A stretch of DNA of 64,000 nt, taken from positions 96,042 through 160,041 of the forward strand of contig NZ_NCJH01000003.1 in NCBI RefSeq assembly GCF_002278925.1, written 5' to 3'. Source of the stretch: Polaromonas sp. 39-63-25 (GTDB lineage: Bacteria; Pseudomonadota; Gammaproteobacteria; Burkholderiales; Burkholderiaceae_C). The position numbers and the translations under genes are program-made. This document shows positions 1 through 64,000 of this stretch, piece by piece (the first letter of the stretch is position 1; every line of letters begins with the position of its first letter). The notes under the pieces were generated by a model. That model did no database searches, was not told the DNA's origin, and worked only from the letters and a program-made list of their open reading frames with translations.

Positions 1-353
1 CCCCGGCTGGCGCTGGCCGTGGCGTCCAGCGAGGGCAGCAGGGCCGCACCGGCGCCCACCCGCGTGGCGCGGGCCTGCTCGATGCGCGAGCGCGCCGTGG
101 CCACCGTCGGGCTCACCGCTTGGGCGGCGGCGATCAGTTCGACCAGCAAGGGGTCGCCCTGCTGCTGCCACCATTGGGTCAGGTCGGTCAGGGCGCCGTT
201 GTGCGGCAGGCCGGCGCTGCCGGCTGGTGCCGGCAGGGGGGCAAACCATTGCGAGGGGGTGTTGGCAGACACCGCTGCCGGGGGGCTTTGCAGGGCGCAG
301 GCGCCCAGCAGCAGCGGCACCAGGGCGCCGGCGGTGAAACGGGGTTTTCTCAT
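1..353 (-). CDS. Efflux transporter outer-membrane lipoprotein (NodT/OprM family), 5' part; runs off window
   Basis: Manual translation from ATG at 353: MRKPRFTAGALVPLLLGAC (lipobox) ... WWQQQGDPLLVELIAAAQAVSP...ARSRIEQARA, the typical OMF N-terminus. ATGA overlap with the TetR stop. Not in the ORF track because it is truncated. Confidence 0.85.
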   Translation of the reverse strand, partial: MRKPRFTAGALVPLLLGACALQSPPAAVSANTPSQWFAPLPAPAGSAGLPHNGALTDLTQWWQQQGDPLLVELIAAAQAVSPTVATARSRIEQARATRVGAGAALLPSLDATASASR

Positions 354-1063
354 GGCTTGTTCTTTTTCACGGGAAGGGGGGACTGGCGCCGGGCGCATTC
401 CACCGCGACCATGGCCTCGGCAAAATCCACCAGGCGCGCGGCCCACAGGTCGATGGCTTGGGGCGTGGCAATCAGTTGCGGCCGGACCGTCACGATCAGG
501 TCGCGGCTGATGAAGGTCTGCATGGCCAGCCCGGTGATGGAAAACGCCAGCCTGTGCACATCGTCGTCGGGTTTCGTGACGCCCAGATGGCGGCCCAGCA
601 CTTCCACCAGTGCAGCGTGCGCCGGCAGGATGTTGTTGTCGAGCTGCTCGGCCCACAGGCCGGTCGGTTCCAGCATTTCGCGAAAGTGCAGGCGGGTCAG
701 CTGTTGCACCAGGTCGCCCAGCTTCAGGGGCTCCAGAAAGCCCCCGATAAAACCTTCGAGAGCCTGCCGCAGTGTCAGGTGCGCCGGCAGGAAGCGTGCA
801 ATGTCGTCACAGGGCTTGCCCAGCGGTTCGGTGAAGACCGCGCGGTAAAGCCCCGCCTTGTCGCCGAAGTAGTAGCTGATCGCGGCAAGGTTGGCACCGG
901 CCGCGTGCGCAATCTCGCGCGTTGATGTTTTGGCAAAGCCCTTTTCGGCGAACAGTTTCAGGGCACTGAGCAGCAGGTGGGCCCGCGCTTCGGCACCGTC
1001 GGCGCGCTGCTTGCGGGCTTCGGGCCCGCTGGCGGGTGGGTGGGCAGGCAGGGAGGGTTTCAT
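350..1063 (-). CDS. TetR-family regulator, CecR/YbiH-like
   Basis: HTH 'FAEKGFAKTSTREIAHAAGANLAAISYYFGDKAGLY'; C-terminus 'FREMLEPT' resembles CecR/DUF1956; heads an efflux operon. Confidence 0.88.
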   Translation of the reverse strand: MKPSLPAHPPASGPEARKQRADGAEARAHLLLSALKLFAEKGFAKTSTREIAHAAGANLAAISYYFGDKAGLYRAVFTEPLGKPCDDIARFLPAHLTLRQALEGFIGGFLEPLKLGDLVQQLTRLHFREMLEPTGLWAEQLDNNILPAHAALVEVLGRHLGVTKPDDDVHRLAFSITGLAMQTFISRDLIVTVRPQLIATPQAIDLWAARLVDFAEAMVAVECARRQSPLPVKKNKP

Positions 1064-1082
1064 GGGCCCGATTGGACCACAT

Positions 1083-1100
1083 AAATCAAACGATCGATTT
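1083..1100. promoter_or_regulatory. Putative TetR/CecR operator (imperfect palindrome AAATCAAACGATCGATTT)
   Basis: AT-rich inverted repeat about 20 bp upstream of the TetR start, the usual position for autoregulation. Confidence 0.5.
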
Positions 1101-1186
1101 AATTAAAACAACTGTTTCAATTTGATGCACGGCGGGCAGGACGGACTCCCGGGAGCCCTGCCCTGGCAGGCCGTTTCCAGAAGCCT

Positions 1187-3973
1187 TCAGGCGCCGGCGT
1201 GGGGCTCGCCGGCTTCGAACACCGTGCGCCACACCGCCAGGATGGCCTCGCGTTCGGCCTGCAGCGCCGAAGGGACCACCTGGGTTGGCTCTTCGTTGAG
1301 GCGCGCCTGGTGTTGCACCCGGCGCAGCGCGCGGTAGGCGCGGGCCACCGCCTGGCCTTGGCCCGCAGGCAGCAGGCCGGCGACCTCGGCACGCTGCAGC
1401 AAGGCGATGTTGCCGACGTTGTCGGCCAGCTCCGGGTGGCTGCGCGACTGCGACAACACCAGAAACTGCACGACGAACTCTGCGTCCACCATGCCGCCGG
1501 GGCTGTGCTTGACGTCGAATTTTTCTCCGGTTTTTTCGCCCTTGATCGGATGGGCGGCACGCACTTTCTCGCGCATCGCGACAATCTCGCGGCTCAGGGA
1601 CGGGATGTCGCGCGCCGCGCTGATCACGGCCAGCCGCACGGCGTCAAAACGCTGGCGCAGGGAGTCGCTGCCCTGGACAAAACGGGCGCGGGTGATGGCC
1701 TGGTGTTCCCAGGTCCAGGCGGTGTTGCTGCCGCGCTGCTGCTGGTAATTGGCATAGGCCTCGAAACGCGTGACCAGCAACCCCGAGTTGCCGTTGGGCC
1801 GCAAGGCGGTGTCGATCTCGAACAGGTCGCCCTCGCCGGTCTTGATGGTCAGCCAGTTGATCAGCTTGCGCACAAAAGCGGCATACACCTCCGAGGCCCG
1901 CTCGTCCTCGTCGTCGTAGACGAACACGATGTCCAGGTCGCTACCGTAACCGAGCTCCTTGCCGCCCAGCTTGCCGTAGGCAATGATGGCGAACTGCGGC
2001 GTCTCGCGATGGCGGTTCTTCAGGCGCTGCCAGCACCAGTCGGTCGTGACCTTGAGCACGGCTTCGGCCAGGGCGCTGAGGTCGTCGGCGACCTGCTCGA
2101 CCGTGAGTTGACCTTCGACGTCCCGCGCCAGCGTGCGAAACAGCTCGGCATGGTGCGCGCGGCGCAGCAGGTTCAGGCAGCTTTCCTCGTCGTCCTCGCC
2201 GGTGCGACGCAGGGCGGCCAGCCGCTGCTGCAGTTCCTGCATGAAGGCCGCGGCGTCAAAACGTTCGTGCAGCATGGCGTCGCTGGCCAGCTCATCGATC
2301 ACGCCCGGGTGCTGCAACAGGTAACGCGCCGGCCATTTGGCTGCGCCCAGAAGGCGCAGCAGGCGCTCGTGCACGGCGGGACGCTCCACCAGCAGCGCCA
2401 GATAACTCTCCCGGCGCAGCAGCGGCTCGATCCAGTCAACGATGCGCACCGCCGCTTCCTCGCCAACCTTGCCTTCGAGCAGCCACTGGGCGGTGCGTTG
2501 CACCAGCCGAGTCAGGCGCGTCCGGGCGTCGTCGCGCAGCCCCAGCACGCGCGGGTGCTCGCGCCACAACTCCAGCCGGGCGCGAAATTTGTCGGGCCAG
2601 TGGTCCGCGAGTTTTTCCAGCAGCTCGTCGAGGTTTTGCGGTGCGGCCGGCGCCGACTTGCCGCAGCCCTTGCACTCGCTTTTCTGTCCCAGCAGCGTGT
2701 CGAACTCCTGGGCGACCAGCTCGCGGTGCGCATCGAGTTCGCTCAGAAACGGGCAGCAGCTGCTGTAACCCAGGGTCTGGGCGATCCAGGCCAGGTCATC
2801 ATCGCGCGTCGGCAGCACATGGGTCTGCTGGTCGTCGAGGTACTGGATGCGGTGCTCGACGCGGCGCAGGAAATCGTAGGCCCGCATCAAGGCTTCGGCC
2901 GTGGCCTGTGCCATCAGTCCGGCGCTCGCCACGCGCTGCAGCGCATCGACCGTCGGGCGGGTGCGCAGCTCGGGGAACTGCCCGCCGCGCACGACCTGCA
3001 GCAGCTGCACGGTGAATTCAATCTCGCGGATGCCGCCGCGCGACATCTTCACGTCGTTGGCGCGCTCGGGGTGGCCGGCGGCCCGTTTGGCGGCGTGTTC
3101 GCGGATCTGCCGGTGCAGGATGCGCAGCGCGTCGAACACGTTGTAGTCGAGGTAGCGCCGGAAGACAAAAGGCAGGACGGACCCGCGCATGGCCTGCGCC
3201 GAGCCGTTCCGGATACATTCGAGCGGCGCCACCACCCGGCTCTTGAGCCAGGCAAAACGCTCCCATTCGCGCCCCTGGACCTGGAAGTATTCTTCCAGCG
3301 CGCCCAGCGAGACGGCGGCCGGGCCCGAGTTGCCGTTGGGCCGCAGGGCCAGGTCCACCCGGAACACAAAACCATGTTCGGTGGCCTCGCCAATCAGGTT
3401 GTAGATGGCCTTGACCTGCTGCGCAAAATATTCATGGTTGGAAATGACGCCTCGGCCATCCTCCCGGCCGGTGGTCTCGCCGTCGTGGTCATAGACGTAG
3501 ATCAGGTCGATGTCGCTGGAGACATTGAGCTCCCTGGCCCCGAGCTTGCCCATGCCGATCACCCACAGCTGGGCGCGTTGCCCGGCCGGGGCACCCGGCA
3601 TGTCGAGGGCCTGGGGTGCGCCATGCAGCGCGTCCAGCGGCTTGCGTGACTCGCAGATGGCGATGTCCAGCGCCAGCTCGGCCAGCTCCGTCATGGCCTT
3701 GGTGATGACCTGCAGCGGCGCCTGGCCACCATCACAATCAAGAACCACCAGGCGCTCCATGACGAGCTGGCGCAACACCCGCAGGGCCGCGCCGGTGTCC
3801 AGTCCGCGTGCCTGCAAGGCGTCGTAGGTGATCTGCATGCCGGCCCGCCCGGGTGCGCCGGGGGGCAACAAGGCCAGCTCGTCGGCGTAACGCCGCCGTA
3901 TGCGCTGGACAAACCGCGAATAGCCCGATGCCGTCAGGGGCTGGGCCGGCAAGTCGGTCGATGGCACGGACAT
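1187..3973 (-). CDS. glnE: Bifunctional glutamine synthetase adenylyltransferase/deadenylase
   Basis: Two nucleotidyltransferase motifs (GMGKLGARELNVSSDIDL; AYGKLGGKELGYGSDLD) and 'RVDLALRPNGNSG'. Start placed at ATG 3973 (MSVPSTD); the ORF-track extension to 5215 overlaps yhdP antisense. Confidence 0.96.
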   Translation of the reverse strand: MSVPSTDLPAQPLTASGYSRFVQRIRRRYADELALLPPGAPGRAGMQITYDALQARGLDTGAALRVLRQLVMERLVVLDCDGGQAPLQVITKAMTELAELALDIAICESRKPLDALHGAPQALDMPGAPAGQRAQLWVIGMGKLGARELNVSSDIDLIYVYDHDGETTGREDGRGVISNHEYFAQQVKAIYNLIGEATEHGFVFRVDLALRPNGNSGPAAVSLGALEEYFQVQGREWERFAWLKSRVVAPLECIRNGSAQAMRGSVLPFVFRRYLDYNVFDALRILHRQIREHAAKRAAGHPERANDVKMSRGGIREIEFTVQLLQVVRGGQFPELRTRPTVDALQRVASAGLMAQATAEALMRAYDFLRRVEHRIQYLDDQQTHVLPTRDDDLAWIAQTLGYSSCCPFLSELDAHRELVAQEFDTLLGQKSECKGCGKSAPAAPQNLDELLEKLADHWPDKFRARLELWREHPRVLGLRDDARTRLTRLVQRTAQWLLEGKVGEEAAVRIVDWIEPLLRRESYLALLVERPAVHERLLRLLGAAKWPARYLLQHPGVIDELASDAMLHERFDAAAFMQELQQRLAALRRTGEDDEESCLNLLRRAHHAELFRTLARDVEGQLTVEQVADDLSALAEAVLKVTTDWCWQRLKNRHRETPQFAIIAYGKLGGKELGYGSDLDIVFVYDDEDERASEVYAAFVRKLINWLTIKTGEGDLFEIDTALRPNGNSGLLVTRFEAYANYQQQRGSNTAWTWEHQAITRARFVQGSDSLRQRFDAVRLAVISAARDIPSLSREIVAMREKVRAAHPIKGEKTGEKFDVKHSPGGMVDAEFVVQFLVLSQSRSHPELADNVGNIALLQRAEVAGLLPAGQGQAVARAYRALRRVQHQARLNEEPTQVVPSALQAEREAILAVWRTVFEAGEPHAGA

Positions 3974-4030
3974 TACAGGACTTCCCTGGCTTGCATTGAA
4001 CGGACGGAAGCGCTGAAGGTCATAATTCTC

Positions 4031-7000
4031 ATGTCCATGGATCAAACGACACCCTCCCAGCCGGCGCTTGCCTCTCGACGTCTCAAAATTGCCGCGCTGG
4101 TCGCTCGCCTGGCCTTGGGCCTGGTGCTGGCTTTCTGGGTGCTTTTCGGCGCGGCCTGGGCCGTGCTTCACGGCTGGATTGTGCCGCGAATCGGTGAATT
4201 CCGCCCGCGCCTGGAAACAGCAGCCAGCCAGGCCCTGGGTGTACCGGTGCGCATCGGTCAGATCACGGCCCGGCCAGGCGGGCTGATTCCGTCCTTCGAG
4301 CTGCGCGATGTGGCGCTGCTGGATGCCCAGGGGCGCGAAGCCCTGCGCCTGCCGCGCGTGCTGGCGGCCGTCTCGCCGGCCTCGCTGTGGGGGCTGGGTT
4401 TTGAACAGCTTTACATCGACCAGCCCGAGCTGGATATCCGGCGCACGTCCGACGGCAAGATTTATGTGGCCGGCCTGGATGTGTCGCGCGACCCCAACGA
4501 CGACAGCAGCGCCATCGCCGACTGGGTTTTTTCGCAAACCGAGTTCGTCATTCGCGGCGGCACGGTGCGCTGGAGCGACGACCTGCGGCAGGTCCCGCTG
4601 CTGGCCCTGACCCAGGTGGACTGGACATTGCGCAACCCGGGGCGCCGCCACCTGATGCGCCTGGATGCGACGCCGCCGCCCGAATGGGGCGAGCGTTTCA
4701 GCCTGCGCGGTGTGTTTCGTGAGCCGCTGTGGTCGGGCGGCGCCGGCCAGTGGCGCCGCTGGGCCGGGCAGATGTATGCCGAGTTCGGGCGGGTCGATGT
4801 GTCCGAGGTCAAGCGTTACGCCAACCTGGCCAGCCTGGGCATCGACCTGCGGGCGGGCAGCGGCGCGCTGCGGGTCTGGGCCGATGTCAGCGACGGGCAG
4901 GTCACCGGCGGCACGGCCGATGTGGCGCTGCTGGCGGTGGATGCGCAACTGGGCAAGGCCCTGCAGCCGCTGGCGCTGCAGGCCGTGAGCGGCCGTTTTG
5001 GCGGCCGGCAGTTTGCCAACGGCTTCGAGTTCGCCACCGAGGGGCTGCAGTTTCGCACCCGCGATGGCCTGCAGTGGCCGGGCGGCAATGTGTCGCTGGC
5101 CTACACCGGTGCCGAGGGCAAGGCAGCTGCGCGCGGCGAGTTCCGCGCGGACAAACTCGATCTGGCCGCGCTGGCGATGATCGCCAGCCGACTGCCGCTG
5201 GGCGATGCGGCGCATGCCATGCTGACTTCACTGACGCCCAGGGGCCTGGTGGATGTTGTTGAAGCGCGCTGGCAGGGCGCGCTCGATGCGCCTCTTGCCT
5301 ACGCTGCCAAGGGGCGGGTGACGCAGCTTGAAATTGCTCCCCAGGCCGCGGCCCAGGGGACCAGCGACCGGCCCGGGGTGCGGGGTGCGGCAGTGGATTT
5401 TGACCTGACCCAGCAGGGCGGGCAGGCCAAAGTCAGGATCACCAATGGCGACCTGTATTTGCCCGGCATTTTCGAAGACCCGCGCCTGCCGTTCGACCAG
5501 CTGTCGACCGACGCCCAATGGAAGCTGACCGGCCCGAAAATCGAATTGCAGCTGCGCAACCTGGTGTTTGCCAACGCCGATGCCCAGGGCAGCGCGCAGG
5601 CCAGCTGGCACACCGCAGACGCACCGGTAGCGACTGCGACTGCCGGCGCCGCCGCCCATGACGGTCGCTTTCCCGGTGTGCTGGATTTGCAGGGCAGTCT
5701 GAGCCGCGGCGACGGCGGCCGGGTGCATCGCTACCTGCCCCTGATCCTGCCCGACACGGTGCGCCACTATGTGCGTGATGCAGTGACCCAAGGCGCGCTC
5801 AGCGACGTGAAATTCCGGCTCAAGGGCAATTTGAATGACATGCCGTTTGCCGATCCGAAGCTCGGCGAGTTCCGGGTGTCGGCCAAGGTGGCCAAGGCCA
5901 CCCTGGCCTATGTGCCGCGGTCGGTGCAGCCGCGTGACGCCAGTGCCTGGCCCGCCCTGAGCGAGCTCGACGGCGAACTGGTGTTCGACCGTGCTTCCAT
6001 GCAGGTCAATGGCGCGACGGGGCGGATCGCCGGTTTTCCCGGTCTGCAGGTGGTCAAGGCCGACGCCCGTATTCCCGACCTCATGCTTGGGGCCACGGTG
6101 CAGGTGGTGGGGGAGATCAAAGGGCCGCTGGCCGAGGCCGTGGCCGTCGTCAATACCTCGCCCCTGGGCGACATCACCGGCAAGGCGCTGGCCACCACCG
6201 TGGCGACCGGGACGGCCGGCTACAAGCTTGAACTGAGCCTGCCGCTGGGCGACCTCGAGAAATCCAAAGTGAAGGGCAGTGTCAGCCTGGCGGGCAACGA
6301 TGTGCAGTTCACGCCGGACACGCCGCAGCTCACCCGTGCGAAGGCCCTGGTGAGCTTCACCGAAAGCGGCTTTGCCATCAGCGGCGGGCAGGCGCGCCTG
6401 CTGGGCGGCGACGTGCGCCTGGAGGGGGGCACGCGCGCAACGCAGGCCGGCGTGGCCCGGCCCGCTGAGTTTCCGGATGCGGCCGTGCTCATTCGGGCCC
6501 AGGGCACCCTGAGCGCCGAGGGGCTGCGGCAGGCCCGGGGGCTCGATCTGGTGGCGCGCCTGGGCAGCCGCGCCAGCGGCACTGCTGCCTACACCGCCAA
6601 CCTCGGGTTCCGGCGCGGCGCCACCGAGATCAGTTTGTCCAGCAACCTGCAGGGCATGGCGCTGAGCCTGCCGGCTCCGCTGAACAAGAGTGCCGAGACC
6701 GTCCTGCCGGTGCGTTTTGACAACACGGTCGTGCGCGGCGCGACCGCAGGGCAGGCCCTGCAGGACCAGCTGTCCCTGACCGTGGGGCGGCTGGCCTCGG
6801 TGCAGTACGTGCGCGACATCAGCGGGCCGGAGCCGCGTGTGTTGCGCGGCAGCATTGCCATTGGCCTGGAGCCTGGTGAAAGTGCGCCGGTGCCTGAGGC
6901 CGGGGTGGCCGCCAACATCAATCTCGCGAGTGTTGACATGGATGCCTGGGAGCAAGTGCTGGCCGCCAGCCCGGCGCCGGTTGCCGCGGCACCGGCCGAG

Positions 7001-8224
7001 CGGCTGACCCCCGCCAGTGCCGTGCTCGGTTATCTGCCGACCACCATGGCGATACGTGCCAGGGAGCTGGTGTTCGATGGGCGAAAACTCAACAACGTCG
7101 TGCTCGGCGGATCGCGTGACGGCCTGACCTGGCGAGCCAACATCGACGCGACCGAACTCAACGGCTACGTCGAGTTTCGCCAGCCCGGGGGCGCGGGTGC
7201 CGGCCGGCTGTATGCGCGCCTGTCGCGCCTGAGCCTGGGCCAGAGCACGGCCAGCGAGGTCGAGGCCATCCTCAACGAGCAGCCTGCCAACGTTCCGGCG
7301 CTCGACATCGTGGTGGAGGACCTGGAGCTGCGTGGCAAGAAACTGGGCCGGGTTGAAATTGAAGCCATCAACCGCGGCGCCGGGACGGTGGCCCGCGAAG
7401 GGGGGGCGCGCGAGTGGCGGCTCAACAAGCTCAATGTCATCGTGCCGGAGGCCACGCTGACCGCCACCGGCAACTGGGTGGCCGTCAATGCGCAGCAGCC
7501 GGTGGCTGCGGGCGGGTCGCGCGGGGCGGTCGAGCGGCGCCGTACCGTGATGAATTTCAGGCTCGACATTGCCGATTCGGGCGAACTGCTCAAGCGTTTC
7601 GGCATGAGCGATGTGATCCGTCGCGGCAAGGGCAAGCTTGAAGGCCAGATCGCCTGGGTGGGCTCGCCGCTGAGTCTGGACTACCCGAGCCTGAGCGGGC
7701 AGTTCAATGTGAATGTGGCCTCCGGCCAATTCCTCAAGGCCGAACCGGGCATTGCCAAGCTGCTCGGGGTGCTCAGCCTGCAGGCCCTGCCGCGGCGCCT
7801 GACGCTGGATTTCCGCGACGTGTTTTCGGACGGATTTTCCTTTGACTTCGTGCGCGGCGACGTCAGCATCAACCAGGGCCTGGCGTTTACCAACAACCTG
7901 CAGATGAAAGGCGTCAACGCCGCCGTGCTGATGGAAGGCAAAGCCGACATCGCCAAAGAAACCCAGGACCTGACGGTGGTGGTGGTGCCGGAGATCAACG
8001 CCGGCACCGCGTCCCTGATTGCCACCGTCATCAATCCGGCGATTGGCCTGGGCTCCTTCCTGGCCCAGTATTTCCTGCGGCGCCCGCTGACCGAGGCGGC
8101 GACCCAGGAATTCCACATTGATGGCACCTGGACCAACCCGAAAATCACCAAGGTGGATCGCAAGGCCGCGGCCGAGGTCAAGCCCGGTGAGAAGCCCGCC
8201 GAGGACACCGGAGCAAAAAAGTAG
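4031..8224 (+). CDS. yhdP: YhdP/AsmA2-family intermembrane phospholipid transport protein (TIGR02099-like)
   Basis: 1397 aa, N-terminal TM anchor, beta-rich body, C-terminal 'LSLQALPRRLTLDFRDVFSDGFSFD'; divergent from glnE and upstream of nit, the conserved synteny. Confidence 0.9.
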   Translation: MSMDQTTPSQPALASRRLKIAALVARLALGLVLAFWVLFGAAWAVLHGWIVPRIGEFRPRLETAASQALGVPVRIGQITARPGGLIPSFELRDVALLDAQGREALRLPRVLAAVSPASLWGLGFEQLYIDQPELDIRRTSDGKIYVAGLDVSRDPNDDSSAIADWVFSQTEFVIRGGTVRWSDDLRQVPLLALTQVDWTLRNPGRRHLMRLDATPPPEWGERFSLRGVFREPLWSGGAGQWRRWAGQMYAEFGRVDVSEVKRYANLASLGIDLRAGSGALRVWADVSDGQVTGGTADVALLAVDAQLGKALQPLALQAVSGRFGGRQFANGFEFATEGLQFRTRDGLQWPGGNVSLAYTGAEGKAAARGEFRADKLDLAALAMIASRLPLGDAAHAMLTSLTPRGLVDVVEARWQGALDAPLAYAAKGRVTQLEIAPQAAAQGTSDRPGVRGAAVDFDLTQQGGQAKVRITNGDLYLPGIFEDPRLPFDQLSTDAQWKLTGPKIELQLRNLVFANADAQGSAQASWHTADAPVATATAGAAAHDGRFPGVLDLQGSLSRGDGGRVHRYLPLILPDTVRHYVRDAVTQGALSDVKFRLKGNLNDMPFADPKLGEFRVSAKVAKATLAYVPRSVQPRDASAWPALSELDGELVFDRASMQVNGATGRIAGFPGLQVVKADARIPDLMLGATVQVVGEIKGPLAEAVAVVNTSPLGDITGKALATTVATGTAGYKLELSLPLGDLEKSKVKGSVSLAGNDVQFTPDTPQLTRAKALVSFTESGFAISGGQARLLGGDVRLEGGTRATQAGVARPAEFPDAAVLIRAQGTLSAEGLRQARGLDLVARLGSRASGTAAYTANLGFRRGATEISLSSNLQGMALSLPAPLNKSAETVLPVRFDNTVVRGATAGQALQDQLSLTVGRLASVQYVRDISGPEPRVLRGSIAIGLEPGESAPVPEAGVAANINLASVDMDAWEQVLAASPAPVAAAPAERLTPASAVLGYLPTTMAIRARELVFDGRKLNNVVLGGSRDGLTWRANIDATELNGYVEFRQPGGAGAGRLYARLSRLSLGQSTASEVEAILNEQPANVPALDIVVEDLELRGKKLGRVEIEAINRGAGTVAREGGAREWRLNKLNVIVPEATLTATGNWVAVNAQQPVAAGGSRGAVERRRTVMNFRLDIADSGELLKRFGMSDVIRRGKGKLEGQIAWVGSPLSLDYPSLSGQFNVNVASGQFLKAEPGIAKLLGVLSLQALPRRLTLDFRDVFSDGFSFDFVRGDVSINQGLAFTNNLQMKGVNAAVLMEGKADIAKETQDLTVVVVPEINAGTASLIATVINPAIGLGSFLAQYFLRRPLTEAATQEFHIDGTWTNPKITKVDRKAAAEVKPGEKPAEDTGAKK

Positions 8225-8226
8225 CC

Positions 8227-9033
8227 ATGCACGTCGCCGCCCTTCAAATGGTCTCGGGGACCAGCGTCCCCGCCAACCTGGTCATGGCCAGGCAGTTGCT
8301 CGAGCGTGCTGCCGCGCAGGGCGCCGAGCTGGCAGTGCTACCCGAGTATTTCTGCGTGATGGGGCTGAAGGACACCGACAAGCTCGCCGTGCAGGAGGCC
8401 GCTGGCGCGGGCCCGATCCAGGATTTTCTGGCCCGCTCTGCGCGCGAGCTGGGGCTCTGGATTGTGGGCGGCACCGTACCGCTCGGCGCCAGCGACCGTC
8501 AGCATGTGCGCAACAGCTCGCTGGTGTATGCGCCGACGGGGCAGTGCGTCGCGCGTTACGACAAGATTCACCTGTTCCGGTTTGACAACGGGCTGGAGCA
8601 GTACGACGAGTCGCGTGTGATTGAAAGCGGCGCAGCGCCAGTGACCTTCGAGCTGCCCTCGGTCGATGGCCACCGTTACCGGGTCGGTCTGAGCGTCTGT
8701 TACGACCTGCGTTTTCCCGAGCTGTACCGGGCCATGAAGGCGGACCTGCTGCTGGTGCCCAGCGCCTTCACGCGGACCACCGGCCAGGCGCACTGGGAAG
8801 TCCTGCTGCGGGCGCGCGCGATTGAAAACCTGGCCTATGTGGTGGCCGCGGCCCAGGGGGGCGAACACGACAATGGGCGCCGCACCTGGGGCCAGAGCCT
8901 GGTGGTCGATCCCTGGGGAGAAGTGCTGGGCGAGCAGGCCCAGGGCCCCGCGGTGGTCATGGCCGAGGTGAGCGCGGACAGGTTGCGGGCGGTTCGCCTG
9001 CAGCTGCCCGCGCTGGACCACGGGGTGTTGTGA
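8227..9033 (+). CDS. Carbon-nitrogen hydrolase (Nit1-like deaminated glutathione amidase)
   Basis: Catalytic E-K-C motifs: PEYF, YDKIHLF, VCYDLRFPE. Confidence 0.92.
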   Translation: MHVAALQMVSGTSVPANLVMARQLLERAAAQGAELAVLPEYFCVMGLKDTDKLAVQEAAGAGPIQDFLARSARELGLWIVGGTVPLGASDRQHVRNSSLVYAPTGQCVARYDKIHLFRFDNGLEQYDESRVIESGAAPVTFELPSVDGHRYRVGLSVCYDLRFPELYRAMKADLLLVPSAFTRTTGQAHWEVLLRARAIENLAYVVAAAQGGEHDNGRRTWGQSLVVDPWGEVLGEQAQGPAVVMAEVSADRLRAVRLQLPALDHGVL

Positions 9034-11117
9034 GCGAGCCCAGCGAACCCAGCGAAGCGGCCAGCCGCGCCGAACCGTTTTCGGACCGGCGGCGCTGGAG
9101 CCGGCGCTGGGGCTTGTGGGCCCTGCTGGTGGCGCTCCTGCTCGGCTTGTTGTCCACGCTGGTCTGGCTCGCCGGGCGCTACGAGTCCAGCCAGGTGCAA
9201 AGCCGGCTGGAGCAGGACGCGGTGCAGACAACCACCGACATTCGCGCTGCACTGGCGCGTAACGTCCAGGGCATTCAGGCCTTGCAGGCCAGCAGCCCGG
9301 ATCCGGCCGCCTGGCGTGTGCCCGCGTCCGCGCTGCTGCACGAGCACCGGGAAATGTTGCGGCTGGAGTGGCGTGATGTGGCGCTGGCGCCGGTCTCTTA
9401 TGCGGAAACGCCTTACCGGCCCCCGGTGTTTGAGCGGCTTGGGCGCGCCAGCGCGCAGACCGATGTCAGTTTTGCCTGCGCGGCGGCGCGCCGTTTCAGC
9501 GGCCCGGCCTATTCGAGCAGCTACTTCCTGCCGCAGGCCGACGGGCTGGGGCTGGAGGTGCTGGACATGTGCCTGCCGGTGCTGGCGGGCGGGCAACTGG
9601 CGGGCTACCTGCTGGCGACCTATTCGCTGCAGGAGATCCTGTCCGAGCTGGTGGGCCGGCAACTGGCGCGTGGTCACGGCCTGGCGTTCACCGAGGCCGA
9701 CGGCACGCGCCTTGCCATGTACGGCAACCCGGCCCGCGGCAATCGCGTCTATGTCGCGCAGCAGCTGCTCGATCTGCCGGGCAACACCATGGTTCTCCGG
9801 CTGGAGCGCCAGCTCGGAACCCCGGCCCTGTTTCCCAACCTGCTGACCGCGTTGGTGGCAGCCATGTCGCTGGCGCTGCTCGCCGTGCTGGCGCTGCTCG
9901 GGCGCGACATGCGCCGGCGCCTGAAGGTCGAGCATGACCTGGCCGACGCGCTGGCCTTTCGCAAGGCCATGGAGGATTCGCTGGTCACCGGCATGCGGGC
10001 CAGGGACCTGCAGGGTCGCGTGACCTACGTGAACCCGGCCTTTTGCCAGATGGTGGGGCTGGAGGCCGGCGAGCTGCTCAAGCACGGCACGCCGCCGCCT
10101 TACTGGCCGCCCGAGCAGGTCGAGGAGTACGAGCAGCGGCAGGCGCGGCGACTGGCCGTCGGCGCGACCCTGCCGCGGGAAGGCTTCGAGTCCGTCTTCA
10201 TGCGCCGGGATGGCTCGCGTTTTCCGGTGCTGATCATCGAGGCGCCACTGATCAACGCCGTGGGCAAGCAGACCGGCTGGATGAGCGCCATTCTCGATGT
10301 CAGCGAACAGCGGCGCGTCGAGGAGTTGTCGCGCGCCAGCCAGGACCGGCTGCAGGCGACGGCCAGGCTGGCCACGGTCGGCGAGATGGCTTCGCTGCTG
10401 AGCCACGAACTGAACCAGCCGCTGGCCGCCATTTCCAGCTACGCGACCGGCTCGCTGAATCTGCTGCAAAGCGCGGTGGCCGGCGAAGCGCAGCCGCCCG
10501 ACCACCAGGACCTTCAGCTGGCGATGCGCCGCATTGCCGAGCAGGCCGAACGCGCCGGCAAGGTCATCAAGAGCGTGCACGACTTTGTGCGCAGGCGCGA
10601 CCAGGTGCGCGAGCCGGTCGCGCCGCGCGCCCTGCTGGACGCGGTGATACCGCTGATCAGCCTGCAGGCCCGCAAGCTGGGGGTCCGGGTGCTGATCCAG
10701 GTGGACGAAAGCTGCGAGCCGGTGCTGTGCGACCGGACCATGGTCGAGCAAGTGCTGCTCAACCTGGCGCGCAACGGCATGCAGGCCATGCAGTCGACGG
10801 ACAAAAGCCGGCGCGCCGACAAGCTGCTGATCCTGCGTGTGCGGCCGGCGGCCTCCAACGCACACAGCCGATGGGTGGAGTTTGCCGTGATCGACCACGG
10901 GGAAGGCATTTCGGAGGACGTGGCGCGCCAGCTGTTCACGCCCTTCTTCACGACCAAGGCCGAAGGCATGGGCCTGGGTCTGAGCCTGTGCCGCACGGTG
11001 ATCGAGCAGCACGGCGGGTTTCTTGGTTTTGCGGCGGGCCAGCCACAGGGTACGATTTTCACCTTTACATTGCCGGCCGCGGTCACCGCCGTCGCGGTCA
11101 CCGACGTGTCCACCTGA
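9030..11117 (+). CDS. Membrane-bound PAS sensor histidine kinase (FixL/DctS-like)
   Basis: Two TM segments around a periplasmic domain, PAS (VNPAFCQMVG), H-box 'LSHELNQPL', N/D/F/G boxes (LLNLARNG, DHGEGI, FTPFFTTK, GMGLGLS). Confidence 0.92.
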   Translation: MSEPSEPSEAASRAEPFSDRRRWSRRWGLWALLVALLLGLLSTLVWLAGRYESSQVQSRLEQDAVQTTTDIRAALARNVQGIQALQASSPDPAAWRVPASALLHEHREMLRLEWRDVALAPVSYAETPYRPPVFERLGRASAQTDVSFACAAARRFSGPAYSSSYFLPQADGLGLEVLDMCLPVLAGGQLAGYLLATYSLQEILSELVGRQLARGHGLAFTEADGTRLAMYGNPARGNRVYVAQQLLDLPGNTMVLRLERQLGTPALFPNLLTALVAAMSLALLAVLALLGRDMRRRLKVEHDLADALAFRKAMEDSLVTGMRARDLQGRVTYVNPAFCQMVGLEAGELLKHGTPPPYWPPEQVEEYEQRQARRLAVGATLPREGFESVFMRRDGSRFPVLIIEAPLINAVGKQTGWMSAILDVSEQRRVEELSRASQDRLQATARLATVGEMASLLSHELNQPLAAISSYATGSLNLLQSAVAGEAQPPDHQDLQLAMRRIAEQAERAGKVIKSVHDFVRRRDQVREPVAPRALLDAVIPLISLQARKLGVRVLIQVDESCEPVLCDRTMVEQVLLNLARNGMQAMQSTDKSRRADKLLILRVRPAASNAHSRWVEFAVIDHGEGISEDVARQLFTPFFTTKAEGMGLGLSLCRTVIEQHGGFLGFAAGQPQGTIFTFTLPAAVTAVAVTDVST

Positions 11118-11143
11118 ACACCCGCTTGCGGGAAGGAATTGCC

Positions 11144-11770
11144 ATGGAACCCATCCAGAATGCCACGGTCTACATCGTCGATGACGATGCCAGCGTGCGC
11201 GAGGCGCTGGCCTGGTTGCTGCGTTCGCGGCGCCTGACCAGCGAGACGTTTGCCAGCGCCGAGGCGTTCGACGAACGGATCTCGGGGGCGTCCGCCATTT
11301 CCTCGCCCTCGTGTGCCCTGCTCGATGTGCGCATGGGCGGCATGAGCGGGCTGGCCATGTTCGAAAAGCTGATTGGGTATGGCCTGCTGCCCACCCTGCC
11401 GGTGATTTTCCTGACCGGTCACGCCGACGTGCCGACCGCGGTCGATGCCGTCAAGCGCGGCGCTTTCGATTTTTGCGAGAAGCCCTTTTCCGACAATGTG
11501 CTGGTGGACCGCATCGAGCAGGCGTTGATGCAGTCGGCAGCGGCGCTGGCCGATCGCAGCAAGCACACCAGCCTGCATGTGCGCCTGGAAGGCCTGACGG
11601 AGCGTGAGCGTGACGTCATGAAGCTGGTGGTGGAGGGCCTGCCGAACAAGCTGGTGGCCGACCAGCTCGACATCAGCGTGCGCACGGTGGAAGTGCACCG
11701 GGCCCGGGTTTTTGACAAAATGCAGGTAAAGTCGGCGGTGGAGCTGGCGAATCTGCTCCGTAATTTATAG
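11144..11770 (+). CDS. FixJ/LuxR-family response regulator
   Basis: Receiver domain (VDDD, LLDVRM, LTGH, CEKP) plus LuxR HTH 'LPNKLVADQLDISVRTVEVHRARVFDKM'; start ATG 11144 after GGAAGGA. Confidence 0.93.
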   Translation: MEPIQNATVYIVDDDASVREALAWLLRSRRLTSETFASAEAFDERISGASAISSPSCALLDVRMGGMSGLAMFEKLIGYGLLPTLPVIFLTGHADVPTAVDAVKRGAFDFCEKPFSDNVLVDRIEQALMQSAAALADRSKHTSLHVRLEGLTERERDVMKLVVEGLPNKLVADQLDISVRTVEVHRARVFDKMQVKSAVELANLLRNL

Positions 11771-11772
11771 CG

Positions 11773-11928
11773 CTAAAGCGGATCGCCGGGCTTTTCCGGT
11801 GGTGCATCGCGCTGGGCATCGGCATCGCTTTTGAGTTCGCCTTTGTTGCGGCCGGAGAACATCGTCCACCAGACAATGAAAACCAGAATGAGCAGGGCCC
11901 CCAGGGCTTCGAGTAAAAGTAAGGCCAT
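11773..11928 (-). CDS. Small single-pass membrane protein (51 aa)
   Basis: MALLLLEALGALLILVFIVWWTMFSGRNKGELK...: hydrophobic helix followed by a charged tail; fills the gap between the regulator and mltA. Confidence 0.6.
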   Translation of the reverse strand: MALLLLEALGALLILVFIVWWTMFSGRNKGELKSDADAQRDAPPEKPGDPL

Positions 11929-13081
11929 GACTGTTTTTTCCCGGATAACACCGACGCTTGTCATTATCGCTGCCGTGCTGGGCCTGGTGTCCTGCGCGAC
12001 GGCGCCCGTGCCTGCTTCCCGGCCTTCGGCGCCCGCCGCTGCCAGCGTGCCTGCGCGTCCCGGGTCAGGCGCAGAGGCTGGCACCATGGTGCGCGGCAAG
12101 AGCCGCTGGGTGCCGGTGGCCTGGAGCGACCTGCCGGGGTTTGAAAATGACGCGCTGTTCGAAGCCTGGAACGCCTGGCTCAAAAGCTGTGAGCGGCCCG
12201 GGCCGGTGTTTGCACCGCTGTGTGGCGAGGTAAGGCGCCTGAGCATTGCGACAGGGGAGGAGCAGCGCGCCTGGATGGTGGGCCGGCTGCAGCCTTACCG
12301 CGTCGAAACCCTGCAAGGCACGGCCGAGGGACTGCTCACCAGCTATTACGAACCCGTGCTCAGGGCCAGCCGGCAGCCCGGCGCCGCTTACCCGGTGCCG
12401 CTGTACCAGCCTCCGGCCGGCCTGGGCAGCCGCAAGCCCTGGTACACCCGGCAGGAAATCGAGACGCTGCCCGAGGCGCAGGCCGCACTGCGCGGGCGGG
12501 AAATCGCCTGGCTGGCCGATCCGATTGATGCGATGTCGCTGCATATCCAGGGCTCGGGCCGGCTGGCCATCACCGATGCCGGGGGTGCGCAGCGTACCGT
12601 GCGGGTGGCGTTTGCCGGTTCCAACGACCAGCCTTTTCGCAGCATCACCCAGTGGCTGATGGAGCAGGGCCAGGGCCGGATGAACGCGCCCTGGACCGAA
12701 TCCACCAAGGCCTGGGCGGCGCAGAATCCGCAGCGCGTGTCGCAACTGCTGTGGAGCAACCCGCGTTATATCTTTTTCCGCGAAGAAACCCTGAGCGAGA
12801 TGGACGCGGCCTTCGGCCCGCGCGGCGCCCAGGGCGTGCCCCTGACGCCCGGCCGTTCGATCGCCGTGGATCGGGAAAGCATTCCTTACGGCACCCCGGT
12901 CTGGCTCGCCTCGCGCGGCGCGGCGGCGGACCTGCAAAAACTCGTGATCGCGCAGGACACGGGCAGCGCCATCGTCGGTGCCGTGCGGGCCGACTATTTT
13001 GCCGGGACGGGGCCGCAAGCGGGCGAGCTGGCCAGCCGCGTGAACCAGCCCCTGCGCTTGTGGGTGTTGTGGCCCAAATGA
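11927..13081 (+). CDS. mltA: Membrane-bound lytic murein transglycosylase A
   Basis: Lipoprotein signal (…VLGLVSC), 'LTSYYEP', 'IQGSG', 'NPRYIFF', 'RSIAVD', 3D domain 'AQDTGSAI..AVRADYF'. Confidence 0.92.
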   Translation: MTVFSRITPTLVIIAAVLGLVSCATAPVPASRPSAPAAASVPARPGSGAEAGTMVRGKSRWVPVAWSDLPGFENDALFEAWNAWLKSCERPGPVFAPLCGEVRRLSIATGEEQRAWMVGRLQPYRVETLQGTAEGLLTSYYEPVLRASRQPGAAYPVPLYQPPAGLGSRKPWYTRQEIETLPEAQAALRGREIAWLADPIDAMSLHIQGSGRLAITDAGGAQRTVRVAFAGSNDQPFRSITQWLMEQGQGRMNAPWTESTKAWAAQNPQRVSQLLWSNPRYIFFREETLSEMDAAFGPRGAQGVPLTPGRSIAVDRESIPYGTPVWLASRGAAADLQKLVIAQDTGSAIVGAVRADYFAGTGPQAGELASRVNQPLRLWVLWPK

Positions 13082-13431
13082 GCCTGCCGCCCACCTTTCT
13101 CCCCCGCTGCGGCCTGCTGCTTGCTGCGGCTGCCCTGCTCTCTGCTTGCGCCGCCCCCGGCACCGGATCAGTGGCAACGCGTTACCGCTGTGAACATGGC
13201 ATTGATTTCAGCGTGAGGTTCGTGGATGACAGTGCGCTGATCGAGAGTTCGCGCGCCTCCGACGTGCTTTTTCGTGACGCAGGCGGGCAAGGCGCCTCGC
13301 AGACCGTGTACAGCAACACGCGTATGCGCGCCGAGTTTGGCCTGGGTTCGGGCGAGCGTGAGGCGGTGCTGCGTTACCCGCTGCTGCCGCTGGTGGCGCG
13401 CTGCGTGCGGGACGGAAAAGAAGTCCCTTAA
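13078..13431 (+). CDS. Small lipoprotein, MliC/PliC-like (divergent)
   Basis: Lipobox LLSAC, 'YRC..GIDFSVRF' start and terminal Cys pair as in lysozyme-inhibitor folds; ATGA-coupled to mltA. Confidence 0.65.
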   Translation: MSLPPTFLPRCGLLLAAAALLSACAAPGTGSVATRYRCEHGIDFSVRFVDDSALIESSRASDVLFRDAGGQGASQTVYSNTRMRAEFGLGSGEREAVLRYPLLPLVARCVRDGKEVP

Positions 13432-14120
13432 CGTACCGAAATCCGCAGCTGCACCGTCAGCGTCGAGCGGGTTGTCGACTGCGCGTTGTTGAACAAGCCG
13501 GCACTGCTGTCGTTGCTGTCCTCCTCCGACTGGGCCACGGTCACCCACTCGTTGAGCGGCGCAACCAGCGTTGTCACCACGCGGGAATCGGTGGGTGGCG
13601 AAGTCGCGCTGCGTGGGCTTGACACGGCGGCCAGTTCCAGCTCGGCGCTGTCGCCGCCGCGCCAGAACGGCCTGGCCGCAAAACCGCTGCCGGCGTTCAT
13701 CAGCACCGTGGCGCTGCCGTAACGCACGATTCCGTTTTGCACAAAGCTGTGCAGCAGTCGCACAGGGACGCTGTTGCCCAGCAGGATGTTGGCGCTGCGG
13801 CCGTTCAATACCAGCAAGCGCTGGGTCACGTCGCCCGACCCGGTTCGCTGGCCGCTTTGCGCGTCGATGTGGACATCGCCTCCAGAATGGCCGGGCTGCA
13901 TGCGCACCGTGCCGCCGGCGCCCAAGGTGTTCCGGGACGCGCTGCTGTCCCGCAGCTGGCGTACCTCAATTTGCAGATTGCGCGTCGGCAAGGGCGCCTG
14001 GTTTACTATCAAATCAGGAGCTGATTGCGCCCGTGCAACAAGGGCTGGAGCCATAAAAAGCACCGCAAACAGGGCCGAAACGGCGTGTGAGCGGCAAACA
14101 GGCATGGCGCGGGCTGTCAT
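13428..14120 (-). CDS. Secreted protein resembling a minimal secretin/NolW-type core
   Basis: Signal peptide, then 'NLQIEVRQ', 'QRLLVLNGRSANILLGNSVP', 'GSGFAARP', 'VTTLVAPLNEWVTV', which echo secretin C-domain strands; no N-domains. Confidence 0.6.
   Translation of the reverse strand: MTARAMPVCRSHAVSALFAVLFMAPALVARAQSAPDLIVNQAPLPTRNLQIEVRQLRDSSASRNTLGAGGTVRMQPGHSGGDVHIDAQSGQRTGSGDVTQRLLVLNGRSANILLGNSVPVRLLHSFVQNGIVRYGSATVLMNAGSGFAARPFWRGGDSAELELAAVSSPRSATSPPTDSRVVTTLVAPLNEWVTVAQSEEDSNDSSAGLFNNAQSTTRSTLTVQLRISVR
14005..14060 (+). repeat. Family B repeat, antisense and in frame inside the secretin-like gene
   Basis: ACTATCAAATCAGGAGC-tgatt-GCGC-N11-GGGCTGGAGCC; the reverse strand encodes FMAPALVARAQSAPDLIV. 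Confidence 0.85.
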
Positions 14121-14602
14121 GGTGTCTTGTCTGACAAGTGGCCCAGCGGCAGCACGCTGCTGGACTTGATCTCGCCCAGGGAAAAGCTGGTGTGCATGTC
14201 CTTCACATTGGGCAGGTTCAGCAGGCTTTTCAGGGCGAAGCGCGAGAAGCTGTCGAGGTCGCGGGCCACCACCTGCAACTCGAAAGTTCCGGTGCCGCTG
14301 ATGTAGTGACAGGCGATGATCTCAGGCAATTTGCGGATCGCCTCTTCCATCGCGCTGGTCGCATCGCCGGTGTTGCGGTCGGCGTCCAGGCGCACAAAAG
14401 CCAGCACACCCAGGCCGATCTTGTGGCGGTCGATCTCCGCGCGGTAACCCTTGATGAAGCCACCTTCCTCCAGGGCCCTGACGCGTCGCCAGCAGGGGGC
14501 GGCGCTCAGGCCGACGCGGGTGCTGAGTTCGGCGTTACTCAAGCGCCCGTCGGTCTGCAATTCATTCAGGATCGCGAGGTCAAACTTGTCGAGTGTTTCC
14601 AT
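14117..14602 (-). CDS. Lrp/AsnC-family transcriptional regulator
   Basis: 'LDKFDLAILNELQTDGRLSNAELSTRVGLSAAPCWRRVRALEE'; start ATG 14602; divergent from IOR. Confidence 0.95.
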   Translation of the reverse strand: METLDKFDLAILNELQTDGRLSNAELSTRVGLSAAPCWRRVRALEEGGFIKGYRAEIDRHKIGLGVLAFVRLDADRNTGDATSAMEEAIRKLPEIIACHYISGTGTFELQVVARDLDSFSRFALKSLLNLPNVKDMHTSFSLGEIKSSSVLPLGHLSDKTP

Positions 14603-14613
14603 AATTGGCAATT

Positions 14614-14634
14614 TTAAGCAAGAATCTTGCTTAA
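14614..14634. promoter_or_regulatory. Perfect 10-1-10 palindrome TTAAGCAAGA-A-TCTTGCTTAA, candidate Lrp-type operator
   Basis: Read directly from the sequence; lies 12 bp upstream of the Lrp start in the Lrp/IOR divergent region. Confidence 0.6.
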
Positions 14635-14779
14635 GGCGAGTTAAACAAGGCATAAAAAGCAAAGACTTATCTGGCCATCGCGCCTACACTTTGCTCCTAT
14701 ATAGAGGCATCACCCTATCCGGGTGTGAGCCTCTTCGCGCTGCCCAAAAGGCGGTGTCAGCCCCACGACTGGAGACAAG

Positions 14780-17700
14780 ATGAACGCACCCCTGCCCGAA
14801 CACATCCGCAAGGCCCTGGAAACGGTGACCTTGGACGACAAATACTCGCTCGATTACGGTCAGGCCTTCATGAGCGGCGTGCAGGCCCTCGTCAAGCTGC
14901 CCATGCTGCAGCGCCAGCGCGACGCCCTGCAAGGCAAAAACACCGCCGGCTTCATCAGCGGGTATCGCGGTTCCCCGCTCGGTGGTTACGACCAGGCGCT
15001 GTGGAAAGCGTCCAGCTACCTGAAAGCGCAGAACATCGTGTTCCAGCCGGGCGTCAATGAAGAGCTCGCCGCCACCGCGCTGTGGGGCACGCAGCAGCTG
15101 GGCTTTTCGCCACCGGGCACCAACAAGTACGACGGCGTGTTCGGCATCTGGTACGGCAAGGGGCCGGGCGTGGATCGCTGCTCGGACGTGTTCAAACACG
15201 CCAACATGGCGGGCACCACCCCTTGGGGCGGCGTGATTGCGGTGGCCGGCGACGACCATGTGGCCAAGAGCTCCACCGCCGCGCACCAGAGCGACCATAT
15301 TTTCAAGGCCTGCGGCTTGCCGGTGTTTTTCCCGACCAATGTGCAGGAAATTCTGGACCTGGGCGTGCACGCGTTTGCCATGAGCCGCTTCTCGGGCGTC
15401 TGGGCCGGCATGAAGACCATCCAGGAAATTGTCGAGTCCAGTGCCACGGCGATGATCGACCCTGAACGCGTGCAGATCAAGATCCCGCTTGATTTCCAGA
15501 TGCCGCCGGGCGGTGTCCACATCCGCTGGCCGGATGCGGCGCTCGACCAGGAAGCGCGCCTGTTCGACTACAAGTGGTATGCCGCGCTGGCCTACATCCG
15601 CGCCAACCGGCTTAATTACAACGTCATCGAAGGCCCGAACGACCGCTTTGGCATCATCGCCAGCGGCAAGGCCTACAACGACACGCGCCAGGCCCTGATC
15701 GACCTCGGGCTGGACGATGCCACCTGCCGCCAGCTTGGCATCCGCCTGCACAAGGTGGGTGTGGTCTGGCCGCTGGAAGCGCAGGGCACGCGCGAATTTG
15801 CCACCGGCCTGCAGGAAATCCTGGTGGTCGAGGAAAAACGCCAGGTCATCGAGTACCAGCTCAAGGAAGAGCTCTACAACTGGCGCGCCGACGTGCGGCC
15901 CAACATCTACGGCAAGTTCAACGAGGTCGAGGGTGACTTCAGCGGCGGCGAATGGTCCATGCCGAACCCGACGGCCAACACCCTGTTGCGCGCCAACGCT
16001 GACCTGTCACCTTCGCTGATCGCCCGCGCGATTGCCCAGCGCGTGCGCAAGCTGGGCCTGGACAGCGACATGACGGCGCGCATCGACGCGCAGCTGGCCA
16101 TCCTCGAAGCCAAGGAACGCTCGCTGCAGGTGCTGGAAGTCAAGGCCGACCGCCAGCCCTGGTTTTGCTCCGGCTGTCCGCACAACACCAGCACCAAGGT
16201 GCCCGAAGGCTCGCGCGCCATGGCCGGCATCGGTTGCCATTTCATGGCATTGTGGATGGACCGCAGCACGTCCGGTTTCACCCAGATGGGCGGCGAGGGC
16301 GTGCCCTGGGTCGGCCAGCAGCCGTTCACGACCGACCAGCATATCTTTGCCAACCTCGGTGACGGCACCTACTTCCACAGTGGCTCGCTGGCGGTGCGCC
16401 AGTCGATTGCCTCGGGCGTGAACATCACCTACAAGATTCTCTACAACGACGCGGTGGCCATGACCGGCGGCCAGCAGATCGGCGAGCGGCCGGAAGGCCT
16501 GTCGGTGGTGCAGATTGCCCAGTCCATGCGGGCCGAAGGGGCGGCCAAAATTGTGGTGGTCACCGACGAGCCGGAAAAATACGACGGTGTGGCACTGGCC
16601 GAAGGCGTGACGGTGCATCACCGCGACGAGCTCGACACCATCCAGCGGCAGTTCCGCGAGATCAAGGGCACGACGGTCATCATTTACGACCAGACCTGTG
16701 CCACCGAAAAGCGCCGGCGCCGCAAGCGCGGCACCATGGTCGACCCGGCGGTGCGCGTGGTCATCAACGAGCTGGTCTGTGAAGGCTGCGGTGACTGCAG
16801 CGTGCAGTCCAACTGCCTGAGCGTCGAACCGCTGGAGACCGAGTTCGGCCGCAAGCGCCAGATCAACCAGTCCACCTGCAACAAGGACATGTCCTGCCTG
16901 AAGGGCTTTTGCCCGAGTTTCGTGACCGTCGAGGGCGGACAACTCAAGAAGAAGGCCAAGGGCAAGGCGGCTTCACCGTTTGAGATGGACGCCCTGCCGC
17001 AGCCGCAGATCCCCGCGACACAAGGTGTCAACGGCGCTGTCTGGGGCATCGTGGTGGCCGGCGTCGGCGGCACCGGCGTCATCACCATCGGGCAGTTGCT
17101 GGGCATGGCCGGGCACATCGAAGGCAAGGGCATCGTCACGCAGGACGCCGGTGGCCTGGCACAGAAAGGCGGCGCCACCTGGAGCCATGTGCTGATAGGC
17201 GCGAGCCAGGACGATATCCGCACCACGCGTGTCGGCATGGCCGGCGCCGACCTGATCATCGGCTGCGACCCGATTGTGACGGCCGGCAAGGAAACGGTGC
17301 TGCGCATGCGCGAGGGCCGCACCCACGTGGCGCTCAATTCCCACAGCACGCCGACGGCGGCGTTTGTGCACAACGCGAACTGGCAGAACCCGGCCGAGGC
17401 CTGCGCCGCGGAGATCGCCAAAGCCGTGGGGCTGGCCGGTGTCGGTGCCTTCAATGCCGACGCAGCGTCCATCAAGCTGATGGGTGACAGCATTTACACC
17501 AACCCGATGATGCTGGGCTACGCCTGGCAAAAGGGGTGGATCCCGCTGGAATACGCGTCGCTGATGCGTGCCATCGAGCTCAATGCGGTCGCGGTGGACA
17601 ACAACAAGACGGCTTTCGAATGGGGCCGCCGCGCGGCCCACGACCTGCCCTCGGTGGAAAAGCTGTTTGCCTCCGCGCAGGTCATCAGCATGCCGGCGCC

Positions 17701-18361
17701 GCGCCAGGGCCTGCCGGAGCTGGTGGCGCGCCGCGTGGCCTTTCTGACGGATTACCAGAATGCGGCGTATGCAAAGCGCTACGAAAGTTTCGTGAACCGC
17801 GTCCAGCAGGCGGAATCGGCACTCGGAAAAACGCTGCTCACGCAAGCGGTTGCGAAGTACCTGTTCAAGCTGATGGCCTACAAGGACGAATACGAAGTCG
17901 CGCGTCTGCACACCGACCGCAGTTTCCTGGACAAGGTCGACGCGATGTTTGAGGGCGACTTCAAGCTCAACTATCACCTGGCCCCGCCCATGATTGCGAA
18001 GCAAAACGACAGGGGCGAGCTGCAAAAGCAGAAATTCGGCCCCTGGATGCTGACGGGCTTCAAGCTGCTGGCCAGGCTCAAGGGCTTGCGCGGCACGGCG
18101 CTGGACCCGTTCGGACGCACCGAAGAACGCCGGATGGAGCGTGGACTGATTGCCCGGTACGAGGCCAGCATTGAGGAAGTGCTGCGCACGCTGGATGCGG
18201 ACAACCATGCCGCTGCCCTTGACCTGGCCCGTATTCCGGAGCTCATCAAGGGGTATGGCCACGTCAAGGCGCGCCATGTCGAGGCTGCCCAGCAACCATG
18301 GAGCGCGGCGACGGCGGCATTCCGCCAGCCGGTCGCCGGCGAGCGCCAACTGGTTGCCTGA
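14780..18361 (+). CDS. Fused indolepyruvate/2-oxoacid:ferredoxin oxidoreductase family protein
   Basis: 'SGYRGSPLGG', TPP-binding 'GDGTYFHSG', 'FCSGCPHN', ferredoxin 'CEGCGDC...C..CLKGFCPSF', beta-subunit 'GVGGTGVIT'; 1193 aa. Confidence 0.93.
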   Translation: MNAPLPEHIRKALETVTLDDKYSLDYGQAFMSGVQALVKLPMLQRQRDALQGKNTAGFISGYRGSPLGGYDQALWKASSYLKAQNIVFQPGVNEELAATALWGTQQLGFSPPGTNKYDGVFGIWYGKGPGVDRCSDVFKHANMAGTTPWGGVIAVAGDDHVAKSSTAAHQSDHIFKACGLPVFFPTNVQEILDLGVHAFAMSRFSGVWAGMKTIQEIVESSATAMIDPERVQIKIPLDFQMPPGGVHIRWPDAALDQEARLFDYKWYAALAYIRANRLNYNVIEGPNDRFGIIASGKAYNDTRQALIDLGLDDATCRQLGIRLHKVGVVWPLEAQGTREFATGLQEILVVEEKRQVIEYQLKEELYNWRADVRPNIYGKFNEVEGDFSGGEWSMPNPTANTLLRANADLSPSLIARAIAQRVRKLGLDSDMTARIDAQLAILEAKERSLQVLEVKADRQPWFCSGCPHNTSTKVPEGSRAMAGIGCHFMALWMDRSTSGFTQMGGEGVPWVGQQPFTTDQHIFANLGDGTYFHSGSLAVRQSIASGVNITYKILYNDAVAMTGGQQIGERPEGLSVVQIAQSMRAEGAAKIVVVTDEPEKYDGVALAEGVTVHHRDELDTIQRQFREIKGTTVIIYDQTCATEKRRRRKRGTMVDPAVRVVINELVCEGCGDCSVQSNCLSVEPLETEFGRKRQINQSTCNKDMSCLKGFCPSFVTVEGGQLKKKAKGKAASPFEMDALPQPQIPATQGVNGAVWGIVVAGVGGTGVITIGQLLGMAGHIEGKGIVTQDAGGLAQKGGATWSHVLIGASQDDIRTTRVGMAGADLIIGCDPIVTAGKETVLRMREGRTHVALNSHSTPTAAFVHNANWQNPAEACAAEIAKAVGLAGVGAFNADAASIKLMGDSIYTNPMMLGYAWQKGWIPLEYASLMRAIELNAVAVDNNKTAFEWGRRAAHDLPSVEKLFASAQVISMPAPRQGLPELVARRVAFLTDYQNAAYAKRYESFVNRVQQAESALGKTLLTQAVAKYLFKLMAYKDEYEVARLHTDRSFLDKVDAMFEGDFKLNYHLAPPMIAKQNDRGELQKQKFGPWMLTGFKLLARLKGLRGTALDPFGRTEERRMERGLIARYEASIEEVLRTLDADNHAAALDLARIPELIKGYGHVKARHVEAAQQPWSAATAAFRQPVAGERQLVA

Positions 18362-18568
18362 GGACCCGGCGGGCGGGGCTGGAGGTCGCGTCCGGCCTGA
18401 AAAAGCTCGGCTGGCCGCATTTGCCGGCCGACAATGGACGGTAAGGGCCTGCAAAGGGCGAAAACCGGTAGGGTTACAAGTCCTGACATCCACCCGCCCG
18501 CATACAATCGGCCTTCCGCGCCCCCGCTGTGACCAGTGGGAGCCTTACTTATTGTTGTGGAGTCTGCC

Positions 18569-18904
18569 GTGTTTATTTCTTCCGCGTTTGCCCAAACCGC
18601 CCCAGCCGCTGCTGCCGAAGGCGGCATGTTGTCTTCGCTCACCAGCATGCTGCCGCTGGTGCTGATGTTTGTGGTGCTGTATTTCGTGATGATCCGCCCG
18701 CAGATGAAAAAACAGAAAGAGCATCGCGCGATGATTGACGCACTGGCCAAAGGCGACGAAGTGGTCACCGCCGGTGGCCTGCTCGGCACGGTCACCAAGC
18801 TGGGCGAGGCCTACCTGAGCCTGGAGCTTGCCACGGGCGTCGAGGTCCAGCTGCAGCGCAGTGCCATCGTCCAGGTCCTGCCCAAAGGCAGCATCAAGTC
18901 CTAG
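18569..18904 (+). CDS. yajC: Preprotein translocase subunit YajC
   Basis: 'FVVLYFVMIRPQMKKQKEH...LAKGDEVVTAGG'; GTG start after GGAG. Confidence 0.96.
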   Translation: MFISSAFAQTAPAAAAEGGMLSSLTSMLPLVLMFVVLYFVMIRPQMKKQKEHRAMIDALAKGDEVVTAGGLLGTVTKLGEAYLSLELATGVEVQLQRSAIVQVLPKGSIKS

Positions 18905-18973
18905 TCGTTTCTCCCGGCCGGCCGGCATGGACCGGCTTTTTCAGCCCCTCAGTTTCCCAGGAACAGCACGCTC

Positions 18974-20869
18974 ATGAATCGTTATCCGGTCTGGAAGTAC
19001 GCGATCATCGTCGTCGCCCTGTTGATTGCCGCCCTTTACACGCTGCCCAACTTTTTTGGCGAGGCGCCTGCGGTGCAGGTTTCCGCTGCCAGGTCCAGCG
19101 TCAGGATCGACGAGACAACAGTCGCTCGCGTCGAGAAGGCGCTCAAGGATGTCAATATCGTTGCGGAGGCGGTGACTTTCGATGTCACGTCGGTCAAGGC
19201 ACGTTTTGGCGACACGGACACCCAGCTCAAGGCCAAGGACGCGATTGAAAAAGCGCTGCTGCCCGATCCGGCCACACCGTCTTACATCGTGGCCCTCAAT
19301 CTGCTGTCACGCTCACCCGCCTGGCTGACCGCCCTGAACGCCCGGCCCATGTACCTCGGCCTGGACTTGCGCGGCGGTGTGCATTTCATGCTGCAGGTGG
19401 ACATGCAGGCGGCACTGACGAAAAAGGCCGAGTCGCTGGCCGGAGACATCCGCCTGGTGTTGCGGGAAAAGAACATCCGCCACGGCGGCATCAACCGCAA
19501 CGGCCAGGTCATTGAGGTCAGGTTCCGTGACACGGCCACGCTGGACGCCGCCAAACGCCTGATCCAGGACCAGTTTGCCGACCTGCAACTGGCGGACGCG
19601 CCCGACGGAACCGAGTACAAGCTCAATGCCAGCATCAAGCCCGAGGCGGCCCGTCTGGTGCAGGAGCAGGCACTCAAGCAGAACATGGTGACGCTGCACA
19701 ACCGCATCAACGAACTCGGTGTGGCCGAGCCGGTGATCCAGCAGCAGGGTCTGGACCGCATCGTGGTGCAGTTGCCCGGTGTGCAGGACACGGCCAAGGC
19801 CAAGGATATTCTGGGGCGCACGGCCACGCTGGAAATGCGGCTGGTCGATGAAAGCGCCGAAGGCCGCGCGGCCGAAAGCGGCGCCAGTGCCGTCCCTTTT
19901 GGCTCGGAGCGCTTCCTGGAACGCGACGGCCGACCTGTGATTGTCAAGAAGCAGGTGATCCTGACCGGCGAAAGCCTGACGGATGCCCAGCCGGGGTTTG
20001 ACTCGCAGAGCCAGCAGCCCAAGGTGGACCTGACCGTGGACGCCAAGGGCGGACGCATCATGCGCGACGTGAGCCGCGAAAACGTCAAGAAGCGCATGGC
20101 GATCGTGCTGTTTGAAAAAGGCAAGGGCGAGGTGCTGACGGCCCCGGTGATCCAGAGTGAGCTCGGTAACCGCTTCCAGATTTCCGGCTCCATGAGCGTG
20201 ACGGAAGCCAATGACCTGGCATTGCTGCTGCGTGCCGGATCGCTGGCTGCCCCCATGGAAATCATTGAAGAACGCACCATCGGCCCCAGCCTGGGCGCTG
20301 AAAACATCGCCAAGGGCTTTCACAGCGTGGCCTGGGGCTTTCTCGTGATCGTCGCTTTCATGGCCGTTTACTACATGCTGTTCGGGCTGTTCTCCGGTCT
20401 GGCTCTGGCGGTGAACCTGCTCCTGCTGGTGGCGGTGCTGTCCATGCTGCAGGCGACCCTGACACTGCCCGGCATGGCGGCCATGGCGCTGGCGCTCGGC
20501 ATGGCGATTGACTCCAATGTCCTGATCAACGAGCGGGTGCGCGAGGAGTTGCGCAATGGCGTGGCACCGCAGGCCGCCATCCATAGCGGCTATGAGCGCG
20601 CCTGGGCCACCATTCTGGACTCGAACATCACCACGCTGATTGCCGGGCTGGCCTTGCTGGCCTTTGGTTCCGGACCCGTGCGCGGATTCGCCGTGGTGCA
20701 CGTCATCGGCATTTTGACAAGCATGTTCTCGGCCGTGTTCTTCTCGCGCGGGCTGGTCAACCTCTGGTACGGACGGCAGAAGAAACTCAAATCGGTGTCC
20801 ATTGGTACCGTCTGGCGACCCGCCGGAAACACTGCTGTGCCTGCCAAGCCTGCAGCGTCGGCCAACTAG
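18974..20869 (+). CDS. secD: Protein translocase subunit SecD
   Basis: 'LGLDLRGGVH', 'RINELGVAEP', 'GPSLG', 'IDSNVLINERVREE'. Confidence 0.97.
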   Translation: MNRYPVWKYAIIVVALLIAALYTLPNFFGEAPAVQVSAARSSVRIDETTVARVEKALKDVNIVAEAVTFDVTSVKARFGDTDTQLKAKDAIEKALLPDPATPSYIVALNLLSRSPAWLTALNARPMYLGLDLRGGVHFMLQVDMQAALTKKAESLAGDIRLVLREKNIRHGGINRNGQVIEVRFRDTATLDAAKRLIQDQFADLQLADAPDGTEYKLNASIKPEAARLVQEQALKQNMVTLHNRINELGVAEPVIQQQGLDRIVVQLPGVQDTAKAKDILGRTATLEMRLVDESAEGRAAESGASAVPFGSERFLERDGRPVIVKKQVILTGESLTDAQPGFDSQSQQPKVDLTVDAKGGRIMRDVSRENVKKRMAIVLFEKGKGEVLTAPVIQSELGNRFQISGSMSVTEANDLALLLRAGSLAAPMEIIEERTIGPSLGAENIAKGFHSVAWGFLVIVAFMAVYYMLFGLFSGLALAVNLLLLVAVLSMLQATLTLPGMAAMALALGMAIDSNVLINERVREELRNGVAPQAAIHSGYERAWATILDSNITTLIAGLALLAFGSGPVRGFAVVHVIGILTSMFSAVFFSRGLVNLWYGRQKKLKSVSIGTVWRPAGNTAVPAKPAASAN

Positions 20870-20896
20870 ACCACAGAACAACGGACAGAAAACGCC

Positions 20897-21850
20897 ATGG
20901 AATTCTTCAAAATCCACAAAGACATCCCGTTCATGCGGCATGCCTTGATCTTCAATGTGATTTCATTCACGACCTTTGTGCTGGCCGTGGTTTTCCTGTT
21001 TTCGCGTGGCCTGCATCTGTCGGTGGAGTTCACCGGCGGCACGGTGATGGAGGTCAGCTATTCGCAGCCCGCCGATGTCGAAAAGGTCAGGGGTACCGTG
21101 GCGGGCCTGGGCTTTACCGATGTGCAGGTGCAGAATTTCGGCACGGCGCGTGAAGTGATGATCCGGCTGCCTGCACAAAAAGGCGTGACCACCGCCCAGC
21201 AGAGCGAGAAAGTGATGGCGGCGCTGAAGGCGGATGACCCGCAGATCGCCCTGCGGCGGACCGAGTTTGTCGGCCCCCAGGTGGGCGAAGAGCTGGCCCA
21301 GGATGGCCTGAAGGCGCTGGCCATGGTGGTGGTCGGCATCATGATTTACCTGGCGTTTCGCTTCGAATGGAAGTACGCGGTGGCGGCCATCATTGCCAAC
21401 CTGCACGACGTCGTGATCATTCTTGGTTTCTTCGCATTTTTCCAGTGGGAGTTTTCGCTCTCCGTGCTGGCCGCCGTGCTGGCCGTGCTGGGCTACTCGG
21501 TCAACGAATCGGTGGTGATTTTCGACCGGATACGTGAAAATTTCCGCCGTTACCGCAAGATGAACACCGTGCAGATCATCGACAACGCGATCACCTCCAC
21601 CATCAGCCGCACCATCATCACGCATGGTTCCACCCAGATCATGGTGTTGTCGATGCTGCTCTTTGGCGGACCGACCCTGTTTTACTTTGCGCTGGCCCTG
21701 ACGATTGGCATCCTGTTTGGCATCTATTCTTCGGTGTTTGTGGCCGCAGCGATTGCGATGTGGCTGGGCATCAAGCGCGAAGACCTTGTCAAGCCATCGG
21801 GGAAAAAGGAAGAGGACCCCAACGACCCGAATGCCGGGGCAACGGTTTAG
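20897..21850 (+). CDS. secF: Protein translocase subunit SecF
   Basis: 'SVEFTGGT', 'VGPQVGEEL', 'GYSVNESVVIFDRIRE'. Confidence 0.97.
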   Translation: MEFFKIHKDIPFMRHALIFNVISFTTFVLAVVFLFSRGLHLSVEFTGGTVMEVSYSQPADVEKVRGTVAGLGFTDVQVQNFGTAREVMIRLPAQKGVTTAQQSEKVMAALKADDPQIALRRTEFVGPQVGEELAQDGLKALAMVVVGIMIYLAFRFEWKYAVAAIIANLHDVVIILGFFAFFQWEFSLSVLAAVLAVLGYSVNESVVIFDRIRENFRRYRKMNTVQIIDNAITSTISRTIITHGSTQIMVLSMLLFGGPTLFYFALALTIGILFGIYSSVFVAAAIAMWLGIKREDLVKPSGKKEEDPNDPNAGATV

Positions 21851-21877
21851 GCAAACCGCACCAACATCTATACGGAC

Positions 21878-24310
21878 GTGGCCGCAAACACCAAAAGAGA
21901 CCTTCTTCTTGCCCGGCAGGCGCGCGAACGGTTTGTGAGCCACGCCGCGCGCATCCTGCCCGAGCTGGCTGGCGCCATCCGGCAAAAACTGTCGACCCTG
22001 ACCGAGCAGAGCGGCAGTGCCCGCGACATGCAGGATCGCCGTGACGCCTGGTTGTCCTTTCAGGATTCGGAAGCGGTCTGGGTCAACGCCACCATCGCTG
22101 CCTGGAAAAATGCACTGCTCCCGGCGGCCGCGCCAGCTGGCATGGCGGTGGATACCGGCAAGTTCGAGCTGATGGGCAACGAAGTGATGGAGAACAGGAT
22201 TCTTGCCTCCCGCCTGGCTTTGCGCCTGCTGGACAGTGCCAGTTGGGAGCTCAACGACCTGCGTCTGCGCGTCCAGAGCCTTGAGGGAGTTTCCGAGCTC
22301 GCCAAGGAAGACATTCTCCGACCCGAAGTCCTCTCGCAAAAGATGGTGGAGCAATGGACCCTGGCTCCCCTGTCGCGCGAGGTGTGGCTGACGGTGCAGG
22401 ACCTGATCCAGCAGCAGTTGACCGAGCATCTGCTGGAGGCCTACCGCGCCGCCAACGAGTTCCTGATCAAGGAAAACGTGATGGTGGACATCGATCTGCG
22501 GGCACTCGTCAAACGCACGCCCTCTGCAAACAGCCCGTCACCCGTGCGCGCCAAACCCAAGCCGGAGGGCCGTCGCGCCACGGCGCCGGTCGGGCAGGCG
22601 TCCGGTGAAGCTGGCGTTGAAGGGGGCTCTTCGGGCGTTGGGGCCGGGGGCGGCGGACGTTCAGGTTCAGGTTCAGGTTCAGGTTCAGGGCGTGGAGGTA
22701 GCGGTGGCGGTGGCAGCTCGTCGGGTGCTACGGGGGGGGCCGCAAACTCCGCCGCAGCCAGGGAAGCGATCCAGGACGAGACACGCATGCAGACCGGGAC
22801 GTCGCCACTGGCACGGGCGCGCATGCGGGCGCAGGGGGTGATGGGGCATCTCAAGCGCCTGCTGTCCGACCACGCCGTTGATTTTGATCACACCCACGCC
22901 AATCAGCCCTCACCCCAGCTGGCGCAGGCCCTGTCCAGGGTGCAAACCCGCGCCGCGACGGGCAATGCCTACGAAGGCACCTTGATCGATGCACCCGGTC
23001 AGGTTTATGGTGCCGTCGATGTGGAGCAGGCGGCAGGCGCCTTGCGCCAGCGCACCAGCGACCTCAAGCAGGCGGCGAGCACATCCAGTGAAAAGGCCAC
23101 CATCGAAATCGTGGCGCTGATGTTCCAGAGCATTCTGGCGGAAGACCGCATTCCGCCTGCCGTGCGGGTGTGGTTTGCCAGGCTGCAGATGCCGGTGCTG
23201 CGTGTTGCGATTTCAGAACCGGAATTTTTCGGTTCCCTGCAGCATCCGGCACGCCGGCTGATCGACCGCATGGGCTCCTGCGTGCTTGGTTTTGATGCGA
23301 CGATCTCGGGCGGTGCGCTGGAGATTGAAATCAAGCGCATCGTGCAGGTCATCGAGCAATACCCGGAGACCGGCAGGCGGGTGTTCCAGCTGGTGTATGA
23401 CGAGTTCCAGAAATTCCTTTCGAAATTCCTGTCCGGACAAGGCAGCGCCGCGCGCGTGGTCAGCGTGGCCCAGCAGATGGAACAGAAGGAAACCATGGCC
23501 ATCCAGTACACCATCGAAATGCGCAACATGCTCAACGACATGCCTGTGCGCGAAGAGATCCGTGAATTCCTTTTCAAGATCTGGGCCGAGGTGCTGGCCA
23601 TTGCAGCCATGAAAAACGGGCCCCAGCACAAGGACACGATCACGCTCAAGCAGGCGGCGGCCGATCTCGTCTGGGCCGCCAGCGCCAAGCCCAACCGGAA
23701 TGACCGGGCCCGCGTCATTGCCGACCTGCCCAAGCTGCTGCACCTGCTGCGTCTGGGCATGTCCATGCTGGGCATGACCGCGCCGGTGCAGGACCAGCAC
23801 CTGAAGATCATCAGCGATACGCTGGCGGACGCCTTCATGTCCAAGACCGATGCCATCTCCCTGGAGCGCATTGAGGAAATGTCCAGGCGGCTGGCGAATC
23901 TGGAGGACTACCTGTCGGACGAGGATGTCGGCGACCTGCCGCTGGACACCGAAAGCCTCGTCATGATGATCGGCATTGATGCCTCGGAAATCGAGGTGAT
24001 TACCGACGGTGGCAGCCAGCCCAGCGAGGCCATGCGTTCCTGGGCGCAGGAGTTGCAGCTCGGGTCCTGGTTCACGCTGGACCACAACGGCCAGGTCAGC
24101 CATGTGCAGTTTGCCTGGCGCAGTGACCGCAAGCAGTTGAACCTGTTTGCATCGACCGACGGCCGCAACTTCCTGATCCAGGCGCGCCGTCTGGCGGCCT
24201 ACCTGCAGGCCGGTCTGCTGGTGCCGACCGAAGACGAAGCCCTGACCGTGCGCGCCACCCGCGATGCGCTGGCCAAGCTCGATGCCAATCCGGAGCGCCT
24301 GCTGGGCTGA
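21878..24310 (+). CDS. DUF1631-family protein with Gly/Ser-rich linker
   Basis: Helical protein with 'WFARLQMPVLRVA..EPEFF....HPARRLIDRM' and C-terminal 'LGSWF...LNLF', typical of DUF1631. Confidence 0.75.
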   Translation: MAANTKRDLLLARQARERFVSHAARILPELAGAIRQKLSTLTEQSGSARDMQDRRDAWLSFQDSEAVWVNATIAAWKNALLPAAAPAGMAVDTGKFELMGNEVMENRILASRLALRLLDSASWELNDLRLRVQSLEGVSELAKEDILRPEVLSQKMVEQWTLAPLSREVWLTVQDLIQQQLTEHLLEAYRAANEFLIKENVMVDIDLRALVKRTPSANSPSPVRAKPKPEGRRATAPVGQASGEAGVEGGSSGVGAGGGGRSGSGSGSGSGRGGSGGGGSSSGATGGAANSAAAREAIQDETRMQTGTSPLARARMRAQGVMGHLKRLLSDHAVDFDHTHANQPSPQLAQALSRVQTRAATGNAYEGTLIDAPGQVYGAVDVEQAAGALRQRTSDLKQAASTSSEKATIEIVALMFQSILAEDRIPPAVRVWFARLQMPVLRVAISEPEFFGSLQHPARRLIDRMGSCVLGFDATISGGALEIEIKRIVQVIEQYPETGRRVFQLVYDEFQKFLSKFLSGQGSAARVVSVAQQMEQKETMAIQYTIEMRNMLNDMPVREEIREFLFKIWAEVLAIAAMKNGPQHKDTITLKQAAADLVWAASAKPNRNDRARVIADLPKLLHLLRLGMSMLGMTAPVQDQHLKIISDTLADAFMSKTDAISLERIEEMSRRLANLEDYLSDEDVGDLPLDTESLVMMIGIDASEIEVITDGGSQPSEAMRSWAQELQLGSWFTLDHNGQVSHVQFAWRSDRKQLNLFASTDGRNFLIQARRLAAYLQAGLLVPTEDEALTVRATRDALAKLDANPERLLG
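22661..22690 (+). repeat. Hexamer tandem repeat (TCAGGT)x4 + TCAGGG inside DUF1631 CDS
   Basis: Directly visible; encodes SGSGSGSGSG in a Gly-rich linker. Confidence 0.9.
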
Positions 24311-24339
24311 TCGCCAGCGCGGTGAGGAGCCTTCTTTAC

Positions 24340-24430
24340 CAGCAGGGGCCGCGGGTCCGGCTGTGCCGGCCCGCAGGCGCAGCGCCCCCTCGGGGGGCAG
24401 CGAGCTACACGCAGTGAGCGAACGTGGGGG
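24340..24430 (+). repeat. Family A palindromic dispersed repeat, copy 1
   Basis: ...GCAGCGCCCCCTCGGGGGGCAGCGAGCTACACGCAGTGAGCGAACGTGGGGG; near-identical to 28156, 40273 and 49761. Confidence 0.92.
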
Positions 24431-24432
24431 CT

Positions 24433-24957
24433 CTAATGCGCCACGCGGAAGTCCGCGTCGTCGCAGAGTTCGTCCAGGACCAGTGCATCGGGCTCTTCGC
24501 CAAAGCTCCAGTACACCATCAGCACAATGATCTTGAGGTCGTCCAGCGCAAGGGGGTCTCCCGGTGCGGCCATTGCCCGGTCGATCACGATTTCCCGCAT
24601 GTGGGATGGCAGCACACCCGAAGACTCCAGGAAACTGACGAAGCCCAGGGCCTGGGCGCCGAGGTGGTCCTGCTCTGCCACTGAATAAACACGCAGGCTG
24701 CCGGCCGACTGGGGCTGGAAGCCCGGCGGTGTGGTGGCCGTTGCGGGGACAGGGGGGGCGCTGGCCGGTGATGCGGCAGGCATACCAACCTGGGTGTTCT
24801 GCGCGGCGATGTTCAGGCCGTTGAGCCAGACCAGCGCCGCCTGGATCTCGTCGGCCTCAAAACCGACCGCCGTGAGTTTGCGGCTCAGCTGGTGCAACTC
24901 GGGGCAGGCGTCGCCTTGCCAGTAATTTTCGTAAACGTACACCAGTACTTCAAACAT
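24433..24957 (-). CDS. smg: Smg/DUF494 family protein
   Basis: 'MFEVLVYVYENYW...LTAVGFEADEI..AL.WL', 'REIVIDRAMA', 'LKIIVLMVYW'; downstream of dprA. Confidence 0.9.
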   Translation of the reverse strand: MFEVLVYVYENYWQGDACPELHQLSRKLTAVGFEADEIQAALVWLNGLNIAAQNTQVGMPAASPASAPPVPATATTPPGFQPQSAGSLRVYSVAEQDHLGAQALGFVSFLESSGVLPSHMREIVIDRAMAAPGDPLALDDLKIIVLMVYWSFGEEPDALVLDELCDDADFRVAH

Positions 24958-25036
24958 GCACTCAATATAACGCAGTTGGGAACGGTGTGACCGTTGTACG
25001 CCGCCGAAGGCCCTTGACCCGACGTAACCGTAGGCG

Positions 25037-26158
25037 TCAACCCCTCGCCATGCGCTGAAATAGCCCGCCCTGCAGCCTGGCAACCTCCCCGGCCATCTCC
25101 AGCGCCAGCAGACGGGCCTGTAATTCGGCGGTTGCCAACCCGGTGCGCGCCTGCAGGGCGTCGAGGCTGACGGGCTCGTACCCCATCGCCGCAAACAGCG
25201 GGTCGTCTGCAGGCTGTCCGTCCGCATCCGGTTCTGCGGTCAAGGCAGTCGAAAGCTGAGGCAGGTTCAACTCTTCCAGCACGTCCTGGGCGGACTCGAC
25301 CAGCTTGGCGCCCTGTTTGATGAGGGCGTGGCAGCCCCGCGACTGGGGGGAGTGGATGGAGCCGGGGATGGCAAACACCTCCTTGCCCTGTTCCGCGGCC
25401 AGGCGCGCGGTGATGAGCGAGCCCGACTTGAGCGCCGCTTCGACGACCAGCGTGCCTTGGGACAGACCGGAGATCAGGCGGTTGCGCTTCGGGAAGTTGG
25501 CGGTGAGGGGCGGTGTGCCCAGCGGGAATTCGCTGATGACCAGGCCATTTTCAGCAATGCGGTGAGCCAGCGCCAGGTGCTGCTTCGGATACACCCGGTC
25601 CAGCCCGGTGCCGACCACGGCCAGGGTGGTGCCGCCGCCGAGCAGGGCGCCGTCGTGAGCTGCGCCGTCCACGCCGAGCGCCAGCCCCGACACCACACAG
25701 AGACCGGCTTCACCGAACACCCAGGCAAATTGCCGGGCATTGCTTTCCCCCTGCGGCGTCGGGTTCCGGCTGCCCACGATAGCGAGGCAGGGAGCTGCGC
25801 TATTGATAGCTGCCGGCGCCCAGGGATCGAGGGATCCAAGCATATAAAGCATGGAAGGTGGGTCTTCGATGTCGAGCAGCGCGGGCGGGTAGCCGGCATC
25901 GCCCAGCGTCACCACACGCCGGTTGTCGGCGCCCTGCAACCAGTCCAGGGTGGTTTGCAGTTGGGCGGCCAGGGTGGCGGGCTCGGTCAGTAGCGCATCG
26001 GCCAGGCGGTCGGAGCCGAGCTGCCGCAAGGTGCTTGCGTCCTGTTCAAAGATGGCCTGGGCTGACCCGAACGCGGCCAGCAGCTGGCGGGCTCCCGCGT
26101 TGCCGATACCCGGGGTCAGCGACAGGCGCAACCAGGCGCCGAGTTCAGCAACGTCCAT
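25037..26158 (-). CDS. dprA: DNA-processing protein DprA
   Basis: 'AIVGSRNPT', 'VVSGLALGVDGAAH', 'FPKRNRLISGLS', 'GSLITARLAAEQGKEVFAIPGSI'. Confidence 0.96.
   Translation of the reverse strand: MDVAELGAWLRLSLTPGIGNAGARQLLAAFGSAQAIFEQDASTLRQLGSDRLADALLTEPATLAAQLQTTLDWLQGADNRRVVTLGDAGYPPALLDIEDPPSMLYMLGSLDPWAPAAINSAAPCLAIVGSRNPTPQGESNARQFAWVFGEAGLCVVSGLALGVDGAAHDGALLGGGTTLAVVGTGLDRVYPKQHLALAHRIAENGLVISEFPLGTPPLTANFPKRNRLISGLSQGTLVVEAALKSGSLITARLAAEQGKEVFAIPGSIHSPQSRGCHALIKQGAKLVESAQDVLEELNLPQLSTALTAEPDADGQPADDPLFAAMGYEPVSLDALQARTGLATAELQARLLALEMAGEVARLQGGLFQRMARG
25799..25840 (+). repeat. Degenerate family B repeat, antisense inside dprA
   Basis: GCTATTGATAGC-tgccg-GCGC-N11-GGG; same spacing and same antisense frame as the 14005 copy. 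Confidence 0.55.
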
Positions 26159-26229
26159 GGAAGGGTCGGATTCAGGCGGAGGCGGCAACGCAATTCATGC
26201 AGACGGTCTGCACAAGCTGGCGCTGATGC

Positions 26230-27447
26230 TTAATTGGGATTTTCGAAGTGGTCGCCCACTTTTACGCCTTCGCTTACCTCCAGGACCAGCGCATAGGAGA
26301 GCTTTTCAAAAGTGCGGAAGACAATCAACAAGCCGTTGCGTTCGTTGGGCAGCTTGATCTGTGTTCTGGCAGAGTCCGTGCGGTCGGTGATCCGTTCCCC
26401 GCTTCGCAAAATTGCCATGACATGGCCCCGCTCCAGACCGTCCCGGATGCCGCGGTTGATCACAACAACCTGGTTGCCCGCCGCATAACGCACGGCACTG
26501 CCATAAATCGAGACAATCTGGCCCTCAATGGGGAGCTGTGGCGCGCGCGGTACATAACTGAGCAGTTCGCGCGGCGGTTCCGGCACCAGCCGGTCACCGA
26601 CGCGCATTTCTTCCTTCGCGACGAGGATGTCGATGGTGGCCGGGATGATCTCATCGACGAGCTTGCCGTCCTTGCCCTTCACGCTGGCGGTGGACTCGCC
26701 GCGCACCAGCTCGGCCTTGCCAAGAAACTGTGCTTCGTAGCCGAGAATTTCGCCGGTGGTGGGGTCTTTCAGCGGTGTCGCATTGCGGAAGACCCGATAG
26801 TCCAGCGGCTCACCTTTGGCTGTGCTCAGCGGCTTGCCGGTGTCCTTGTTTGAGTAAACGCCGCGTGCGTAGGCGCGGTCGCCTCGGCTGAGCAAGACAC
26901 GGCCTTCCTGGGCGGCCACAATGCGCGGGGCGGTCAAAAACGCGGCTTCATCAACGATCAGGGCTTCCGACAGAAAGGGCTCAATGGCCTGTGGCGACAA
27001 CGTCGGGATGGCTGCGTCGGCCAGCGATTCGTAACGCGTGCGCGGCGATACCCGCACGGTGCCGGGCTGGCCGTCGCCGTCGCCCGCGCGCCGGGCCCGC
27101 AAAGTGGCGCGGCCGCCGGATTTGTCCAGATACAGCTGCTGGCCGGGATAAATCCGGTGCGGATTGCGGATGTCATCCAGATTCATGCCCCACAACTCGG
27201 GCCAGCGCCACGGGGTTTTCAGGAACATGCCCGAGATGGCCCACAAGGTGTCGCCGCGCTTGACGGTGTATTCGTCGGGGGCATTGGGGGCCAGATCGCT
27301 CAGCGGCACGCCGGTTTGGGCCACCTGGCTGGCCGTGGCTTTCTGGCCGGCGGTGATCGGGAAATTCTGTGCGTGCAGACCTGCGGTGGATGCCAGCAGA
27401 GCGGCCGCTATTGAAATCTGACTGAACCGACCAAAAATATGTTGCAT
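26230..27447 (-). CDS. LysM peptidoglycan-binding protein (TsaP-like)
   Basis: Signal peptide, LysM 'YTVKRGDTLWAISGMFLKTPWRWPELW...NPHRIYPGQ'; sits between def and dprA as in conserved synteny. Confidence 0.88.
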   Translation of the reverse strand: MQHIFGRFSQISIAAALLASTAGLHAQNFPITAGQKATASQVAQTGVPLSDLAPNAPDEYTVKRGDTLWAISGMFLKTPWRWPELWGMNLDDIRNPHRIYPGQQLYLDKSGGRATLRARRAGDGDGQPGTVRVSPRTRYESLADAAIPTLSPQAIEPFLSEALIVDEAAFLTAPRIVAAQEGRVLLSRGDRAYARGVYSNKDTGKPLSTAKGEPLDYRVFRNATPLKDPTTGEILGYEAQFLGKAELVRGESTASVKGKDGKLVDEIIPATIDILVAKEEMRVGDRLVPEPPRELLSYVPRAPQLPIEGQIVSIYGSAVRYAAGNQVVVINRGIRDGLERGHVMAILRSGERITDRTDSARTQIKLPNERNGLLIVFRTFEKLSYALVLEVSEGVKVGDHFENPN

Positions 27448-27635
27448 CTTGAGGCCCTTGGGGCTGGCGCGGCCTTGGGCATCAAGGCCGGACGCCGCGT
27501 TTGTATCTTGATAAATCACTAGCGATTTTGTACTTAAGCCCTTGATTAGGCAACGAATATGCCATTTCGCGACAGCGGGGATGCTGAAAAATGGCGAAAA
27601 TTAGCGAAAATAGCGACATCTGATTGCCTGCCACC

Positions 27636-28148
27636 ATGACCCAACTGACCATCCTTCGTTACCCTGACCCGCGTCTGCACACCGTTGCCAAGCCCGTGGC
27701 GGCGGTGGACGCGCGTATCCGCACTTTGGTGGGGGACATGCTGAAAACCATGTATGCCGCCGAGGGGATCGGCCTGGCCGCCAGCCAGGTCAATGTTCAC
27801 GAAAGAGTCGTTGTGATCGACGTCAGCGAGGGCCGCGACCAGCCGCTGGTACTGATCAACCCCGAAATCATCTGGTCCAGCCCGGAGACCCAGGTCAACG
27901 ACGAAGGCTGCCTGTCAGTGCCCGGCGTGTATGACGGGGTGGAGCGCGCCAGCGCCATCAAGGTGCGGGCGCTGGACCTGCAGGGCCAGCTGCAGACCCA
28001 CAGCGCCGAAGGCCTGCTGGCGGTGTGTGTCCAGCACGAGATGGACCACCTGATGGGCAAGGTGTTCGTCGAGTACCTGTCGCCGCTCAAGCGCAACCGC
28101 ATCAAGACCAAGATGATCAAGCAGAAAAAGGACGAGGAACGGGTCTGA
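27636..28148 (+). CDS. def: Peptide deformylase
   Basis: GIGLAA, EGCLS and QHEMDH motifs. Confidence 0.97.
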
Positions 28149-28155
28149 GTACAGT

Positions 28156-28244
28156 CCCCACGCTCGCTCACTGCGTGTAGCTCGCTGCCCCGAGGGGGCG
28201 CTGCGCCTGCGGCCCGGCAAAGCCGGTTCCGCGGCCCCGGCTGG
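28156..28244 (-). repeat. Family A repeat, copy 2 (inverted)
   Basis: CCCCACGCTCGCTCACTGCGTGTAGCTCGCTGCCCCGAGGGGGCGCTGCGCCTGCGGCCCGGCAAAGCCGG, between def and fmt. Confidence 0.92.
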
Positions 28245-28338
28245 TTTGAAGAGAAGTCACGGCGCATCTCCGCCAAGCAGGCCTCTGAAAAATTGGACGG
28301 TCCACTTTTCCAGGCCGGTACTCGGCGAAAATCCTCCG

Positions 28339-29319
28339 ATGCGCATTATTTTTGCCGGTACCCCCGAATTCGCCCGTGTGGCCCTCGCGCAGCTGCATGC
28401 TGCGGGTTTTGAAATTCCCTTGGTCCTGACCCAGCCGGACCGTCCCGCCGGGCGCGGCATGAAGCTGCAGGCGTCCAGCGTCAAGCAGTTCGCCCTCGAC
28501 CACCACATTCCCGTGGCGCAGCCGCGCAGCCTGCGGCTGGACGGCAAATATCCCGAAGACGCTGCCGCAGCACGCGCCGCCATCGAGTCGGCACAGGCCG
28601 ACGCCATGGTGGTGGCGGCCTACGGCCTGATCCTGCCGCAGTGGGTGCTCGACACGCCCCGGCTGGGCTGCTTCAATATCCATGCATCCTTGCTGCCGCG
28701 CTGGCGCGGTGCGGCGCCCATTCACCGCGCCATCGAGGCCGGCGACAGCGAAACCGGCATCACCATCATGCAAATGGACGTCGGGCTGGACACCGGAAAC
28801 ATGCTGCTGGTGGAGAAAATCGCGATTCTGCCGACCGACACCACCGGCAGCCTGCACGACCGGCTGGCGGCCCTGGGTGGCCGGCTGATGGTCGAGGCGC
28901 TGGAGCTGGCGGCCTGCGGCGGGCTGACCCCCGTGCGCCAGCCTGAGCAGGGAATCAGCTACGCCCACAAGATTGAAAAACACGAGGCCACCATCGACTG
29001 GACGCAAAGTGCGGCGGTGATCGCACGGCGTATCCGCGCCTTCAATCCCTTCCCGGCCGCAGCCAGTCCGGTGGCCGGTGAAATCCTCAAGATCTGGGAG
29101 GCGGCCGTGTGGCCGGGGCCCGTGCCGGCCGGCGCCCGGCCGGGCGAAGTGCTGGCCGTCAGCGAGCAGGGGGTGGATGTCGCCGCGGCAGACGGCGTAC
29201 TGCGCCTGACGCGCCTGCAGAAGGCGGGCGGCAAGGCGCTGGAAGCCGCGCAGTTCCTGCGTGGCTTCGCGCTGGCGCCTGGCATGGTGTTTGGTGCAGA
29301 CCCGGAGGCCGCACCATGA
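28339..29319 (+). CDS. fmt: Methionyl-tRNA formyltransferase
   Basis: '[12 protein letters not shown]', '[16 protein letters not shown]'. Confidence 0.97.
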
Positions 29320-30074
29320 ATACCCCCAAAGAGCCGCTGTGGCGCCACCCCGAGTTCCGCCAGGGCGTGCGCGACATGGCGCCCATTGCTGCCGGCACCG
29401 CCGCCTGGGGCCTGATGACCGGCGTGGCCATGGTCAAGTCGGGGCTCAGTGTGTTCGAGTGCGTGCTGATGACGGTAGTCGTGTTTGCCGGCAGTTCGCA
29501 GCTGGCGGCGGTGCCGCTGATTGTGGCCGGCGCGCCCATGTGGGTGATTCTGGCGACCGCTGCCTGCGTGAACCTGCGCTTTGTCGTGTTCAGCGCCCAC
29601 CTGCGCCCGTACATGATGCACCAGCCGCTGTGGCGCCGCATGGCCGGCGGGTACTTCACGACCGACCTCAGTTATGTGATGTTCACCGCCCGACATCCGA
29701 AGCCGGTGCCGCCCGATGATCTGCCGACCCTGCGCGCGCAGGAGGCCAGCCTGGCGGGCAACTGCGCCGTCACCTGGGTCGCCTGGGTGGTGCCCAGCCT
29801 GCTCGGCATCGCCATGGCCAACGCCGTGCCGCTGCACTGGGGCTTGGGGTTTGCGGGCATCCTGGCCTTGCTGGGCATCACGCTGTCACTGGCAAGCAGC
29901 CGGCTGCGCCTGATCTCGGCCGGTGTGGCCGGCGCCGCAGCGGTGGCGGCCTTTGCCCTGCCGCTCAAGCTCAACATCCTGGTCGGCATCGCAGCGGCCG
30001 TGGCGGTCTGCCTGATGCTCGAAAAGCCCGCCAGGCCAGACGCAGGCCGTCCCAAAGCCGGGGAGGCCGCATGA
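29316..30074 (+). CDS. AzlC-family branched-chain amino acid exporter permease
   Basis: '[14 protein letters not shown]', 'VNLRFVVFS'; hydrophobic; precedes AzlD. Confidence 0.88.
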
Positions 30075-30406
30075 TGCAGACCGATGGCTGGACTGTGGTG
30101 ACCATCCTGGGCCTGGCGGTGGTCACCGTGATCACGCGCTCTTTCTTTTTCCTGTCGAGCAAACCCTGGACATTGCCGGATTGGGCCCAGCGCGGGCTGC
30201 ACTATGCGCCGATTGCTGCGCTGGCGGCGGTGATCGTGCCCGAGATCGTGATGACGCAGGGATCTTTGATCAGCACCTGGCGGGACGCGCGCGTGTTTGC
30301 CGCGCTGGCGGGCGCTGCCTGGTTTTTCTGGCGCCGCACCGTGCTCGGCACCATCGTGGCCGGCATGGCGGTGTACCTGCCGCTGCATGTCTACCTCGGC
30401 TGGTAG
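30071..30406 (+). CDS. AzlD-family protein
   Basis: Small hydrophobic protein, 'LHYAPIAALAAVIVP'; ATGA-coupled to AzlC. Confidence 0.85.
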   Translation: MMQTDGWTVVTILGLAVVTVITRSFFFLSSKPWTLPDWAQRGLHYAPIAALAAVIVPEIVMTQGSLISTWRDARVFAALAGAAWFFWRRTVLGTIVAGMAVYLPLHVYLGW

Positions 30407-30475
30407 GCTTCACCGGACCCGCTCCTACAATCACTGGCACACCGATTTTTACCTTCTGTTTCCTTGCGAGCCCCC

Positions 30476-31669
30476 ATGAAATTCATCCGTTTCTCCGATC
30501 TGTGCGCCCAAGGCCTTGTCAAGGGCCGGCGTGTCTTCATTCGTGCCGACCTCAATGTGCCGCAGGACGATAGCGGCCACATCACCGAGGACACCCGCAT
30601 CCGCGCCTCGATTCCCTGCATCCAGATGGCCCTCGACGCCGGCGCCGCGGTGATGGTGACCTCGCACCTGGGCCGGCCCACCGAAGGGCAGTTCAAACCC
30701 GAAGACTCCCTCGCGCCGGTGGCGCAGCGCCTGGGCGAACTGATGCAGCGTGAGGTGCCGCTGAAGTCCGGCTGGGTCGACGGCGTGGACGTCGCGCCTG
30801 GTGAACTCGTGCTGCTGGAGAACTGCCGCGTCAACCCCGGCGAAAAAAAGAACGACGAGGCGCTGGCGCGCAAGATGGCGGCGCTCTGCGATATTTTTGT
30901 GCACGATGCTTTCGGCACGGCGCACCGCGCCGAAGCCTCGACCTACGGCATCGCGCAGTTTGCCAAAACGGCCTGCGCCGGCCCGCTGCTGGCGGCCGAA
31001 ATGGATGCGATTTCCAAGGCCCTGGCGAATCCGAAGCGCCCGCTGGTCGCCATCGTGGCCGGCAGCAAGGTATCGACCAAGCTGACCATTCTCCAGGCAC
31101 TGGCCGGGAAGGTGGACCAGCTGATTGTGGGCGGCGGCATTGCCAACACCTTCATGCTGGCCAACGGCCTGCCCATCGGTAAAAGCCTGGCGGAACGCGA
31201 ACTGCTCGACGAGGCCCGGGCGGTGATGGCGGCCATGAAGGCGCGCGGCGCCGAGGTGCCTGTTCCGACCGACGTGGTGACCGCCAAGACCTTCAGCGCC
31301 GATGCGCCCGCCACCGTCAAGGCAGCCACCGAGGTGGCGGACGACGACCTGATCCTGGACATCGGCCCACAAACCGCGAAAAAGCTGGCCGATCAGCTGA
31401 TGGCCGCCGGCACCATTGTCTGGAACGGCCCGGTGGGCGTGTTCGAGTTTGCCGCCTTTGAGGGCGGCACGAAAGCCATTGCGCAGGCGATTGCCGCCAG
31501 TCCCGCTTTCAGCATTGCCGGCGGCGGCGATACGCTGGCCGCCATTGCCAAATACGGGATTGAAAAAGACGTGGGCTACATCTCCACCGGCGGCGGCGCC
31601 TTCCTCGAAGTGCTGGAAGGCAAGACCCTGCCGGCGTTCGAGATCCTGCAGAAGCGTGCAGCGGGCTGA
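30476..31669 (+). CDS. pgk: Phosphoglycerate kinase
   Basis: 'RADLNVP', 'SHLGRP', 'DAFGTAHR', 'WNGPVGVFE', 'GGGDT', 'ISTGGGA'. Confidence 0.98.
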
Positions 31670-31684
31670 GCCGGAGCGACATTT

Positions 31685-31746
31685 GCTATTAAAAATATAG
31701 CTCTCTGCGCAATCAGGGCAAGGGGTGGAGGCCGTTTTTGCTTGAA
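31685..31746 (+). repeat. Family B repeat (intergenic copy)
   Basis: GCTATTAAAAATATAGC-tctct-GCGC-N11-GGGGTGGAGGCCGTTTTT. Confidence 0.85.
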
Positions 31747-31784
31747 TTTTTTCGGATCCACGGATAGCTGCCGGGAGTTTGCAG

Positions 31785-32666
31785 ATGACGGATTTTCACG
31801 GTGTTTTTCCTTATCTGGTGTCGCCCATTGACGCCGACGGAGAGGTCAGCGCGCAGGTCCTGACGCGCCTTTGCCAGGACCTGATGGCGGCCGGTGTGCA
31901 TGGCCTGACGCCTCTGGGGTCGACCGGCGAATTTGCCTACCTCAACCCGGCGCAGCGGCGCCGGGTGGTGGAGGTGGTGGTGCAGGCCGCCGGCCGCCGG
32001 GTTCCGGTGGTGGCCGGTGTGGCGGCCACCACCATCGTCGACGCCGTCGGTCAGGCCCGGGAGTACGAACGTATGGGCTGCGACGGCATCCTGGCGGTGC
32101 TGGAAGCGTATTTCCCTGTGGACGACGAAGGTGTCTACCAGTACTTCAAGGCAATTGCCGATGCCGTGTCGCTGCCAGTGGTGATCTACACCAATCCGAA
32201 TTTCCAGCGCTCCGACCTCAAGCTGCCGGTCATCGAGCGGCTCAGCCACATTCCCAACATCCGTTATATCAAGGACGCTTCCTTCAACACCGGGCGCCTG
32301 CTGTCGATCATGAATGTGGTCGAGGGCCGAATGGAGGTTTTCGCCGCGTCGTCGCACGTGCCTGCGACCGTCATGCTGATGGGCGGCGCGGGCTGGATGG
32401 CCGGGCCTGCCTGCCTGGTTCCCCGGCAGAGCATCGCGCTGTACGAGCTGTGTCGGGCCGGCCGCTGGAGCGAGGCCATGGCCTTGCAGCGCAGGCTCTG
32501 GAGCATCAACCAGGTGTTTGCCACCTTCAACCTGGCGGCCTGCATCAAGGCCGGCCTTGTGCTGCAGGGGTATGAGGTCGGCCATCCCTTGGCCCCGCAA
32601 GCACCGTTGTCGCCGGAGGGTGTGGAAACCGTGCGTCGGGTCCTGCACGAACTGGGCGCGCTGTAG
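31785..32666 (+). CDS. DapA/NanA-superfamily class I aldolase (orphan)
   Basis: 'GSTGEF', Tyr in 'VVIYTNP', Schiff-base Lys in 'YIKDAS'. Confidence 0.88.
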
Positions 32667-32742
32667 CCAGTGCAGTGCGCCGGTGTACCCGGCCTGTAAC
32701 CGGTTCCGTGTGAGAATCGTCTACAAATTACAGGAGACACTC

Positions 32743-34176
32743 ATGCCACGCCGCGCCACCAAAATTGTTGCCACCCTGGGCCCCGCCTCGAGCGATCCGG
32801 CGCTGCTTGAAAAAATGATACGTGCGGGCGTCAACGTGGTGCGCCTCAATTTCAGCCACGGCACGGCGCAGGACCACATCGACCGGGCCGGGCTGGTGCG
32901 CGAGGCGGCCCAGCGCGCCGGCCGTGAGGTGGCCATCATGGCCGATCTGCAGGGGCCGAAAATCCGCGTCGGCAAATTTGCCGAGGGCAAGGTCACACTG
33001 GTGCCCGGCGCCAAGTTCGTGCTCGATGCCTCGCGCACCGAGCCGGGCGACATCAAGGGTGTGGGTCTGGACTACAAGGAGCTGCCGCGCGACGTGAAAG
33101 CCGGCGACCTGCTGCTGCTCAACGACGGCCTGATTGTGCTGACCATCGACGCGGTGCGCGGCGAGGAGGTCCACACCACCGTCAAGCTGGGCGGCGAACT
33201 CTCCAACAACAAGGGCATCAACAAAAAGGGTGGCGGCCTGACCGCGCCCGCGTTGACCGCCAAGGACATGGAAGACATCCGGACCGCCATGAGTTTCCAG
33301 GCGGACTATGTCGCGGTGAGTTTTCCGAAAAACGCCACCGACATGGAAATGGCGCGCCAGCTGTGCAATGTGGCCGCCGCGCCCTACAAACACAAGCCCG
33401 GCCTGATTGCCAAGATCGAACGCGCCGAAGCCATTCCCAACCTGGAAGACATCCTGCGGGTCAGCGACGGCATCATGGTCGCGCGTGGCGACCTCGCGGT
33501 GGAAGTCGGCAACGCCGCCGTGCCGGCGCTGCAAAAACGCATGATCAAGATGGCCCGCGCCATGGACAAGGTGGTCATCACCGCCACGCAGATGATGGAA
33601 AGCATGATCCTCAACCCGGTGCCCACGCGCGCCGAGGTCAGCGACGTGGCCAATGCCGTGCTCGACGGGACCGACGCCGTGATGCTGAGCGCAGAAACGG
33701 CCGCAGGCAATTACCCGCTCGAGACCATCGAGGAAATGGCCAATATCTGCCTGGAAGCGGAAAAAGCCGAATACACGGCGCTGGACGCCGACTTCAGCGG
33801 CAAGACCTTCACGCGCATCGACCAGTCGATCGCCATGGGGGCGCTGTTCACGGCCCACCACCTGGGCGCCAAGGCCATCGTGGCGCTGACCGACAGCGGT
33901 TCCACGCCGCTGTGGATGAGTCGCCACGACATCCGCGTGCCGATCTACGCACTCACTCCGCGCCTGGCGACGCAGCGCAAGATGGCGCTGTACCGCAATG
34001 TGCGCCCGCTGTTGATGGACACCAGCGCCGACCGCGACACCGCGCTGGAACAGGCGGAAGGGCACCTGCTGCGCCGCAACATCGTGCAAAGCGGCGACGT
34101 GTATGCCATCACCTGCGGCGAACCCATGGGTGCCCCTGGCGGCACCAACATGCTCAAGATCTGCCGGGTGGCCTGA
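32743..34176 (+). CDS. pyk: Pyruvate kinase
   Basis: 'TKIVATLGPAS', 'RLNFSHG', 'DLQGPKIR', 'IAKIER', 'MVARGDL', 'ATQMMESM'. Confidence 0.98.
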   Translation: MPRRATKIVATLGPASSDPALLEKMIRAGVNVVRLNFSHGTAQDHIDRAGLVREAAQRAGREVAIMADLQGPKIRVGKFAEGKVTLVPGAKFVLDASRTEPGDIKGVGLDYKELPRDVKAGDLLLLNDGLIVLTIDAVRGEEVHTTVKLGGELSNNKGINKKGGGLTAPALTAKDMEDIRTAMSFQADYVAVSFPKNATDMEMARQLCNVAAAPYKHKPGLIAKIERAEAIPNLEDILRVSDGIMVARGDLAVEVGNAAVPALQKRMIKMARAMDKVVITATQMMESMILNPVPTRAEVSDVANAVLDGTDAVMLSAETAAGNYPLETIEEMANICLEAEKAEYTALDADFSGKTFTRIDQSIAMGALFTAHHLGAKAIVALTDSGSTPLWMSRHDIRVPIYALTPRLATQRKMALYRNVRPLLMDTSADRDTALEQAEGHLLRRNIVQSGDVYAITCGEPMGAPGGTNMLKICRVA

Positions 34177-34235
34177 GCCAAACCTGTAAACCTGCCGGGC
34201 TGCGTCGCCCCGATGGCCGACGCCGGCCCCGGTCC

Positions 34236-34967
34236 TCAGTGACCAGGAACCTCTGCCTGAGGGCGTGCCGGCCTTTGTGACGTCTGGCGGGTGACCCAGG
34301 TGACGCCGAGGTCCAGGCCGGCGGCGGTGGTCCAGCAGAACCAGGCGGTCCAGAAGGTGTGACTCATGTAGTGGGCGCCGCGCACCTGTTGCGCCAGCCC
34401 CAGCAGCAGGCCGGCCAGCATGGAACCCAGCAACCAGCGGCGAGCCGTGGTCGGCAGGACATGCCGGAAGGCAAAAAAGCCGCCGACAAATGCAAAACCC
34501 GCCGAGGCATGACCGGCCGGAAAGCAGCCACCGTCCCCGCCGTCCCGCACGCCCCAGGCCCAGTGCGAGACATGGCTGGCCACACCGCCGAATTCCTGCA
34601 GGCTCCAGGGGCAACTGCTGTGGCTGTGCAGCTTGATGTCGGAAACCACCAGCAGCGCCGCCAGCGTGGTCAAGGCCAGCTGGACGCGGCGCGACACTGG
34701 CAAGCGCCGCAGGGTGCCGACAGGCCGGGCGATGCCAATCAGCAGTGCCCCTTCGAGCAACCAGGGCAGCGGTCGCATGTCGTCATGCAGCACGCCGCGC
34801 CAGAACCAGTGGTTTTCGAGGGCAAAGCCGCTGGCGGACCCGAACCAGCGCGCCAGGGTCAGGTCCAGTCCGGAAGCGTCCCAGGCCAGCAACAGAAGAA
34901 GGCTGGCCAGTGACCAGAAAAATAGACGCGACGGGCTGGAAATGGCTGGACTGCGGAAGGCGTGCAT
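34236..34967 (-). CDS. PAP2-family membrane phosphatase
   Basis: 'CPWSLQEFGG', 'FPAGHASAG', 'QQVRGAHYMSH' PAP2 motifs; multiple TM segments. Confidence 0.88.
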   Translation of the reverse strand: MHAFRSPAISSPSRLFFWSLASLLLLLAWDASGLDLTLARWFGSASGFALENHWFWRGVLHDDMRPLPWLLEGALLIGIARPVGTLRRLPVSRRVQLALTTLAALLVVSDIKLHSHSSCPWSLQEFGGVASHVSHWAWGVRDGGDGGCFPAGHASAGFAFVGGFFAFRHVLPTTARRWLLGSMLAGLLLGLAQQVRGAHYMSHTFWTAWFCWTTAAGLDLGVTWVTRQTSQRPARPQAEVPGH

Positions 34968-35014
34968 GGGGAGCGTGTTGGGCGCAAGGAAGGCTGGACG
35001 ATAGCCCTGTACGC

Positions 35015-35031
35015 CTTAAATCAGGCTTAAT
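35015..35031 (-). promoter_or_regulatory. PmrA/BasR/QseB-type direct-repeat box (ATTAAG-N5-TTTAAG) with downstream -10 TATCGT
   Basis: Matches YTTAAK-N5-YTTAAK with one mismatch; 11 bp from a -10-like hexamer facing the PAP2 gene. Confidence 0.6.
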
Positions 35032-35227
35032 GTCGGCGTCTGGCAAAGGTGCGCAACGGTCCGGGGCGGGCTTGTCCTACACCTTTGCCCCTTCAAGGCT
35101 GACGCAGGAAGGCTGTCCAGAGGCGGCCCGAGGGCTCCGTGGGTCGGCGCGGCGGGTAAAATGAAAGAAGTTACCGGTCAGTTACCGAATCCACCGAATC
35201 CGTTCAACCTTCCTGGGGATATCTCTT

Positions 35228-36292
35228 ATGGCACTCGTTTCCATGCGCGAGCTGCTGGACCATGCGGCAGTCAATACCTACGGCATTCCAGCTTTCAACG
35301 TCAACAACCTGGAGCAGGTCCAGGCCGTGATGGCCGCCGCCGACGAGGTGGGGGCGCCCGTCATTCTGCAGGCCAGCGCAGGCGCGCGCAAATACGCCGG
35401 CGAAGCCTTCATCAAGCACCTGATCCTGGCGGCCGTCGAGGCCTACCCGCACATTCCCCTGGTCATGCACCAGGACCATGGTCAGAGCCCGGCCGTCTGC
35501 CAGGGTGCGATTGACCTGGGCTTCAGCTCGGTGATGATGGATGGCAGCCTGGAGGCCGACGGCAAGACCATCGCCAGCTTCGACTACAACGTCGAGGTCA
35601 CCCGCAAGGTGGTGGACATGGCCCACGCCACCGGCGTGTCGGTGGAGGGCGAACTGGGCTGCCTGGGCAGCCTGGAAACCATGCAGGGCGACAAGGAAGA
35701 CGGCCATGGCACCGACGCCGTCATGACCCACGACCAGCTGCTGACCGACCCCGAGCAGGCCGCCGACTTCGTCAAGCGCACCCAGCTCGACGCCCTGGCG
35801 ATCGCCATCGGCACGAGCCACGGCGCCTACAAGTTCTCGCGCAAGCCCACGGGCGACATTCTGGCGATCGAACGTGTCAAGGAAATCAACCGCCGCATCC
35901 CCAACACCCACCTCGTCATGCACGGCTCCTCCAGCGTGCCACAGGACCTGCTGGCCATCATCAACCAGTATGGCGGCAAGATGAAGGAAACCTACGGCGT
36001 GCCGGTCGAGGAGATCCAGAAGGCCATCAAATTCGGTGTGCGCAAGATCAATATCGACACCGACATCCGCCTGGCCATGACCGGAGCGGTGCGCAAGTTC
36101 CTGGCCGAGAACCCCGACAAGTTTGATGCCAGAGAATGGCTCAAACCTGCGCGCGAGGCCGCCAAGGCCATCTGCAAGCAGCGCTACATCGAGTTCGGCT
36201 GCGAAGGCCAGGCCGGCAAGATCAAGGGTGAAGCACTGAGTGTTGTCGCCGCCAAATACGCCAGGGGCGATTTGGCCCAGGTGGTGCGTTAA
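35228..36292 (+). CDS. fba: Class II fructose-bisphosphate aldolase
   Basis: 'MHQDHG', 'SSVMMDGS', 'GTSHGAYKF', 'VMHGSS', 'KINIDTD'. Confidence 0.97.
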
Positions 36293-36330
36293 CCCGGAAA
36301 ATCCTCGCCGTGTCGAACGGGCGATAATTC

Positions 36331-36360
36331 AAAGCTCGCCGCTACCGGCGGGCTTTTTTA
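36331..36360 (+). terminator. Intrinsic terminator after fba
   Basis: AAAGCTCGCCG-CTAC-CGGCGGGCTTT followed by a T-run. Confidence 0.75.
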
Positions 36361-36377
36361 CTTTTGGCAAGCATCCC

Positions 36378-37286
36378 ATGACCTCCGCTCTCCACACCTC
36401 GGCCCTGACCTCCCTGCCCCTGCTCGCGCGCGGCAAGGTTCGCGACAACTACGCTGTCGGCAAAGACCGGCTGCTGATGGTCGCCAGCGACCGGCTCAGC
36501 GCCTTCGACGTCATCATGGGCGAGCCGATTCCGGGCAAAGGCGTGTTGCTCACGCAGATGGCGCTGTTCTGGTTCGACAAGCTGGACCATATCTGTCCGA
36601 ACCACCTGACCGGCGAAGCGCCCGAAAGCGTGGTGACAGCCGCCGAAGTGCCGCAGGTCACCGGCCGTTCCATGCTGGTCAAGCGTTTGAAGCCGATTCC
36701 GGTCGAGGCCGTGGTGCGCGGCTACCTGGCCGGCAGCGGCTGGAAGGAATACCAGGACAGCCAGTCGGTTTGCGGTGTGCCGCTGCCAGCCGGCCTGAAA
36801 AACGCCAGCAAGCTGCCCGAGCCGATTTTCACGCCGGCGGCCAAGGCGGCGGTGGGCGAGCATGACGAAAACATCAGCTACGAGCAGGTGGTCCAGGTCG
36901 TCGGCCCCGAACTGGCCGCGCAGATCCGCGACCTCAGCCTGCGCATCTACAAGGAGGCGGCGGCCTTTGCCCTGACCAAAGGCATCATCATTGCCGACAC
37001 CAAGTTCGAGTTCGGCCTCGACGAAAACGGCACACTGACCTTGATGGACGAGGTGCTGACGCCCGACTCCTCGCGCTACTGGCCTATCGAAGGTTACGAG
37101 CAGGCCTTCGCCACGGGCACCAACCCGCCCAGCTACGACAAGCAGTTTGTGCGCGACTGGCTGGAACAGGCCCTGGTCAACGGCAAGCCTTGGGACAAGA
37201 CGCCGCCAGCACCGCGCGTGCCGCAGGACGTGGTCGAGAAAACCGCGGCCAAGTACCAGGAAGCGCTGACCCGGCTGACGGCCTGA
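36378..37286 (+). CDS. purC: SAICAR synthetase
   Basis: 'RGKVRD', 'ASDRLSAFD', '[12 protein letters not shown]', 'ADTKFEFG', '[10 protein letters not shown]'. Confidence 0.97.
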
Positions 37287-37313
37287 CCGGCGCCTTGGTT
37301 TAAAATAGCTTCA

Positions 37314-37401
37314 ACTCAAGGAGCGTTGCAGCGAAACCCGGTTTCGTCAGGCTTGGGTGACAGCAGGACCCCCACGGCCTGCCTTTGCAACGGCGCTCAC
37401 C
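37314..37401 (+). ncRNA. S-adenosylhomocysteine (SAH) riboswitch
   Basis: P1 ACTCAAG/CTTGGGT, conserved GAGGAGCG-like 'AAGGAGCGTTGC', hairpin, 'CAGGCTTGG', and 3' pseudoknot strand 'CAACGGCGCTC'; directly upstream of metH. Confidence 0.9.
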
Positions 37402-37442
37402 TCAGGGAGCTTGTTCAGAGCTTCCTCATCCAAGGTGAGTGA

Positions 37443-40250
<2,808 letters not shown>

Positions 40251-40272
40251 ACGGCCGCGAGGCGCTCCCTTC

Positions 40273-40364
40273 AAGCAGGGGCTGCGGAACCGGCTTTGCC
40301 GGGCCGCAGGCGCAGCGGCCCCCTCGGGGGGCAGGGAGCTACACGCAGTGAGCGACCGTGGGGG
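40273..40364 (+). repeat. Family A repeat, copy 3
   Basis: GGGGCTGCGGAACCGGCTTTGCCGGGCCGCAGGCGCAGCGGCCCCCTCGGGGGGCAGGGAGCTACACGCAGTGAGCGACCGTGGGGG, between convergent metH and comM. Confidence 0.92.
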
Positions 40365-40366
40365 CC

Positions 40367-41902
40367 TTAATTTGCTTTGAGCGCCCGCCGGTACTGCACC
40401 GCCTCGGCCACGTGGGTGAGCTGCACCGACTGCGCACCGGCCAGGTCGGCGATGGTGCGTGCCACTTTCAGGCAGCGGTGGATGCTGCGTCCCGACCAGC
40501 CTAGGCGCGCGGCCGCCGTGTTCAGAAATTTCGCTGCGGCATCGTCGAGCTGGCACTGCGCATCAATGGCCTTGCCCTGCAAGGCCTGGTTGCTGCTGCC
40601 CTGGCGCGCCGTGGCGCGTTCACGCGCCGCAACTACCCGTTGCCGGATGCTGGCCGTGCTTTCGCCTGGTGCGGCGCCCAGCAATTCCTCGGCGGCCAGT
40701 GCTCCCACTTCCACATGCAGGTCAATCCGGTCCAGCAGCGGGCCGCTGAGTTTGCCCTGGTAACGCGAGACCTGGTCCGGCGAGCAGCGGCAGGCACGCA
40801 GGCTGGAGCCGAGGTAGCCGCAGGGGCAGGGGTTCATGGCAGCGATCAGCTGGAAGCGGGCCGGAAACTCGGCGCGCCGGGCGGCGCGCGAGATCGTGAT
40901 GGTGCCCGACTCCAGCGGTTCGCGCAGGGCTTCCAGCGCGGCTCGCGGAAATTCCGGGAGTTCATCGAGGAATAAAACGCCATGGTGCGCCAGTGAAATT
41001 TCACCAGGCCGGGGCGGTGAGCCCCCGCCGACCAGGGCCACGGCGCTGGCGGTATGGTGCGGGGCGGCGGTGGGCCGGACTGCCCAGCTGTTCAGCGAAA
41101 AGCGGCCGCCGAGCGAGGCGACGGCTGCGCTTTCGAGCGCTTCGGCTGTGCTCATGGCCGGCAGCAGGCCGGCAAAACGCTGGGCCAGCATGGACTTGCC
41201 CGAACCCGGCGCGCCCACCATCAGCAGGCTGTGGCCGCCAGCGGCGGCAATCTCCAGTGCGCGCTTGGCCGCCGCCTGCCCCTTGACGTCGGACAGGTCC
41301 GGATAAGGGGTGGTGTCCTGCGGGGCGCTGGGCTGGAGCCGGACCCAGCCTTGCGTGTCCTCGGGAATCATGTCGCCCGGCAGAAATTGCCTGACCACGT
41401 CGAGCAGGTGGTGGGCCCGGTAGACCTCGGCATCCGGCACCAGCGCCGCTTCCTCGGCGCTGCCACCCGGCAACACCAGCCGGGGTCGGGGCTGACCGGT
41501 GTCCCGGCCTGGCAGGGCCAGGCTCATGGCCAGGGCGCCGCGTATGGGACGCAACTCCCCGCCCAGCGACAGCTCGCCGGCAAACTCGTAGCCTGCGAGC
41601 TTGGCGGTGTCGATCTGGCCACTGGCCGCCAGAATGCCCAGCGCAATAGGCAGATCGAATCGGCCAGAGTCCTTGGGCAGGTCGGCCGGTGCCAGGTTCA
41701 CGGTGATGCGTTTGTTGCCGGGAAACTCCAGGCCGGTGTTCTGGATGGCAGACCGCACCCGCTCACGGGCTTCCTTGACCTCTGTCTCCGCAAGGCCCAC
41801 GAGCGTGAAACTTGGCAGGCCGTTGGCCAGGTGCACTTCGACGCAGACCGGGTGCGCCTGCATACCCAGCAAGGCACGGCTCTGCACTAAAGATAAGCTC
41901 AT
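40367..41902 (-). CDS. comM: YifB/ComM Mg-chelatase-like AAA+ ATPase
   Basis: 'VNLAPADLPKDSGRFDLPIA', Walker A 'GAPGSGKS', 'PGEISLAHHGVLFLDELPEF', 'AMNPCPCG'. Confidence 0.93.
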   Translation of the reverse strand: MSLSLVQSRALLGMQAHPVCVEVHLANGLPSFTLVGLAETEVKEARERVRSAIQNTGLEFPGNKRITVNLAPADLPKDSGRFDLPIALGILAASGQIDTAKLAGYEFAGELSLGGELRPIRGALAMSLALPGRDTGQPRPRLVLPGGSAEEAALVPDAEVYRAHHLLDVVRQFLPGDMIPEDTQGWVRLQPSAPQDTTPYPDLSDVKGQAAAKRALEIAAAGGHSLLMVGAPGSGKSMLAQRFAGLLPAMSTAEALESAAVASLGGRFSLNSWAVRPTAAPHHTASAVALVGGGSPPRPGEISLAHHGVLFLDELPEFPRAALEALREPLESGTITISRAARRAEFPARFQLIAAMNPCPCGYLGSSLRACRCSPDQVSRYQGKLSGPLLDRIDLHVEVGALAAEELLGAAPGESTASIRQRVVAARERATARQGSSNQALQGKAIDAQCQLDDAAAKFLNTAAARLGWSGRSIHRCLKVARTIADLAGAQSVQLTHVAEAVQYRRALKAN

Positions 41903-41920
41903 TTGTCGATTTCTCCCTCA

Positions 41921-41962
41921 TGCACCAAAAGCGAGCATATATTGATGCACTCGTTAGGTGCG
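41921..41962. promoter_or_regulatory. Tandem NtrC-type enhancer sites
   Basis: TGCACCAAAAGCGAGCA (41921-37) and TGCACTCGTTAGGTGCG (41946-62) resemble TGCACCA-N3-TGGTGCA, about 80-120 bp upstream of a sigma54 promoter. Confidence 0.75.
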
Positions 41963-42040
41963 CATCTTGTATTTATTCCAGTTCAAGTTAACGCGTCAGC
42001 CCTTCCTGACGACGACGAAGGAGCTTCAGGCCTACAAAAT

Positions 42041-42057
42041 TTGGCACGCTCCATGCT
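42041..42057 (+). promoter_or_regulatory. Sigma54 (-24/-12) promoter of the TorF-glnK-amtB operon
   Basis: TTGGCACGCTCCATGCT: GG-N10-GC spacing exact. Confidence 0.85.
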
Positions 42058-42106
42058 AAGTGTTCATCGCGCCAAATTCCCTTTTCAACTATTTATGGAG
42101 TCCTCG

Positions 42107-42874
42107 ATGAAATCAGCCGCCAAAAAATCAATGCTGGTGATGGTACTTGCCCTGGCAGGTTCGGCCTTTGCCCAGACCGCAGCCCCTGCGCCAGACTACA
42201 CCCTGTCCTACAACGTCGGCGCCACCACCGACTACCGCTACCGCGGCATTTCGCAGACCGGCAAAAAACCAGCGCTCAATGGCGGCATCGACTACGCCCA
42301 CAAAAGCGGCTTTTACCTCGGTACCTGGGCTTCGACCATCACCTGGCTGAAAGACTCCACCGCCAACCCCAACACCACCAAGGGTCCGATCGAGATCGAC
42401 GTCTACGGCGGCTACAAAGGCGCGTTGTCCGATAGCGTGGGTTATGACGTCGGCGGCCTCTACTACTGGTATGCCGGCAACGACCTGAAAAAGACGGCAG
42501 GTTTCGTGAGCCCCAACACCTTCGAGCTGTACGGCGCGCTCACCTTCGGCATCGTTACTGCCAAATACTCGCACGCCACGACCAACCTGTTTGGCACGGC
42601 CAATAGCAAGAACAGCGGCTACCTCGACCTCAGTGCCAACTTTGACCTGGGTTCCGGCTGGTCCATCGTGCCGCACGTCGGCGCGCAGAAAATCAAGAAC
42701 GGCAATTCCTACACGGACTACTCGGTGGCGGTCAACAAGGACATCGACGGTCTGGTGGTGAGCCTCGCGGTAGTGGGCACCAGCGGCCTGGGCGGCCCCT
42801 ACACTCTGGTTGGTTCGGGCACCCGGGATCTTGCCAAGGATGGCCTGGTCCTGTCCGTCAAGAAAAGTTTCTGA
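42107..42874 (+). CDS. TorF-family putative outer-membrane porin (TIGR02001/NlmA-like)
   Basis: Signal peptide, 'TTDYRYRGISQT...PALNGGIDY', 'GTWAS', C-terminal Phe. Confidence 0.85.
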   Translation: MKSAAKKSMLVMVLALAGSAFAQTAAPAPDYTLSYNVGATTDYRYRGISQTGKKPALNGGIDYAHKSGFYLGTWASTITWLKDSTANPNTTKGPIEIDVYGGYKGALSDSVGYDVGGLYYWYAGNDLKKTAGFVSPNTFELYGALTFGIVTAKYSHATTNLFGTANSKNSGYLDLSANFDLGSGWSIVPHVGAQKIKNGNSYTDYSVAVNKDIDGLVVSLAVVGTSGLGGPYTLVGSGTRDLAKDGLVLSVKKSF

Positions 42875-42896
42875 AATAACACGGCTTAGAAGCTGA

Positions 42897-43250
<354 letters not shown>

Positions 43251-43278
43251 GCCTCAACCCTCAAAAAGAGAAATAGAC

Positions 43279-44796
43279 ATGAAAAAACTACTTGCCTCCC
43301 TGGCTCTGGGACTGAGCTTGCTGACTTCCGGCGCCGCCGTGCTGGCGCAGGCGCCAGCGGCTGCCCCCGCGGCGTCTGAAGCCGTTGCACCGGCGGCTGC
43401 TCCTGCCGCAGTGGCTGCACCGGCTGCGGCCGAAGCAGCGGCGCCTGCCGCACCTGTTGCCGTGCCCAACAAGGGCGATACCGCCTGGATGATGGTCTCG
43501 ACCATGCTGGTGATCCTGATGACCATCCCCGGTCTGGCCCTGTTCTATGGCGGACTGGTCCGCAGCAAGAACATGCTGTCTGTGCTCATGCAGGTCATGG
43601 TCACCTTCTCGATGATCACCGTGTTGTGGTTCATCTACGGCTACAGCCTGGCTTTTACCGAGGGCAATGCGTTCTTCGGCGGCTTTGACCGGCTGTTCAT
43701 GAAGGGTGTCTGGGACAACGTTGCGGGTACCTTCGCCAACGGCGCAACCTTCAGCAAGGGGGTTGTGATACCCGAGATCATCTTCGCAGCCTTCCAGGCC
43801 ACCTTCGCCGGCATCACCTGCGCACTGATCGTCGGCGCCTTTGCCGAACGCATGAAGTTTTCCGCCGTGCTGATGTTCATGGTCATCTGGTTCACCTTCA
43901 GCTACGCACCGATGGCGCACATGGTGTGGTTCTGGATGGGCCCTGACGCCTACACCGCCAAGGAAGTTGTTGACGAGATGACCTCCAAAGCCGGTTACAT
44001 CTGGCAGTCGGGTGCGCTTGATTTCGCCGGCGGTACCGTCGTGCACATCAACGCCGCTGTCGCCGGCCTGGTCGGTGCCTACATGGTGGGCAAACGCATT
44101 GGTTACGGCAAGGAAGCCATGGCGCCGCACAGCCTGACACTGACCATGGTCGGGTCCGCCCTGCTGTGGGTGGGCTGGTTCGGTTTCAACGCCGGTTCCG
44201 CCCTGGAAGCCAACGGCTTTGCCGCCCTGGCCTTCATCAACACCCTGGGTGCCACGGCAGCCGCGGTGCTGGCCTGGTGTGTCGGTGAAGCGCTGATGCG
44301 CGGCAAGGCGTCGATGCTGGGTGCAGCCTCCGGCGCAGTCGCTGGTCTGGTGGCGATCACGCCGGCAGCCGGCAACGTCGGCATCGGCGGCGGCCTGATC
44401 ATTGGTCTGGTGGCTGGTTTTGCCTGCCTCTGGGGTGTCAATGGCCTGAAGAAAATGCTGGGTGCGGACGACTCGCTCGACGTGTTCGGCGTGCACGGCA
44501 TCGGCGGTATCCTCGGCGCGCTGCTGACCGGCGTGTTCAACTCCCCAAGCCTGGGTGGCCCCGGCTACGTGGCAGACTGGGTCACGGCCACCATGGTGAC
44601 GGCGGCGGATTACTCCATCGTTGCCCAGGTCTGGATCCAGCTCAAGGCTGTGTTGATCACGGTGGTCTGGTCCGGTGTGGTTTCCTTCATCGCCTACAAG
44701 GTGGTGGACCTGACCATCGGTCTGCGTGTCAGCGAAGAAGACGAGCGCGAAGGCCTCGACATCACGTCGCACGGCGAAACCGCCTACAGCCGCTGA
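43279..44796 (+). CDS. amtB: Ammonium transporter
   Basis: 'PGLALFYGGLVRSKN', 'DFAGGTVVH', 'GWFGFNAGS', 'DVFGVHG', 'GLDITSHGE'. Confidence 0.97.
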   Translation: MKKLLASLALGLSLLTSGAAVLAQAPAAAPAASEAVAPAAAPAAVAAPAAAEAAAPAAPVAVPNKGDTAWMMVSTMLVILMTIPGLALFYGGLVRSKNMLSVLMQVMVTFSMITVLWFIYGYSLAFTEGNAFFGGFDRLFMKGVWDNVAGTFANGATFSKGVVIPEIIFAAFQATFAGITCALIVGAFAERMKFSAVLMFMVIWFTFSYAPMAHMVWFWMGPDAYTAKEVVDEMTSKAGYIWQSGALDFAGGTVVHINAAVAGLVGAYMVGKRIGYGKEAMAPHSLTLTMVGSALLWVGWFGFNAGSALEANGFAALAFINTLGATAAAVLAWCVGEALMRGKASMLGAASGAVAGLVAITPAAGNVGIGGGLIIGLVAGFACLWGVNGLKKMLGADDSLDVFGVHGIGGILGALLTGVFNSPSLGGPGYVADWVTATMVTAADYSIVAQVWIQLKAVLITVVWSGVVSFIAYKVVDLTIGLRVSEEDEREGLDITSHGETAYSR

Positions 44797-44880
44797 CCGG
44801 CACAAGCCGTGGCCGTCTCCGGGTGGCCACGGCGGCTTGAATGAATTTGGGATAAATAGCGAGAGTCTCCTTTGGATGTT

Positions 44881-44919
44881 GAGCCCGCAAGAACTCCGGT
44901 TCTGGCGGGCTTTTTTTTT
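44881..44919 (+). terminator. Strong intrinsic terminator
   Basis: GAGCCCGC-AAGAAC-TCCG-GTTCT-GGCGGGCTT followed by a long T-run. Confidence 0.85.
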
Positions 44920-44967
44920 GCCTGGGCGGTTTGTCCACCGTGCACAATGTCGGCAGGAGACTTGCCC

Positions 44968-45834
44968 ATGACCGAGCCCATCACCTTGTCCAGCGCCAGC
45001 CTGCGTTGTGACATCAAGCCCGACCTGGGCGGTTGCATCACCGGCCTCTGGCTCGGCGACCTGCCTGTGCTGCGTTCGACGCCCGCCGGCGAGCTGATGT
45101 CGGTGCGCCTGGCCGGCAGTTATCCGCTGGTGCCGTTTTCCAACCGTGTCGGCCATGCCACGCTGAAGTGGCAGGGCACCAGCCATCCGCTGGTGCAGAA
45201 CAACGGGCCGGAGCCGCATGCCATCCATGGCCTGGGCTGGCAGCGGCCCTGGCAGGTGCTCGACCAGGACGAGCAGCTGCTGATGCTCGCTTTCGAACAC
45301 AGCGCCGACGCCGCCTGGCCGTTTGCCTTTGACGCCTCGCAGACTTTTCGCCTCAGTGGCAACACCCTCGAACTCACGCTGAGCATGACCAACCAGTCGG
45401 CCACACCGGCGCCGGCCGGTCTGGGCTGGCACCCCTACTTTGTCAAGCGCAACCGCAGCCGTATTGCGTTTGAAGCGACCGGGCGCAGGGAGATGAACGA
45501 GGAAAAACTGCCGACGCACCGCCTGCCGGCGCACGGACTCGACGTGGACTGCGCCGCGCTCGATGTGGACCACTGCTTTGACGGCTGGAACGGCGTGGTG
45601 CACCTGCGTGATGAAAAAATGCACACACGCATAGCGTCCAACCTCGGCCGCCTGGTGGTGTTCACCAACCCGAAGCGCGACTTTGTGGCGATCGAGCCGG
45701 TCAGCCATGTCAACAATGCCGTCAACCTGCTGCAGGCCGGGGCGGGCCAGGTCGATGAGCTGGGCATCCAGGTGCTGGCACCGGGCGAATCCATGAGTGC
45801 CCAGATGAGCATCCAAGTGGAGTCCGCCGCATGA
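44968..45834 (+). CDS. Aldose 1-epimerase family protein
   Basis: 'YPLVPFSNRV', 'HAIHG', 'GLGWHPYF', 'FVAIEP'. Confidence 0.88.
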   Translation: MTEPITLSSASLRCDIKPDLGGCITGLWLGDLPVLRSTPAGELMSVRLAGSYPLVPFSNRVGHATLKWQGTSHPLVQNNGPEPHAIHGLGWQRPWQVLDQDEQLLMLAFEHSADAAWPFAFDASQTFRLSGNTLELTLSMTNQSATPAPAGLGWHPYFVKRNRSRIAFEATGRREMNEEKLPTHRLPAHGLDVDCAALDVDHCFDGWNGVVHLRDEKMHTRIASNLGRLVVFTNPKRDFVAIEPVSHVNNAVNLLQAGAGQVDELGIQVLAPGESMSAQMSIQVESAA

Positions 45835-46763
45835 GCTGGACGACCACGGTTGCGCAGCCCAGCGAACTGGGCGAATCGCCGTTCTGGCACCCCGACGAGC
45901 AGCTGCTTTACTGGGTCGATATTGCGGGTAAAAAAATTCACCGCAGCAATGTGTTCATGGGCACGGTGGAAAGCTGGGCCATGGCGGCGCCGCATGAGCT
46001 GGAGCCCGGCTGCATCGCACCGGCGCGCAGCGGCGGGCTTGTGGTTGCGCTGCGCGACGGCATCTATCGGGCGCGGACCTGGGGCGGTGCGCTGGAGAAG
46101 CTGGCTGATGCCGCGCACGACCCGCGAACCACCCGCTTCAACGACGGCAAATGTGATCCGCTGGGTCGCTTCTGGGCCGGCACGATCTACGAGCCGCGCG
46201 CTGCGCGCGAAGCGGCGCTGTATTGCCTGGACGGCCGGGCGGGCCACACACCGGCGCTGGTGCGCATGGCCGGCGACGCGACCGTGGGCAACGGCCTGGC
46301 CTGGTCGGCCGACAGCCGGACCCTGTACTGGGCCGACACGACCGGCCATGTCATCCGCGCCTGGGACTGGGACGCCGCCGGCAACACCCTGGCCCGGCAG
46401 CGCGTGTTCCGGCAGTTCCCGCCCAAGCCGCCCGGCTGGCAGGCCGGCATGCCGGGTTATGGCGGCCGACCCGACGGCGCAGCAGTGGACAGCCAGGGCA
46501 ATTACTGGGTGGCCATGTACGAGGGCGGGCGCGTGCTCAAGCTGTCGCCGGGCGGCGAACTGCTGGCCGACATCCCCACCCCCGTGGTGTGCCCGACCAT
46601 GGTGTGTTTTGGCGGCGACGACCTGCAGACGCTGTACCTGACCACGGCGCGTCACGGGCGACCCGCCGCCGAACTCGAAGTACTGCCGCAGTCCGGTTGC
46701 GTGTTTTCCATGCGTGTCGATGTGCCCGGTCTGCCCGTCCATTTTTTCGCGGACGCGGGTTGA
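45831..46763 (+). CDS. SMP-30/gluconolactonase family protein
   Basis: 'LGESPFW', 'RFNDGKCDPLGRFWAG', 'GNGLAWS', 'PDGAAVDSQGNYWVA'. Confidence 0.9.
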   Translation: MSWTTTVAQPSELGESPFWHPDEQLLYWVDIAGKKIHRSNVFMGTVESWAMAAPHELEPGCIAPARSGGLVVALRDGIYRARTWGGALEKLADAAHDPRTTRFNDGKCDPLGRFWAGTIYEPRAAREAALYCLDGRAGHTPALVRMAGDATVGNGLAWSADSRTLYWADTTGHVIRAWDWDAAGNTLARQRVFRQFPPKPPGWQAGMPGYGGRPDGAAVDSQGNYWVAMYEGGRVLKLSPGGELLADIPTPVVCPTMVCFGGDDLQTLYLTTARHGRPAAELEVLPQSGCVFSMRVDVPGLPVHFFADAG

Positions 46764-46839
46764 AGCCCCCAAAAAAGCGAACAGCCGCCGTTCAAAAATA
46801 TCAACCCCGGCCGACCGGCGTCCCCTTACCATCAGCACC

Positions 46840-47937
46840 ATGGACTCAGCGCTTCAATTGATCATCGACCAGGTGCAGGCGGCAGCCGCCAGCGGCACGC
46901 CACTGCGCATCCGCGGCGGCGGCAGCAAGGACTTCTACGGCCAGACGCTGCAGGGCGAGGTGCTGGATGTCACGCCGCTGGCGGGCATCACCAGTTACGA
47001 GCCCACCGAACTGGTGGTCACCGCGCGGGCCGGCACGCCGCTGGCCGAGCTCGAGGCGGTGCTGGCGGAACGCGGCCAGTGCCTGCCTTTCGAGCCGCCC
47101 CACTTCGGGCCGGGCGCCACGGTGGGGGGCATGGTTGCAGCCGGCCTGAGCGGCCCGGCGCGCGCCAGTGTGGGTGCCGTGCGCGACTACGTGCTGGGCG
47201 TCACCCTGCTCAACGGCAAGGGCGAGTTGCTGACCTTCGGCGGTCAGGTCATGAAAAACGTGGCGGGTTACGACGTCTCCCGGCTGATGGCGGGTGCCAT
47301 GGGCACACTGGGGCTGCTCACGGAAATCAGCCTCAAGGTGTTGCCGGTGGCGCCAGCCGAAGCCACGCTGAAGTTCGGAATGAGCCAGTCAGAGGCCCTG
47401 GCAAAGTTGAACAGCTGGGGCGGGCAGCCGCTGCCGCTCAACGCCAGCTGCTGGGTCGACGACGCCGGTGCCCCCACCCTGTACCTGCGTTTGCGCGGCG
47501 CCGTCGCAGCGGTCGAGGCCGCCTGCAAAACACTGGGCGGCGAGCGCCAGGACAATGCCGCGACGGCACCCGACTGGACCTTGTGCCGCGACCAGCAGTT
47601 GCCGTGGTTTCTGGAGCGCGGCGAGCAGGACTTGTGGCGGCTGTCGGTGCCGCAGACCGCACCGGTGCTGGACCTGCCCGAGCCGCCGCTGGTCGAATGG
47701 CACGGGGCGCAGCGCTGGGTGCGGGCTGCCGCCGGTGAGGCGCAGCGCCTGCGCGATGCTGCTGCGGCTGTTGGCGGAAGCGCTACGCTTTTCATAGCTG
47801 ATGGCGCTCATGTGGAAAGGGCTGAGGGCCGATTTGACCCCTTGAAGCCACCTCTGGACCGGATTCACCGCCAGCTCAAGAAAGAGTTCGATCCCTCCGG
47901 GATTTTCAATCGCGGCCGCCTCTACCCGGACTTCTGA
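46840..47937 (+). CDS. glcE: Glycolate oxidase FAD-binding subunit
   Basis: 'GGGSKDFYG', 'YEPTELVVTARAGT', 'GGQVMKNVAGYDVSRL'. Confidence 0.93.
   Translation: MDSALQLIIDQVQAAAASGTPLRIRGGGSKDFYGQTLQGEVLDVTPLAGITSYEPTELVVTARAGTPLAELEAVLAERGQCLPFEPPHFGPGATVGGMVAAGLSGPARASVGAVRDYVLGVTLLNGKGELLTFGGQVMKNVAGYDVSRLMAGAMGTLGLLTEISLKVLPVAPAEATLKFGMSQSEALAKLNSWGGQPLPLNASCWVDDAGAPTLYLRLRGAVAAVEAACKTLGGERQDNAATAPDWTLCRDQQLPWFLERGEQDLWRLSVPQTAPVLDLPEPPLVEWHGAQRWVRAAAGEAQRLRDAAAAVGGSATLFIADGAHVERAEGRFDPLKPPLDRIHRQLKKEFDPSGIFNRGRLYPDF
47782..47846 (+). repeat. Family B repeat read in frame inside glcE
   Basis: GCTACGCTTTTCATAGC-tgatg-GCGC-N11-GGGCTGAGGGCCGATTTG; encodes ATLFIADGAHVERAEGRFD. Confidence 0.85.
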
Positions 47938-49163
47938 TGCAAACCCACCTCGCCCCCGAATTCAAGAACACCGCCGACGGCCAGGCGGCCGAGGCGATTT
48001 TGCGCAAATGTGTGCACTGCGGTTTCTGCACTGCGACCTGCCCGACCTACCAGCTGCTCGGTGACGAACTCGACGGCCCGCGCGGGCGCATCTACCTGAT
48101 CAAGCAGGTGCTCGAAGGCCAGGCGCCGACGCGCAAGACCCAGCTGCATCTGGACCGCTGCCTGACCTGCCGCAATTGCGAGACCACCTGCCCCAGCGGC
48201 GTGCAGTACGGCCACCTGATCGACATCGGCCGCAAGCTGGTCGATGAACGGGTGCCGCGGCCCACTTCCGAGAGCGTGGTGCGCTGGGCGCTGAAGGAAG
48301 GCTTGCCGTCACCGCTGTTTGCACCGGCCATGAAACTCGGTCAGGCCGTGCGTGGCCTGTTGCCGGCGGCGCTGAAGAACAAGGTGCCCGCGCGCCAGCC
48401 GGCGGGCCAGTGGCCGCAGCGTGAACACGCCCGCAAGATGCTGATGCTGGCCGGTTGCGTGCAGCCCGCCATGATGCCCAACATCAACACCGCGACGGCG
48501 CGTGTGCTCGACGCGGCGGGCATCCAGACCGTGGTGGCAGCCAAGGCCGGCTGCTGTGGCGCGGTGAAGTTTCACCTGAACGACCAGGACGGCGGCAAGG
48601 CCGAGATGCGCCGCAACATCGACGCCTGGTGGCCGCATGTGGAGGCTGGTGTCGAGGCCATCGTCATGAACGCCTCGGGCTGCGGCGTCACCGTCAAGGA
48701 GTACGGTTACCACTTGCAGGACGATGCGGCGTATGCGGCCAAGGCGGCGCGTATCAGCGAACTGACGCGCGACCTGAGCGAGCTGCTGCCCGAACTGGTG
48801 GCGTCGCTGCGCGGCCGGGTGGCCGCCAGCGCTGCGCCTATCGCGTTTCATCCGCCTTGCACGCTGCAGCACGGCCAGCAGCTGCGCGGCGGTGTTGAGC
48901 AACACCTGGGCGCCCTGGGTTTCGACGTGAAGGTCGCCAGCTGCGAAGCGCATCTGTGCTGCGGTTCGGCCGGCACCTACTCCGTGCTGAACCCGGAGAT
49001 CGCCTTCCAGCTGCGCGACCGCAAGCTGGCGAATCTGGGCGAGATGGCGCCCGAGGTGATTGTGTCGGCCAACATCGGCTGCATCACGCACCTGCAAAGC
49101 GGCACGGCCACGCCGGTGCGGCACTGGATCGAAGTGCTCGACGAGGCGCTATCAAATAAATAG
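47937..49163 (+). CDS. glcF: Glycolate oxidase iron-sulfur subunit
   Basis: 'CVHCGFCTATCP', 'CLTCRNCETTCP', two CCG domains. Confidence 0.95.
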   Translation: MQTHLAPEFKNTADGQAAEAILRKCVHCGFCTATCPTYQLLGDELDGPRGRIYLIKQVLEGQAPTRKTQLHLDRCLTCRNCETTCPSGVQYGHLIDIGRKLVDERVPRPTSESVVRWALKEGLPSPLFAPAMKLGQAVRGLLPAALKNKVPARQPAGQWPQREHARKMLMLAGCVQPAMMPNINTATARVLDAAGIQTVVAAKAGCCGAVKFHLNDQDGGKAEMRRNIDAWWPHVEAGVEAIVMNASGCGVTVKEYGYHLQDDAAYAAKAARISELTRDLSELLPELVASLRGRVAASAAPIAFHPPCTLQHGQQLRGGVEQHLGALGFDVKVASCEAHLCCGSAGTYSVLNPEIAFQLRDRKLANLGEMAPEVIVSANIGCITHLQSGTATPVRHWIEVLDEALSNK

Positions 49164-49210
49164 CTGCTTGCGCCCGTCCATCAAGGGCTGAAGGCAACTT
49201 TCTTCTGAAA
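49148..49210 (+). repeat. Family B repeat supplying the glcF C-terminus and stop codon
   Basis: GCTATCAAATAAATAGC-tgctt-GCGC-N11-GGGCTGAAGGC; TAG at 49161-63 lies in the repeat head. Confidence 0.88.
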
Positions 49211-49696
49211 TCAGGCGGCCAGCGCAGCTTCCACGTCTTTCGCCAGGTCGGCCGGTTTGTCGGTCGGTGCATAACGCCGGATCACCTGACCGTCCTTGCC
49301 GACCAGGAACTTGGTGAAGTTCCACTTGATGGCCTTGCTGCCCAGCAGGCCGGGCGCTTCGGACGACAGCCACTTGTACAGCGGGTGCGCGGCCGGGCCG
49401 TTGACGTCGATCTTGCCCATCATTGGAAAACTCACGCCATAGTTGACCTGGCAGAACTCGGCAATCTCGCCGTCGGCGCCCGGGTCCTGGGAGCCGAACT
49501 GGTTGCAGGGGAAACCCAGCACCACCAGGCCCTTGCCGGTGTAGGCCTTGTGCAGCTCTTCAAGGCCGCCGAACTGCGGCGTGAAGCCGCATTGGCTGGC
49601 CGTGTTCACGATCAGCATGACCTTGCCCTTGAATTGCGAAAGCGCAATGTCCTGGCCGTTGATCTGCCGGGCTTCGAAGTCGTAAATGCTGCTCAT
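49211..49696 (-). CDS. Glutathione peroxidase family (Cys-type)
   Basis: 'NTASQCGFTPQ', 'GFPCNQF', 'KWNFTKFL'. Confidence 0.94.
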   Translation of the reverse strand: MSSIYDFEARQINGQDIALSQFKGKVMLIVNTASQCGFTPQFGGLEELHKAYTGKGLVVLGFPCNQFGSQDPGADGEIAEFCQVNYGVSFPMMGKIDVNGPAAHPLYKWLSSEAPGLLGSKAIKWNFTKFLVGKDGQVIRRYAPTDKPADLAKDVEAALAA

Positions 49697-49760
49697 GGCG
49701 CGCTCCTGGTTGGACCTGCCACTGTACTGCAGCGAATGAACGGAGGGGGGATGTTTTTCC

Positions 49761-49832
49761 GCCGGGCCGCCCCGAGGAAAAATGCGCCCCCTCGGGGGGC
49801 AGAGAGCTACGCGCAGCGAGCGAACGTGGGGG
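49761..49832 (+). repeat. Family A repeat, copy 4 (variant left module)
   Basis: Shares GCCCCCTCGGGGGGCAGAGAGCTACGCGCAGCGAGCGAACGTGGGGG; left part is GGGCCGCCCCGAGGAAAAAT instead. Confidence 0.85.
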
Positions 49833-50756
49833 TTATTTCTGCGGCGCGGGAGCCAGCGCTGCCAGCGCGGCGGCCAGCACAATCAGGCTGCCGCCCAGCA
49901 GCGTGCGCGGGCTGAATTCCGCTGCGCCCAGTGCGGCCGCCGACAGGCTGGCAAACAGAATTTCGGTCAGCATCACGAGTGCGGTGGTGCTGGCCGCCAG
50001 GCGCGCCGCGCCATACTGCAGCGCCATGTTGCTGAGCAGGAAGGCCACAGCCAGGCCCAGCGCGACGCCGGCCCACGAGGTGCTCCAGACCGGCGCCGGC
50101 ACGGTGTGCCAGGCCATGCCCAGCAATGCGGTGGCAGTGGCCATGAGGCCGCCACCGCCAAACATGGCCATCATGCGTGATTCACTGGGCGTGTACGCCA
50201 GCTTGCGCAGCAGCACGTTGGTGGCGGCAAAACTCAGGCCACCCATCAGGGCCAGCCAGTCGGCGGCACTGTGCGGCACCGGCCAGGGCGAGTCCGGCGA
50301 TTTCAGCACGATCAGCACACCTGCCATCGCCAGCACCAGGCGCAGCAGCGAAGCGCGGGTCGGTTTTTCTCCCAGCAGGCCCCAGGCCAGCAGCACGGAC
50401 CACGCCGGCATCAGGTAAAACAGCAGCACCACCCGAACCACGTCCCCGACGGTCACGGCCCAGTTGAAGCCGACGTTGGTCAGCCCGGCGGCGACGGCCA
50501 GCCACCAGAGCTGCGGATGCCGCGCGAAGCTGCGCCAGCCGCCGGGCCGCCATGCCGAGATGCAGGCCAGCGAAAAGAAGTAGATCAGCGCGGTGGACCA
50601 CAGGGGGTGCAGCCCCTGCGACTGCAGCTCGCGAAACGGCCACCAGGACACGCCCCAGACAAAGGCGTTGAAGACCAGTGCCGATGCGGCCAGGGCGGCG
50701 CCACGGGGGGTCACGGCTTTCGGCTCCGCGGGACCACGGCCTGGCCGCATGTCCAT
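49833..50756 (-). CDS. EamA/DMT-family transporter
   Basis: Ten hydrophobic segments, 'VVLLFYLMPAWSVLLAWGLLGEK'. Confidence 0.88.
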   Translation of the reverse strand: MDMRPGRGPAEPKAVTPRGAALAASALVFNAFVWGVSWWPFRELQSQGLHPLWSTALIYFFSLACISAWRPGGWRSFARHPQLWWLAVAAGLTNVGFNWAVTVGDVVRVVLLFYLMPAWSVLLAWGLLGEKPTRASLLRLVLAMAGVLIVLKSPDSPWPVPHSAADWLALMGGLSFAATNVLLRKLAYTPSESRMMAMFGGGGLMATATALLGMAWHTVPAPVWSTSWAGVALGLAVAFLLSNMALQYGAARLAASTTALVMLTEILFASLSAAALGAAEFSPRTLLGGSLIVLAAALAALAPAPQK

Positions 50757-50766
50757 GCCGGCCGCA

Positions 50767-52053
50767 TCAGTGCAATTTGTCGCTGCGCGCGATGGTCATC
50801 AGATGATCGATCTGCTCTTTGTATTTGATGCAGTTGCTTTTGTGCCAGCGCTGGATCAGCCACATGAAGCCGGCCACCACCACGCCAAAGGCGGTGATCG
50901 CGCCGAAGGCCGACAGGCCCATGCCGGTGGACAGGCTGTAGCCGGCACCCAGCGCCAGGATGCAGGCCTGCTCGTTGAAGTTCTGCACGGCGATGGAGCG
51001 GCCGGCGCCCATCAGGTTGTGGCCGCGGTGCTGCAGCAGCGCGTTCATCGGCACCACCAGGAAGCCGCCCAGGCCGCCCAGCAGAATCAGGAAGGGCGCG
51101 GCCACCCAGACATTGGTGATGAAATTCATCAGGATCACCAGCACGCCCATGGCGATGCCCAGCGGCATCACGCTGGTGGCGTGCTCCAGCCGCATGCGCA
51201 TGGACGCCAGGATGGCGCCAGCGGCGGTGCCAATGGCCACCACGCCCACCAGCGACGACGCCTGCGTGGTGCTGTAGCCCAGGGCCGCCGCGCTCCAGGC
51301 CAGCACGATGTAACGCAGGTTGCCCGACACGCCCCAGAACAGCGTGGTGGTCGCCAGCGAAATCTGGCCCAGCTTGTCGCGCCACAGCGCCGAGTTGCAG
51401 TTCCAGAAATCGGGCAGGAGTTCGAGCTTGTTGCGCGGCATCGGACGCATCTCCACGCCGGTCAGCGGAATGCGCGTATTGAACCAGGCGGCAATCGCAT
51501 ACAGGGTGATCAGCGCGCAGATGGCGGCTTCGGGCGGCGTGTCGATGCCGGTGCTGATGACGGGGAAGTCGAACGACAGCAGCAGGTGCGACACCGAATG
51601 GCCGACCAGCTGGCCGCCGAGCAGCACACCGAGGATGATGGAGGCAATCGTCAGGCCTTCGATCCAGCCGTTGGCCTTGACCAGCTGGGAGGCCGGCAAC
51701 AACTCGGTGAGGATGCCGTATTTGGCCGGGGAGTAGGCGGCAGCACCCAGGCCGACAATCGCGTAGGCCATCAAGGGGTGTGTGCCGAACAGCATCATCA
51801 GGCAGCCCACCACCTTGATGGCGTTGCTGATGAACATGACCTTGCCCTTGGGCTGCGCATCGGCAAAAGCGCCGACAAAGGGCGCCAGCACCACATAAAA
51901 CAGCGCAAACATCGGCACCAGCGCGGCCGGCTGCCATTTGGGCGCGCCACTGGTTCTGAGCAGCTCCACGGCGGCGACGAACAGCGCGTTATCAGCCAGC
52001 GAGCTGAAAAACTGGGCTGCCATGATGGTGTAAAAACCGCGCTTCAGCTTCAT
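50767..52053 (-). CDS. lplT: Lysophospholipid transporter (MFS)
   Basis: 'AQFFSSLADNAL', 'YSPAKYGILTELLP', 'KANGWIEGLTIASI', 'VPMNALLQHRG'; divergent from alr. Confidence 0.9.
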   Translation of the reverse strand: MKLKRGFYTIMAAQFFSSLADNALFVAAVELLRTSGAPKWQPAALVPMFALFYVVLAPFVGAFADAQPKGKVMFISNAIKVVGCLMMLFGTHPLMAYAIVGLGAAAYSPAKYGILTELLPASQLVKANGWIEGLTIASIILGVLLGGQLVGHSVSHLLLSFDFPVISTGIDTPPEAAICALITLYAIAAWFNTRIPLTGVEMRPMPRNKLELLPDFWNCNSALWRDKLGQISLATTTLFWGVSGNLRYIVLAWSAAALGYSTTQASSLVGVVAIGTAAGAILASMRMRLEHATSVMPLGIAMGVLVILMNFITNVWVAAPFLILLGGLGGFLVVPMNALLQHRGHNLMGAGRSIAVQNFNEQACILALGAGYSLSTGMGLSAFGAITAFGVVVAGFMWLIQRWHKSNCIKYKEQIDHLMTIARSDKLH

Positions 52054-52240
52054 TGAACGGTGTTGATCACTGTGGCGAATGCATCAGGCAGTCTGATGCG
52101 GCACGATAAAAGTGAATGTCTCCTGACTATCAAGGTTTATAGCACGCGGCAGGATGGCAGAATCGACAAATAGGTCTTGACAAGCCTGCGTTAACCCCCG
52201 CCCCGTCCTGTTCCCCCACTACCACGAGCCGTTTCCTGAC

Positions 52241-53335
52241 ATGCCCCGTCCCATTCTTGCCACCGTTCATGCCGCCGCCCTCAGCCACAACCTGGCGCGC
52301 GCCCGCGCTGCTGCGCCGGACGCCCGGGTCTGGGCCGTCGTCAAGGCCAATGCCTACGGCCACGGCATCGAGCGCGTGTTTGATGCATTGCGCAGCGCCG
52401 ACGGTTTCGCCCTGCTGGACCTGTCCGAGGCCCAGCGCCTGCGCGCGCTGGACTGGCGCGGCCCCATCCTGCTGCTGGAGGGTTGTTTTGACGCCCGCGA
52501 CCTCGAGCTGTGCTCACGCCTGGGCCTGTGGCACGCCATCCATTGCGACGAGCAGATCGACATACTGGCGGCCCACAAGACCCAGGTGCCGCACCGTGTC
52601 TTCCTCAAGATGAACTCGGGCATGAACCGCCTGGGCTTCACGCCCGAGCGTTACCGCGCGGCCTGGACGCGGCTCAACGCCTTGCCGCAGGTGGAAGAAA
52701 TTTCGCTGATGACCCATTTCAGCGACGCCGACGGCGCGCGCGGGATAACCCACCAGCTGCAGGTTTTCGAGGCGGTCACGCACGACCTGCCCGGCGAGCG
52801 CACGCTCAGCAACAGCGCGGCCACTCTGCGCCATGGCCTGGCCATCGGCGAGAAGTCCGACTGGGTGCGGCCCGGCATCGCGGTGTATGGCAGTTCGCCC
52901 GATTTCCCCGAGCACAGTGCCGCCGACTGGGGCTTGCTGCCGACCATGACGCTGGCGTCGAAAATCATTGGTGTGCAACAGCTGGTGGCGGGCGACACGG
53001 TGGGTTACGGCTCCAGCTTCACCGCCGACGGCCCCCTGCGCATCGGCGTCGTGGCCTGCGGTTATGCCGACGGCTACCCCCGGCACTGCACGACGGGCAC
53101 ACCGGTGCTGGTTCACGGCGTGCGCACACGCATGGTGGGCCGCGTCAGCATGGACATGATCACGGTGGACCTGACACCGGTGCCCGATGCCGGCATGGGG
53201 TCGGACATCACCTTGTGGGGGCGCGCGTCCAACGGCGCCTTGTTGTCGATCGACGAGATCGCAGCGGCTGCGGGCACGGTCGGTTATGAGTTGATGTGTG
53301 CCGTGGCAGCACGCGTGCCATTTCAGGTCGATTGA
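52241..53335 (+). CDS. alr: Alanine racemase
   Basis: PLP Lys '[11 protein letters not shown]', 'GMNRLGF', 'VRPGIAVYG', 'GYADGY', 'GRVSMD'. Confidence 0.96.
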
Positions 53336-53365
53336 GCGGCAGCGCGTTGTCCGCTGAGCTGATGC

Positions 53366-54268
53366 TCAACGCTTGCGCAATCCCAGCACCATCACCGCGC
53401 CCACCACCAGCAGCGCGCCGGCCACCTGCACCGGCGCAATCGCCTGACCCAGAATCAGCCAGGCCAGCACCAGCGCAAACACCGGCTCCACATTCATGAT
53501 GGCCGAGTTGCCGACCACGCCCAGTTTGGGCAGCACGGTGAACATGATGGTGAAGGCCGTGCCGTACAGAAAGGTCAGCGCAGCCAGGCCCCACCAGCCG
53601 ATGGCCGCCTGCGGCAAATGGAAGCCGCCCTGCACGGCCACGCCCGCCAGCGCGAACAGGCCGACGATGCTCATGGTGGTCAGGGTGCGCACACGGCCAT
53701 CGACGTCGCCGGCCTCGTGCTGGGTCAGCACCAGCGCCACGCCAAACGTGGCCGCCGCCGCCAGCGCAAAGGCCACGCCGGTGCCGATGCGGCCCCATTG
53801 CCCGGCCGCGCCCAGGCCCGAAGCGGCGCCCAGCACGTCGAGCGCCAGCGCCAGCCCGATCAGGATCACCGGCATGGCCAGCAGCAGGGCGCGTTCGGGC
53901 GAGCGGCGGTACAGCACCCAGTCCCACAGCGCCGTCCAGATCGGGTAGGTGTTGAAGGCCAGCAGCGCCAGCGCCACCGGCAGCCGCGCCACGGCCGAAT
54001 ACAGGCACAGGCTTTGCACGGCGATCAACAGGCCGATGACCGGCAGGATGCGTTTGTTGCGTGCGGTGAAGCGCAGCGGCACACGCTGGGTGGCCAGCAG
54101 GGCCGCCACCGCCAGGGCAGTGACCACGCTGCGGAAGGCCACCGCTGTGGCCACGTCCACGCCGTTGTTGAAGGCCAGGCGCGCCGCCACGTGGTTGGCG
54201 CCCATCATCAGCGCGATCAGCAGCAGGGTGGCAAAGGCGGCGCCGCTCAGGGCCCGGCGGGTGCTCAT
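53366..54268 (-). CDS. EamA/DMT-family transporter
   Basis: Hydrophobic duplicated EamA pattern; ATGA-coupled to the upstream reductase. Confidence 0.85.
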   Translation of the reverse strand: MSTRRALSGAAFATLLLIALMMGANHVAARLAFNNGVDVATAVAFRSVVTALAVAALLATQRVPLRFTARNKRILPVIGLLIAVQSLCLYSAVARLPVALALLAFNTYPIWTALWDWVLYRRSPERALLLAMPVILIGLALALDVLGAASGLGAAGQWGRIGTGVAFALAAAATFGVALVLTQHEAGDVDGRVRTLTTMSIVGLFALAGVAVQGGFHLPQAAIGWWGLAALTFLYGTAFTIMFTVLPKLGVVGNSAIMNVEPVFALVLAWLILGQAIAPVQVAGALLVVGAVMVLGLRKR

Positions 54269-55260
54269 GGGTACAGCCCATGAACACGGGCGTGCAGGCG
54301 CGCCAGGCCGAGCAGCGCGTCGGTGAAGGGGGTGGGTACCTGCGTCAGTTTGCCCAGTTCCTTCACCACGGTGACCAGGGCGTCGAGCTCGACCGCCTTG
54401 CCGGCTTCCACGTCCTGCAGCATGGAGGTTTTGAAGGCGCCGAGCTTGAGTGTCACCGCGTGCCGGTCTTCCGGCTGCTGGGCGATCGGGATGCCGATGC
54501 GTGCGCCTATCTCTTTGGCTTCGAGCATGATCTTCGAGATGAAATCGCGCACCAGCTCGTCGCCGAGGATGCGGTCGGTGGTGGCGCCGGTGAAGGCGCT
54601 GATCGGATTGACCGTCATGTTGCCCCAGAGTTTGTACCAGGCGTCTTTCTGGATCTGCGCCGACACGCTGGCCGCAAAGCCGGCGCGCACCAGCAGCTCC
54701 GCCAGCGCCTGCACACGTGGGCTCTGCGCGCCCGAAGGCTCGCCGATGATGAGGCCGTTGCCGAAATGGTGGCGAATCACGCCGGGTGCATCGACCGAGC
54801 AACTCGCATGCACCACACAGCCGATGATGTTCGCCGCCGGAATGGCCGCGGCAATCTCGCCGGTGGCGTCCACCGCTTTCAGTTGTGTGCCGGCGTAGGG
54901 GCCGCCAAAACCCTGGAAGAACCACCAGGGCACGCCGTTCATCGCTGTCAGGACGAGGGTGTCGGGGCCGATGAGCGGTGCGATCTGGCGTGCCACGTCG
55001 AGCAGTGCGGGTGCTTTCACCGCGATGACCACCAGGTCCTGCACGCCCAGCGCGGCCGGGTCGGCGCTGGTTTGCACGGCCGCGGAGTGGATGTCTGTTC
55101 CGCTTGCCACACGCAGGCCGTGGCGGTTCAGCGCTTCCAGCGTTGCGCCACGCGCCACCACGCTAACGCTGCAGCCTGCCGCCGCGAGTCCGGCGCCTAT
55201 CCAGCCACCGATGGCACCGGCGCCGTAGATACACGCTTTGTTGATGGTTTTATGAGTCAT
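54265..55260 (-). CDS. PanE/ApbA-family NAD(P)-dependent reductase
   Basis: 'GAGAIGG', 'AMNGVPWWFF', 'KLWGNMTVNP', 'KTSMLQDVEAGKAVE'. Confidence 0.88.
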   Translation of the reverse strand: MTHKTINKACIYGAGAIGGWIGAGLAAAGCSVSVVARGATLEALNRHGLRVASGTDIHSAAVQTSADPAALGVQDLVVIAVKAPALLDVARQIAPLIGPDTLVLTAMNGVPWWFFQGFGGPYAGTQLKAVDATGEIAAAIPAANIIGCVVHASCSVDAPGVIRHHFGNGLIIGEPSGAQSPRVQALAELLVRAGFAASVSAQIQKDAWYKLWGNMTVNPISAFTGATTDRILGDELVRDFISKIMLEAKEIGARIGIPIAQQPEDRHAVTLKLGAFKTSMLQDVEAGKAVELDALVTVVKELGKLTQVPTPFTDALLGLARLHARVHGLYP

Positions 55261-55312
55261 TTTGGCTTCCAGCCCTTTGTTGACGCGCGCAAGGCGCTCT
55301 AGTTTTGATAGC
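55250..55312 (-). repeat. Family B repeat supplying the aldolase stop and the PanE-like start
   Basis: Minus strand: GCTATCAAAACTAGAGC-gcctt-GCGC-N11-GGGCTGGAAGCCAAAATGACTC. Confidence 0.85.
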
Positions 55313-56069
55313 TGTTGTCGATCCGGTCGACCTGCCGCACCAGCGCGTCAAAGACATCCTGGCCGGCGCCGTAGGCCGGCTGGAACTGCAGCGCGTCGCG
55401 CGTGGATTTCTGCGCCACGGCTTCTGTCACCGCAATCGCCGGGCCCATGCTGAAGGTGGCCAGCTGGATTTCGCAGGCACGCTGCAACGTCCACAAAATG
55501 GCAAAGGTCTGCGGCAGGGCGTGGCCCCAGGTCAGCAGGCCGTGGTTGCGCAAGATCACTGCCTGCCGCGTGCCGATGTTGTTGACCAGGCGCGGGCCTT
55601 CCTCGGCGTGGATGGTGATGCCTTCGAAGTCGTGGTAGGCCACCTTGTCATGCAGCTGGGCCGTGTAGAAGTTGGTCTGCTGCAGGCCGCCCTGCAGGCA
55701 GGCGACCGCCACGCCGGCGGTGGTGTGGGTGTGCATCACGCAGTGCGCATCGGGCAGGCCGTCATGAATCGCCGCATGCACGGTGAAACCGGCCGGATTG
55801 ACCCGGTGTGTCGAGCCGTCCAGCACCTTGCCCTGCAGGTCGATCTTCACCAGGTTGGAAGCGGTGACTTCGCTGTAGTGCAGGCCGAAGGGGTTGATCA
55901 GAAACTGCTTGTTCCCACCGGTGACGCTGTCCGGCAGCCGCACCGTGATGTGGTTGTAGATCATCTCGGTCCAGCCGAGCATGGCAAACACGCGGTAACA
56001 GGCGGCCAGCTCGACGCGGGTTTTCCATTCGTCGGGATGTATCCCGGGTTTTTGCAGGACGGCGTTCAT
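55299..56069 (-). CDS. Class II aldolase/adducin family protein
   Basis: 'YNHITVR', 'LINPFG', 'HAAIH', 'MHTHT', 'LRNHG' metal-binding pattern. Confidence 0.9.
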   Translation of the reverse strand: MNAVLQKPGIHPDEWKTRVELAACYRVFAMLGWTEMIYNHITVRLPDSVTGGNKQFLINPFGLHYSEVTASNLVKIDLQGKVLDGSTHRVNPAGFTVHAAIHDGLPDAHCVMHTHTTAGVAVACLQGGLQQTNFYTAQLHDKVAYHDFEGITIHAEEGPRLVNNIGTRQAVILRNHGLLTWGHALPQTFAILWTLQRACEIQLATFSMGPAIAVTEAVAQKSTRDALQFQPAYGAGQDVFDALVRQVDRIDNSYQN

Positions 56070-56082
56070 GGGGAGTCTCCAG

Positions 56083-56892
56083 TCAATAGGTTTTGCTGAC
56101 GGGCGCGGGCGCGACGGCTGCCCTGAAAGCGGCGGCCAGGGCGCTGGTGGCCCGGACCAGCAGATGGGTGTCCAGCCCCACGGCCACAAAGGTGGCACCC
56201 AGAGCCAGGTACTTGCGCGCCGTGGCTTCATCGGGCGTCAGGATGCCGGCGGCTTTGCCCGCCTTGTTGATGCGCGTGATGGCGTCGGCAATCGCTGCCT
56301 GCACCTCGGGATGGGCCGGGTTGCCCACATGGCCCATGGACGCAGACAGGTCGGCCGGGCCGATGAAGACACCATCCACACCGTCCACGGCGGCAATGGC
56401 GTCCAGGTTGTCCAGCGCCAGCTGTGTTTCTGCCTGCACCAGCAGGCAGACCTGTGCATTGGCTTCATGCGCGTACTGCGGGTAACGGCCCCAGCGCGAA
56501 GCGCGCGCGCCGCCCATGCCGCGTATGCCTTGCGGCGGGTAACGGCTAGCCCGGACCAGCGCAGCGGCTTGCGCGGGTGTGTCCACCATGGGCACCAGCA
56601 AGGTCTGCACGCCGATGTCCAGGTACTGCTTGATCAGCGCTTCGCCGACATGGCCGTGGCCCATGGGCACCCGTGCGATCGCGTGCGAGCCCGGGTAGCC
56701 GGCCATCACCTGCAGCTGGGCCAGGATGCTGTTGATGTCGTTGGGGGCATGTTCGCCGTCGATCAGCAGCCAGTCAAAACCGGCACCGGCGCAGATCTCG
56801 GTGCTGTAGGGGCTGGCCAGGCCCAGCCAGAGGCCGATCTGCGCGCGCTTGTCGGCCAGGGCCTGCTTGAAGGGATTCAGGGGTGTTTGCAT
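56083..56892 (-). CDS. hpaI: 4-hydroxy-2-oxoheptanedioate aldolase (HpcH/HpaI)
   Basis: '[15 protein letters not shown]', 'VQAET', '[12 protein letters not shown]'. Confidence 0.9.
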
Positions 56893-56901
56893 GGGGTGTC
56901 T

Positions 56902-57702
56902 TTAAACAAAGTGAAATTCAAAACGACCGAGGGGTCCGTAGTCGGCGTCGAAACGGTCACCGGCTTTCGCGGCGACCGGCCGGGTGAAGGAGCCTGCCAG
57001 CACGACATCGCCGGCTTGCAGGCATTCGCCCCAGGGGGCGAGTTTCATGGCCAGCCAGGCGACACCAATGGCCGGGTGGCCCTGCACGCCGGCGGCCAGG
57101 CCGGTTTCCTCGACCACGCCATTCTGGCGCAGGATGGTGCCGACCCAGGGCAGGTCGACGTCGTGCGGCGACACCTTGCGGCCGCCCAGCACGATGCCGG
57201 CATTGGCGGCGTTGTCGCTGATGGTGTCCTGAACCTTGCGCATGGCTTTGCTGTGGCGGTCGAACTGCTCGATGCGTGCGTCGATGATCTCGATCGCGGG
57301 CTGCACATAATCGGTGGCGTCCAGCACATCGTCCACGGTGATGTGTGTGCCTTCCAGTTTTTTCTTCAGCACAAAGGCCAGCTCCACTTCCACGCGCGGC
57401 GCGATGAAGCGGGCTGCCGGAATGTCGCCGGGTTCGAAAAACATGTCGTCCAGCAGCGTGCCGTAGTCGGGCGAGTCGATCTGGCTGGAGATCTGCATCG
57501 CGCGCGAGGTCAGGCCGATCTTGTGGCCCCTCGCCACACGCCCCCCGGTGATTTTCATTTGCACCCAGGCGCGCGAAATCGCATAGCCGTCCTCGACGGT
57601 CATGCCGGGGTAACGTTTTGAAAAATGCTCGACCTGCACGCGGGTCTTCTCGCTGTGGTCCAGTTCGGCGGCCAGCTGGGCAATCAGTTCCGGGCTGAAC
57701 AT
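56902..57702 (-). CDS. hpaH: 2-oxo-hept-4-ene-1,7-dioate hydratase
   Basis: '[12 protein letters not shown]', 'PRVEVELAF', '[11 protein letters not shown]', 'LAGSFTRP'. Confidence 0.92.
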
Positions 57703-57704
57703 GG

Positions 57705-58112
57705 TCAGGTTTTCTGGAAGAGGGGATGGAGGTTGCTGTGTTTGCCGTCGTAGACCTGGCCGGGGCTTTCGTCCAGCTGCAGCGTGATGCCGATCAGCCG
57801 GTCCTTCATCAAGGGGTCAAAATGGGCCGTAGCGAGCGCCAGCAAAGCGTCTCCAGCTCTCTTTTTGGTAGCGTTCGAGCGGCCGGCAGCCATGCGCAGA
57901 TTCAGGTAAACAAAGCCGTAGTCCCGCTTCCCGTCCGCCACCGCGTAATGCGCGGCCGGGTAGGCCAGCACCCGCGTGCCGCCGGTGGGGAAGACCTGTT
58001 TGCCCTCCTCGTCTTTCACGGCCAGCATGGTGCCCGCCAGCGCGCGGCACAGTGCCGTCATGTCGGTGGCGGTCTCGAGGTTGGGGGTGTAGAGGATGAC
58101 GAGGTGTGGCAT
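57705..58112 (-). CDS. hpaF: 5-carboxymethyl-2-hydroxymuconate isomerase
   Basis: N-terminal 'MPH', 'VFPTGGTRV', 'LRMAAGRS', 'KHSNLH'. Confidence 0.9.
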
Positions 58113-58124
58113 TGTCTTGTTTGG

Positions 58125-59048
58125 TCAGAGCCGGCTCACGGCCTGGTAGCCGTGCGCGGACGAGGCCTGCGCGGCGGGAATGGCGGCGCCGGTTTGCGGC
58201 GTGACCGGGAACACCGCGTTGATCTGCCCGGTGCCCGAAGCGCCGAAGTAGGGCGTGATGACCTCGGCCTGAGCGTCGTAGTCTGACCAGCCCAAGGCGC
58301 CCAGCAGCATGGCGGTGTCATGCATGAAACCTTCGCCGTGGCCTTTGGCCGCGTATTCGGGCAGCATCGCGCAGAACGCTTTCCAGTCGCCGCGCTGCCA
58401 CATGCGCACCACCTCATGGTCCAGCGTTTCGAGGAAGGGGCTCCAGACCTTGAATGCGTAGTCGGGCGCCAGGCCGTTCTGCGCAAAACGGTGCGACAGC
58501 GAGCCGCTCGCAAAAAAGGCCACGGTGCCGTCGTACTCATCTTCAATCGCGCGGCGCATGGCCCAGCCCAGGCGCGCGCTGTCGTTGAGGTAATGCGCCT
58601 GGCACAGCGCCGAGACCGACACCACCTTGTAGTGCTGGTCGGCATTCATGTAACGCATGGGCACGAGCGTGCCGTACTCCGGGTTCAGCGTGGTGGCGTC
58701 GTGCGCCAGCGTTTCCACGCCATGCGCATTGCAGACCCTGGCCAGCAGCTGACCCAGCGCCGGGTTGCCCGGGAACTCGAAACCCATGTTGCTGATGAAG
58801 TGCGGCAGCTCGTTGCTGGTGTACAGGCCCTTGAAGTGCGGCGCGCAGTTGATGTGGTAATTCGCGTTGACCAGCCAGTGCGTGTCGAACACCACCAGGG
58901 TGTCCACGCCGAGAGCGCGGCAACGCCGGTCGATTTCCAGGTGGCCGTCAATCGCGTCCTGCCGCGTGCCTTTGCGCGGGCCGTCCAGCTCGCTGAGGTA
59001 CATCGAAGGCACGTGCGTGATTTTGGCGGCGAGGGCCAGTGTTCCCAT
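58125..59048 (-). CDS. hpaD: Homoprotocatechuate 2,3-dioxygenase (LigB-type)
   Basis: 'AAKITHVPSMYLSE', 'VFDTHWLVN', 'SGSLSHRF', 'GEGFMHDT'. Confidence 0.93.
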   Translation of the reverse strand: MGTLALAAKITHVPSMYLSELDGPRKGTRQDAIDGHLEIDRRCRALGVDTLVVFDTHWLVNANYHINCAPHFKGLYTSNELPHFISNMGFEFPGNPALGQLLARVCNAHGVETLAHDATTLNPEYGTLVPMRYMNADQHYKVVSVSALCQAHYLNDSARLGWAMRRAIEDEYDGTVAFFASGSLSHRFAQNGLAPDYAFKVWSPFLETLDHEVVRMWQRGDWKAFCAMLPEYAAKGHGEGFMHDTAMLLGALGWSDYDAQAEVITPYFGASGTGQINAVFPVTPQTGAAIPAAQASSAHGYQAVSRL

Positions 59049-59050
59049 GC

Positions 59051-60517
59051 TCAGACTCCCCAATGCGGAATGTGATGGCTACCGAGCGAAACCGCCACGT
59101 TCTTCGGCTCGCAGAACACTTCGTAACTCCAGGTGCCGCCTTCGCGGCCGGTGCCCGAGGCCTTGGTGCCGCCGAAGGGCTGGCGCAGGTCGCGCACGTT
59201 CTGGCTGTTCACGAAACACATGCCAGCCTCGACCGCTGCGGCCACCCGGTGGGCGCGGCCGAGGTTCTCGGTCCAGACATAACTCGACAGGCCGTACTGG
59301 GTGTCGTTGGCCAGGCGGATTGCGTCGGCTTCATCCTTGAACGGGATCAGGCACGCCACCGGGCCGAAGATTTCTTCCTGCGCGATGCGCATGCGGTTGT
59401 CGACGTCGGCAAACACCGTGGGCAGCACGTAGTTGCCATTTTTCACCCGCTCCGGCAGGTCCGGTGTGCCCAGCCCGCCGCACAGCAAGGTGGCGCCTTC
59501 TTTCGGGCCGAGTTCGATGTAGCTGCGCACCTTGGCCAGATGGCCCTGCGAAATCATGGGGCCGATGGTGGTGGCTTCGTCGAGCGGGTCGCCGACCTTG
59601 ATGCGTTTGGCGCGTTCCACGAATTTGGCTGCGAAGTCGGCGTAAATCGATTGCTGCACCAGGATGCGGCTGCCGGCGGTGCAGCGCTCGCCGTTGTTGG
59701 AGAAAATCATGAAGATCGCGGCGTCGAGTGCCCGCTCGAGGTTCGCGTCCTCAAAAATCACAAACGGTGATTTGCCGCCCAGCTCCATGCTGAATTTTTT
59801 CAGGCCGGCGGCCTGCACGATGCGGTTGCCGGTGGCAGTCGATCCGGTGAACGAGATGGCACGCACGTCAGGGTGGCGGCACAGCGGCTCGCCGGCGTCC
59901 TTGCCGTAGCCGTGCACGATGTTGAGCACGCCGGGCGGAATGCCGGCTTCCAGCGCCAGCTCCCCCAGGCGCGCGGCTGTCATCGGCGAGAGTTCGCTCA
60001 TCTTCAGCACCGCGGTGTTGCCAAAAGCCAGGCAAGGCGCAACCTTCCAGGTGGCCGTCATGAAGGGCACGTTCCACGGCGAGATCAGTGCGCAGACGCC
60101 GGTCGGGTGGTACAGCGTGTAGTTCAGGTGCGTCTCGGTCGGGTAGGTGTGGCCATCGACCCGCGTGCACATCTCGGCAAAGTAATAGAAGTTGTCGGCC
60201 GCGCGCGGGATCAGCTGCTTGCCGGTCTGCGCAATCACCTGGCCACAGTCGTTGGTCTCCATCTGCGCGATCTCGGGCACATGTGCGGCGATCAGGTCGC
60301 CGAGCTTGCGGACCAGTTTGGCGCGCTGCGGTGCCGGCATGCCGGCCCACTTCGGAAAGGCCTCTTTCGCAGCGGCCACGGCGGCGTTGACTTCGGCTTC
60401 GCCGCCAGCAGCCACTTCGGCCAGCACGTCCTGAGTGGCGGGGTTGACGGTCTCGAAGTAGCTGCTGCCGGCGACGGCCCGGCCATTGATGAGGTGATCT
60501 ATTTTTGTCATGGTCAT
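59051..60517 (-). CDS. hpaE: 5-carboxymethyl-2-hydroxymuconate semialdehyde dehydrogenase
   Basis: ALDH motifs 'SPWNVPF', 'FTGSTATG', 'ELGGKSP', 'GERCTAG', 'EEIFGPV'; 'YTLYHPTGV'. Confidence 0.93.
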   Translation of the reverse strand: MTMTKIDHLINGRAVAGSSYFETVNPATQDVLAEVAAGGEAEVNAAVAAAKEAFPKWAGMPAPQRAKLVRKLGDLIAAHVPEIAQMETNDCGQVIAQTGKQLIPRAADNFYYFAEMCTRVDGHTYPTETHLNYTLYHPTGVCALISPWNVPFMTATWKVAPCLAFGNTAVLKMSELSPMTAARLGELALEAGIPPGVLNIVHGYGKDAGEPLCRHPDVRAISFTGSTATGNRIVQAAGLKKFSMELGGKSPFVIFEDANLERALDAAIFMIFSNNGERCTAGSRILVQQSIYADFAAKFVERAKRIKVGDPLDEATTIGPMISQGHLAKVRSYIELGPKEGATLLCGGLGTPDLPERVKNGNYVLPTVFADVDNRMRIAQEEIFGPVACLIPFKDEADAIRLANDTQYGLSSYVWTENLGRAHRVAAAVEAGMCFVNSQNVRDLRQPFGGTKASGTGREGGTWSYEVFCEPKNVAVSLGSHHIPHWGV

Positions 60518-61260
60518 TCAATCGTATTGATAAGCGAGCCCAGGCCCTCGATGCTGGTAACGACCACGTCGCCGGGCCGGCAGTCCACCACACCGTCGGG
60601 TGTACCGGTCAGGATCAGGTCGCCGGGTTGCAGTGTCATGAAGCTGCTGAAATATTCGATCAGGAAGGGCACGTCGAAAATCATGTCACGCGTGTTGCCC
60701 GTTTGCGTGATTTTTCCGTTGACGGTGGTCTGCAGCGCCAGCGCCATGGGGTCCGGCACATCGGCCGCGTCCACCAGCCAGGGGCCCAGTGGCGTGCAGG
60801 TGTCGCGGTTTTTCACGCGCAGATTGGGCCGGTACCAGTTTTCGAGATAGTCGCGGATCGCATAGTCGTTGGCGATGGTGTAGCCCGCGATGAAGTCGTA
60901 CGCGTCGTCACGGCTGACCTTTTTGGAAGTCTTGCCGATGACCACCGTGAGTTCACACTCGTAATGCATGAACTGCACATCGGCCGGCCGGCGTGTCAGT
61001 TGGCGGTGGCCGGTCAGCGTGCCTTCGCCCTTGATGAACACCAGGGGCTCTTCGGGCGCCTTGAATTCCAGCTCTTTCGCGTGGTCAGCGTAGTTCAGGC
61101 CCAGCGCAAGAATGGTGCGCGGGCGCGGCGTGGGTGCCAGGGGCGGCAGCCAGGTCACCGCGTCTTCGGCGACGAGTTGTCCGTTGGCGAGCAGGAGCTG
61201 GCCGCCGCGTTCTGTGGCCGAATGCACCTGGCCTTGATGAACCACACGTGCGTGTTTCAT
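60514..61260 (-). CDS. hpaG: FAH-family HpaG C-terminal-type subunit (isomerase/decarboxylase)
   Basis: 'LGLNYADH', 'HYECEL', 'NDYAIRDYLENWYRPNLRVKNRD', 'LTGTP'. Confidence 0.88.
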   Translation of the reverse strand: MKHARVVHQGQVHSATERGGQLLLANGQLVAEDAVTWLPPLAPTPRPRTILALGLNYADHAKELEFKAPEEPLVFIKGEGTLTGHRQLTRRPADVQFMHYECELTVVIGKTSKKVSRDDAYDFIAGYTIANDYAIRDYLENWYRPNLRVKNRDTCTPLGPWLVDAADVPDPMALALQTTVNGKITQTGNTRDMIFDVPFLIEYFSSFMTLQPGDLILTGTPDGVVDCRPGDVVVTSIEGLGSLINTIE

Positions 61261-61880
61261 GTGGCCTCCCGAACCAGCGTGTTGCTCAGCGTGCCGAAGC
61301 CGGGTGCCGTGATGTCAATCTGGTCACCGGCTCTGGCCAGTGGTCTGCCCAGGTCGCAACCGAGCATCAGCACATCACCAGCGCGCAGGGTCATGAACTC
61401 ACCGACATCGGCCAGCAGTTGGTCGGCAGGGCGCACCAGCTGCGAAAAACTGACGGCCTGTTTCAGCTCGCCATTGATGCGCACTTCCAGTGTGAAGCTT
61501 GAAGGATCGCCAGCTTCGCTGGCAGGCACCAGTCGCTGGCCGATGCCGAGAAAACCGTCCAGGCATTTGAACTTGACGGGCGGCCGGAAAAAAGACGCAT
61601 GGGGAATCGACAGGTCGTTCATCAGCACATAGCCCGCCACGACGCCGGCCTCACCCATCACCATGGCGATGCTGGCGCCGACTTCGACCTCGGGGACCCG
61701 AGCCGGCACGGGGATGCTGGCGCCGCTGGCGCTCCAGGTGTTGGCCGGCTTGACATACAGCACCGGCGCCTGGGGTGGCGCCTTGTAGGGCGGCTGGTTC
61801 ATTTGCGGCGCCAGCGCCTCGACTTCGGCGCGGAAGTTCAGCAGCACGCCGTAGACCGTGCCCGACGGCATGAAACTCAT
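61257..61880 (-). CDS. FAH-family HpaG N-terminal-type subunit
   Basis: 'GTVYGVLLN', 'PPYKAPPQAPVLYVKPANT', 'FFRPPVKFKCLDGF'. Confidence 0.85.
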   Translation of the reverse strand: MSFMPSGTVYGVLLNFRAEVEALAPQMNQPPYKAPPQAPVLYVKPANTWSASGASIPVPARVPEVEVGASIAMVMGEAGVVAGYVLMNDLSIPHASFFRPPVKFKCLDGFLGIGQRLVPASEAGDPSSFTLEVRINGELKQAVSFSQLVRPADQLLADVGEFMTLRAGDVLMLGCDLGRPLARAGDQIDITAPGFGTLSNTLVREAT

Positions 61881-62308
61881 GGCTGCTCCAGTTCAATCAC
61901 CTTGTCGAGCAGTGCGTAAAGCTGCGACAAATTTTCTTTACCCAGGGACTGCTCCATCCACGCGTAATGCGTTTCTATGGTTTGCGACAGGGTGTTGACC
62001 AGTTGTGCGCCCTTGTCGGTGGCCTGAACCACCGTGCGCCGCTGGTCCACCGAATCGCGCGAGCGCTGGATCAGGCCGTCGCGCTCCATGCGGGTCAGCA
62101 CGCCCGTCAGGCTGGGGCCGAGGATGAAGGCTTCGCGCGCGACCTTGCCGGTTTCGACCACGCCGTGTTCACCCAGCACCCGCAGCACCCGCCACTGCTG
62201 GTCGCTCAGTGCATGTTCGCGCAGGCGCGGCCGGGTGTGTGCCATCACGGATTCGCGTGCCTGCAGCAGCAGGCGGGGCAGGTTGCGGTGAATAAAAGGC
62301 GTGTTCAT
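61877..62308 (-). CDS. hpaR: MarR-family homoprotocatechuate operon regulator
   Basis: 'LPRLLLQARESVM', 'LSDQQWRVLRVL', 'ILGPSLTGVLTRMERDGLI'. Confidence 0.92.
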   Translation of the reverse strand: MNTPFIHRNLPRLLLQARESVMAHTRPRLREHALSDQQWRVLRVLGEHGVVETGKVAREAFILGPSLTGVLTRMERDGLIQRSRDSVDQRRTVVQATDKGAQLVNTLSQTIETHYAWMEQSLGKENLSQLYALLDKVIELEQP

Positions 62309-62323
62309 GGGCAAGGAGGATTT

Positions 62324-62339
62324 ATTTAATATATTAAAT
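62324..62339. promoter_or_regulatory. Perfect palindrome ATTTAATATATTAAAT, putative HpaR operator
   Basis: 16-bp perfect inverted repeat 16 bp upstream of the hpaR start; AT-rich MarR-type site. Confidence 0.75.
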
Positions 62340-62413
62340 GATTTGAAGCTTGCTGCCAGCCGCGCGAGGCCGGGACTAACCCGCACTGTGAATAAATACA
62401 GTAATATCGCCGG

Positions 62414-63781
62414 ATGGCCAAAGACAAGACGATTTACACCTGCACCGAGTGCGGCGGCACCAGCCCCAAATGGCTGGGCAAATGCCCGCATTGCGGGGCC
62501 TGGAACACGCTGATCGAGTCGATTGCCGAAAGCCAGTCGCCGGTGAAAAACCGTTTTGCCTCGCTGGCCAAACCGTCGGAAGTGGCGACCCTGGCCGACA
62601 TCGAGGCCACCGACATGGCGCGTACGCCCACCGGGCATGAGGAGCTGGACCGTGTTCTGGGCGGCGGCATTGTCGAAGGCGGCGTGGTGCTGATAGGCGG
62701 CGATCCCGGCATCGGCAAGTCCACGCTGCTGCTGCAGGCCCTCGATTCCCTGCAGCGCGCCGGCCTCGACACTCTGTATGTGACCGGCGAGGAAAGCGGC
62801 GCTCAGGTGGCGCTGCGCTCGCGCCGGCTCGGGCTGGACGGCTCTCAGGTCAAGGTGCTGGCCGAGATCCAGCTCGAAAAAATCCTCGCCACGCTGGAGG
62901 CCACGCGGCCGGCCGTGGCCGTGATCGATTCCATCCAGACCGTGTATTCCGAGCAACTCACGTCGGCGCCGGGCTCGGTCGCCCAGGTGCGCGAATGTGC
63001 TGCCCACCTGACGCGCGCCGCCAAGTCCAGCGGCGTCTGCATCATCCTGGTCGGTCACGTGACCAAGGAAGGCGCACTGGCCGGCCCGCGCGTGCTCGAA
63101 CACATGGTCGATACCGTGCTCTATTTCGAGGGCGACACGCATTCGAGTTTTCGTCTGGTGCGCGCGATCAAGAACCGTTTCGGCGCGGTCAACGAGATCG
63201 GTGTGTTCGCCATGACCGAAAAAGGCCTCAAGGGCGTGAGCAACCCCAGCGCGATTTTTCTGAGCCAGCACGCCGAGCCGGTGCCGGGCAGCTGTGTGCT
63301 GGTCACGCTCGAAGGCACGCGCCCGCTGCTGGTGGAAATCCAGGCGCTGGTCGACAGCGGCGGCCCCAGCCCGCGTCGCCTGTCGGTGGGCCTGGACCGG
63401 GATCGGCTGGCGATGCTGCTGGCGGTGCTGCACCGCCACGCCGGCATTGCCTGCATGGACCAGGACGTATTTGTCAACGCGGTCGGCGGTGTGCGCATCA
63501 GCGAGCCGGCGGCCGATCTGTCGGTGATGCTGGCGATCACTTCCAGCCTGCGCGGCAAGCCGTTGCCCAAAGGCTTCATCGCTTTCGGCGAGGTCGGCCT
63601 GGCCGGCGAGGTGCGGCCCGCGCCGCGCGGCCAGGAGCGGCTCAAGGAAGCGGCCAAACTGGGCTTCAGTGTGGCCGTGGTGCCCAAGGCCAATGCGCCC
63701 AAGAAGCCGATCGAAGGTTTGACCATCCATGCGGTCGAACGCGTGGAGCAGGCGATCGAGGTGGTGCGAAGCCTCGCGTAG
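62414..63781 (+). CDS. radA: DNA repair protein RadA/Sms
   Basis: C4 zinc finger 'CTECG...KCPHCG', 'GDPGIGKST', 'KNRFG', Lon-like C-domain. Confidence 0.97.
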   Translation: MAKDKTIYTCTECGGTSPKWLGKCPHCGAWNTLIESIAESQSPVKNRFASLAKPSEVATLADIEATDMARTPTGHEELDRVLGGGIVEGGVVLIGGDPGIGKSTLLLQALDSLQRAGLDTLYVTGEESGAQVALRSRRLGLDGSQVKVLAEIQLEKILATLEATRPAVAVIDSIQTVYSEQLTSAPGSVAQVRECAAHLTRAAKSSGVCIILVGHVTKEGALAGPRVLEHMVDTVLYFEGDTHSSFRLVRAIKNRFGAVNEIGVFAMTEKGLKGVSNPSAIFLSQHAEPVPGSCVLVTLEGTRPLLVEIQALVDSGGPSPRRLSVGLDRDRLAMLLAVLHRHAGIACMDQDVFVNAVGGVRISEPAADLSVMLAITSSLRGKPLPKGFIAFGEVGLAGEVRPAPRGQERLKEAAKLGFSVAVVPKANAPKKPIEGLTIHAVERVEQAIEVVRSLA

Positions 63782-63811
63782 CGGGATTCACCTCGGTGCG
63801 GCGGATGGAGC

Positions 63812-63873
63812 GCTATTAAATCAGTAGCTGTTGGCGCCCTCTCCATCTGGGCTGAAGGCCGATTTTTCTTGAA
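63812..63873 (+). repeat. Family B repeat (intergenic copy)
   Basis: GCTATTAAATCAGTAGC-tgttg-GCGC-N11-GGGCTGAAGGCCGATTTTT. Confidence 0.88.
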
Positions 63874-63956
63874 AATAACAAGTGGCCATGGCTGTGTGGA
63901 AGCTCGTACGCACTCCCCGCAGCCGGGAGGTGGCCGGTGGCTGCGAAAATAGCGCC

Positions 63957-64000
63957 ATGAACTTCCAGAAAATTTTTGTTCCGATCGCCGGCGTTGCCGT
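63957..64000 (+). CDS. 5' fragment of a hypothetical membrane protein (MNFQKIFVPIAGVA...)
   Basis: ATG at 63957 open to the window end, hydrophobic start. Confidence 0.45.
   Translation, partial: MNFQKIFVPIAGVA

Follow-up and report, generated by a model that had tools for sequence, protein, structure and literature searches.

Results

Genes and Repeat Copies in the Window

The window analyzed here, a stretch of 64,000 nucleotides from Polaromonas sp. 39-63-25, contains glcE and glcF, a glutathione peroxidase gene (GSHPx) convergent with glcF, pgk followed by a gene of the DHDPS family, a class II aldolase gene followed by panE, radA/sms, dprA, and a 230-aa ORF that the sequence-only reading of this DNA had termed secretin-like. 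Dispersed among and within these genes is family B, an ancient repeat of about 65 bases; the genomes of Polaromonas and related bacteria each contain hundreds of copies. The copies in the window, with their profile E-values, are:

14003..14066, + strand: family B copy, antisense within the 230-aa ORF at 13428-14120 (- strand); E 3.3e-13
31683..31746, + strand: family B copy, intergenic between pgk and the DHDPS-family gene (Pfam); E 2.7e-11
47780..47846, + strand: 5'-truncated family B copy, in frame in glcE; profile match 47792-47842; E 1.3e-7
49146..49210, + strand: family B copy making up the whole glcF-GSHPx spacer; E 2.3e-15
55250..55314, - strand: family B copy at the junction of the class II aldolase gene and panE; E 3.4e-10
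63810..63875, + strand: family B copy, intergenic, after radA/sms; E 1.5e-14
25799..25860, + strand: claimed degenerate copy, antisense in dprA, unsupported as a family member; partial match, E 0.27, 10.7 bits

The six clear copies lie where the sequence-only reading had placed them. A spaced pattern derived from the window copies themselves (GCTAYN8RAGCN5GCGCN11GGGBTGRRGSC, with up to 3 mismatches) gives 6 matches in the window (14005+, 31685+, 47782+, 49148+, 55265-55312(-), and 63812+) against 0.01 in shuffles, and an independent profile, an HMM built from 116 copies of other genomes and applied with nhmmer in a 1.8-Mb search, recovers all six (E 2.3e-15 to 1.3e-7). Both the pattern and the HMM detect only copies with intact blocks, and block conservation is therefore overstated. 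Two weaker copies that had also been proposed did not survive this analysis: the degenerate copy at 25799, antisense in dprA, reaches only E 0.27 (10.7 bits), with DprA carrying only some 4 extra residues relative to 3maj, not about 20, and the possible copy at 39677 has no HMM match even at E <= 10. The copies are, as had been noted, AT-richer than their surroundings, with a GC content of 0.45-0.55 against 0.62-0.67 in their flanks in the window.

Architecture of the Repeat Unit

From the column profile of 116 copies, the unit measures about 62-66 bp and has a sharply defined 5' edge, and its blocks are arranged in the order GCTAY-N7-RTAGC, TGCTT, GCGC-N11-GGGCTG, GAGGCC, and an A/T tail. The first of these blocks, hairpin 1, contributes an (A/G)TAG through its 3' arm and is followed on its 3' side by an imperfect palindrome, CTGCTTGCGC - N11 - GGGCTGGAGGC. 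Immediately 5' of the long stem, columns 12-15 are ATAG in 58% of copies and GTAG in a further 36% (n = 116), the AG at columns 14-15 being imposed by the search pattern. The A/T tail, GATTT..TTGAAA, is the mirror of the A-rich loop of hairpin 1, and a TCAAAT near the 5' end is mirrored by the ATTTGA of the tail, a match that is short and devoid of covariation. The consensus folds into one long imperfect hairpin. The unit is open in two sense frames.

The N11 segment is non-random and sorts into subfamilies. It differs by at most two mismatches in 50 non-orthologous pairs of copies, compared with 7.8 expected and a maximum of 17 over 200 shuffles, and the consensus of its largest cluster is a hairpin, GCGCTTGT-TGG-ACAAGGGC, in which 7 of 8 positions are paired. 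Extended stems are likewise enriched (23 against 13.8), a figure attained in 3 of 500 shuffles. A covarying N11 hairpin picked out by eye proved to be in part the result of cherry-picking and is rescued by the subfamily analysis only. The first variable stem pair fails in 61% of copies, and column-wise covariation is absent in every plausible register (hairpin 1, long stem, loop versus tail), the observed pairing being equal to that expected. Single copies do not fold more stably than their shuffles (z about -1 to +0.8). The covariance models of Rfam 15 (4227 families) produce no match to family B at gathering score, with hits up to E <= 10 at chance level only, and a scan for terminators and promoters, with totals no higher than in shuffles, makes no call at the window copies, including those at 47782, 49148, 55312, and 63812. 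As a candidate IHF site hairpin 1 was rejected: by eye, it fits the WATCAA part and not the TTR part.

Copies at Gene Ends

Two copies in the window provide start or stop codons, in agreement with the sequence-only reading. The copy between glcF and GSHPx supplies the last codons of glcF (...EALSNK*) together with its stop (49161-49163), and its 3' end abuts the stop of the convergent GSHPx gene (49211). Relatives without a copy at this position terminate glcF in ..ALG* or ..ALD*, and the same copy adjoins GSHPx in two related loci (L119, L120) and glcF in a third (L118). At the aldolase/panE junction, the aldolase stop TAG (55301-55299) falls within the loop of hairpin 1 and the PanE ATG (55260-55258) falls in the tail, 6 nt 3' of the GGAAG of the right block, an arrangement that is identical in an orthologous locus (L037).

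The remaining intergenic copies lie shortly downstream of genes. The pgk copy begins 14 nt past the pgk stop (31669), and about 38 nt separate its end from the ATG of the DHDPS-family gene. Of 67 unselected metagenome pgk loci, 11 have a copy of this orientation downstream of pgk, as does a Rhodoferax genome, and in 51 of the 67 no copy is detectable after pgk. Contigs from metatranscriptomes extend from pgk across the copy into the next gene; these contigs are directionless and may contain DNA, and are thus uninformative on termination. The radA/sms copy lies 29 nt past the stop (63781) and has an orthologous counterpart in one related locus (L113).

Copies Within Coding Sequences

The glcE copy is translated in the sense orientation, as had been proposed, in frame 0 and as residues ~318-336 of the 365-aa protein, where it encodes ...F IADGAHVERAEGRFDPLK... 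Three other Polaromonas have it in conserved form, one Burkholderiales MAG has a degenerate version, and Ramlibacter glcE encodes a peptide of the same length with no DNA similarity to the repeat. The proposed antisense translation in the 230-aa ORF is also borne out: the copy there encodes FAVLFMAPALVARAQSAPDLIVN, at residues ~18-40, which constitutes the hydrophobic signal-peptide core and the A-x-A cleavage site. Every orthologue of this protein carries a signal peptide equal in length; in a 72%-identical orthologue of the gene the repeat is retained in its 5' half (E 4e-6), and the JS666 orthologue has no family B copy in the gene. Since repeat-less glcE and the orthologous signal peptides match the window proteins in length, the copies in these two genes are not simple 60-nt insertions. 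The sequence-only reading had equated repeat-less orthologues of the same peptide length and sequence with chance similarity. Equal length is indeed found in both genes, but chance similarity of the window copies is excluded by their profile E-values and by the drop in third-position GC inside them, from 0.85 elsewhere in glcE to 0.53 in the copy codons (p 0.0014), and from 0.82 elsewhere in the 230-aa gene to 0.36 (p 1.5e-5).

Beyond the window, hyuA carries a partial copy and is unchanged in length relative to repeat-less homologues. AroE is longer by 9 aa at its copy. TrmJ exceeds the solved E. coli TrmJ by about 20 aa exactly at the position of the copy, and is the clearest case outside the window of a copy being read as protein in the manner of Rickettsia palindromic elements, an analogy that had been suggested previously and that holds for some copies. 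A search for a TrmJ allele without the insert found the insert in 15 of 15 aligned orthologues, drawn from the best 120. Overall, 27 of 173 copies (~16%) lie in CDS and account for no fewer than 12 independent sense events, which involve two frames.

Abundance, Genomic Context, and Orthologous Positions

The prediction of a dispersed family with many more genomic copies was confirmed by at least 116 loci and by 198 copies in 1.42 Mb of related loci. Among the matches listed (at least 116 loci), family B is nearly confined to the Comamonadaceae, where it is found in Polaromonas, Rhodoferax, Acidovorax, Curvibacter, and other genera, at a density of about 1 per 10-16 kb (about 1 per 16 kb for non-seed copies, with 51 extra copies in 845 kb). 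It is present on 5 of 72,556 plasmids, all of them from Comamonadaceae. Some 84% of 173 copies are intergenic, occupying 38 convergent and 11 divergent spacers, and 43 and 44 tandem spacers in the two orientations, and the median distance is ~12 nt to a stop codon and ~75 nt to a start. Most copies lie no farther than about 10-20 nt from a stop codon. The copies are mostly single; of the 41 loci with multiple copies, one (L079) has a close inverted pair. Orientation with respect to GC skew shows a weak bias (53:30, p 0.015) across loci that are not independent.

In different species, and in different genera, family B copies are found at matching orthologous positions. Flank-to-flank BLAST among all related loci uncovered no empty site, every orthologous comparison being filled on both sides; no clean empty/filled pair was present among 80 unselected pgk loci, related-strain metagenome contigs contained no form skipping a copy, and no target duplication was found at the copies in orthologous comparisons. 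The notion that the repeat "invades" coding sequence, if taken to mean current activity, is at odds with a copy already in place in both genomes in every comparison made. At orthologous sites such as those of pgk and rph/rdgB, the blocks survive while the spacer and N11 are randomized, a pattern in the alignments that suggests selection on each copy over neutral decay of dead selfish DNA. A tblastn search with E. coli RayT of the window and 1.4 Mb of related loci, which amount to a small part of any one genome, detected no RAYT; the sole match was spurious and fell antisense to a hemerythrin gene. Nor was a parent IS with ends like those of the unit seen in these loci. The window thus lacks a RAYT-like gene, in line with the previous observation that no cognate transposase is encoded in it.

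Discussion

Origin and Maintenance of Family B

The general REP/MITE-like character previously ascribed to the repeat is supported, and the reading we favor, with a probability of roughly 0.55, is that the Comamonadaceae carry in family B an ancient, non-autonomous dispersed element of REP/MITE type, now largely fixed, some copies of which have been exapted. Whole units would have been copied in several waves, thereby generating the N11 subfamilies, by an enzyme that acts in trans and recognizes hairpin DNA, for which a RAYT or an IS200/IS605-type HUH transposase is the most plausible candidate. Copies would have persisted at gene 3' ends, where insertion presumably harms least, and may serve there as weak terminators, 3'-end stabilizers, or protein-binding sites. 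Because spacers are very short and two sense frames are open, some copies supply stops or a Shine-Dalgarno-like GGAGG together with a start codon, and others form surface loops or, in both orientations, signal peptides. Against this reading, the same-length replacement seen in glcE and in the signal peptide is not explained by simple insertion. Furthermore, the loci compared and searched here yielded no empty site, target duplication, insertion polymorphism, or RAYT, and the copies are mostly single, show no covariation, and fold ordinarily.

It is possible, if distinctly less probable, that each copy is instead a working site of the host under purifying selection, whose mobile origin is long past or irrelevant. 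Such a site could bind a nucleoid or topology protein, act as a weak bidirectional terminator, or stabilize 3' ends through its A-tract, imperfect stem, and T-tract; the BIMEs of E. coli bind IHF and gyrase. The persistence of near-identical blocks around a randomized 14-nt spacer and N11 (window pgk against locus L123; the rph/rdgB junction in three genomes) argues for a host site, as do the location of copies near stops in either orientation, the avoidance of divergent spacers, the canonical terminator found at this position after pgk in copy-less lineages, the use of the tail as the 5' arm of a terminator hairpin in some loci (L016, L137/138), and the retention of blocks even within glcE despite rare codons. 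Nonetheless, orthologous copies also decay within the blocks (GSHPx: L119, L120; pgk: L124, L136, L148), 51 of the 67 pgk loci have no detectable copy, no window copy is called as a terminator-like site, the folds are unexceptional, RNA-library contigs extend across the pgk copy into the following gene, and detection by intact blocks exaggerates their conservation. An unlikely extension of this idea is that the copies are working sequence selected at the nucleotide level even inside genes, where they would replace coding sequence patchwise at constant length, as the glcE loop, the signal peptide, and hyuA might indicate. If true, it would imply a mechanism of templated conversion or drive undescribed for bacterial repeats.

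Templated patch conversion, or a drive based on uptake and recombination akin to that of uptake signal sequences, would overwrite coding sequence at constant length, and could accommodate the partial copies in glcE, the 230-aa signal peptide, and hyuA, all equal in length to copy-less orthologues or homologues, as well as a family that is orientation-independent, restricted to one lineage, and rare on plasmids. We nevertheless consider it highly improbable: a ~50-nt motif cannot arise by point mutation, we know of no mechanism by which conversion would proceed where flanking homology is absent, TrmJ and AroE did gain length (+20 and +9 aa, respectively), a density of ~1 per 10-16 kb is far sparser than that of uptake sequences, and a later in-frame deletion or a shifted start codon offers a simpler route to restored length. 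Similarly small is the likelihood that family B acts at the RNA level, as a family of structured small RNA genes or 3'-UTR elements. Its sequence can be drawn as two hairpins, the G-T pairs of the long stem work on the + strand only, the GGAGG block could bind ribosomes or, in antisense, mask Shine-Dalgarno sequences, and RNA-library contigs cover a copy, but 0 of 4227 Rfam families match beyond chance even at E <= 10, column covariation is lacking in all registers, orientation relative to flanking genes is random (43 vs 44), fold z-scores lie between -0.7 and +0.8, and a conserved promoter or terminator is absent.

Family B provides natural cases, in free-living bacteria, of a non-coding repeat turned into C-termini, ribosome-binding sites, loops of enzymes, and, in both orientations, signal peptides, and its coding copies are useful for studying the origin of new peptide segments. 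The combination of conserved blocks and randomized spacers at orthologous sites constitutes a concrete and testable hint of function. In genome annotation, starts and stops at family B sites will be misplaced if the repeat is overlooked, and its odd codon usage may be mistaken for horizontal transfer.

Comparison with Known Repeat Families

The REP, BIME, and REPIN sequences of E. coli and Pseudomonas are mobilized by RAYT transposases, the cognate gene of which is typically REP-flanked. Like them, family B is a short extragenic repeat that each genome carries hundreds of times, mostly at gene 3' ends and in convergent spacers, with a lineage-specific sequence and stable orthologous positions. 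Its imperfect palindrome with a variable loop, behind an (A/G)TAG, may be a further common feature, the (A/G)TAG being a possible counterpart of the GT(A/G)G-type tetranucleotide at the REP foot. The family B palindrome is, however, weak and AT-richer than the genome, and it is accompanied by an extra 5' hairpin and an A/T tail; its copies are single instead of forming inverted pairs, 16% of them lie in CDS, and no RAYT was found in the loci searched. With the Rickettsia palindromic elements, family B shares the nature of a small palindromic repeat found both in intergenic regions and in frame in protein genes, where it adds or replaces surface peptide segments. The two are unrelated in sequence, and family B differs in residing, mostly in intergenic positions, in free-living, GC-rich Betaproteobacteria, in the length neutrality of several coding copies, and in the prominence of its uses as signal peptide, stop codon, and start codon. 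Correia/NEMIS of Neisseria and ERIC/IRU of enterobacteria are likewise small palindromic dispersed repeats that give rise to promoters, terminators, processing sites, and occasional coding sequence, but they are longer (~100-160 bp) and have clear terminal inverted repeats, to which Correia elements add TA target duplications. Intrinsic terminators, in turn, differ from family B in that no stable GC-rich hairpin with a T run is called at 47782, 49148, 55312, or 63812.

Two previous reports concern repeats in the same bacteria. The Betaproteobacterial repeat element (BRE), with 29 copies in Polaromonas sp. JS666 and of unknown function, measures 75-91 bp, has 69% GC, is often in tandem, and is built on the core GCCCCCTCGGGGGGCAGC...CGTGGGGG (GCCCCCTCGGGGGG core) (PMC3110155). 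BRE occurs in the same genomes as family B and is also mainly intergenic, some of its copies reaching over ORF ends or being entirely contained in coding sequence, but it is a different element: family B has a GC content of 0.45-0.55 and another sequence, and in the published BRE list GCTATCAAA occurs 0 times and CCCTCGGGG 23 times (PMC3110155). The other repeat of the window, family A (24338-24437, 28150-28245, 40274-40371, and 49786-49839), matches BRE. A 21-aa insert in some Polaromonas GlcE, compared with family A, shows only short word matches to it.

Tong et al. (2017) described motif pairs in Acidovorax ebreus, GCTTAT(N)5AAGCG, and in P. naphthalenivorans, ATAGCT(N)22CAAAAG, which number 114 and 125 copies, respectively; of these, 81-94% are intergenic and 4-14% in genes, many in convergent and few in divergent spacers, within ~50 bp of gene ends (PMC5217627). 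Host group (Comamonadaceae) and context statistics are those of family B. The A. ebreus pair fits family B columns 24-39, being one mismatch off the GCTTGA-N5-AAGCG of Acidovorax-type copies, and the pair of P. naphthalenivorans CJ2 has ATAGCT in common with family B; the exact pairs do not occur in the related loci searched. These motif pairs are thus likely to correspond to family B. They were defined statistically, as "potential novel motifs," with no full element, range, coding copies, or structure (PMC5217627), and family B has apparently been seen before only as an anonymous motif pair. The present analysis provides a working profile for what is a name-worthy family, whose copies take up short spacers by the hundreds across a broad set of environmental bacteria.

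Detection and Range of Family B

The six clear copies of family B in the window align with one another at fixed spacing:

14005, antisense within a 230-aa ORF (13428-14120, minus strand)
31685, downstream of pgk
47782, in sense within glcE
49148, end of glcF
55312, minus strand, aldolase/PanE junction
63812, clear copy

A spaced IUPAC pattern allowing up to 3 mismatches matches exactly six times in the 64-kb window, against 0.01 matches in shuffles. Since this pattern was derived from the copies themselves, an independent test was made by scanning 185,579 species genomes with the pattern CTATYAAA-N5-AGC-N5-GCGC-N11-GGGCTG, which returned at least 116 loci, and by building a profile HMM from 116 copies from other genomes. 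In a 1.8-Mb search, this foreign-copy HMM recovers all six window copies (E 2.3e-15 to 1.3e-7), upholding the set proposed by the sequence-only reading, and the copies are AT-richer than their surroundings, as that reading had it (GC 0.45-0.55, against 0.62-0.67 in the flanks and 0.65 in the whole window). Two of its weaker candidates fell away: the possible copy at 39677 gives no HMM match, and the degenerate copy held to be translated antisense in dprA has no significant DNA match (E = 0.27) and corresponds to only ~4 extra residues relative to the solved DprA structure 3maj.

Nearly all of the at least 116 loci listed belong to the Comamonadaceae, with Polaromonas foremost (the window GlcE is 95-100% identical to Polaromonas proteins), alongside Rhodoferax, Acidovorax, Diaphorobacter, Ramlibacter, Curvibacter, Hylemonella, Ottowia and Paenacidovorax; a few MAGs among them bear non-Comamonadaceae labels. 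The 845 kb of loci that hold the seed copies contain 51 more at E < 1e-3, or ~1 per 16 kb, the window density being 1 copy per 11 kb, and the total at E < 0.01 is 198 copies across 1.42 Mb of sequence, which suggests, as a rough figure, a few hundred copies per genome. Matches occur in 5 of 72,556 plasmids, all from Comamonadaceae. Family B is real and abundant, and adds a new member to a known class, the small palindromic dispersed repeats.

Anatomy and Folding

Information content falls to zero 5' of position -4 and tails off beyond ~+63, defining a unit ~62-66 bp long whose 5' edge is sharp. The consensus reads tTG CTATYAAAtnaRTAGC TGCTT GCGC N11 GGGCT(G/A) GAGGCC GATTTnnCTTGAAA, with GGGCTAGAGGCC as a frequent variant among non-seed copies. 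GCTAY and RTAGC are able to pair. Positions 15-25 also match 37-47 as an imperfect palindrome, which includes three fixed mismatches and two G-T pairs. TCAAAT of the first loop is mirrored by ATTTGA in the tail, and the consensus folds as a single long imperfect hairpin. The thermodynamic stability of the folds is unexceptional (z-scores ~-1.3 to +0.8), and no column-wise covariation was found in any register tried.

The variable N11 is non-random, with 50 non-orthologous pairs showing up to 2 differences against 7.8 expected (maximum 17 in 200 shuffles). The consensus of its largest cluster, GCGCTTGT-TGG-ACAAGGGC, pairs at 7 of 8 positions, and other palindromic forms (CAGGT-ATT-ACCTG, CACGT-AAT-ACGTG, CCCG-CTGGA-CGGG) occur in single copies. 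Stems extended by at least 3 pairs number 23 against 13.8 expected, a count reached in 3 of 500 shuffles; the enrichment is not significant in the non-seed set (12 vs 8.6). In our reading, there were several founders, all of them variants with a good hairpin, and decay has since set in among their descendants.

Genomic Context

Gene calls were made with our own codon-usage script, with exact stops and approximate starts, and context was counted over the 173 copies that do not lie at the ends of loci; of these, 84% are intergenic. Convergent spacers hold 38 copies, divergent spacers 11, and co-oriented spacers 43 and 44 in the two orientations, and the median distance is ~12 nt to the neighbouring stop on either side and ~75 nt to the neighbouring start; the family is therefore linked to 3' ends and indifferent to the direction of transcription. 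Many upstream genes stop within the first hairpin loop (distances -17 to -13), and there is a weak orientation bias to the G-rich strand (53:30). No intrinsic terminator was called at the window copies, and none of them matches an Rfam family. The window also carries an SAH riboswitch at 37312-37405 on the plus strand (Rfam RF01057, 52.4 bits vs a gathering score of 37), directly 5' of a 935-aa cobalamin-dependent methionine synthase gene (37443-40250).

GGAGG, the right block, often lies 6-10 nt 5' of the next gene's start codon and, judging by sequence, the unit can act as a putative ready-made ribosome-binding site in a number of loci. In the PanE copy of the window (55258-55275) this block is GGAAG. 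Around the pgk copy (31555-32300), sediment metatranscriptome contigs from ~95% identical strains span pgk, the repeat and the next gene; they are compatible with read-through, contigs being directionless and DNA carry-over possible.

Copies Within Coding Sequences

Predicted coding sequences contain 27 of the 173 copies (16%), 23 of the 27 in sense, representing at least 12 independent sense events after collapsing orthologues. Eight events use the frame CTA-TCA-AAN, which needs G rather than T at position 13 because TAG would be a stop, and yield the peptide xLSKxELLAPxxxGLEAD(F/L). Four use GCT-ATC-AAA.

Hosts of sense copies, by reading frame
CTA-TCA-AAN: TrmJ, XdhA, XdhB, AroE, HyuA, MurE, EamA-like protein, FAD protein
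GCT-ATC-AAA: GlcE, LD-carboxypeptidase, UvrA, DctP-type signal peptide

Several periplasmic proteins have a copy-encoded N-terminus MxxxAIKxIAACA...GA (loci L011, L013, L089 and L112 of other genomes), and the antisense loop provides the start codon at three more loci (L041, L087, L102). Relative to solved structures, AroE carries 9 extra residues and TrmJ ~20, the latter exactly at the copy; the TrmJ segment is kept in all 15 orthologues aligned, drawn from the 120 best matches. The exapted coding copies form a well-documented set.

The coding roles that the sequence-only reading assigned to four window copies held up. The glcE copy covers profile positions 14-64 and is translated in sense and in frame as FIADGAHVERAEGRFDPLK, with GC3 of 0.53 against 0.85 elsewhere in the gene (p 0.0014). 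Three other Polaromonas keep its blocks with variable N11 codons, and it is decayed in one Burkholderiales MAG; the Ramlibacter loop is equally long, uses GC-rich codons and shows no similarity to the copy in its DNA, and E. coli is 7 residues shorter. The glcE copy is a family member rather than a chance likeness, and is not a simple insertion. The longest glcE ORF begins 42 codons 5' of MDSALQ, the start common to all orthologues (46714-46839), and overlaps the preceding gene; it is an over-extended ORF of a type common in GC-rich DNA. Separately, a 386-aa Polaromonas GlcE (L119, 10001-11161) and P0017, P0050 and P0075 carry an in-frame 63-nt/21-aa insert, ATRSEPLGEGLTESGSTAGSA, after residue ~92, flanked by GCCACC...GCGACC; its likeness to family A is limited to short words, it is absent from the window, and may be a third small element within a gene.

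The 230-aa ORF, the gene called secretin-like, has no Pfam match. Its residues ~18-40, which make up the hydrophobic core and the ARA|Q site of a predicted signal peptide, come from the antisense copy, where GC3 is 0.36 against 0.82. Orthologues down to 42% identity all have a signal peptide of similar length, and a 72% orthologue retains the 5' half of the copy. The orthologue in Polaromonas sp. JS666 (CP000316) has no copy within the gene; a partial one, TTGCTATGAAATTAGTAGC (L203 2918-2937), lies ~65-85 nt upstream of its start in the same orientation, and JS666 may represent the state before the spacer copy became signal peptide. The arrangement is consistent with a spacer copy having been recruited as a replacement signal peptide, a step that we infer.

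The final codons and TAG of glcF (..EALSNK*) fall within the first hairpin; in relatives that lack a copy at this end, the protein finishes in ..ALG* or ..ALD*. Gene content between glcF and GSHPx varies among relatives (EVE, WYL, LytTR, acyltransferase, glyoxalase and GyrI-like genes; window 49146-49213 vs loci L118, L119, L120, L121 and L122), with a copy at the junction each time in Polaromonas, adjoining glcF in one genome and GSHPx in two; Ramlibacter and a further Burkholderiales MAG have a fuller gene set and lack the copy. The repeat marks a hotspot where genes have been lost and gained. At the aldolase/PanE junction, the TAG of the aldolase (..YQN*) and the PanE ATG, in the copy tail 6 nt 3' of GGAAG, both lie within the copy, an arrangement shared by the orthologous locus L037.

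Age, Mobility and Origin

Dozens of orthologous pairs emerged from flank-to-flank BLAST of all loci. Essentially all have full-unit spacing in each genome, including pairs whose flanks share only 73-80% identity; empty sites were sought among these pairs and no clean one was found. Among 80 metagenome pgk loci fetched irrespective of the repeat, 67 had enough downstream sequence, and 11 of these carry a copy after the pgk stop in the same orientation, as does a Rhodoferax genome; in several further loci the copy looks decayed by eye, and the remainder lack it, several having a classical terminator instead. Related-strain contigs of four DNA metagenomes contain no form skipping a copy. Many contigs align just to the 48-nt core (49148-49195) before diverging, and are therefore other family members. 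A search with E. coli RayT gave no genuine match in the window or the loci, in line with the earlier statement that the window has no cognate transposase.

Because of its subfamilies, sharp edge, palindromic founders and the additional 20-aa TrmJ segment, we favour a mobile origin for family B as a copy-and-paste element of the REP/MITE kind, with a probability of roughly 0.55; the lack of polymorphism points to amplification very far back. We infer the copying enzyme and the target rule, and any present function. A serious rival, which we nonetheless hold to be rather unlikely, is that the copies work in the host. Blocks remain nearly intact beside a randomised 14-nt spacer and N11 when pgk in the window is compared with locus L123 (97% PGK identity), and likewise, with variable parts randomised, at rph/rdgB in three genomes, a misfit with neutral decay of dead DNA; yet this conservation is partly ascertainment, only intact-block copies being detectable, and four orthologous copies (L119, L120, L124, L136) are clearly eroding. 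Host function is hence kept as a rival and mobile origin preferred. The family leaves one feature unexplained, replacement at equal length within genes together with block conservation at orthologous sites.

Relation to Known Repeats

The BRE of Bordetella and Comamonadaceae is a separate, GC-rich element (PMC3110155). Its published sequences, GCCCCCTCGGGGGGCAGCAAGC...GCGTGGGGG in Bordetella, match family A of the window and, unlike family B, never contain GCTATCAAA.

Family A copies (GC-rich, ~100 nt, core GCCCCCTCGGGGGGCAGCGAGCTACACGCAGTGAGCGAACGTGGGGGC)
24338-24437
28150-28245, inverted
40274-40371
49786-49839, terminator-like hairpin on the minus strand

The literature searched yielded no published account of the element in full, of its range or of its copies in coding sequence, which is no proof of absence. 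Tong et al. (2017; PMC5217627) labelled two pairs as "potential novel motifs": GCTTAT(N)5AAGCG of A. ebreus (114 copies; 44 convergent, 4 divergent, 59 co-oriented) and ATAGCT(N)22CAAAAG of P. naphthalenivorans (125 copies; 101 intergenic, 18 in genes). Neither exact pair is present in the loci examined. The former is one mismatch from positions 24-39 of Acidovorax-type family B copies and the latter has ATAGCT in common with family B; on this resemblance, both pairs are likely to be identical with family B.

Follow-up and report, generated by a model that had tools for sequence, protein, structure and literature searches.

The bacterial repeats closest in way of life to the family described here are the REP sequences and BIMEs of Escherichia coli: short, GC-rich hairpin repeats present in hundreds of copies per genome, found mostly behind genes, where the spacer is co-directional or convergent, mosaic and modular, and variable between strains at the same sites. 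In one count, 260 of 496 E. coli REPs lie at most 15 nt from a stop codon, against 446 of 4072 in another (PMC12306157). According to the summary of Liang et al. (2015) given in PMC12306157, REPs at this distance stall ribosomes and lower translation. The termini of REPs sometimes provide a TAG stop, and REPs also occur inside repair genes (PMC3733652). In the REPINs of Pseudomonas and enterobacteria, two REPs form an inverted doublet, which flanks a single-copy RAYT gene or is served by one; these doublets are non-autonomous and vertically inherited within a lineage, and their copies are kept uniform.

Several other repeats are relevant for comparison. ERIC/IRU, the Correia elements of Neisseria and the SMAG elements of Stenotrophomonas are co-transcribed, fold as hairpins and influence the stability or processing of the mRNA in a way that depends on their orientation; they carry terminal inverted repeats and often target duplications (TA for Correia). 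None of them is known to be docked to stop codons at the rate found here. The Rickettsia palindromic elements (RPE) are in-frame insertions in conserved genes, adding a peptide segment. Elements of the IS200/IS605 type lack terminal inverted repeats and target duplications, have subterminal hairpins and are constrained on one strand. The integron attC site is an imperfect hairpin directly behind the stop codon of the preceding ORF, in one orientation, of which only one strand folds.

The ~100-base hairpin-forming repeat family of Polaromonas and related bacteria reported here is previously undescribed. It is a high-copy, non-autonomous, structured repeat of Comamonadaceae, mainly labelled Polaromonas, Rhodoferax and Curvibacter, with a REP/BIME-like way of life and a different build. 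It represents an unusually sharp case of the preference of REP-type repeats for gene ends.

Four copies in the window

The window, i.e., the whole 64,000-nt stretch of DNA analysed, contains four copies, as the initial annotation had claimed. The 29-nt core GAGCTACACGCAGTGAGCGAACGTGGGGG matches with at most two mismatches at 24402-24430(+), 28155-28183(-), 40336-40364(+) and 49804-49832(+), and gave no match in 100 shuffles. A covariance model trained on 68 family members also returned precisely four copies, the next-best match scoring 12.6 bits. In all of them, the GCCCCCACG end lies 0-7 nt past the stop codon of a gene (smg, def, comM and an EamA gene, respectively).

Copy 1 (24329-24431, minus strand) is of type A, head plus tail A, as established by the covariance model (112.7 bits), the core match and reading of the sequence. 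It lies where a DUF1631 gene and smg (DUF494; Pfam DUF494/Smg, PF04361; 24433-24957, minus strand) converge, in the spacer between the two. Its head end GCCCCCACG occupies 24431-24423 on the minus strand, and tail A is matched at 24345-24378. The junction, TAG-A-GCCCCCACG (24432-24435, minus strand), is formed by the smg stop (24435-24433) and the leader base A at 24432, in the leader sequence ...CATTAGA|GC.

Copy 2, also of type A (28154-28254, plus strand; 103.4 bits, with hairpin columns and covariation), lies in sense between the co-directional genes def (peptide deformylase, Pfam Pep_deformylase; 27624-28148, plus strand) and fmt (28339-29319). The junction reads TGA-gtacaGT-CCCCACG (28146-28153, plus strand), with the def stop at 28146-28148 and the leader gtaca. 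Downstream, on the plus strand, follow the C-run GTCCCC (28154-28159), hairpin 1, GCTCAC-TGC-GTG(T)AGC (28166-28181), hairpin 2, GCCCC-GAG-GGGGC (28187-28199), hairpin 3, GCGGCCCGGC-AAA-GCCGGTTCCGC (28209-28232), and the 3' motif GGCCCCGGCTGGTTTGAAGAG (28233-28253). Def ends here in ...KKDEERV*, three residues shorter than the ...KKDEERELVR* of element-free relatives.

The third copy (type A; 40262-40365, minus strand; 115.8 bits, core and tail match) is found in the convergent spacer between metH, which ends at 40250, and the gene of a ComM/YifB-type Mg-chelatase-like ATPase (comM; Pfam Mg_chelatase/ComM; 40367-41887, minus strand). Its head adjoins comM: at the junction TAA-G-GCCCCCACG (40366-40369, minus strand), the stop occupies 40369-40367 and the leader base G 40366. 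Copy 4 is of type B (49748-49833, minus strand; 54.8 bits, core match and sequence) and lies in sense between the co-directional genes of an EamA-family transporter (Pfam EamA; 49833-50756, minus strand) and a glutathione peroxidase (49211-49696, minus strand). It shares one base with the EamA stop (49835-49833, minus strand): the final A of the stop codon is at the same time the first base of the copy, so that TAA overlaps (A)CCCCCACG. The head is that of copies 1-3, with a G/C variant of hairpin 1. The tail GCCTGCGGNCCGGCAAAGCCGGNNCCGCGGCCCC, common to copies 1-3, is replaced by GCATTTTTCC / CTCGGGGCGGCCCGGCG / GGAAAAAC with the loop CTCGGGGCGGCCCGGCG, in agreement with the modular build, common head and swapped tail, proposed from the outset. 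The same proposal of a ~90-bp palindromic repeat holds for the repeat, which measures ~100 nt, but not for the single palindrome: three hairpins stand in a row.

Build of the unit and comparison with known elements

The unit consists of a leader, a 48-nt head and an exchangeable tail hairpin. The leader (6-10 nt) is A/T-rich and C-poor and usually contains a stop triplet; it is degenerate (consensus aAATAKR), and no subfamily-specific target was seen in it. Undocked copies have leaders that are likewise A/T-rich and C-poor; hence, the leader belongs to the element or to the insertion process, and a purely DNA-level explanation also fits this likeness. The head comprises a C-run and two hairpins: hairpin 1, whose loop is TGC, and hairpin 2 (GCCCCC-CGA-GGGGGC, C6/G6). 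Tail hairpins are of type A or B, and both differ from hairpin 1; type C is a ~85-nt expansion between head and tail.

The nested hairpins noticed in the initial annotation are borne out, the predicted pairs being supported by compensatory changes. Pairing holds in 96.5% of the cells, and compensatory changes affect five pairs, in 41 cells. None of 500 shuffles reached the covariation score of 0.081 (0.037 in shuffles). For single copies, the free-energy z-scores are modest (-1.4 to -2.0), and hairpin 1 is missing from the minimum-energy fold of the sense strand. On the sense strand, the variable arms of tail B contain 178 Watson-Crick, 35 G.T and 0 A.C pairs, and the outer stem of tail A has 18 G.T versus 2 A.C. 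The wobble pairs of tail B occur exclusively on the strand matching the mRNA of the docked gene. This pattern, in which the G.T cases represent perhaps 6-8 independent events, rather favours a role of the mRNA-sense strand; a single-stranded DNA intermediate would be compatible with a tolerance of G.T as well.

The family is extragenic, mainly downstream of genes and of high copy number (4 copies per 64 kb, extrapolating to hundreds per genome; at least 233 loci), and it shares with REPs and BIMEs the spacer types, the mosaic and modular build, and the strain variation at the same sites. The BIME/REPIN-like anatomy suggested earlier did not hold up. The unit of ~100 nt has three different hairpins, whereas a REP is one palindrome of 20-40 nt. 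An invariant unpaired GTAG or CGTC tag is absent: GTAG is part of the hairpin 1 stem (columns 24-27 of A1) and becomes GTCG, GTGG or GTAA, the opposite side of the stem changing to compensate. Arrays are head-to-tail throughout (five copies at locus L109, four at L066, three at L110, and others), unlike the alternating BIMEs and the inverted doublets of REPINs, and where one locus has copies of opposite orientation, these belong to different genes, with 0.9-3.6 kb between them. Docking is also tighter (-1 to +8 nt), commoner (~71% of classifiable sites) and strictly polar. With REPINs, the family shares its non-autonomous nature, its vertical inheritance in a lineage and the uniformity of its copies. 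A tblastn search with E. coli RayT in 1.1 Mb plus 0.73 Mb around 264 copies gave nothing better than E = 0.75; this sample of 1.8 Mb covers ~1% or less of each genome, and a distant RAYT could be missed. In the same small part of each genome, no copy had a RAYT, IS200-like or IS110 enzyme as its neighbour.

Other classes were considered and rejected. For a MITE, the ends GCCCCCACGG... and ...GCTTGAAAAGAG are not mutual inverted repeats, and filled and empty alleles differ without duplication, a few host bases being replaced. This also separates the family from ERIC/IRU, Correia and SMAG, which it resembles in its hairpins and, as proposed below, in transcription with neighbour genes. With IS200/IS605 elements it has in common the absence of inverted repeats and duplications, the subterminal hairpins, the single constrained strand and a polar relation to a left flank similar to the right end. 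A miniature derivative of such an element was nevertheless rejected: the leader has no fixed 4-5-nt target, the hairpins at the two ends are unlike, the orientation follows genes and not the replication strand (mixed within a few kb), and a Y1 transposase was not found in the part sampled. The attC site shares the docking behind a stop in one orientation, the folding of a single strand and a structure conserved above sequence (here, the arms of tail B), but the RYYYAAC/GTTRRRY cores are absent from the consensus, an integron context is lacking, and in place of cassettes, the element is flanked by syntenic housekeeping genes (def-fmt, rimM-trmD, eno). The in-frame copies in radA, gcvT and fmt recall RPE, whereas the family is mainly extragenic and stop-docked. 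In Rfam 15, no match was obtained at the copies with gathering thresholds; for copy 2, with E up to 10, only chance-level matches appeared (at most 14.5 bits, against cut-offs of at least 39).

Docking to stop codons across the family

The exact head motif was found at no fewer than 113 genome loci and 120 metagenome loci, nearly all of which carry the label Polaromonas, Rhodoferax, Curvibacter or Comamonadaceae; diverged relatives occur in MAGs labelled Hydrogenophaga and Hylemonella. Independent sites number 170 (97 genome, 73 metagenome), of which 150 are classifiable (87 and 63). A site was counted as docked when the head begins -1 to +8 nt past a real stop codon in sense orientation, with genes called by an in-house codon-usage caller, not a validated gene finder. 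By this definition, 106 sites are docked (63 genome, 43 metagenome), i.e., ~62% of the independent and ~71% of the classifiable ones. The first description of the repeat as always docked is thus correct for the window (4/4) and too strong for the family. For genomes, 63/87 classifiable sites compare with a null of 3.2% under random intergenic placement (p ~3e-74), and the metagenomes give 43/63.

The strict polarity seen in the window extends to the whole family. In co-directional spacers of genomes, 34 of 39 sense copies and 0 of 11 antisense copies are docked; convergent spacers have 16 of 17 copies docked, and divergent spacers hold three copies. The metagenome contexts replicate this distribution (27 sense co-directional, 5 antisense, 18 convergent and 1 divergent), with 15 of the 18 convergent copies head-docked. 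Docking at the tail side was looked for at the family sites, convergent spacers included, and none was found. Random orientation and distance elsewhere, named beforehand as the contrary outcome, is clearly not the case. Both orientations occur within a few kb in eight loci, and the GC skew over the window is mostly positive, without sustained reversal: the orientation of the element tracks genes, not replication.

The family is best read, at a probability of roughly 0.45, as a mobile RNA module of the 3' UTR that is coupled to the termination of translation. The element would be co-transcribed as the first part of the 3' UTR of the upstream gene, and its hairpins would act on the mRNA-sense strand. 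As the 5' C-run lies -1 to +8 nt past the stop, a ribosome terminating there would cover it with its footprint. Possible pairing partners for the G-run of hairpin 2 are the 5' C-run, the neighbouring C-run or, in type A, a third C-run, and given these alternatives, termination would switch the fold. By analogy with the E. coli REPs at most 15 nt from a stop, the module may set the stability or processing of the mRNA 3' end and the termination efficiency of the upstream gene. Copies would persist mainly where the head is docked, family members probably taking each other's place at the same gene ends. The element is present in metatranscriptome contigs with many different flanks; the raw-read runs examined are unstranded or DNA-like.

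A more specific version of a function in RNA would be termination of transcription through Rho loading. After the last hairpin follows UGCUUGAAAAGAG or UGCUGGUGAAGAG, without a U-run on either strand, and because this U-tract is absent, the element is not an intrinsic (Rho-independent) terminator. The C-rich head could instead be a putative rut site, freed for Rho once ribosomes terminate, with the tail hairpins pausing the polymerase. C is abundant and G scarce in the first 40 nt of the consensus sense strand (21 C, 9 G), with the observed polarity the C-rich strand has to be the one in the RNA, and in two metatranscriptome assemblies, a depth of ~100 over def and ~10 over fmt hints at a drop. 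On the other hand, base-pairing is predicted for much of the C-rich head, one metatranscriptome has no drop across the element, and copies lie inside operons before the needed genes trmD (rimM-trmD) and fmt (def-fmt), because of which the element cannot be a strong terminator. Rho loading is regarded as very improbable.

Turnover as DNA and rewriting of gene ends

The element moves or turns over as DNA, as shown by its presence or absence among close relatives, its head-to-tail arrays and its in-frame copies within genes. The comparison with empty sites, suggested in the initial annotation, revealed filled and empty alleles of the def-fmt spacer in relatives with flanks ~93-95% identical and changed Def C-termini; further pairs were found at eno, rimM, FKBP and fmt. 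From species to species, different subtypes are found at the same gene ends and at one and the same fmt site.

Alternatively, the docking may come from targeted insertion, which the initial annotation put forward beside selection as a 3'-UTR element. A putative HUH/Y1 enzyme (e.g., RAYT) or site-specific recombinase would insert the element just past the translated region, a possible target being the non-template strand, single-stranded and accessible at the place where ribosomes come off the nascent RNA. The insertion step itself would then account for both docking and polarity, and the element would in essence be selfish DNA. The polarity following transcription, the variable presence and subtype at given sites, the constraint on one strand only (as in single-strand transposons) and the lack of terminal inverted repeats and target duplications all agree with such a step. 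So do a recurrent breakpoint after GCCCCCACG(G/C) in seven copies and the 3' end TGAAGAG, which is similar to the leader (...TAGAG, ...TGAG), just as the left-flank and right-end cleavage motifs of IS200/IS605 are alike. However, leader-like non-coding sites lie behind a real stop in only ~5% of cases, and simple sequence targeting is insufficient to account for the docking. The leader without fixed target, the dissimilar head and tail hairpins and the outcome of the RayT search also speak against targeted insertion, the intragenic copies show that insertion is not confined to gene ends, and we know of no DNA enzyme that senses the reading frame. This explanation is considered rather unlikely.

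Gene ends are often rewritten by the element: the upstream gene receives a new stop and new last codon(s). At locus L016, Leu-Lys is added out of the leader; Def loses at least three residues in filled alleles, and in L114, what seems to be the old def TGA is still there behind the element. From such cases it can be argued that docking reflects tolerance only: the stop triplets at the 5' end of the element would let sense insertions in the last codons survive, while others are lost, without function or targeting. The decayed remnants L118 and L120 fit this view, and so do the intragenic copies, a small minority of the family, of which all three kinds (radA, gcvT, fmt) are antisense, the orientation that keeps the frame open. 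Against it, the native protein length is retained in most filled alleles, which random insertion and trimming would not predict. Convergent spacers, which have no promoters, are still head-docked at 16/17 and 15/18 (metagenomes) with no tail docking. With random placement at ~3%, intergenic insertions would presumably need a survival ~70 times worse than that of gene-end ones. Tolerance alone is judged quite unlikely, and the RNA module remains the preferred reading.

Leader subfamilies that include the stop are common to independent sites: 48 pairs agree at 7/8 or more, whereas host controls give 4-7 such pairs and column shuffles 11.7, a result that also favours tolerance. Lys/AAA and TAG endings are commoner in the genes docked by the element than in other genes.

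Four copies and the anatomy of the element

In the window, a 29-nt core was matched, with at most two mismatches, at 24402-24430 (+), 28155-28183 (-), 40336-40364 (+) and 49804-49832 (+), and in none of 100 shuffles. Repeat detection paired the copies, in direct and in inverted orientation, over 49-58 nt at 85-94% identity. A covariance model built from 68 family members returned exactly four copies, at 24329-24431 (-), 28154-28254 (+), 40262-40365 (-) and 49748-49833 (-), with 115.8 to 54.8 bits; the next match reached 12.6 bits. Read in the direction of the neighboring gene, all four start with (G)CCCCCACG directly after the stop codon. The junctions are TAG-A-GC at smg, TGA-gtaca-GT at def and TAA-G-GC at comM, and at the EamA gene, the stop TAA overlaps the first base of the element. 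These gene names are borne out by Pfam. Core matches, covariance model and junctions thus agree with the initial annotation, which had placed four copies behind stop codons in one orientation. The tail swap it had described is also real: the copies at smg, def and comM have one common tail and the copy at EamA another. The term palindromic repeat does not fit, as the element comprises three hairpins in a row instead of one palindrome.

Written on the top strand, which runs with the docked gene, the element begins with an A/T-rich, C-poor leader of 6-10 nt (consensus aAATAKR, then GC). The head consists of GCCCCCACG-N-TC, hairpin 1 (GCTCAC-TGC-GTG[T]AGC), TCYCT and hairpin 2 (GCCCCC-CGA-GGGGGC). 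Tail A is formed by CGCTGCGCCT, a bulged hairpin of 9-10 bp (GCGGNCYGGC-AAA-GCCRGNNCCGC) and GGCCCC-KGCTKG..TGAAGAG, and tail B by a conserved CTTGGGGCGGCCCGGCG flanked by two complementary arms of very variable sequence. In type C, an expansion of ~85 nt is inserted between head and tail. The element has no terminal inverted repeats, and its arrays are head-to-tail, with at most five units. A long variant of ~190 nt occurs in the sampled loci L015, L031, L038, L039, L067, L068 and L103 (also L072 and L111); its extra structured segment of ~85 nt (CGAGGCCTTGCAGGCCGC...GGAGCCGCAGGCTCCAG) sits between GTAGCTCC and CCCCTCGGGGGCC and looks like a nested or expanded module. A full-length autonomous "module C" was rejected, as this is merely the head-tail expansion and contains no ORF. 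In read sets of a soil study (runs X21 and X22; window 28190-28245), tail A was several-fold more abundant than the head and was attached to other head variants (e.g., CCCACTTCGTGTGGTTCGCTG); hence, the head searched for is not the only one with which this tail module circulates.

The hairpins are conserved as structures. In an alignment of 68 copies, standard pairs occupy 96.5% of the pair cells, and two-sided changes are found in five pairs (41 cells). The covariation score was 0.081 vs. 0.037 in shuffles, none of 500 shuffles reaching it. Pairs in hairpin 1 switch between TA, GC and CG and between AT and GC, and in more diverged copies, the entire stem is replaced (e.g., CCCCCAC..GTGGGT or TTTTCAC..GTGTAA). 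Since GTAG lies inside this stem and is variable, it does not correspond to the tag of classical REPs, which is invariant.

On the top strand, the variable arms of tail B comprise 178 Watson-Crick, 35 G.T and 0 A.C positions, and the outer stem of tail A has 18 G.T against 2 A.C. A double-stranded or cruciform constraint would treat both mismatches alike; hence, the hairpins are kept on the top strand only, which has the same sense as the mRNA of the docked gene. Because the G.T cases represent perhaps 6-8 independent events, this evidence for a one-strand constraint is good, though short of overwhelming, and the bias fits either RNA or single-stranded DNA without separating the two.

An exact scan for the head motif recovered at least 113 genome stretches and at least 120 metagenome stretches. 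Among the matches listed, the labeled genomes are nearly all Polaromonas, Rhodoferax, Curvibacter or unnamed Comamonadaceae, many of the sampled loci being from MAGs, some with implausible taxon labels. The loci matched include the cultivable, sequenced isolates Polaromonas sp. JS666 and Rhodoferax lacus, and diverged relatives of the family are present in MAGs labeled Hydrogenophaga and Hylemonella. The window sequence was detected in groundwater, mine-drainage and aquatic metagenomes, and its nearest relatives are Polaromonas-type MAGs with a 97-98% identical Def. A phage or plasmid origin was rejected, with no match to the element among 2.9 million viral contigs.

Docking behind stop codons

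Both samples demanded an intact 28-nt head motif, which favors conserved copies and is blind to position. Genes were called with our own caller, which scores log-odds of codon usage, was trained on long ORFs from the sampled loci and recovers the expected genes of the window; orthologous sites were merged by upstream-flank similarity into independent sites. Among the matches listed, the genome sample contains 97 independent sites, 63 of which are docked, the GC of the head lying -1 to +8 nt behind the stop codon of a gene that reads into the head, with distances roughly even across this range. Beyond +8, the next of all copies among the matches listed lie at 18-20 nt (three copies) and then at 72 nt or more. 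The other genome sites face a gene start (16), lie farther behind a gene (8) or are unclassifiable (10). For a point placed and oriented at random in this intergenic space, docking is expected in 3.2% of cases, giving a binomial p of ~3e-74 for 63/87.

Among the same genome matches, 34 of 39 sense copies in co-directional spacers and 16 of 17 copies in convergent spacers are docked; none of the 11 antisense copies in co-directional spacers is, nor any of the three in divergent spacers. The metagenome matches listed add 73 independent sites, 43 of them docked over the same distance range, and their contexts follow the same pattern (27, 5, 18 and 1 for co-directional sense, co-directional antisense, convergent and divergent). 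As docking and context pattern are replicated there, the polarity belongs to the family as a whole. The strict polarity noted for the four window copies therefore extends to the matches listed: with 63/97 genome and 43/73 metagenome sites docked, random orientation or distance relative to stops was not seen.

Distances from the tail side to anything checked show no preferred value. A Shine-Dalgarno role of the 3' GAAGAG was rejected, as its spacing to downstream starts shows no preference, and so was docking to tRNA 3' ends, a copy being found behind none of the seven tRNA genes in the sample. The orientation of the element tracks genes, not replication; both orientations occur within a few kb at eight loci, the window among them, and GC skew across the window is mostly positive, without sustained reversal. 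On the start side, a copy lies 3 nt 5' of a start codon in two loci (L004, 2293; L043, 2226), with an empty ortholog in L094. The gene started there looks like Hsp33 (hslO), judging by its predicted N-terminus. Because the head faces this start (GGGGGC-TTC-ATG), the G-run of the element would have to be the ribosome-binding site. Several further start-side copies lie at most ~14 nt from a predicted start.

Simple targeting of a DNA motif, followed by loss of coding insertions, is insufficient to account for the docking: AAAT(AA/AG/GA) occurs 275 times in coding and 183 times in intergenic sequence and only 33 times as a real stop, and when free leader-like sites in non-coding sequence are picked with a leader weight matrix, only ~5% of them follow a real stop, whatever the threshold, so that ~5% docking is predicted. 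Guide-like recognition was rejected, since no covariation of the leader target with the head subfamily was seen. Tolerance alone is strained as a cause, because in promoter-free convergent spacers, 16/17 copies (15/18 in metagenomes) are head-docked and none is tail-docked, among the matches listed. Taken together, the docking calls for a factor linked to real stops of translation: either the docked sense configuration confers a benefit, or the insertion step somehow senses where translation ends.

Mobility and rewritten gene ends

The family is mobile and turns over, and its junctions are rewritten. The def-fmt spacer is filled in the window and in locus L114 and holds a decayed copy in L117 and L118; L115, L116, L119 and numerous others have an empty spacer. 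Empty alleles of Def end in ...KKDEERELVR, and filled or remnant alleles in ...EERV, ...EELA, ...DEA or ...KQLK; in L114, the former TGA of def seems, from its sequence, to survive behind the element. In many relatives (L121, L123, L130, L147), the stop of def and the start of fmt are coupled in an overlapping TGATG. The two genes are separated in the window by the element and a spacer of ~85 nt, so insertion must have uncoupled them.

For eno, rimM and an FKBP-type isomerase gene (named from its encoded C-terminus), protein length is kept, and the last codons and stop are rewritten. The empty allele of eno ends in ctg cgc TAA and the filled ones in tta agg TAA-tg, ttg aag TGA, ctg aaa TAA or ctg aag TAA; the corresponding ends are gac tac TGA and gat tat TAA-a for rimM, and agt cgt TAA and aag aag TAG for the isomerase, although part of these differences may be ordinary divergence, as the pairs come mostly from species 75-95% identical. 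Family-wide, the GC content of the last codon is 0.48 in docked genes vs. 0.63 in other genes, 19 docked genes end in a Lys codon (~7 expected; 13 are AAA), and TAG is the stop of 33% vs. 15%.

Unrelated sites have leader subfamilies in common, stop included (TGAATGTG, GAAATAGA, TAGTCATRSS). Leaders agree at 7/8 or better in 48 pairs; host controls give 4-7 such pairs and column shuffles 11.7. The leaders of undocked copies are likewise C-poor, and seven copies consist of a stop, GCCCCCACGG, a leader-like spacer and a full element. The common subfamilies, the undocked leaders and these double-start copies indicate that the leader, often with the stop triplet, belongs to the repeat unit. In the double-start copies (L018, L026, L028, L031, L035, L057, L080), a 10-nt head fragment, GCCCCCACG(G/C), is docked to the stop, followed by a C-poor spacer of 8-12 nt and the full element. 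The fragments break at a constant place, 2-3 nt before hairpin 1, which may mark where cleavage or recombination occurs. A small coupled ORF (TGATG or TAATG overlaps, ATGTGGC leader subfamily) was rejected, as indels between copies break every frame; so was a target-site duplication including the stop triplet, as the 3' TGA motif does not match the 5' stop type.

Orthologous gene ends of different species encode the same C-terminus with differing spacers, stop types and element subtypes, and the differing subtypes imply turnover or repeated occupation of the same sites. Two "empty" alleles, L208 at the eno end (ctg aaa TAA gg...) and L120 at the def end (ttg aaa TAG CCCC gcc...), have leader-like ends, which may be footprints or remnants of lost copies. 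Comparison of near-identical metagenome contigs gave no clean empty sites.

In-frame copies are also present within radA, gcvT and fmt; in each case, the bottom strand is the one read by the host gene, an orientation that leaves the frame open. In radA of a Curvibacter-labeled MAG (L003, 2026-2119; empty site in the window at ~62760-62771), an 84-nt copy adds a peptide between the Walker-A region and LYVTGEE. The gcvT gene, encoding the glycine-cleavage T protein (L099, 3668-4969 (-)), contains a copy at ~4470-4558 (...PPQDASTPSGGREPHAVGDRGG...), read on the bottom strand. In the fmt region of several Polaromonas-type genomes, including the closest relative of the window, an antisense copy of a head variant (CTTTTCACTGCGTGTAA) is located at L114 2249-2333, L126 2164-2247 and L140 2098-2192, and also in L128, L150, L171, L158 (twice) and L193. 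In the three aligned cases (L114, L126, L140), nine host bases (TPR of the conserved PRLGC motif) are replaced, yielding ...GA(H/R)K. This copy is absent from the window (empty site ~28650) and from L115.

No RAYT or IS200-like transposase was found by tblastn with E. coli RayT in the sequence around the sampled copies, which is weak evidence, as each genome is sparsely sampled. The sole locus with inverted copies ~0.9 kb apart (L099) contains gcvT with its in-frame copy, not a transposase. It is rather unlikely, though conceivable, that the element is a mobile "3'-end cassette" (own stop plus 3'-UTR module), delivered specifically to stops, where a mechanism reading the translation end would let it replace the stop and the final codon(s) of housekeeping genes. 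Delivery could make use of the strand that becomes exposed once the nascent RNA is free of ribosomes, or of an RNA-templated step. If true, this would be an insertion-site choice new for bacterial mobile elements; we know of none that selects its site by the end of translation.

Proposed RNA function and known repeat systems

We infer that the element acts as RNA at the start of the 3'-UTR. While a stop codon occupies the ribosomal A site, about a dozen bases after it are inside the ribosome; at a docked stop, the stretch covered would be the 5' C-run and what follows it as far as the start of hairpin 1. When the full sense RNA is folded to minimum energy, the hairpin 2 G-run pairs with the 5' C-run; when the first 11 nt are removed, it folds onto the adjacent C-run, and in type A, a third C-run is also available to it. 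Translation termination would toggle this fold, and the output could be protection or processing of the upstream cistron's 3' end and/or modulated termination. Pairing between the stop codon and the G-runs would be prevented by the C-poor leader. A role as strong terminator is excluded, because the element sits 5' of trmD and fmt and has no U-tract. Its first 40 nt contain 21 C and 9 G, a composition that makes a Rho-loading role possible. The repeat is present in metatranscriptome assemblies, which break at it, and the raw-read "RNA" runs examined are unstranded or DNA-like; a search for isolate RNA-seq of strain JS666 gave no result. In two metatranscriptome assemblies, the depth of fmt is ~10-fold below that of def, which is a hint.

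Few non-coding features of bacterial genomes are as common as REP-type repeats, and E. coli is, to our knowledge, the sole worked example of stop-proximal ones. Effects of E. coli REPs within 15 nt of a stop are reported in the part of PMC12306157 that refers to Liang et al. 2015, a parallel to the proposed 3'-end or termination effect of the docked element. REP termini can provide TAG stops, and REPs also occur within repair genes (PMC3733652); inverted repeats are generally enriched directly after stops (PMC6060812). In lifestyle, the element thus resembles REP/BIME, with its stop-proximal placement, own stops and copies in genes, but its anatomy fits none of GTAG/CGTC REP, REPIN, MITE, IS200/IS605-type element, intrinsic terminator or attC. 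The family repeats the REP-type stop-codon habit in an unrelated lineage, in a much sharper, extreme and testable form: one orientation, a hard 8-nt limit, ~70% of classifiable sites, stop-bearing leaders and rewritten last codons. A ribosome-coupled RNA function, stop-directed insertion and mere tolerance are candidate explanations that become open to direct testing with this family. For annotation, a mobile repeat often defines gene ends in these genomes, and peptide segments are added to RadA, GcvT and Fmt.

No paper describing this repeat family was found in a literature search, and a known RNA family was rejected, Rfam giving no match to the element at gathering or permissive thresholds. 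Elsewhere in the window, an S-adenosylhomocysteine (SAH) riboswitch was detected at 37312-37405 (+), with 52.4 bits (cut-off 37), directly 5' of a metH-type methionine synthase gene (37443-40250).
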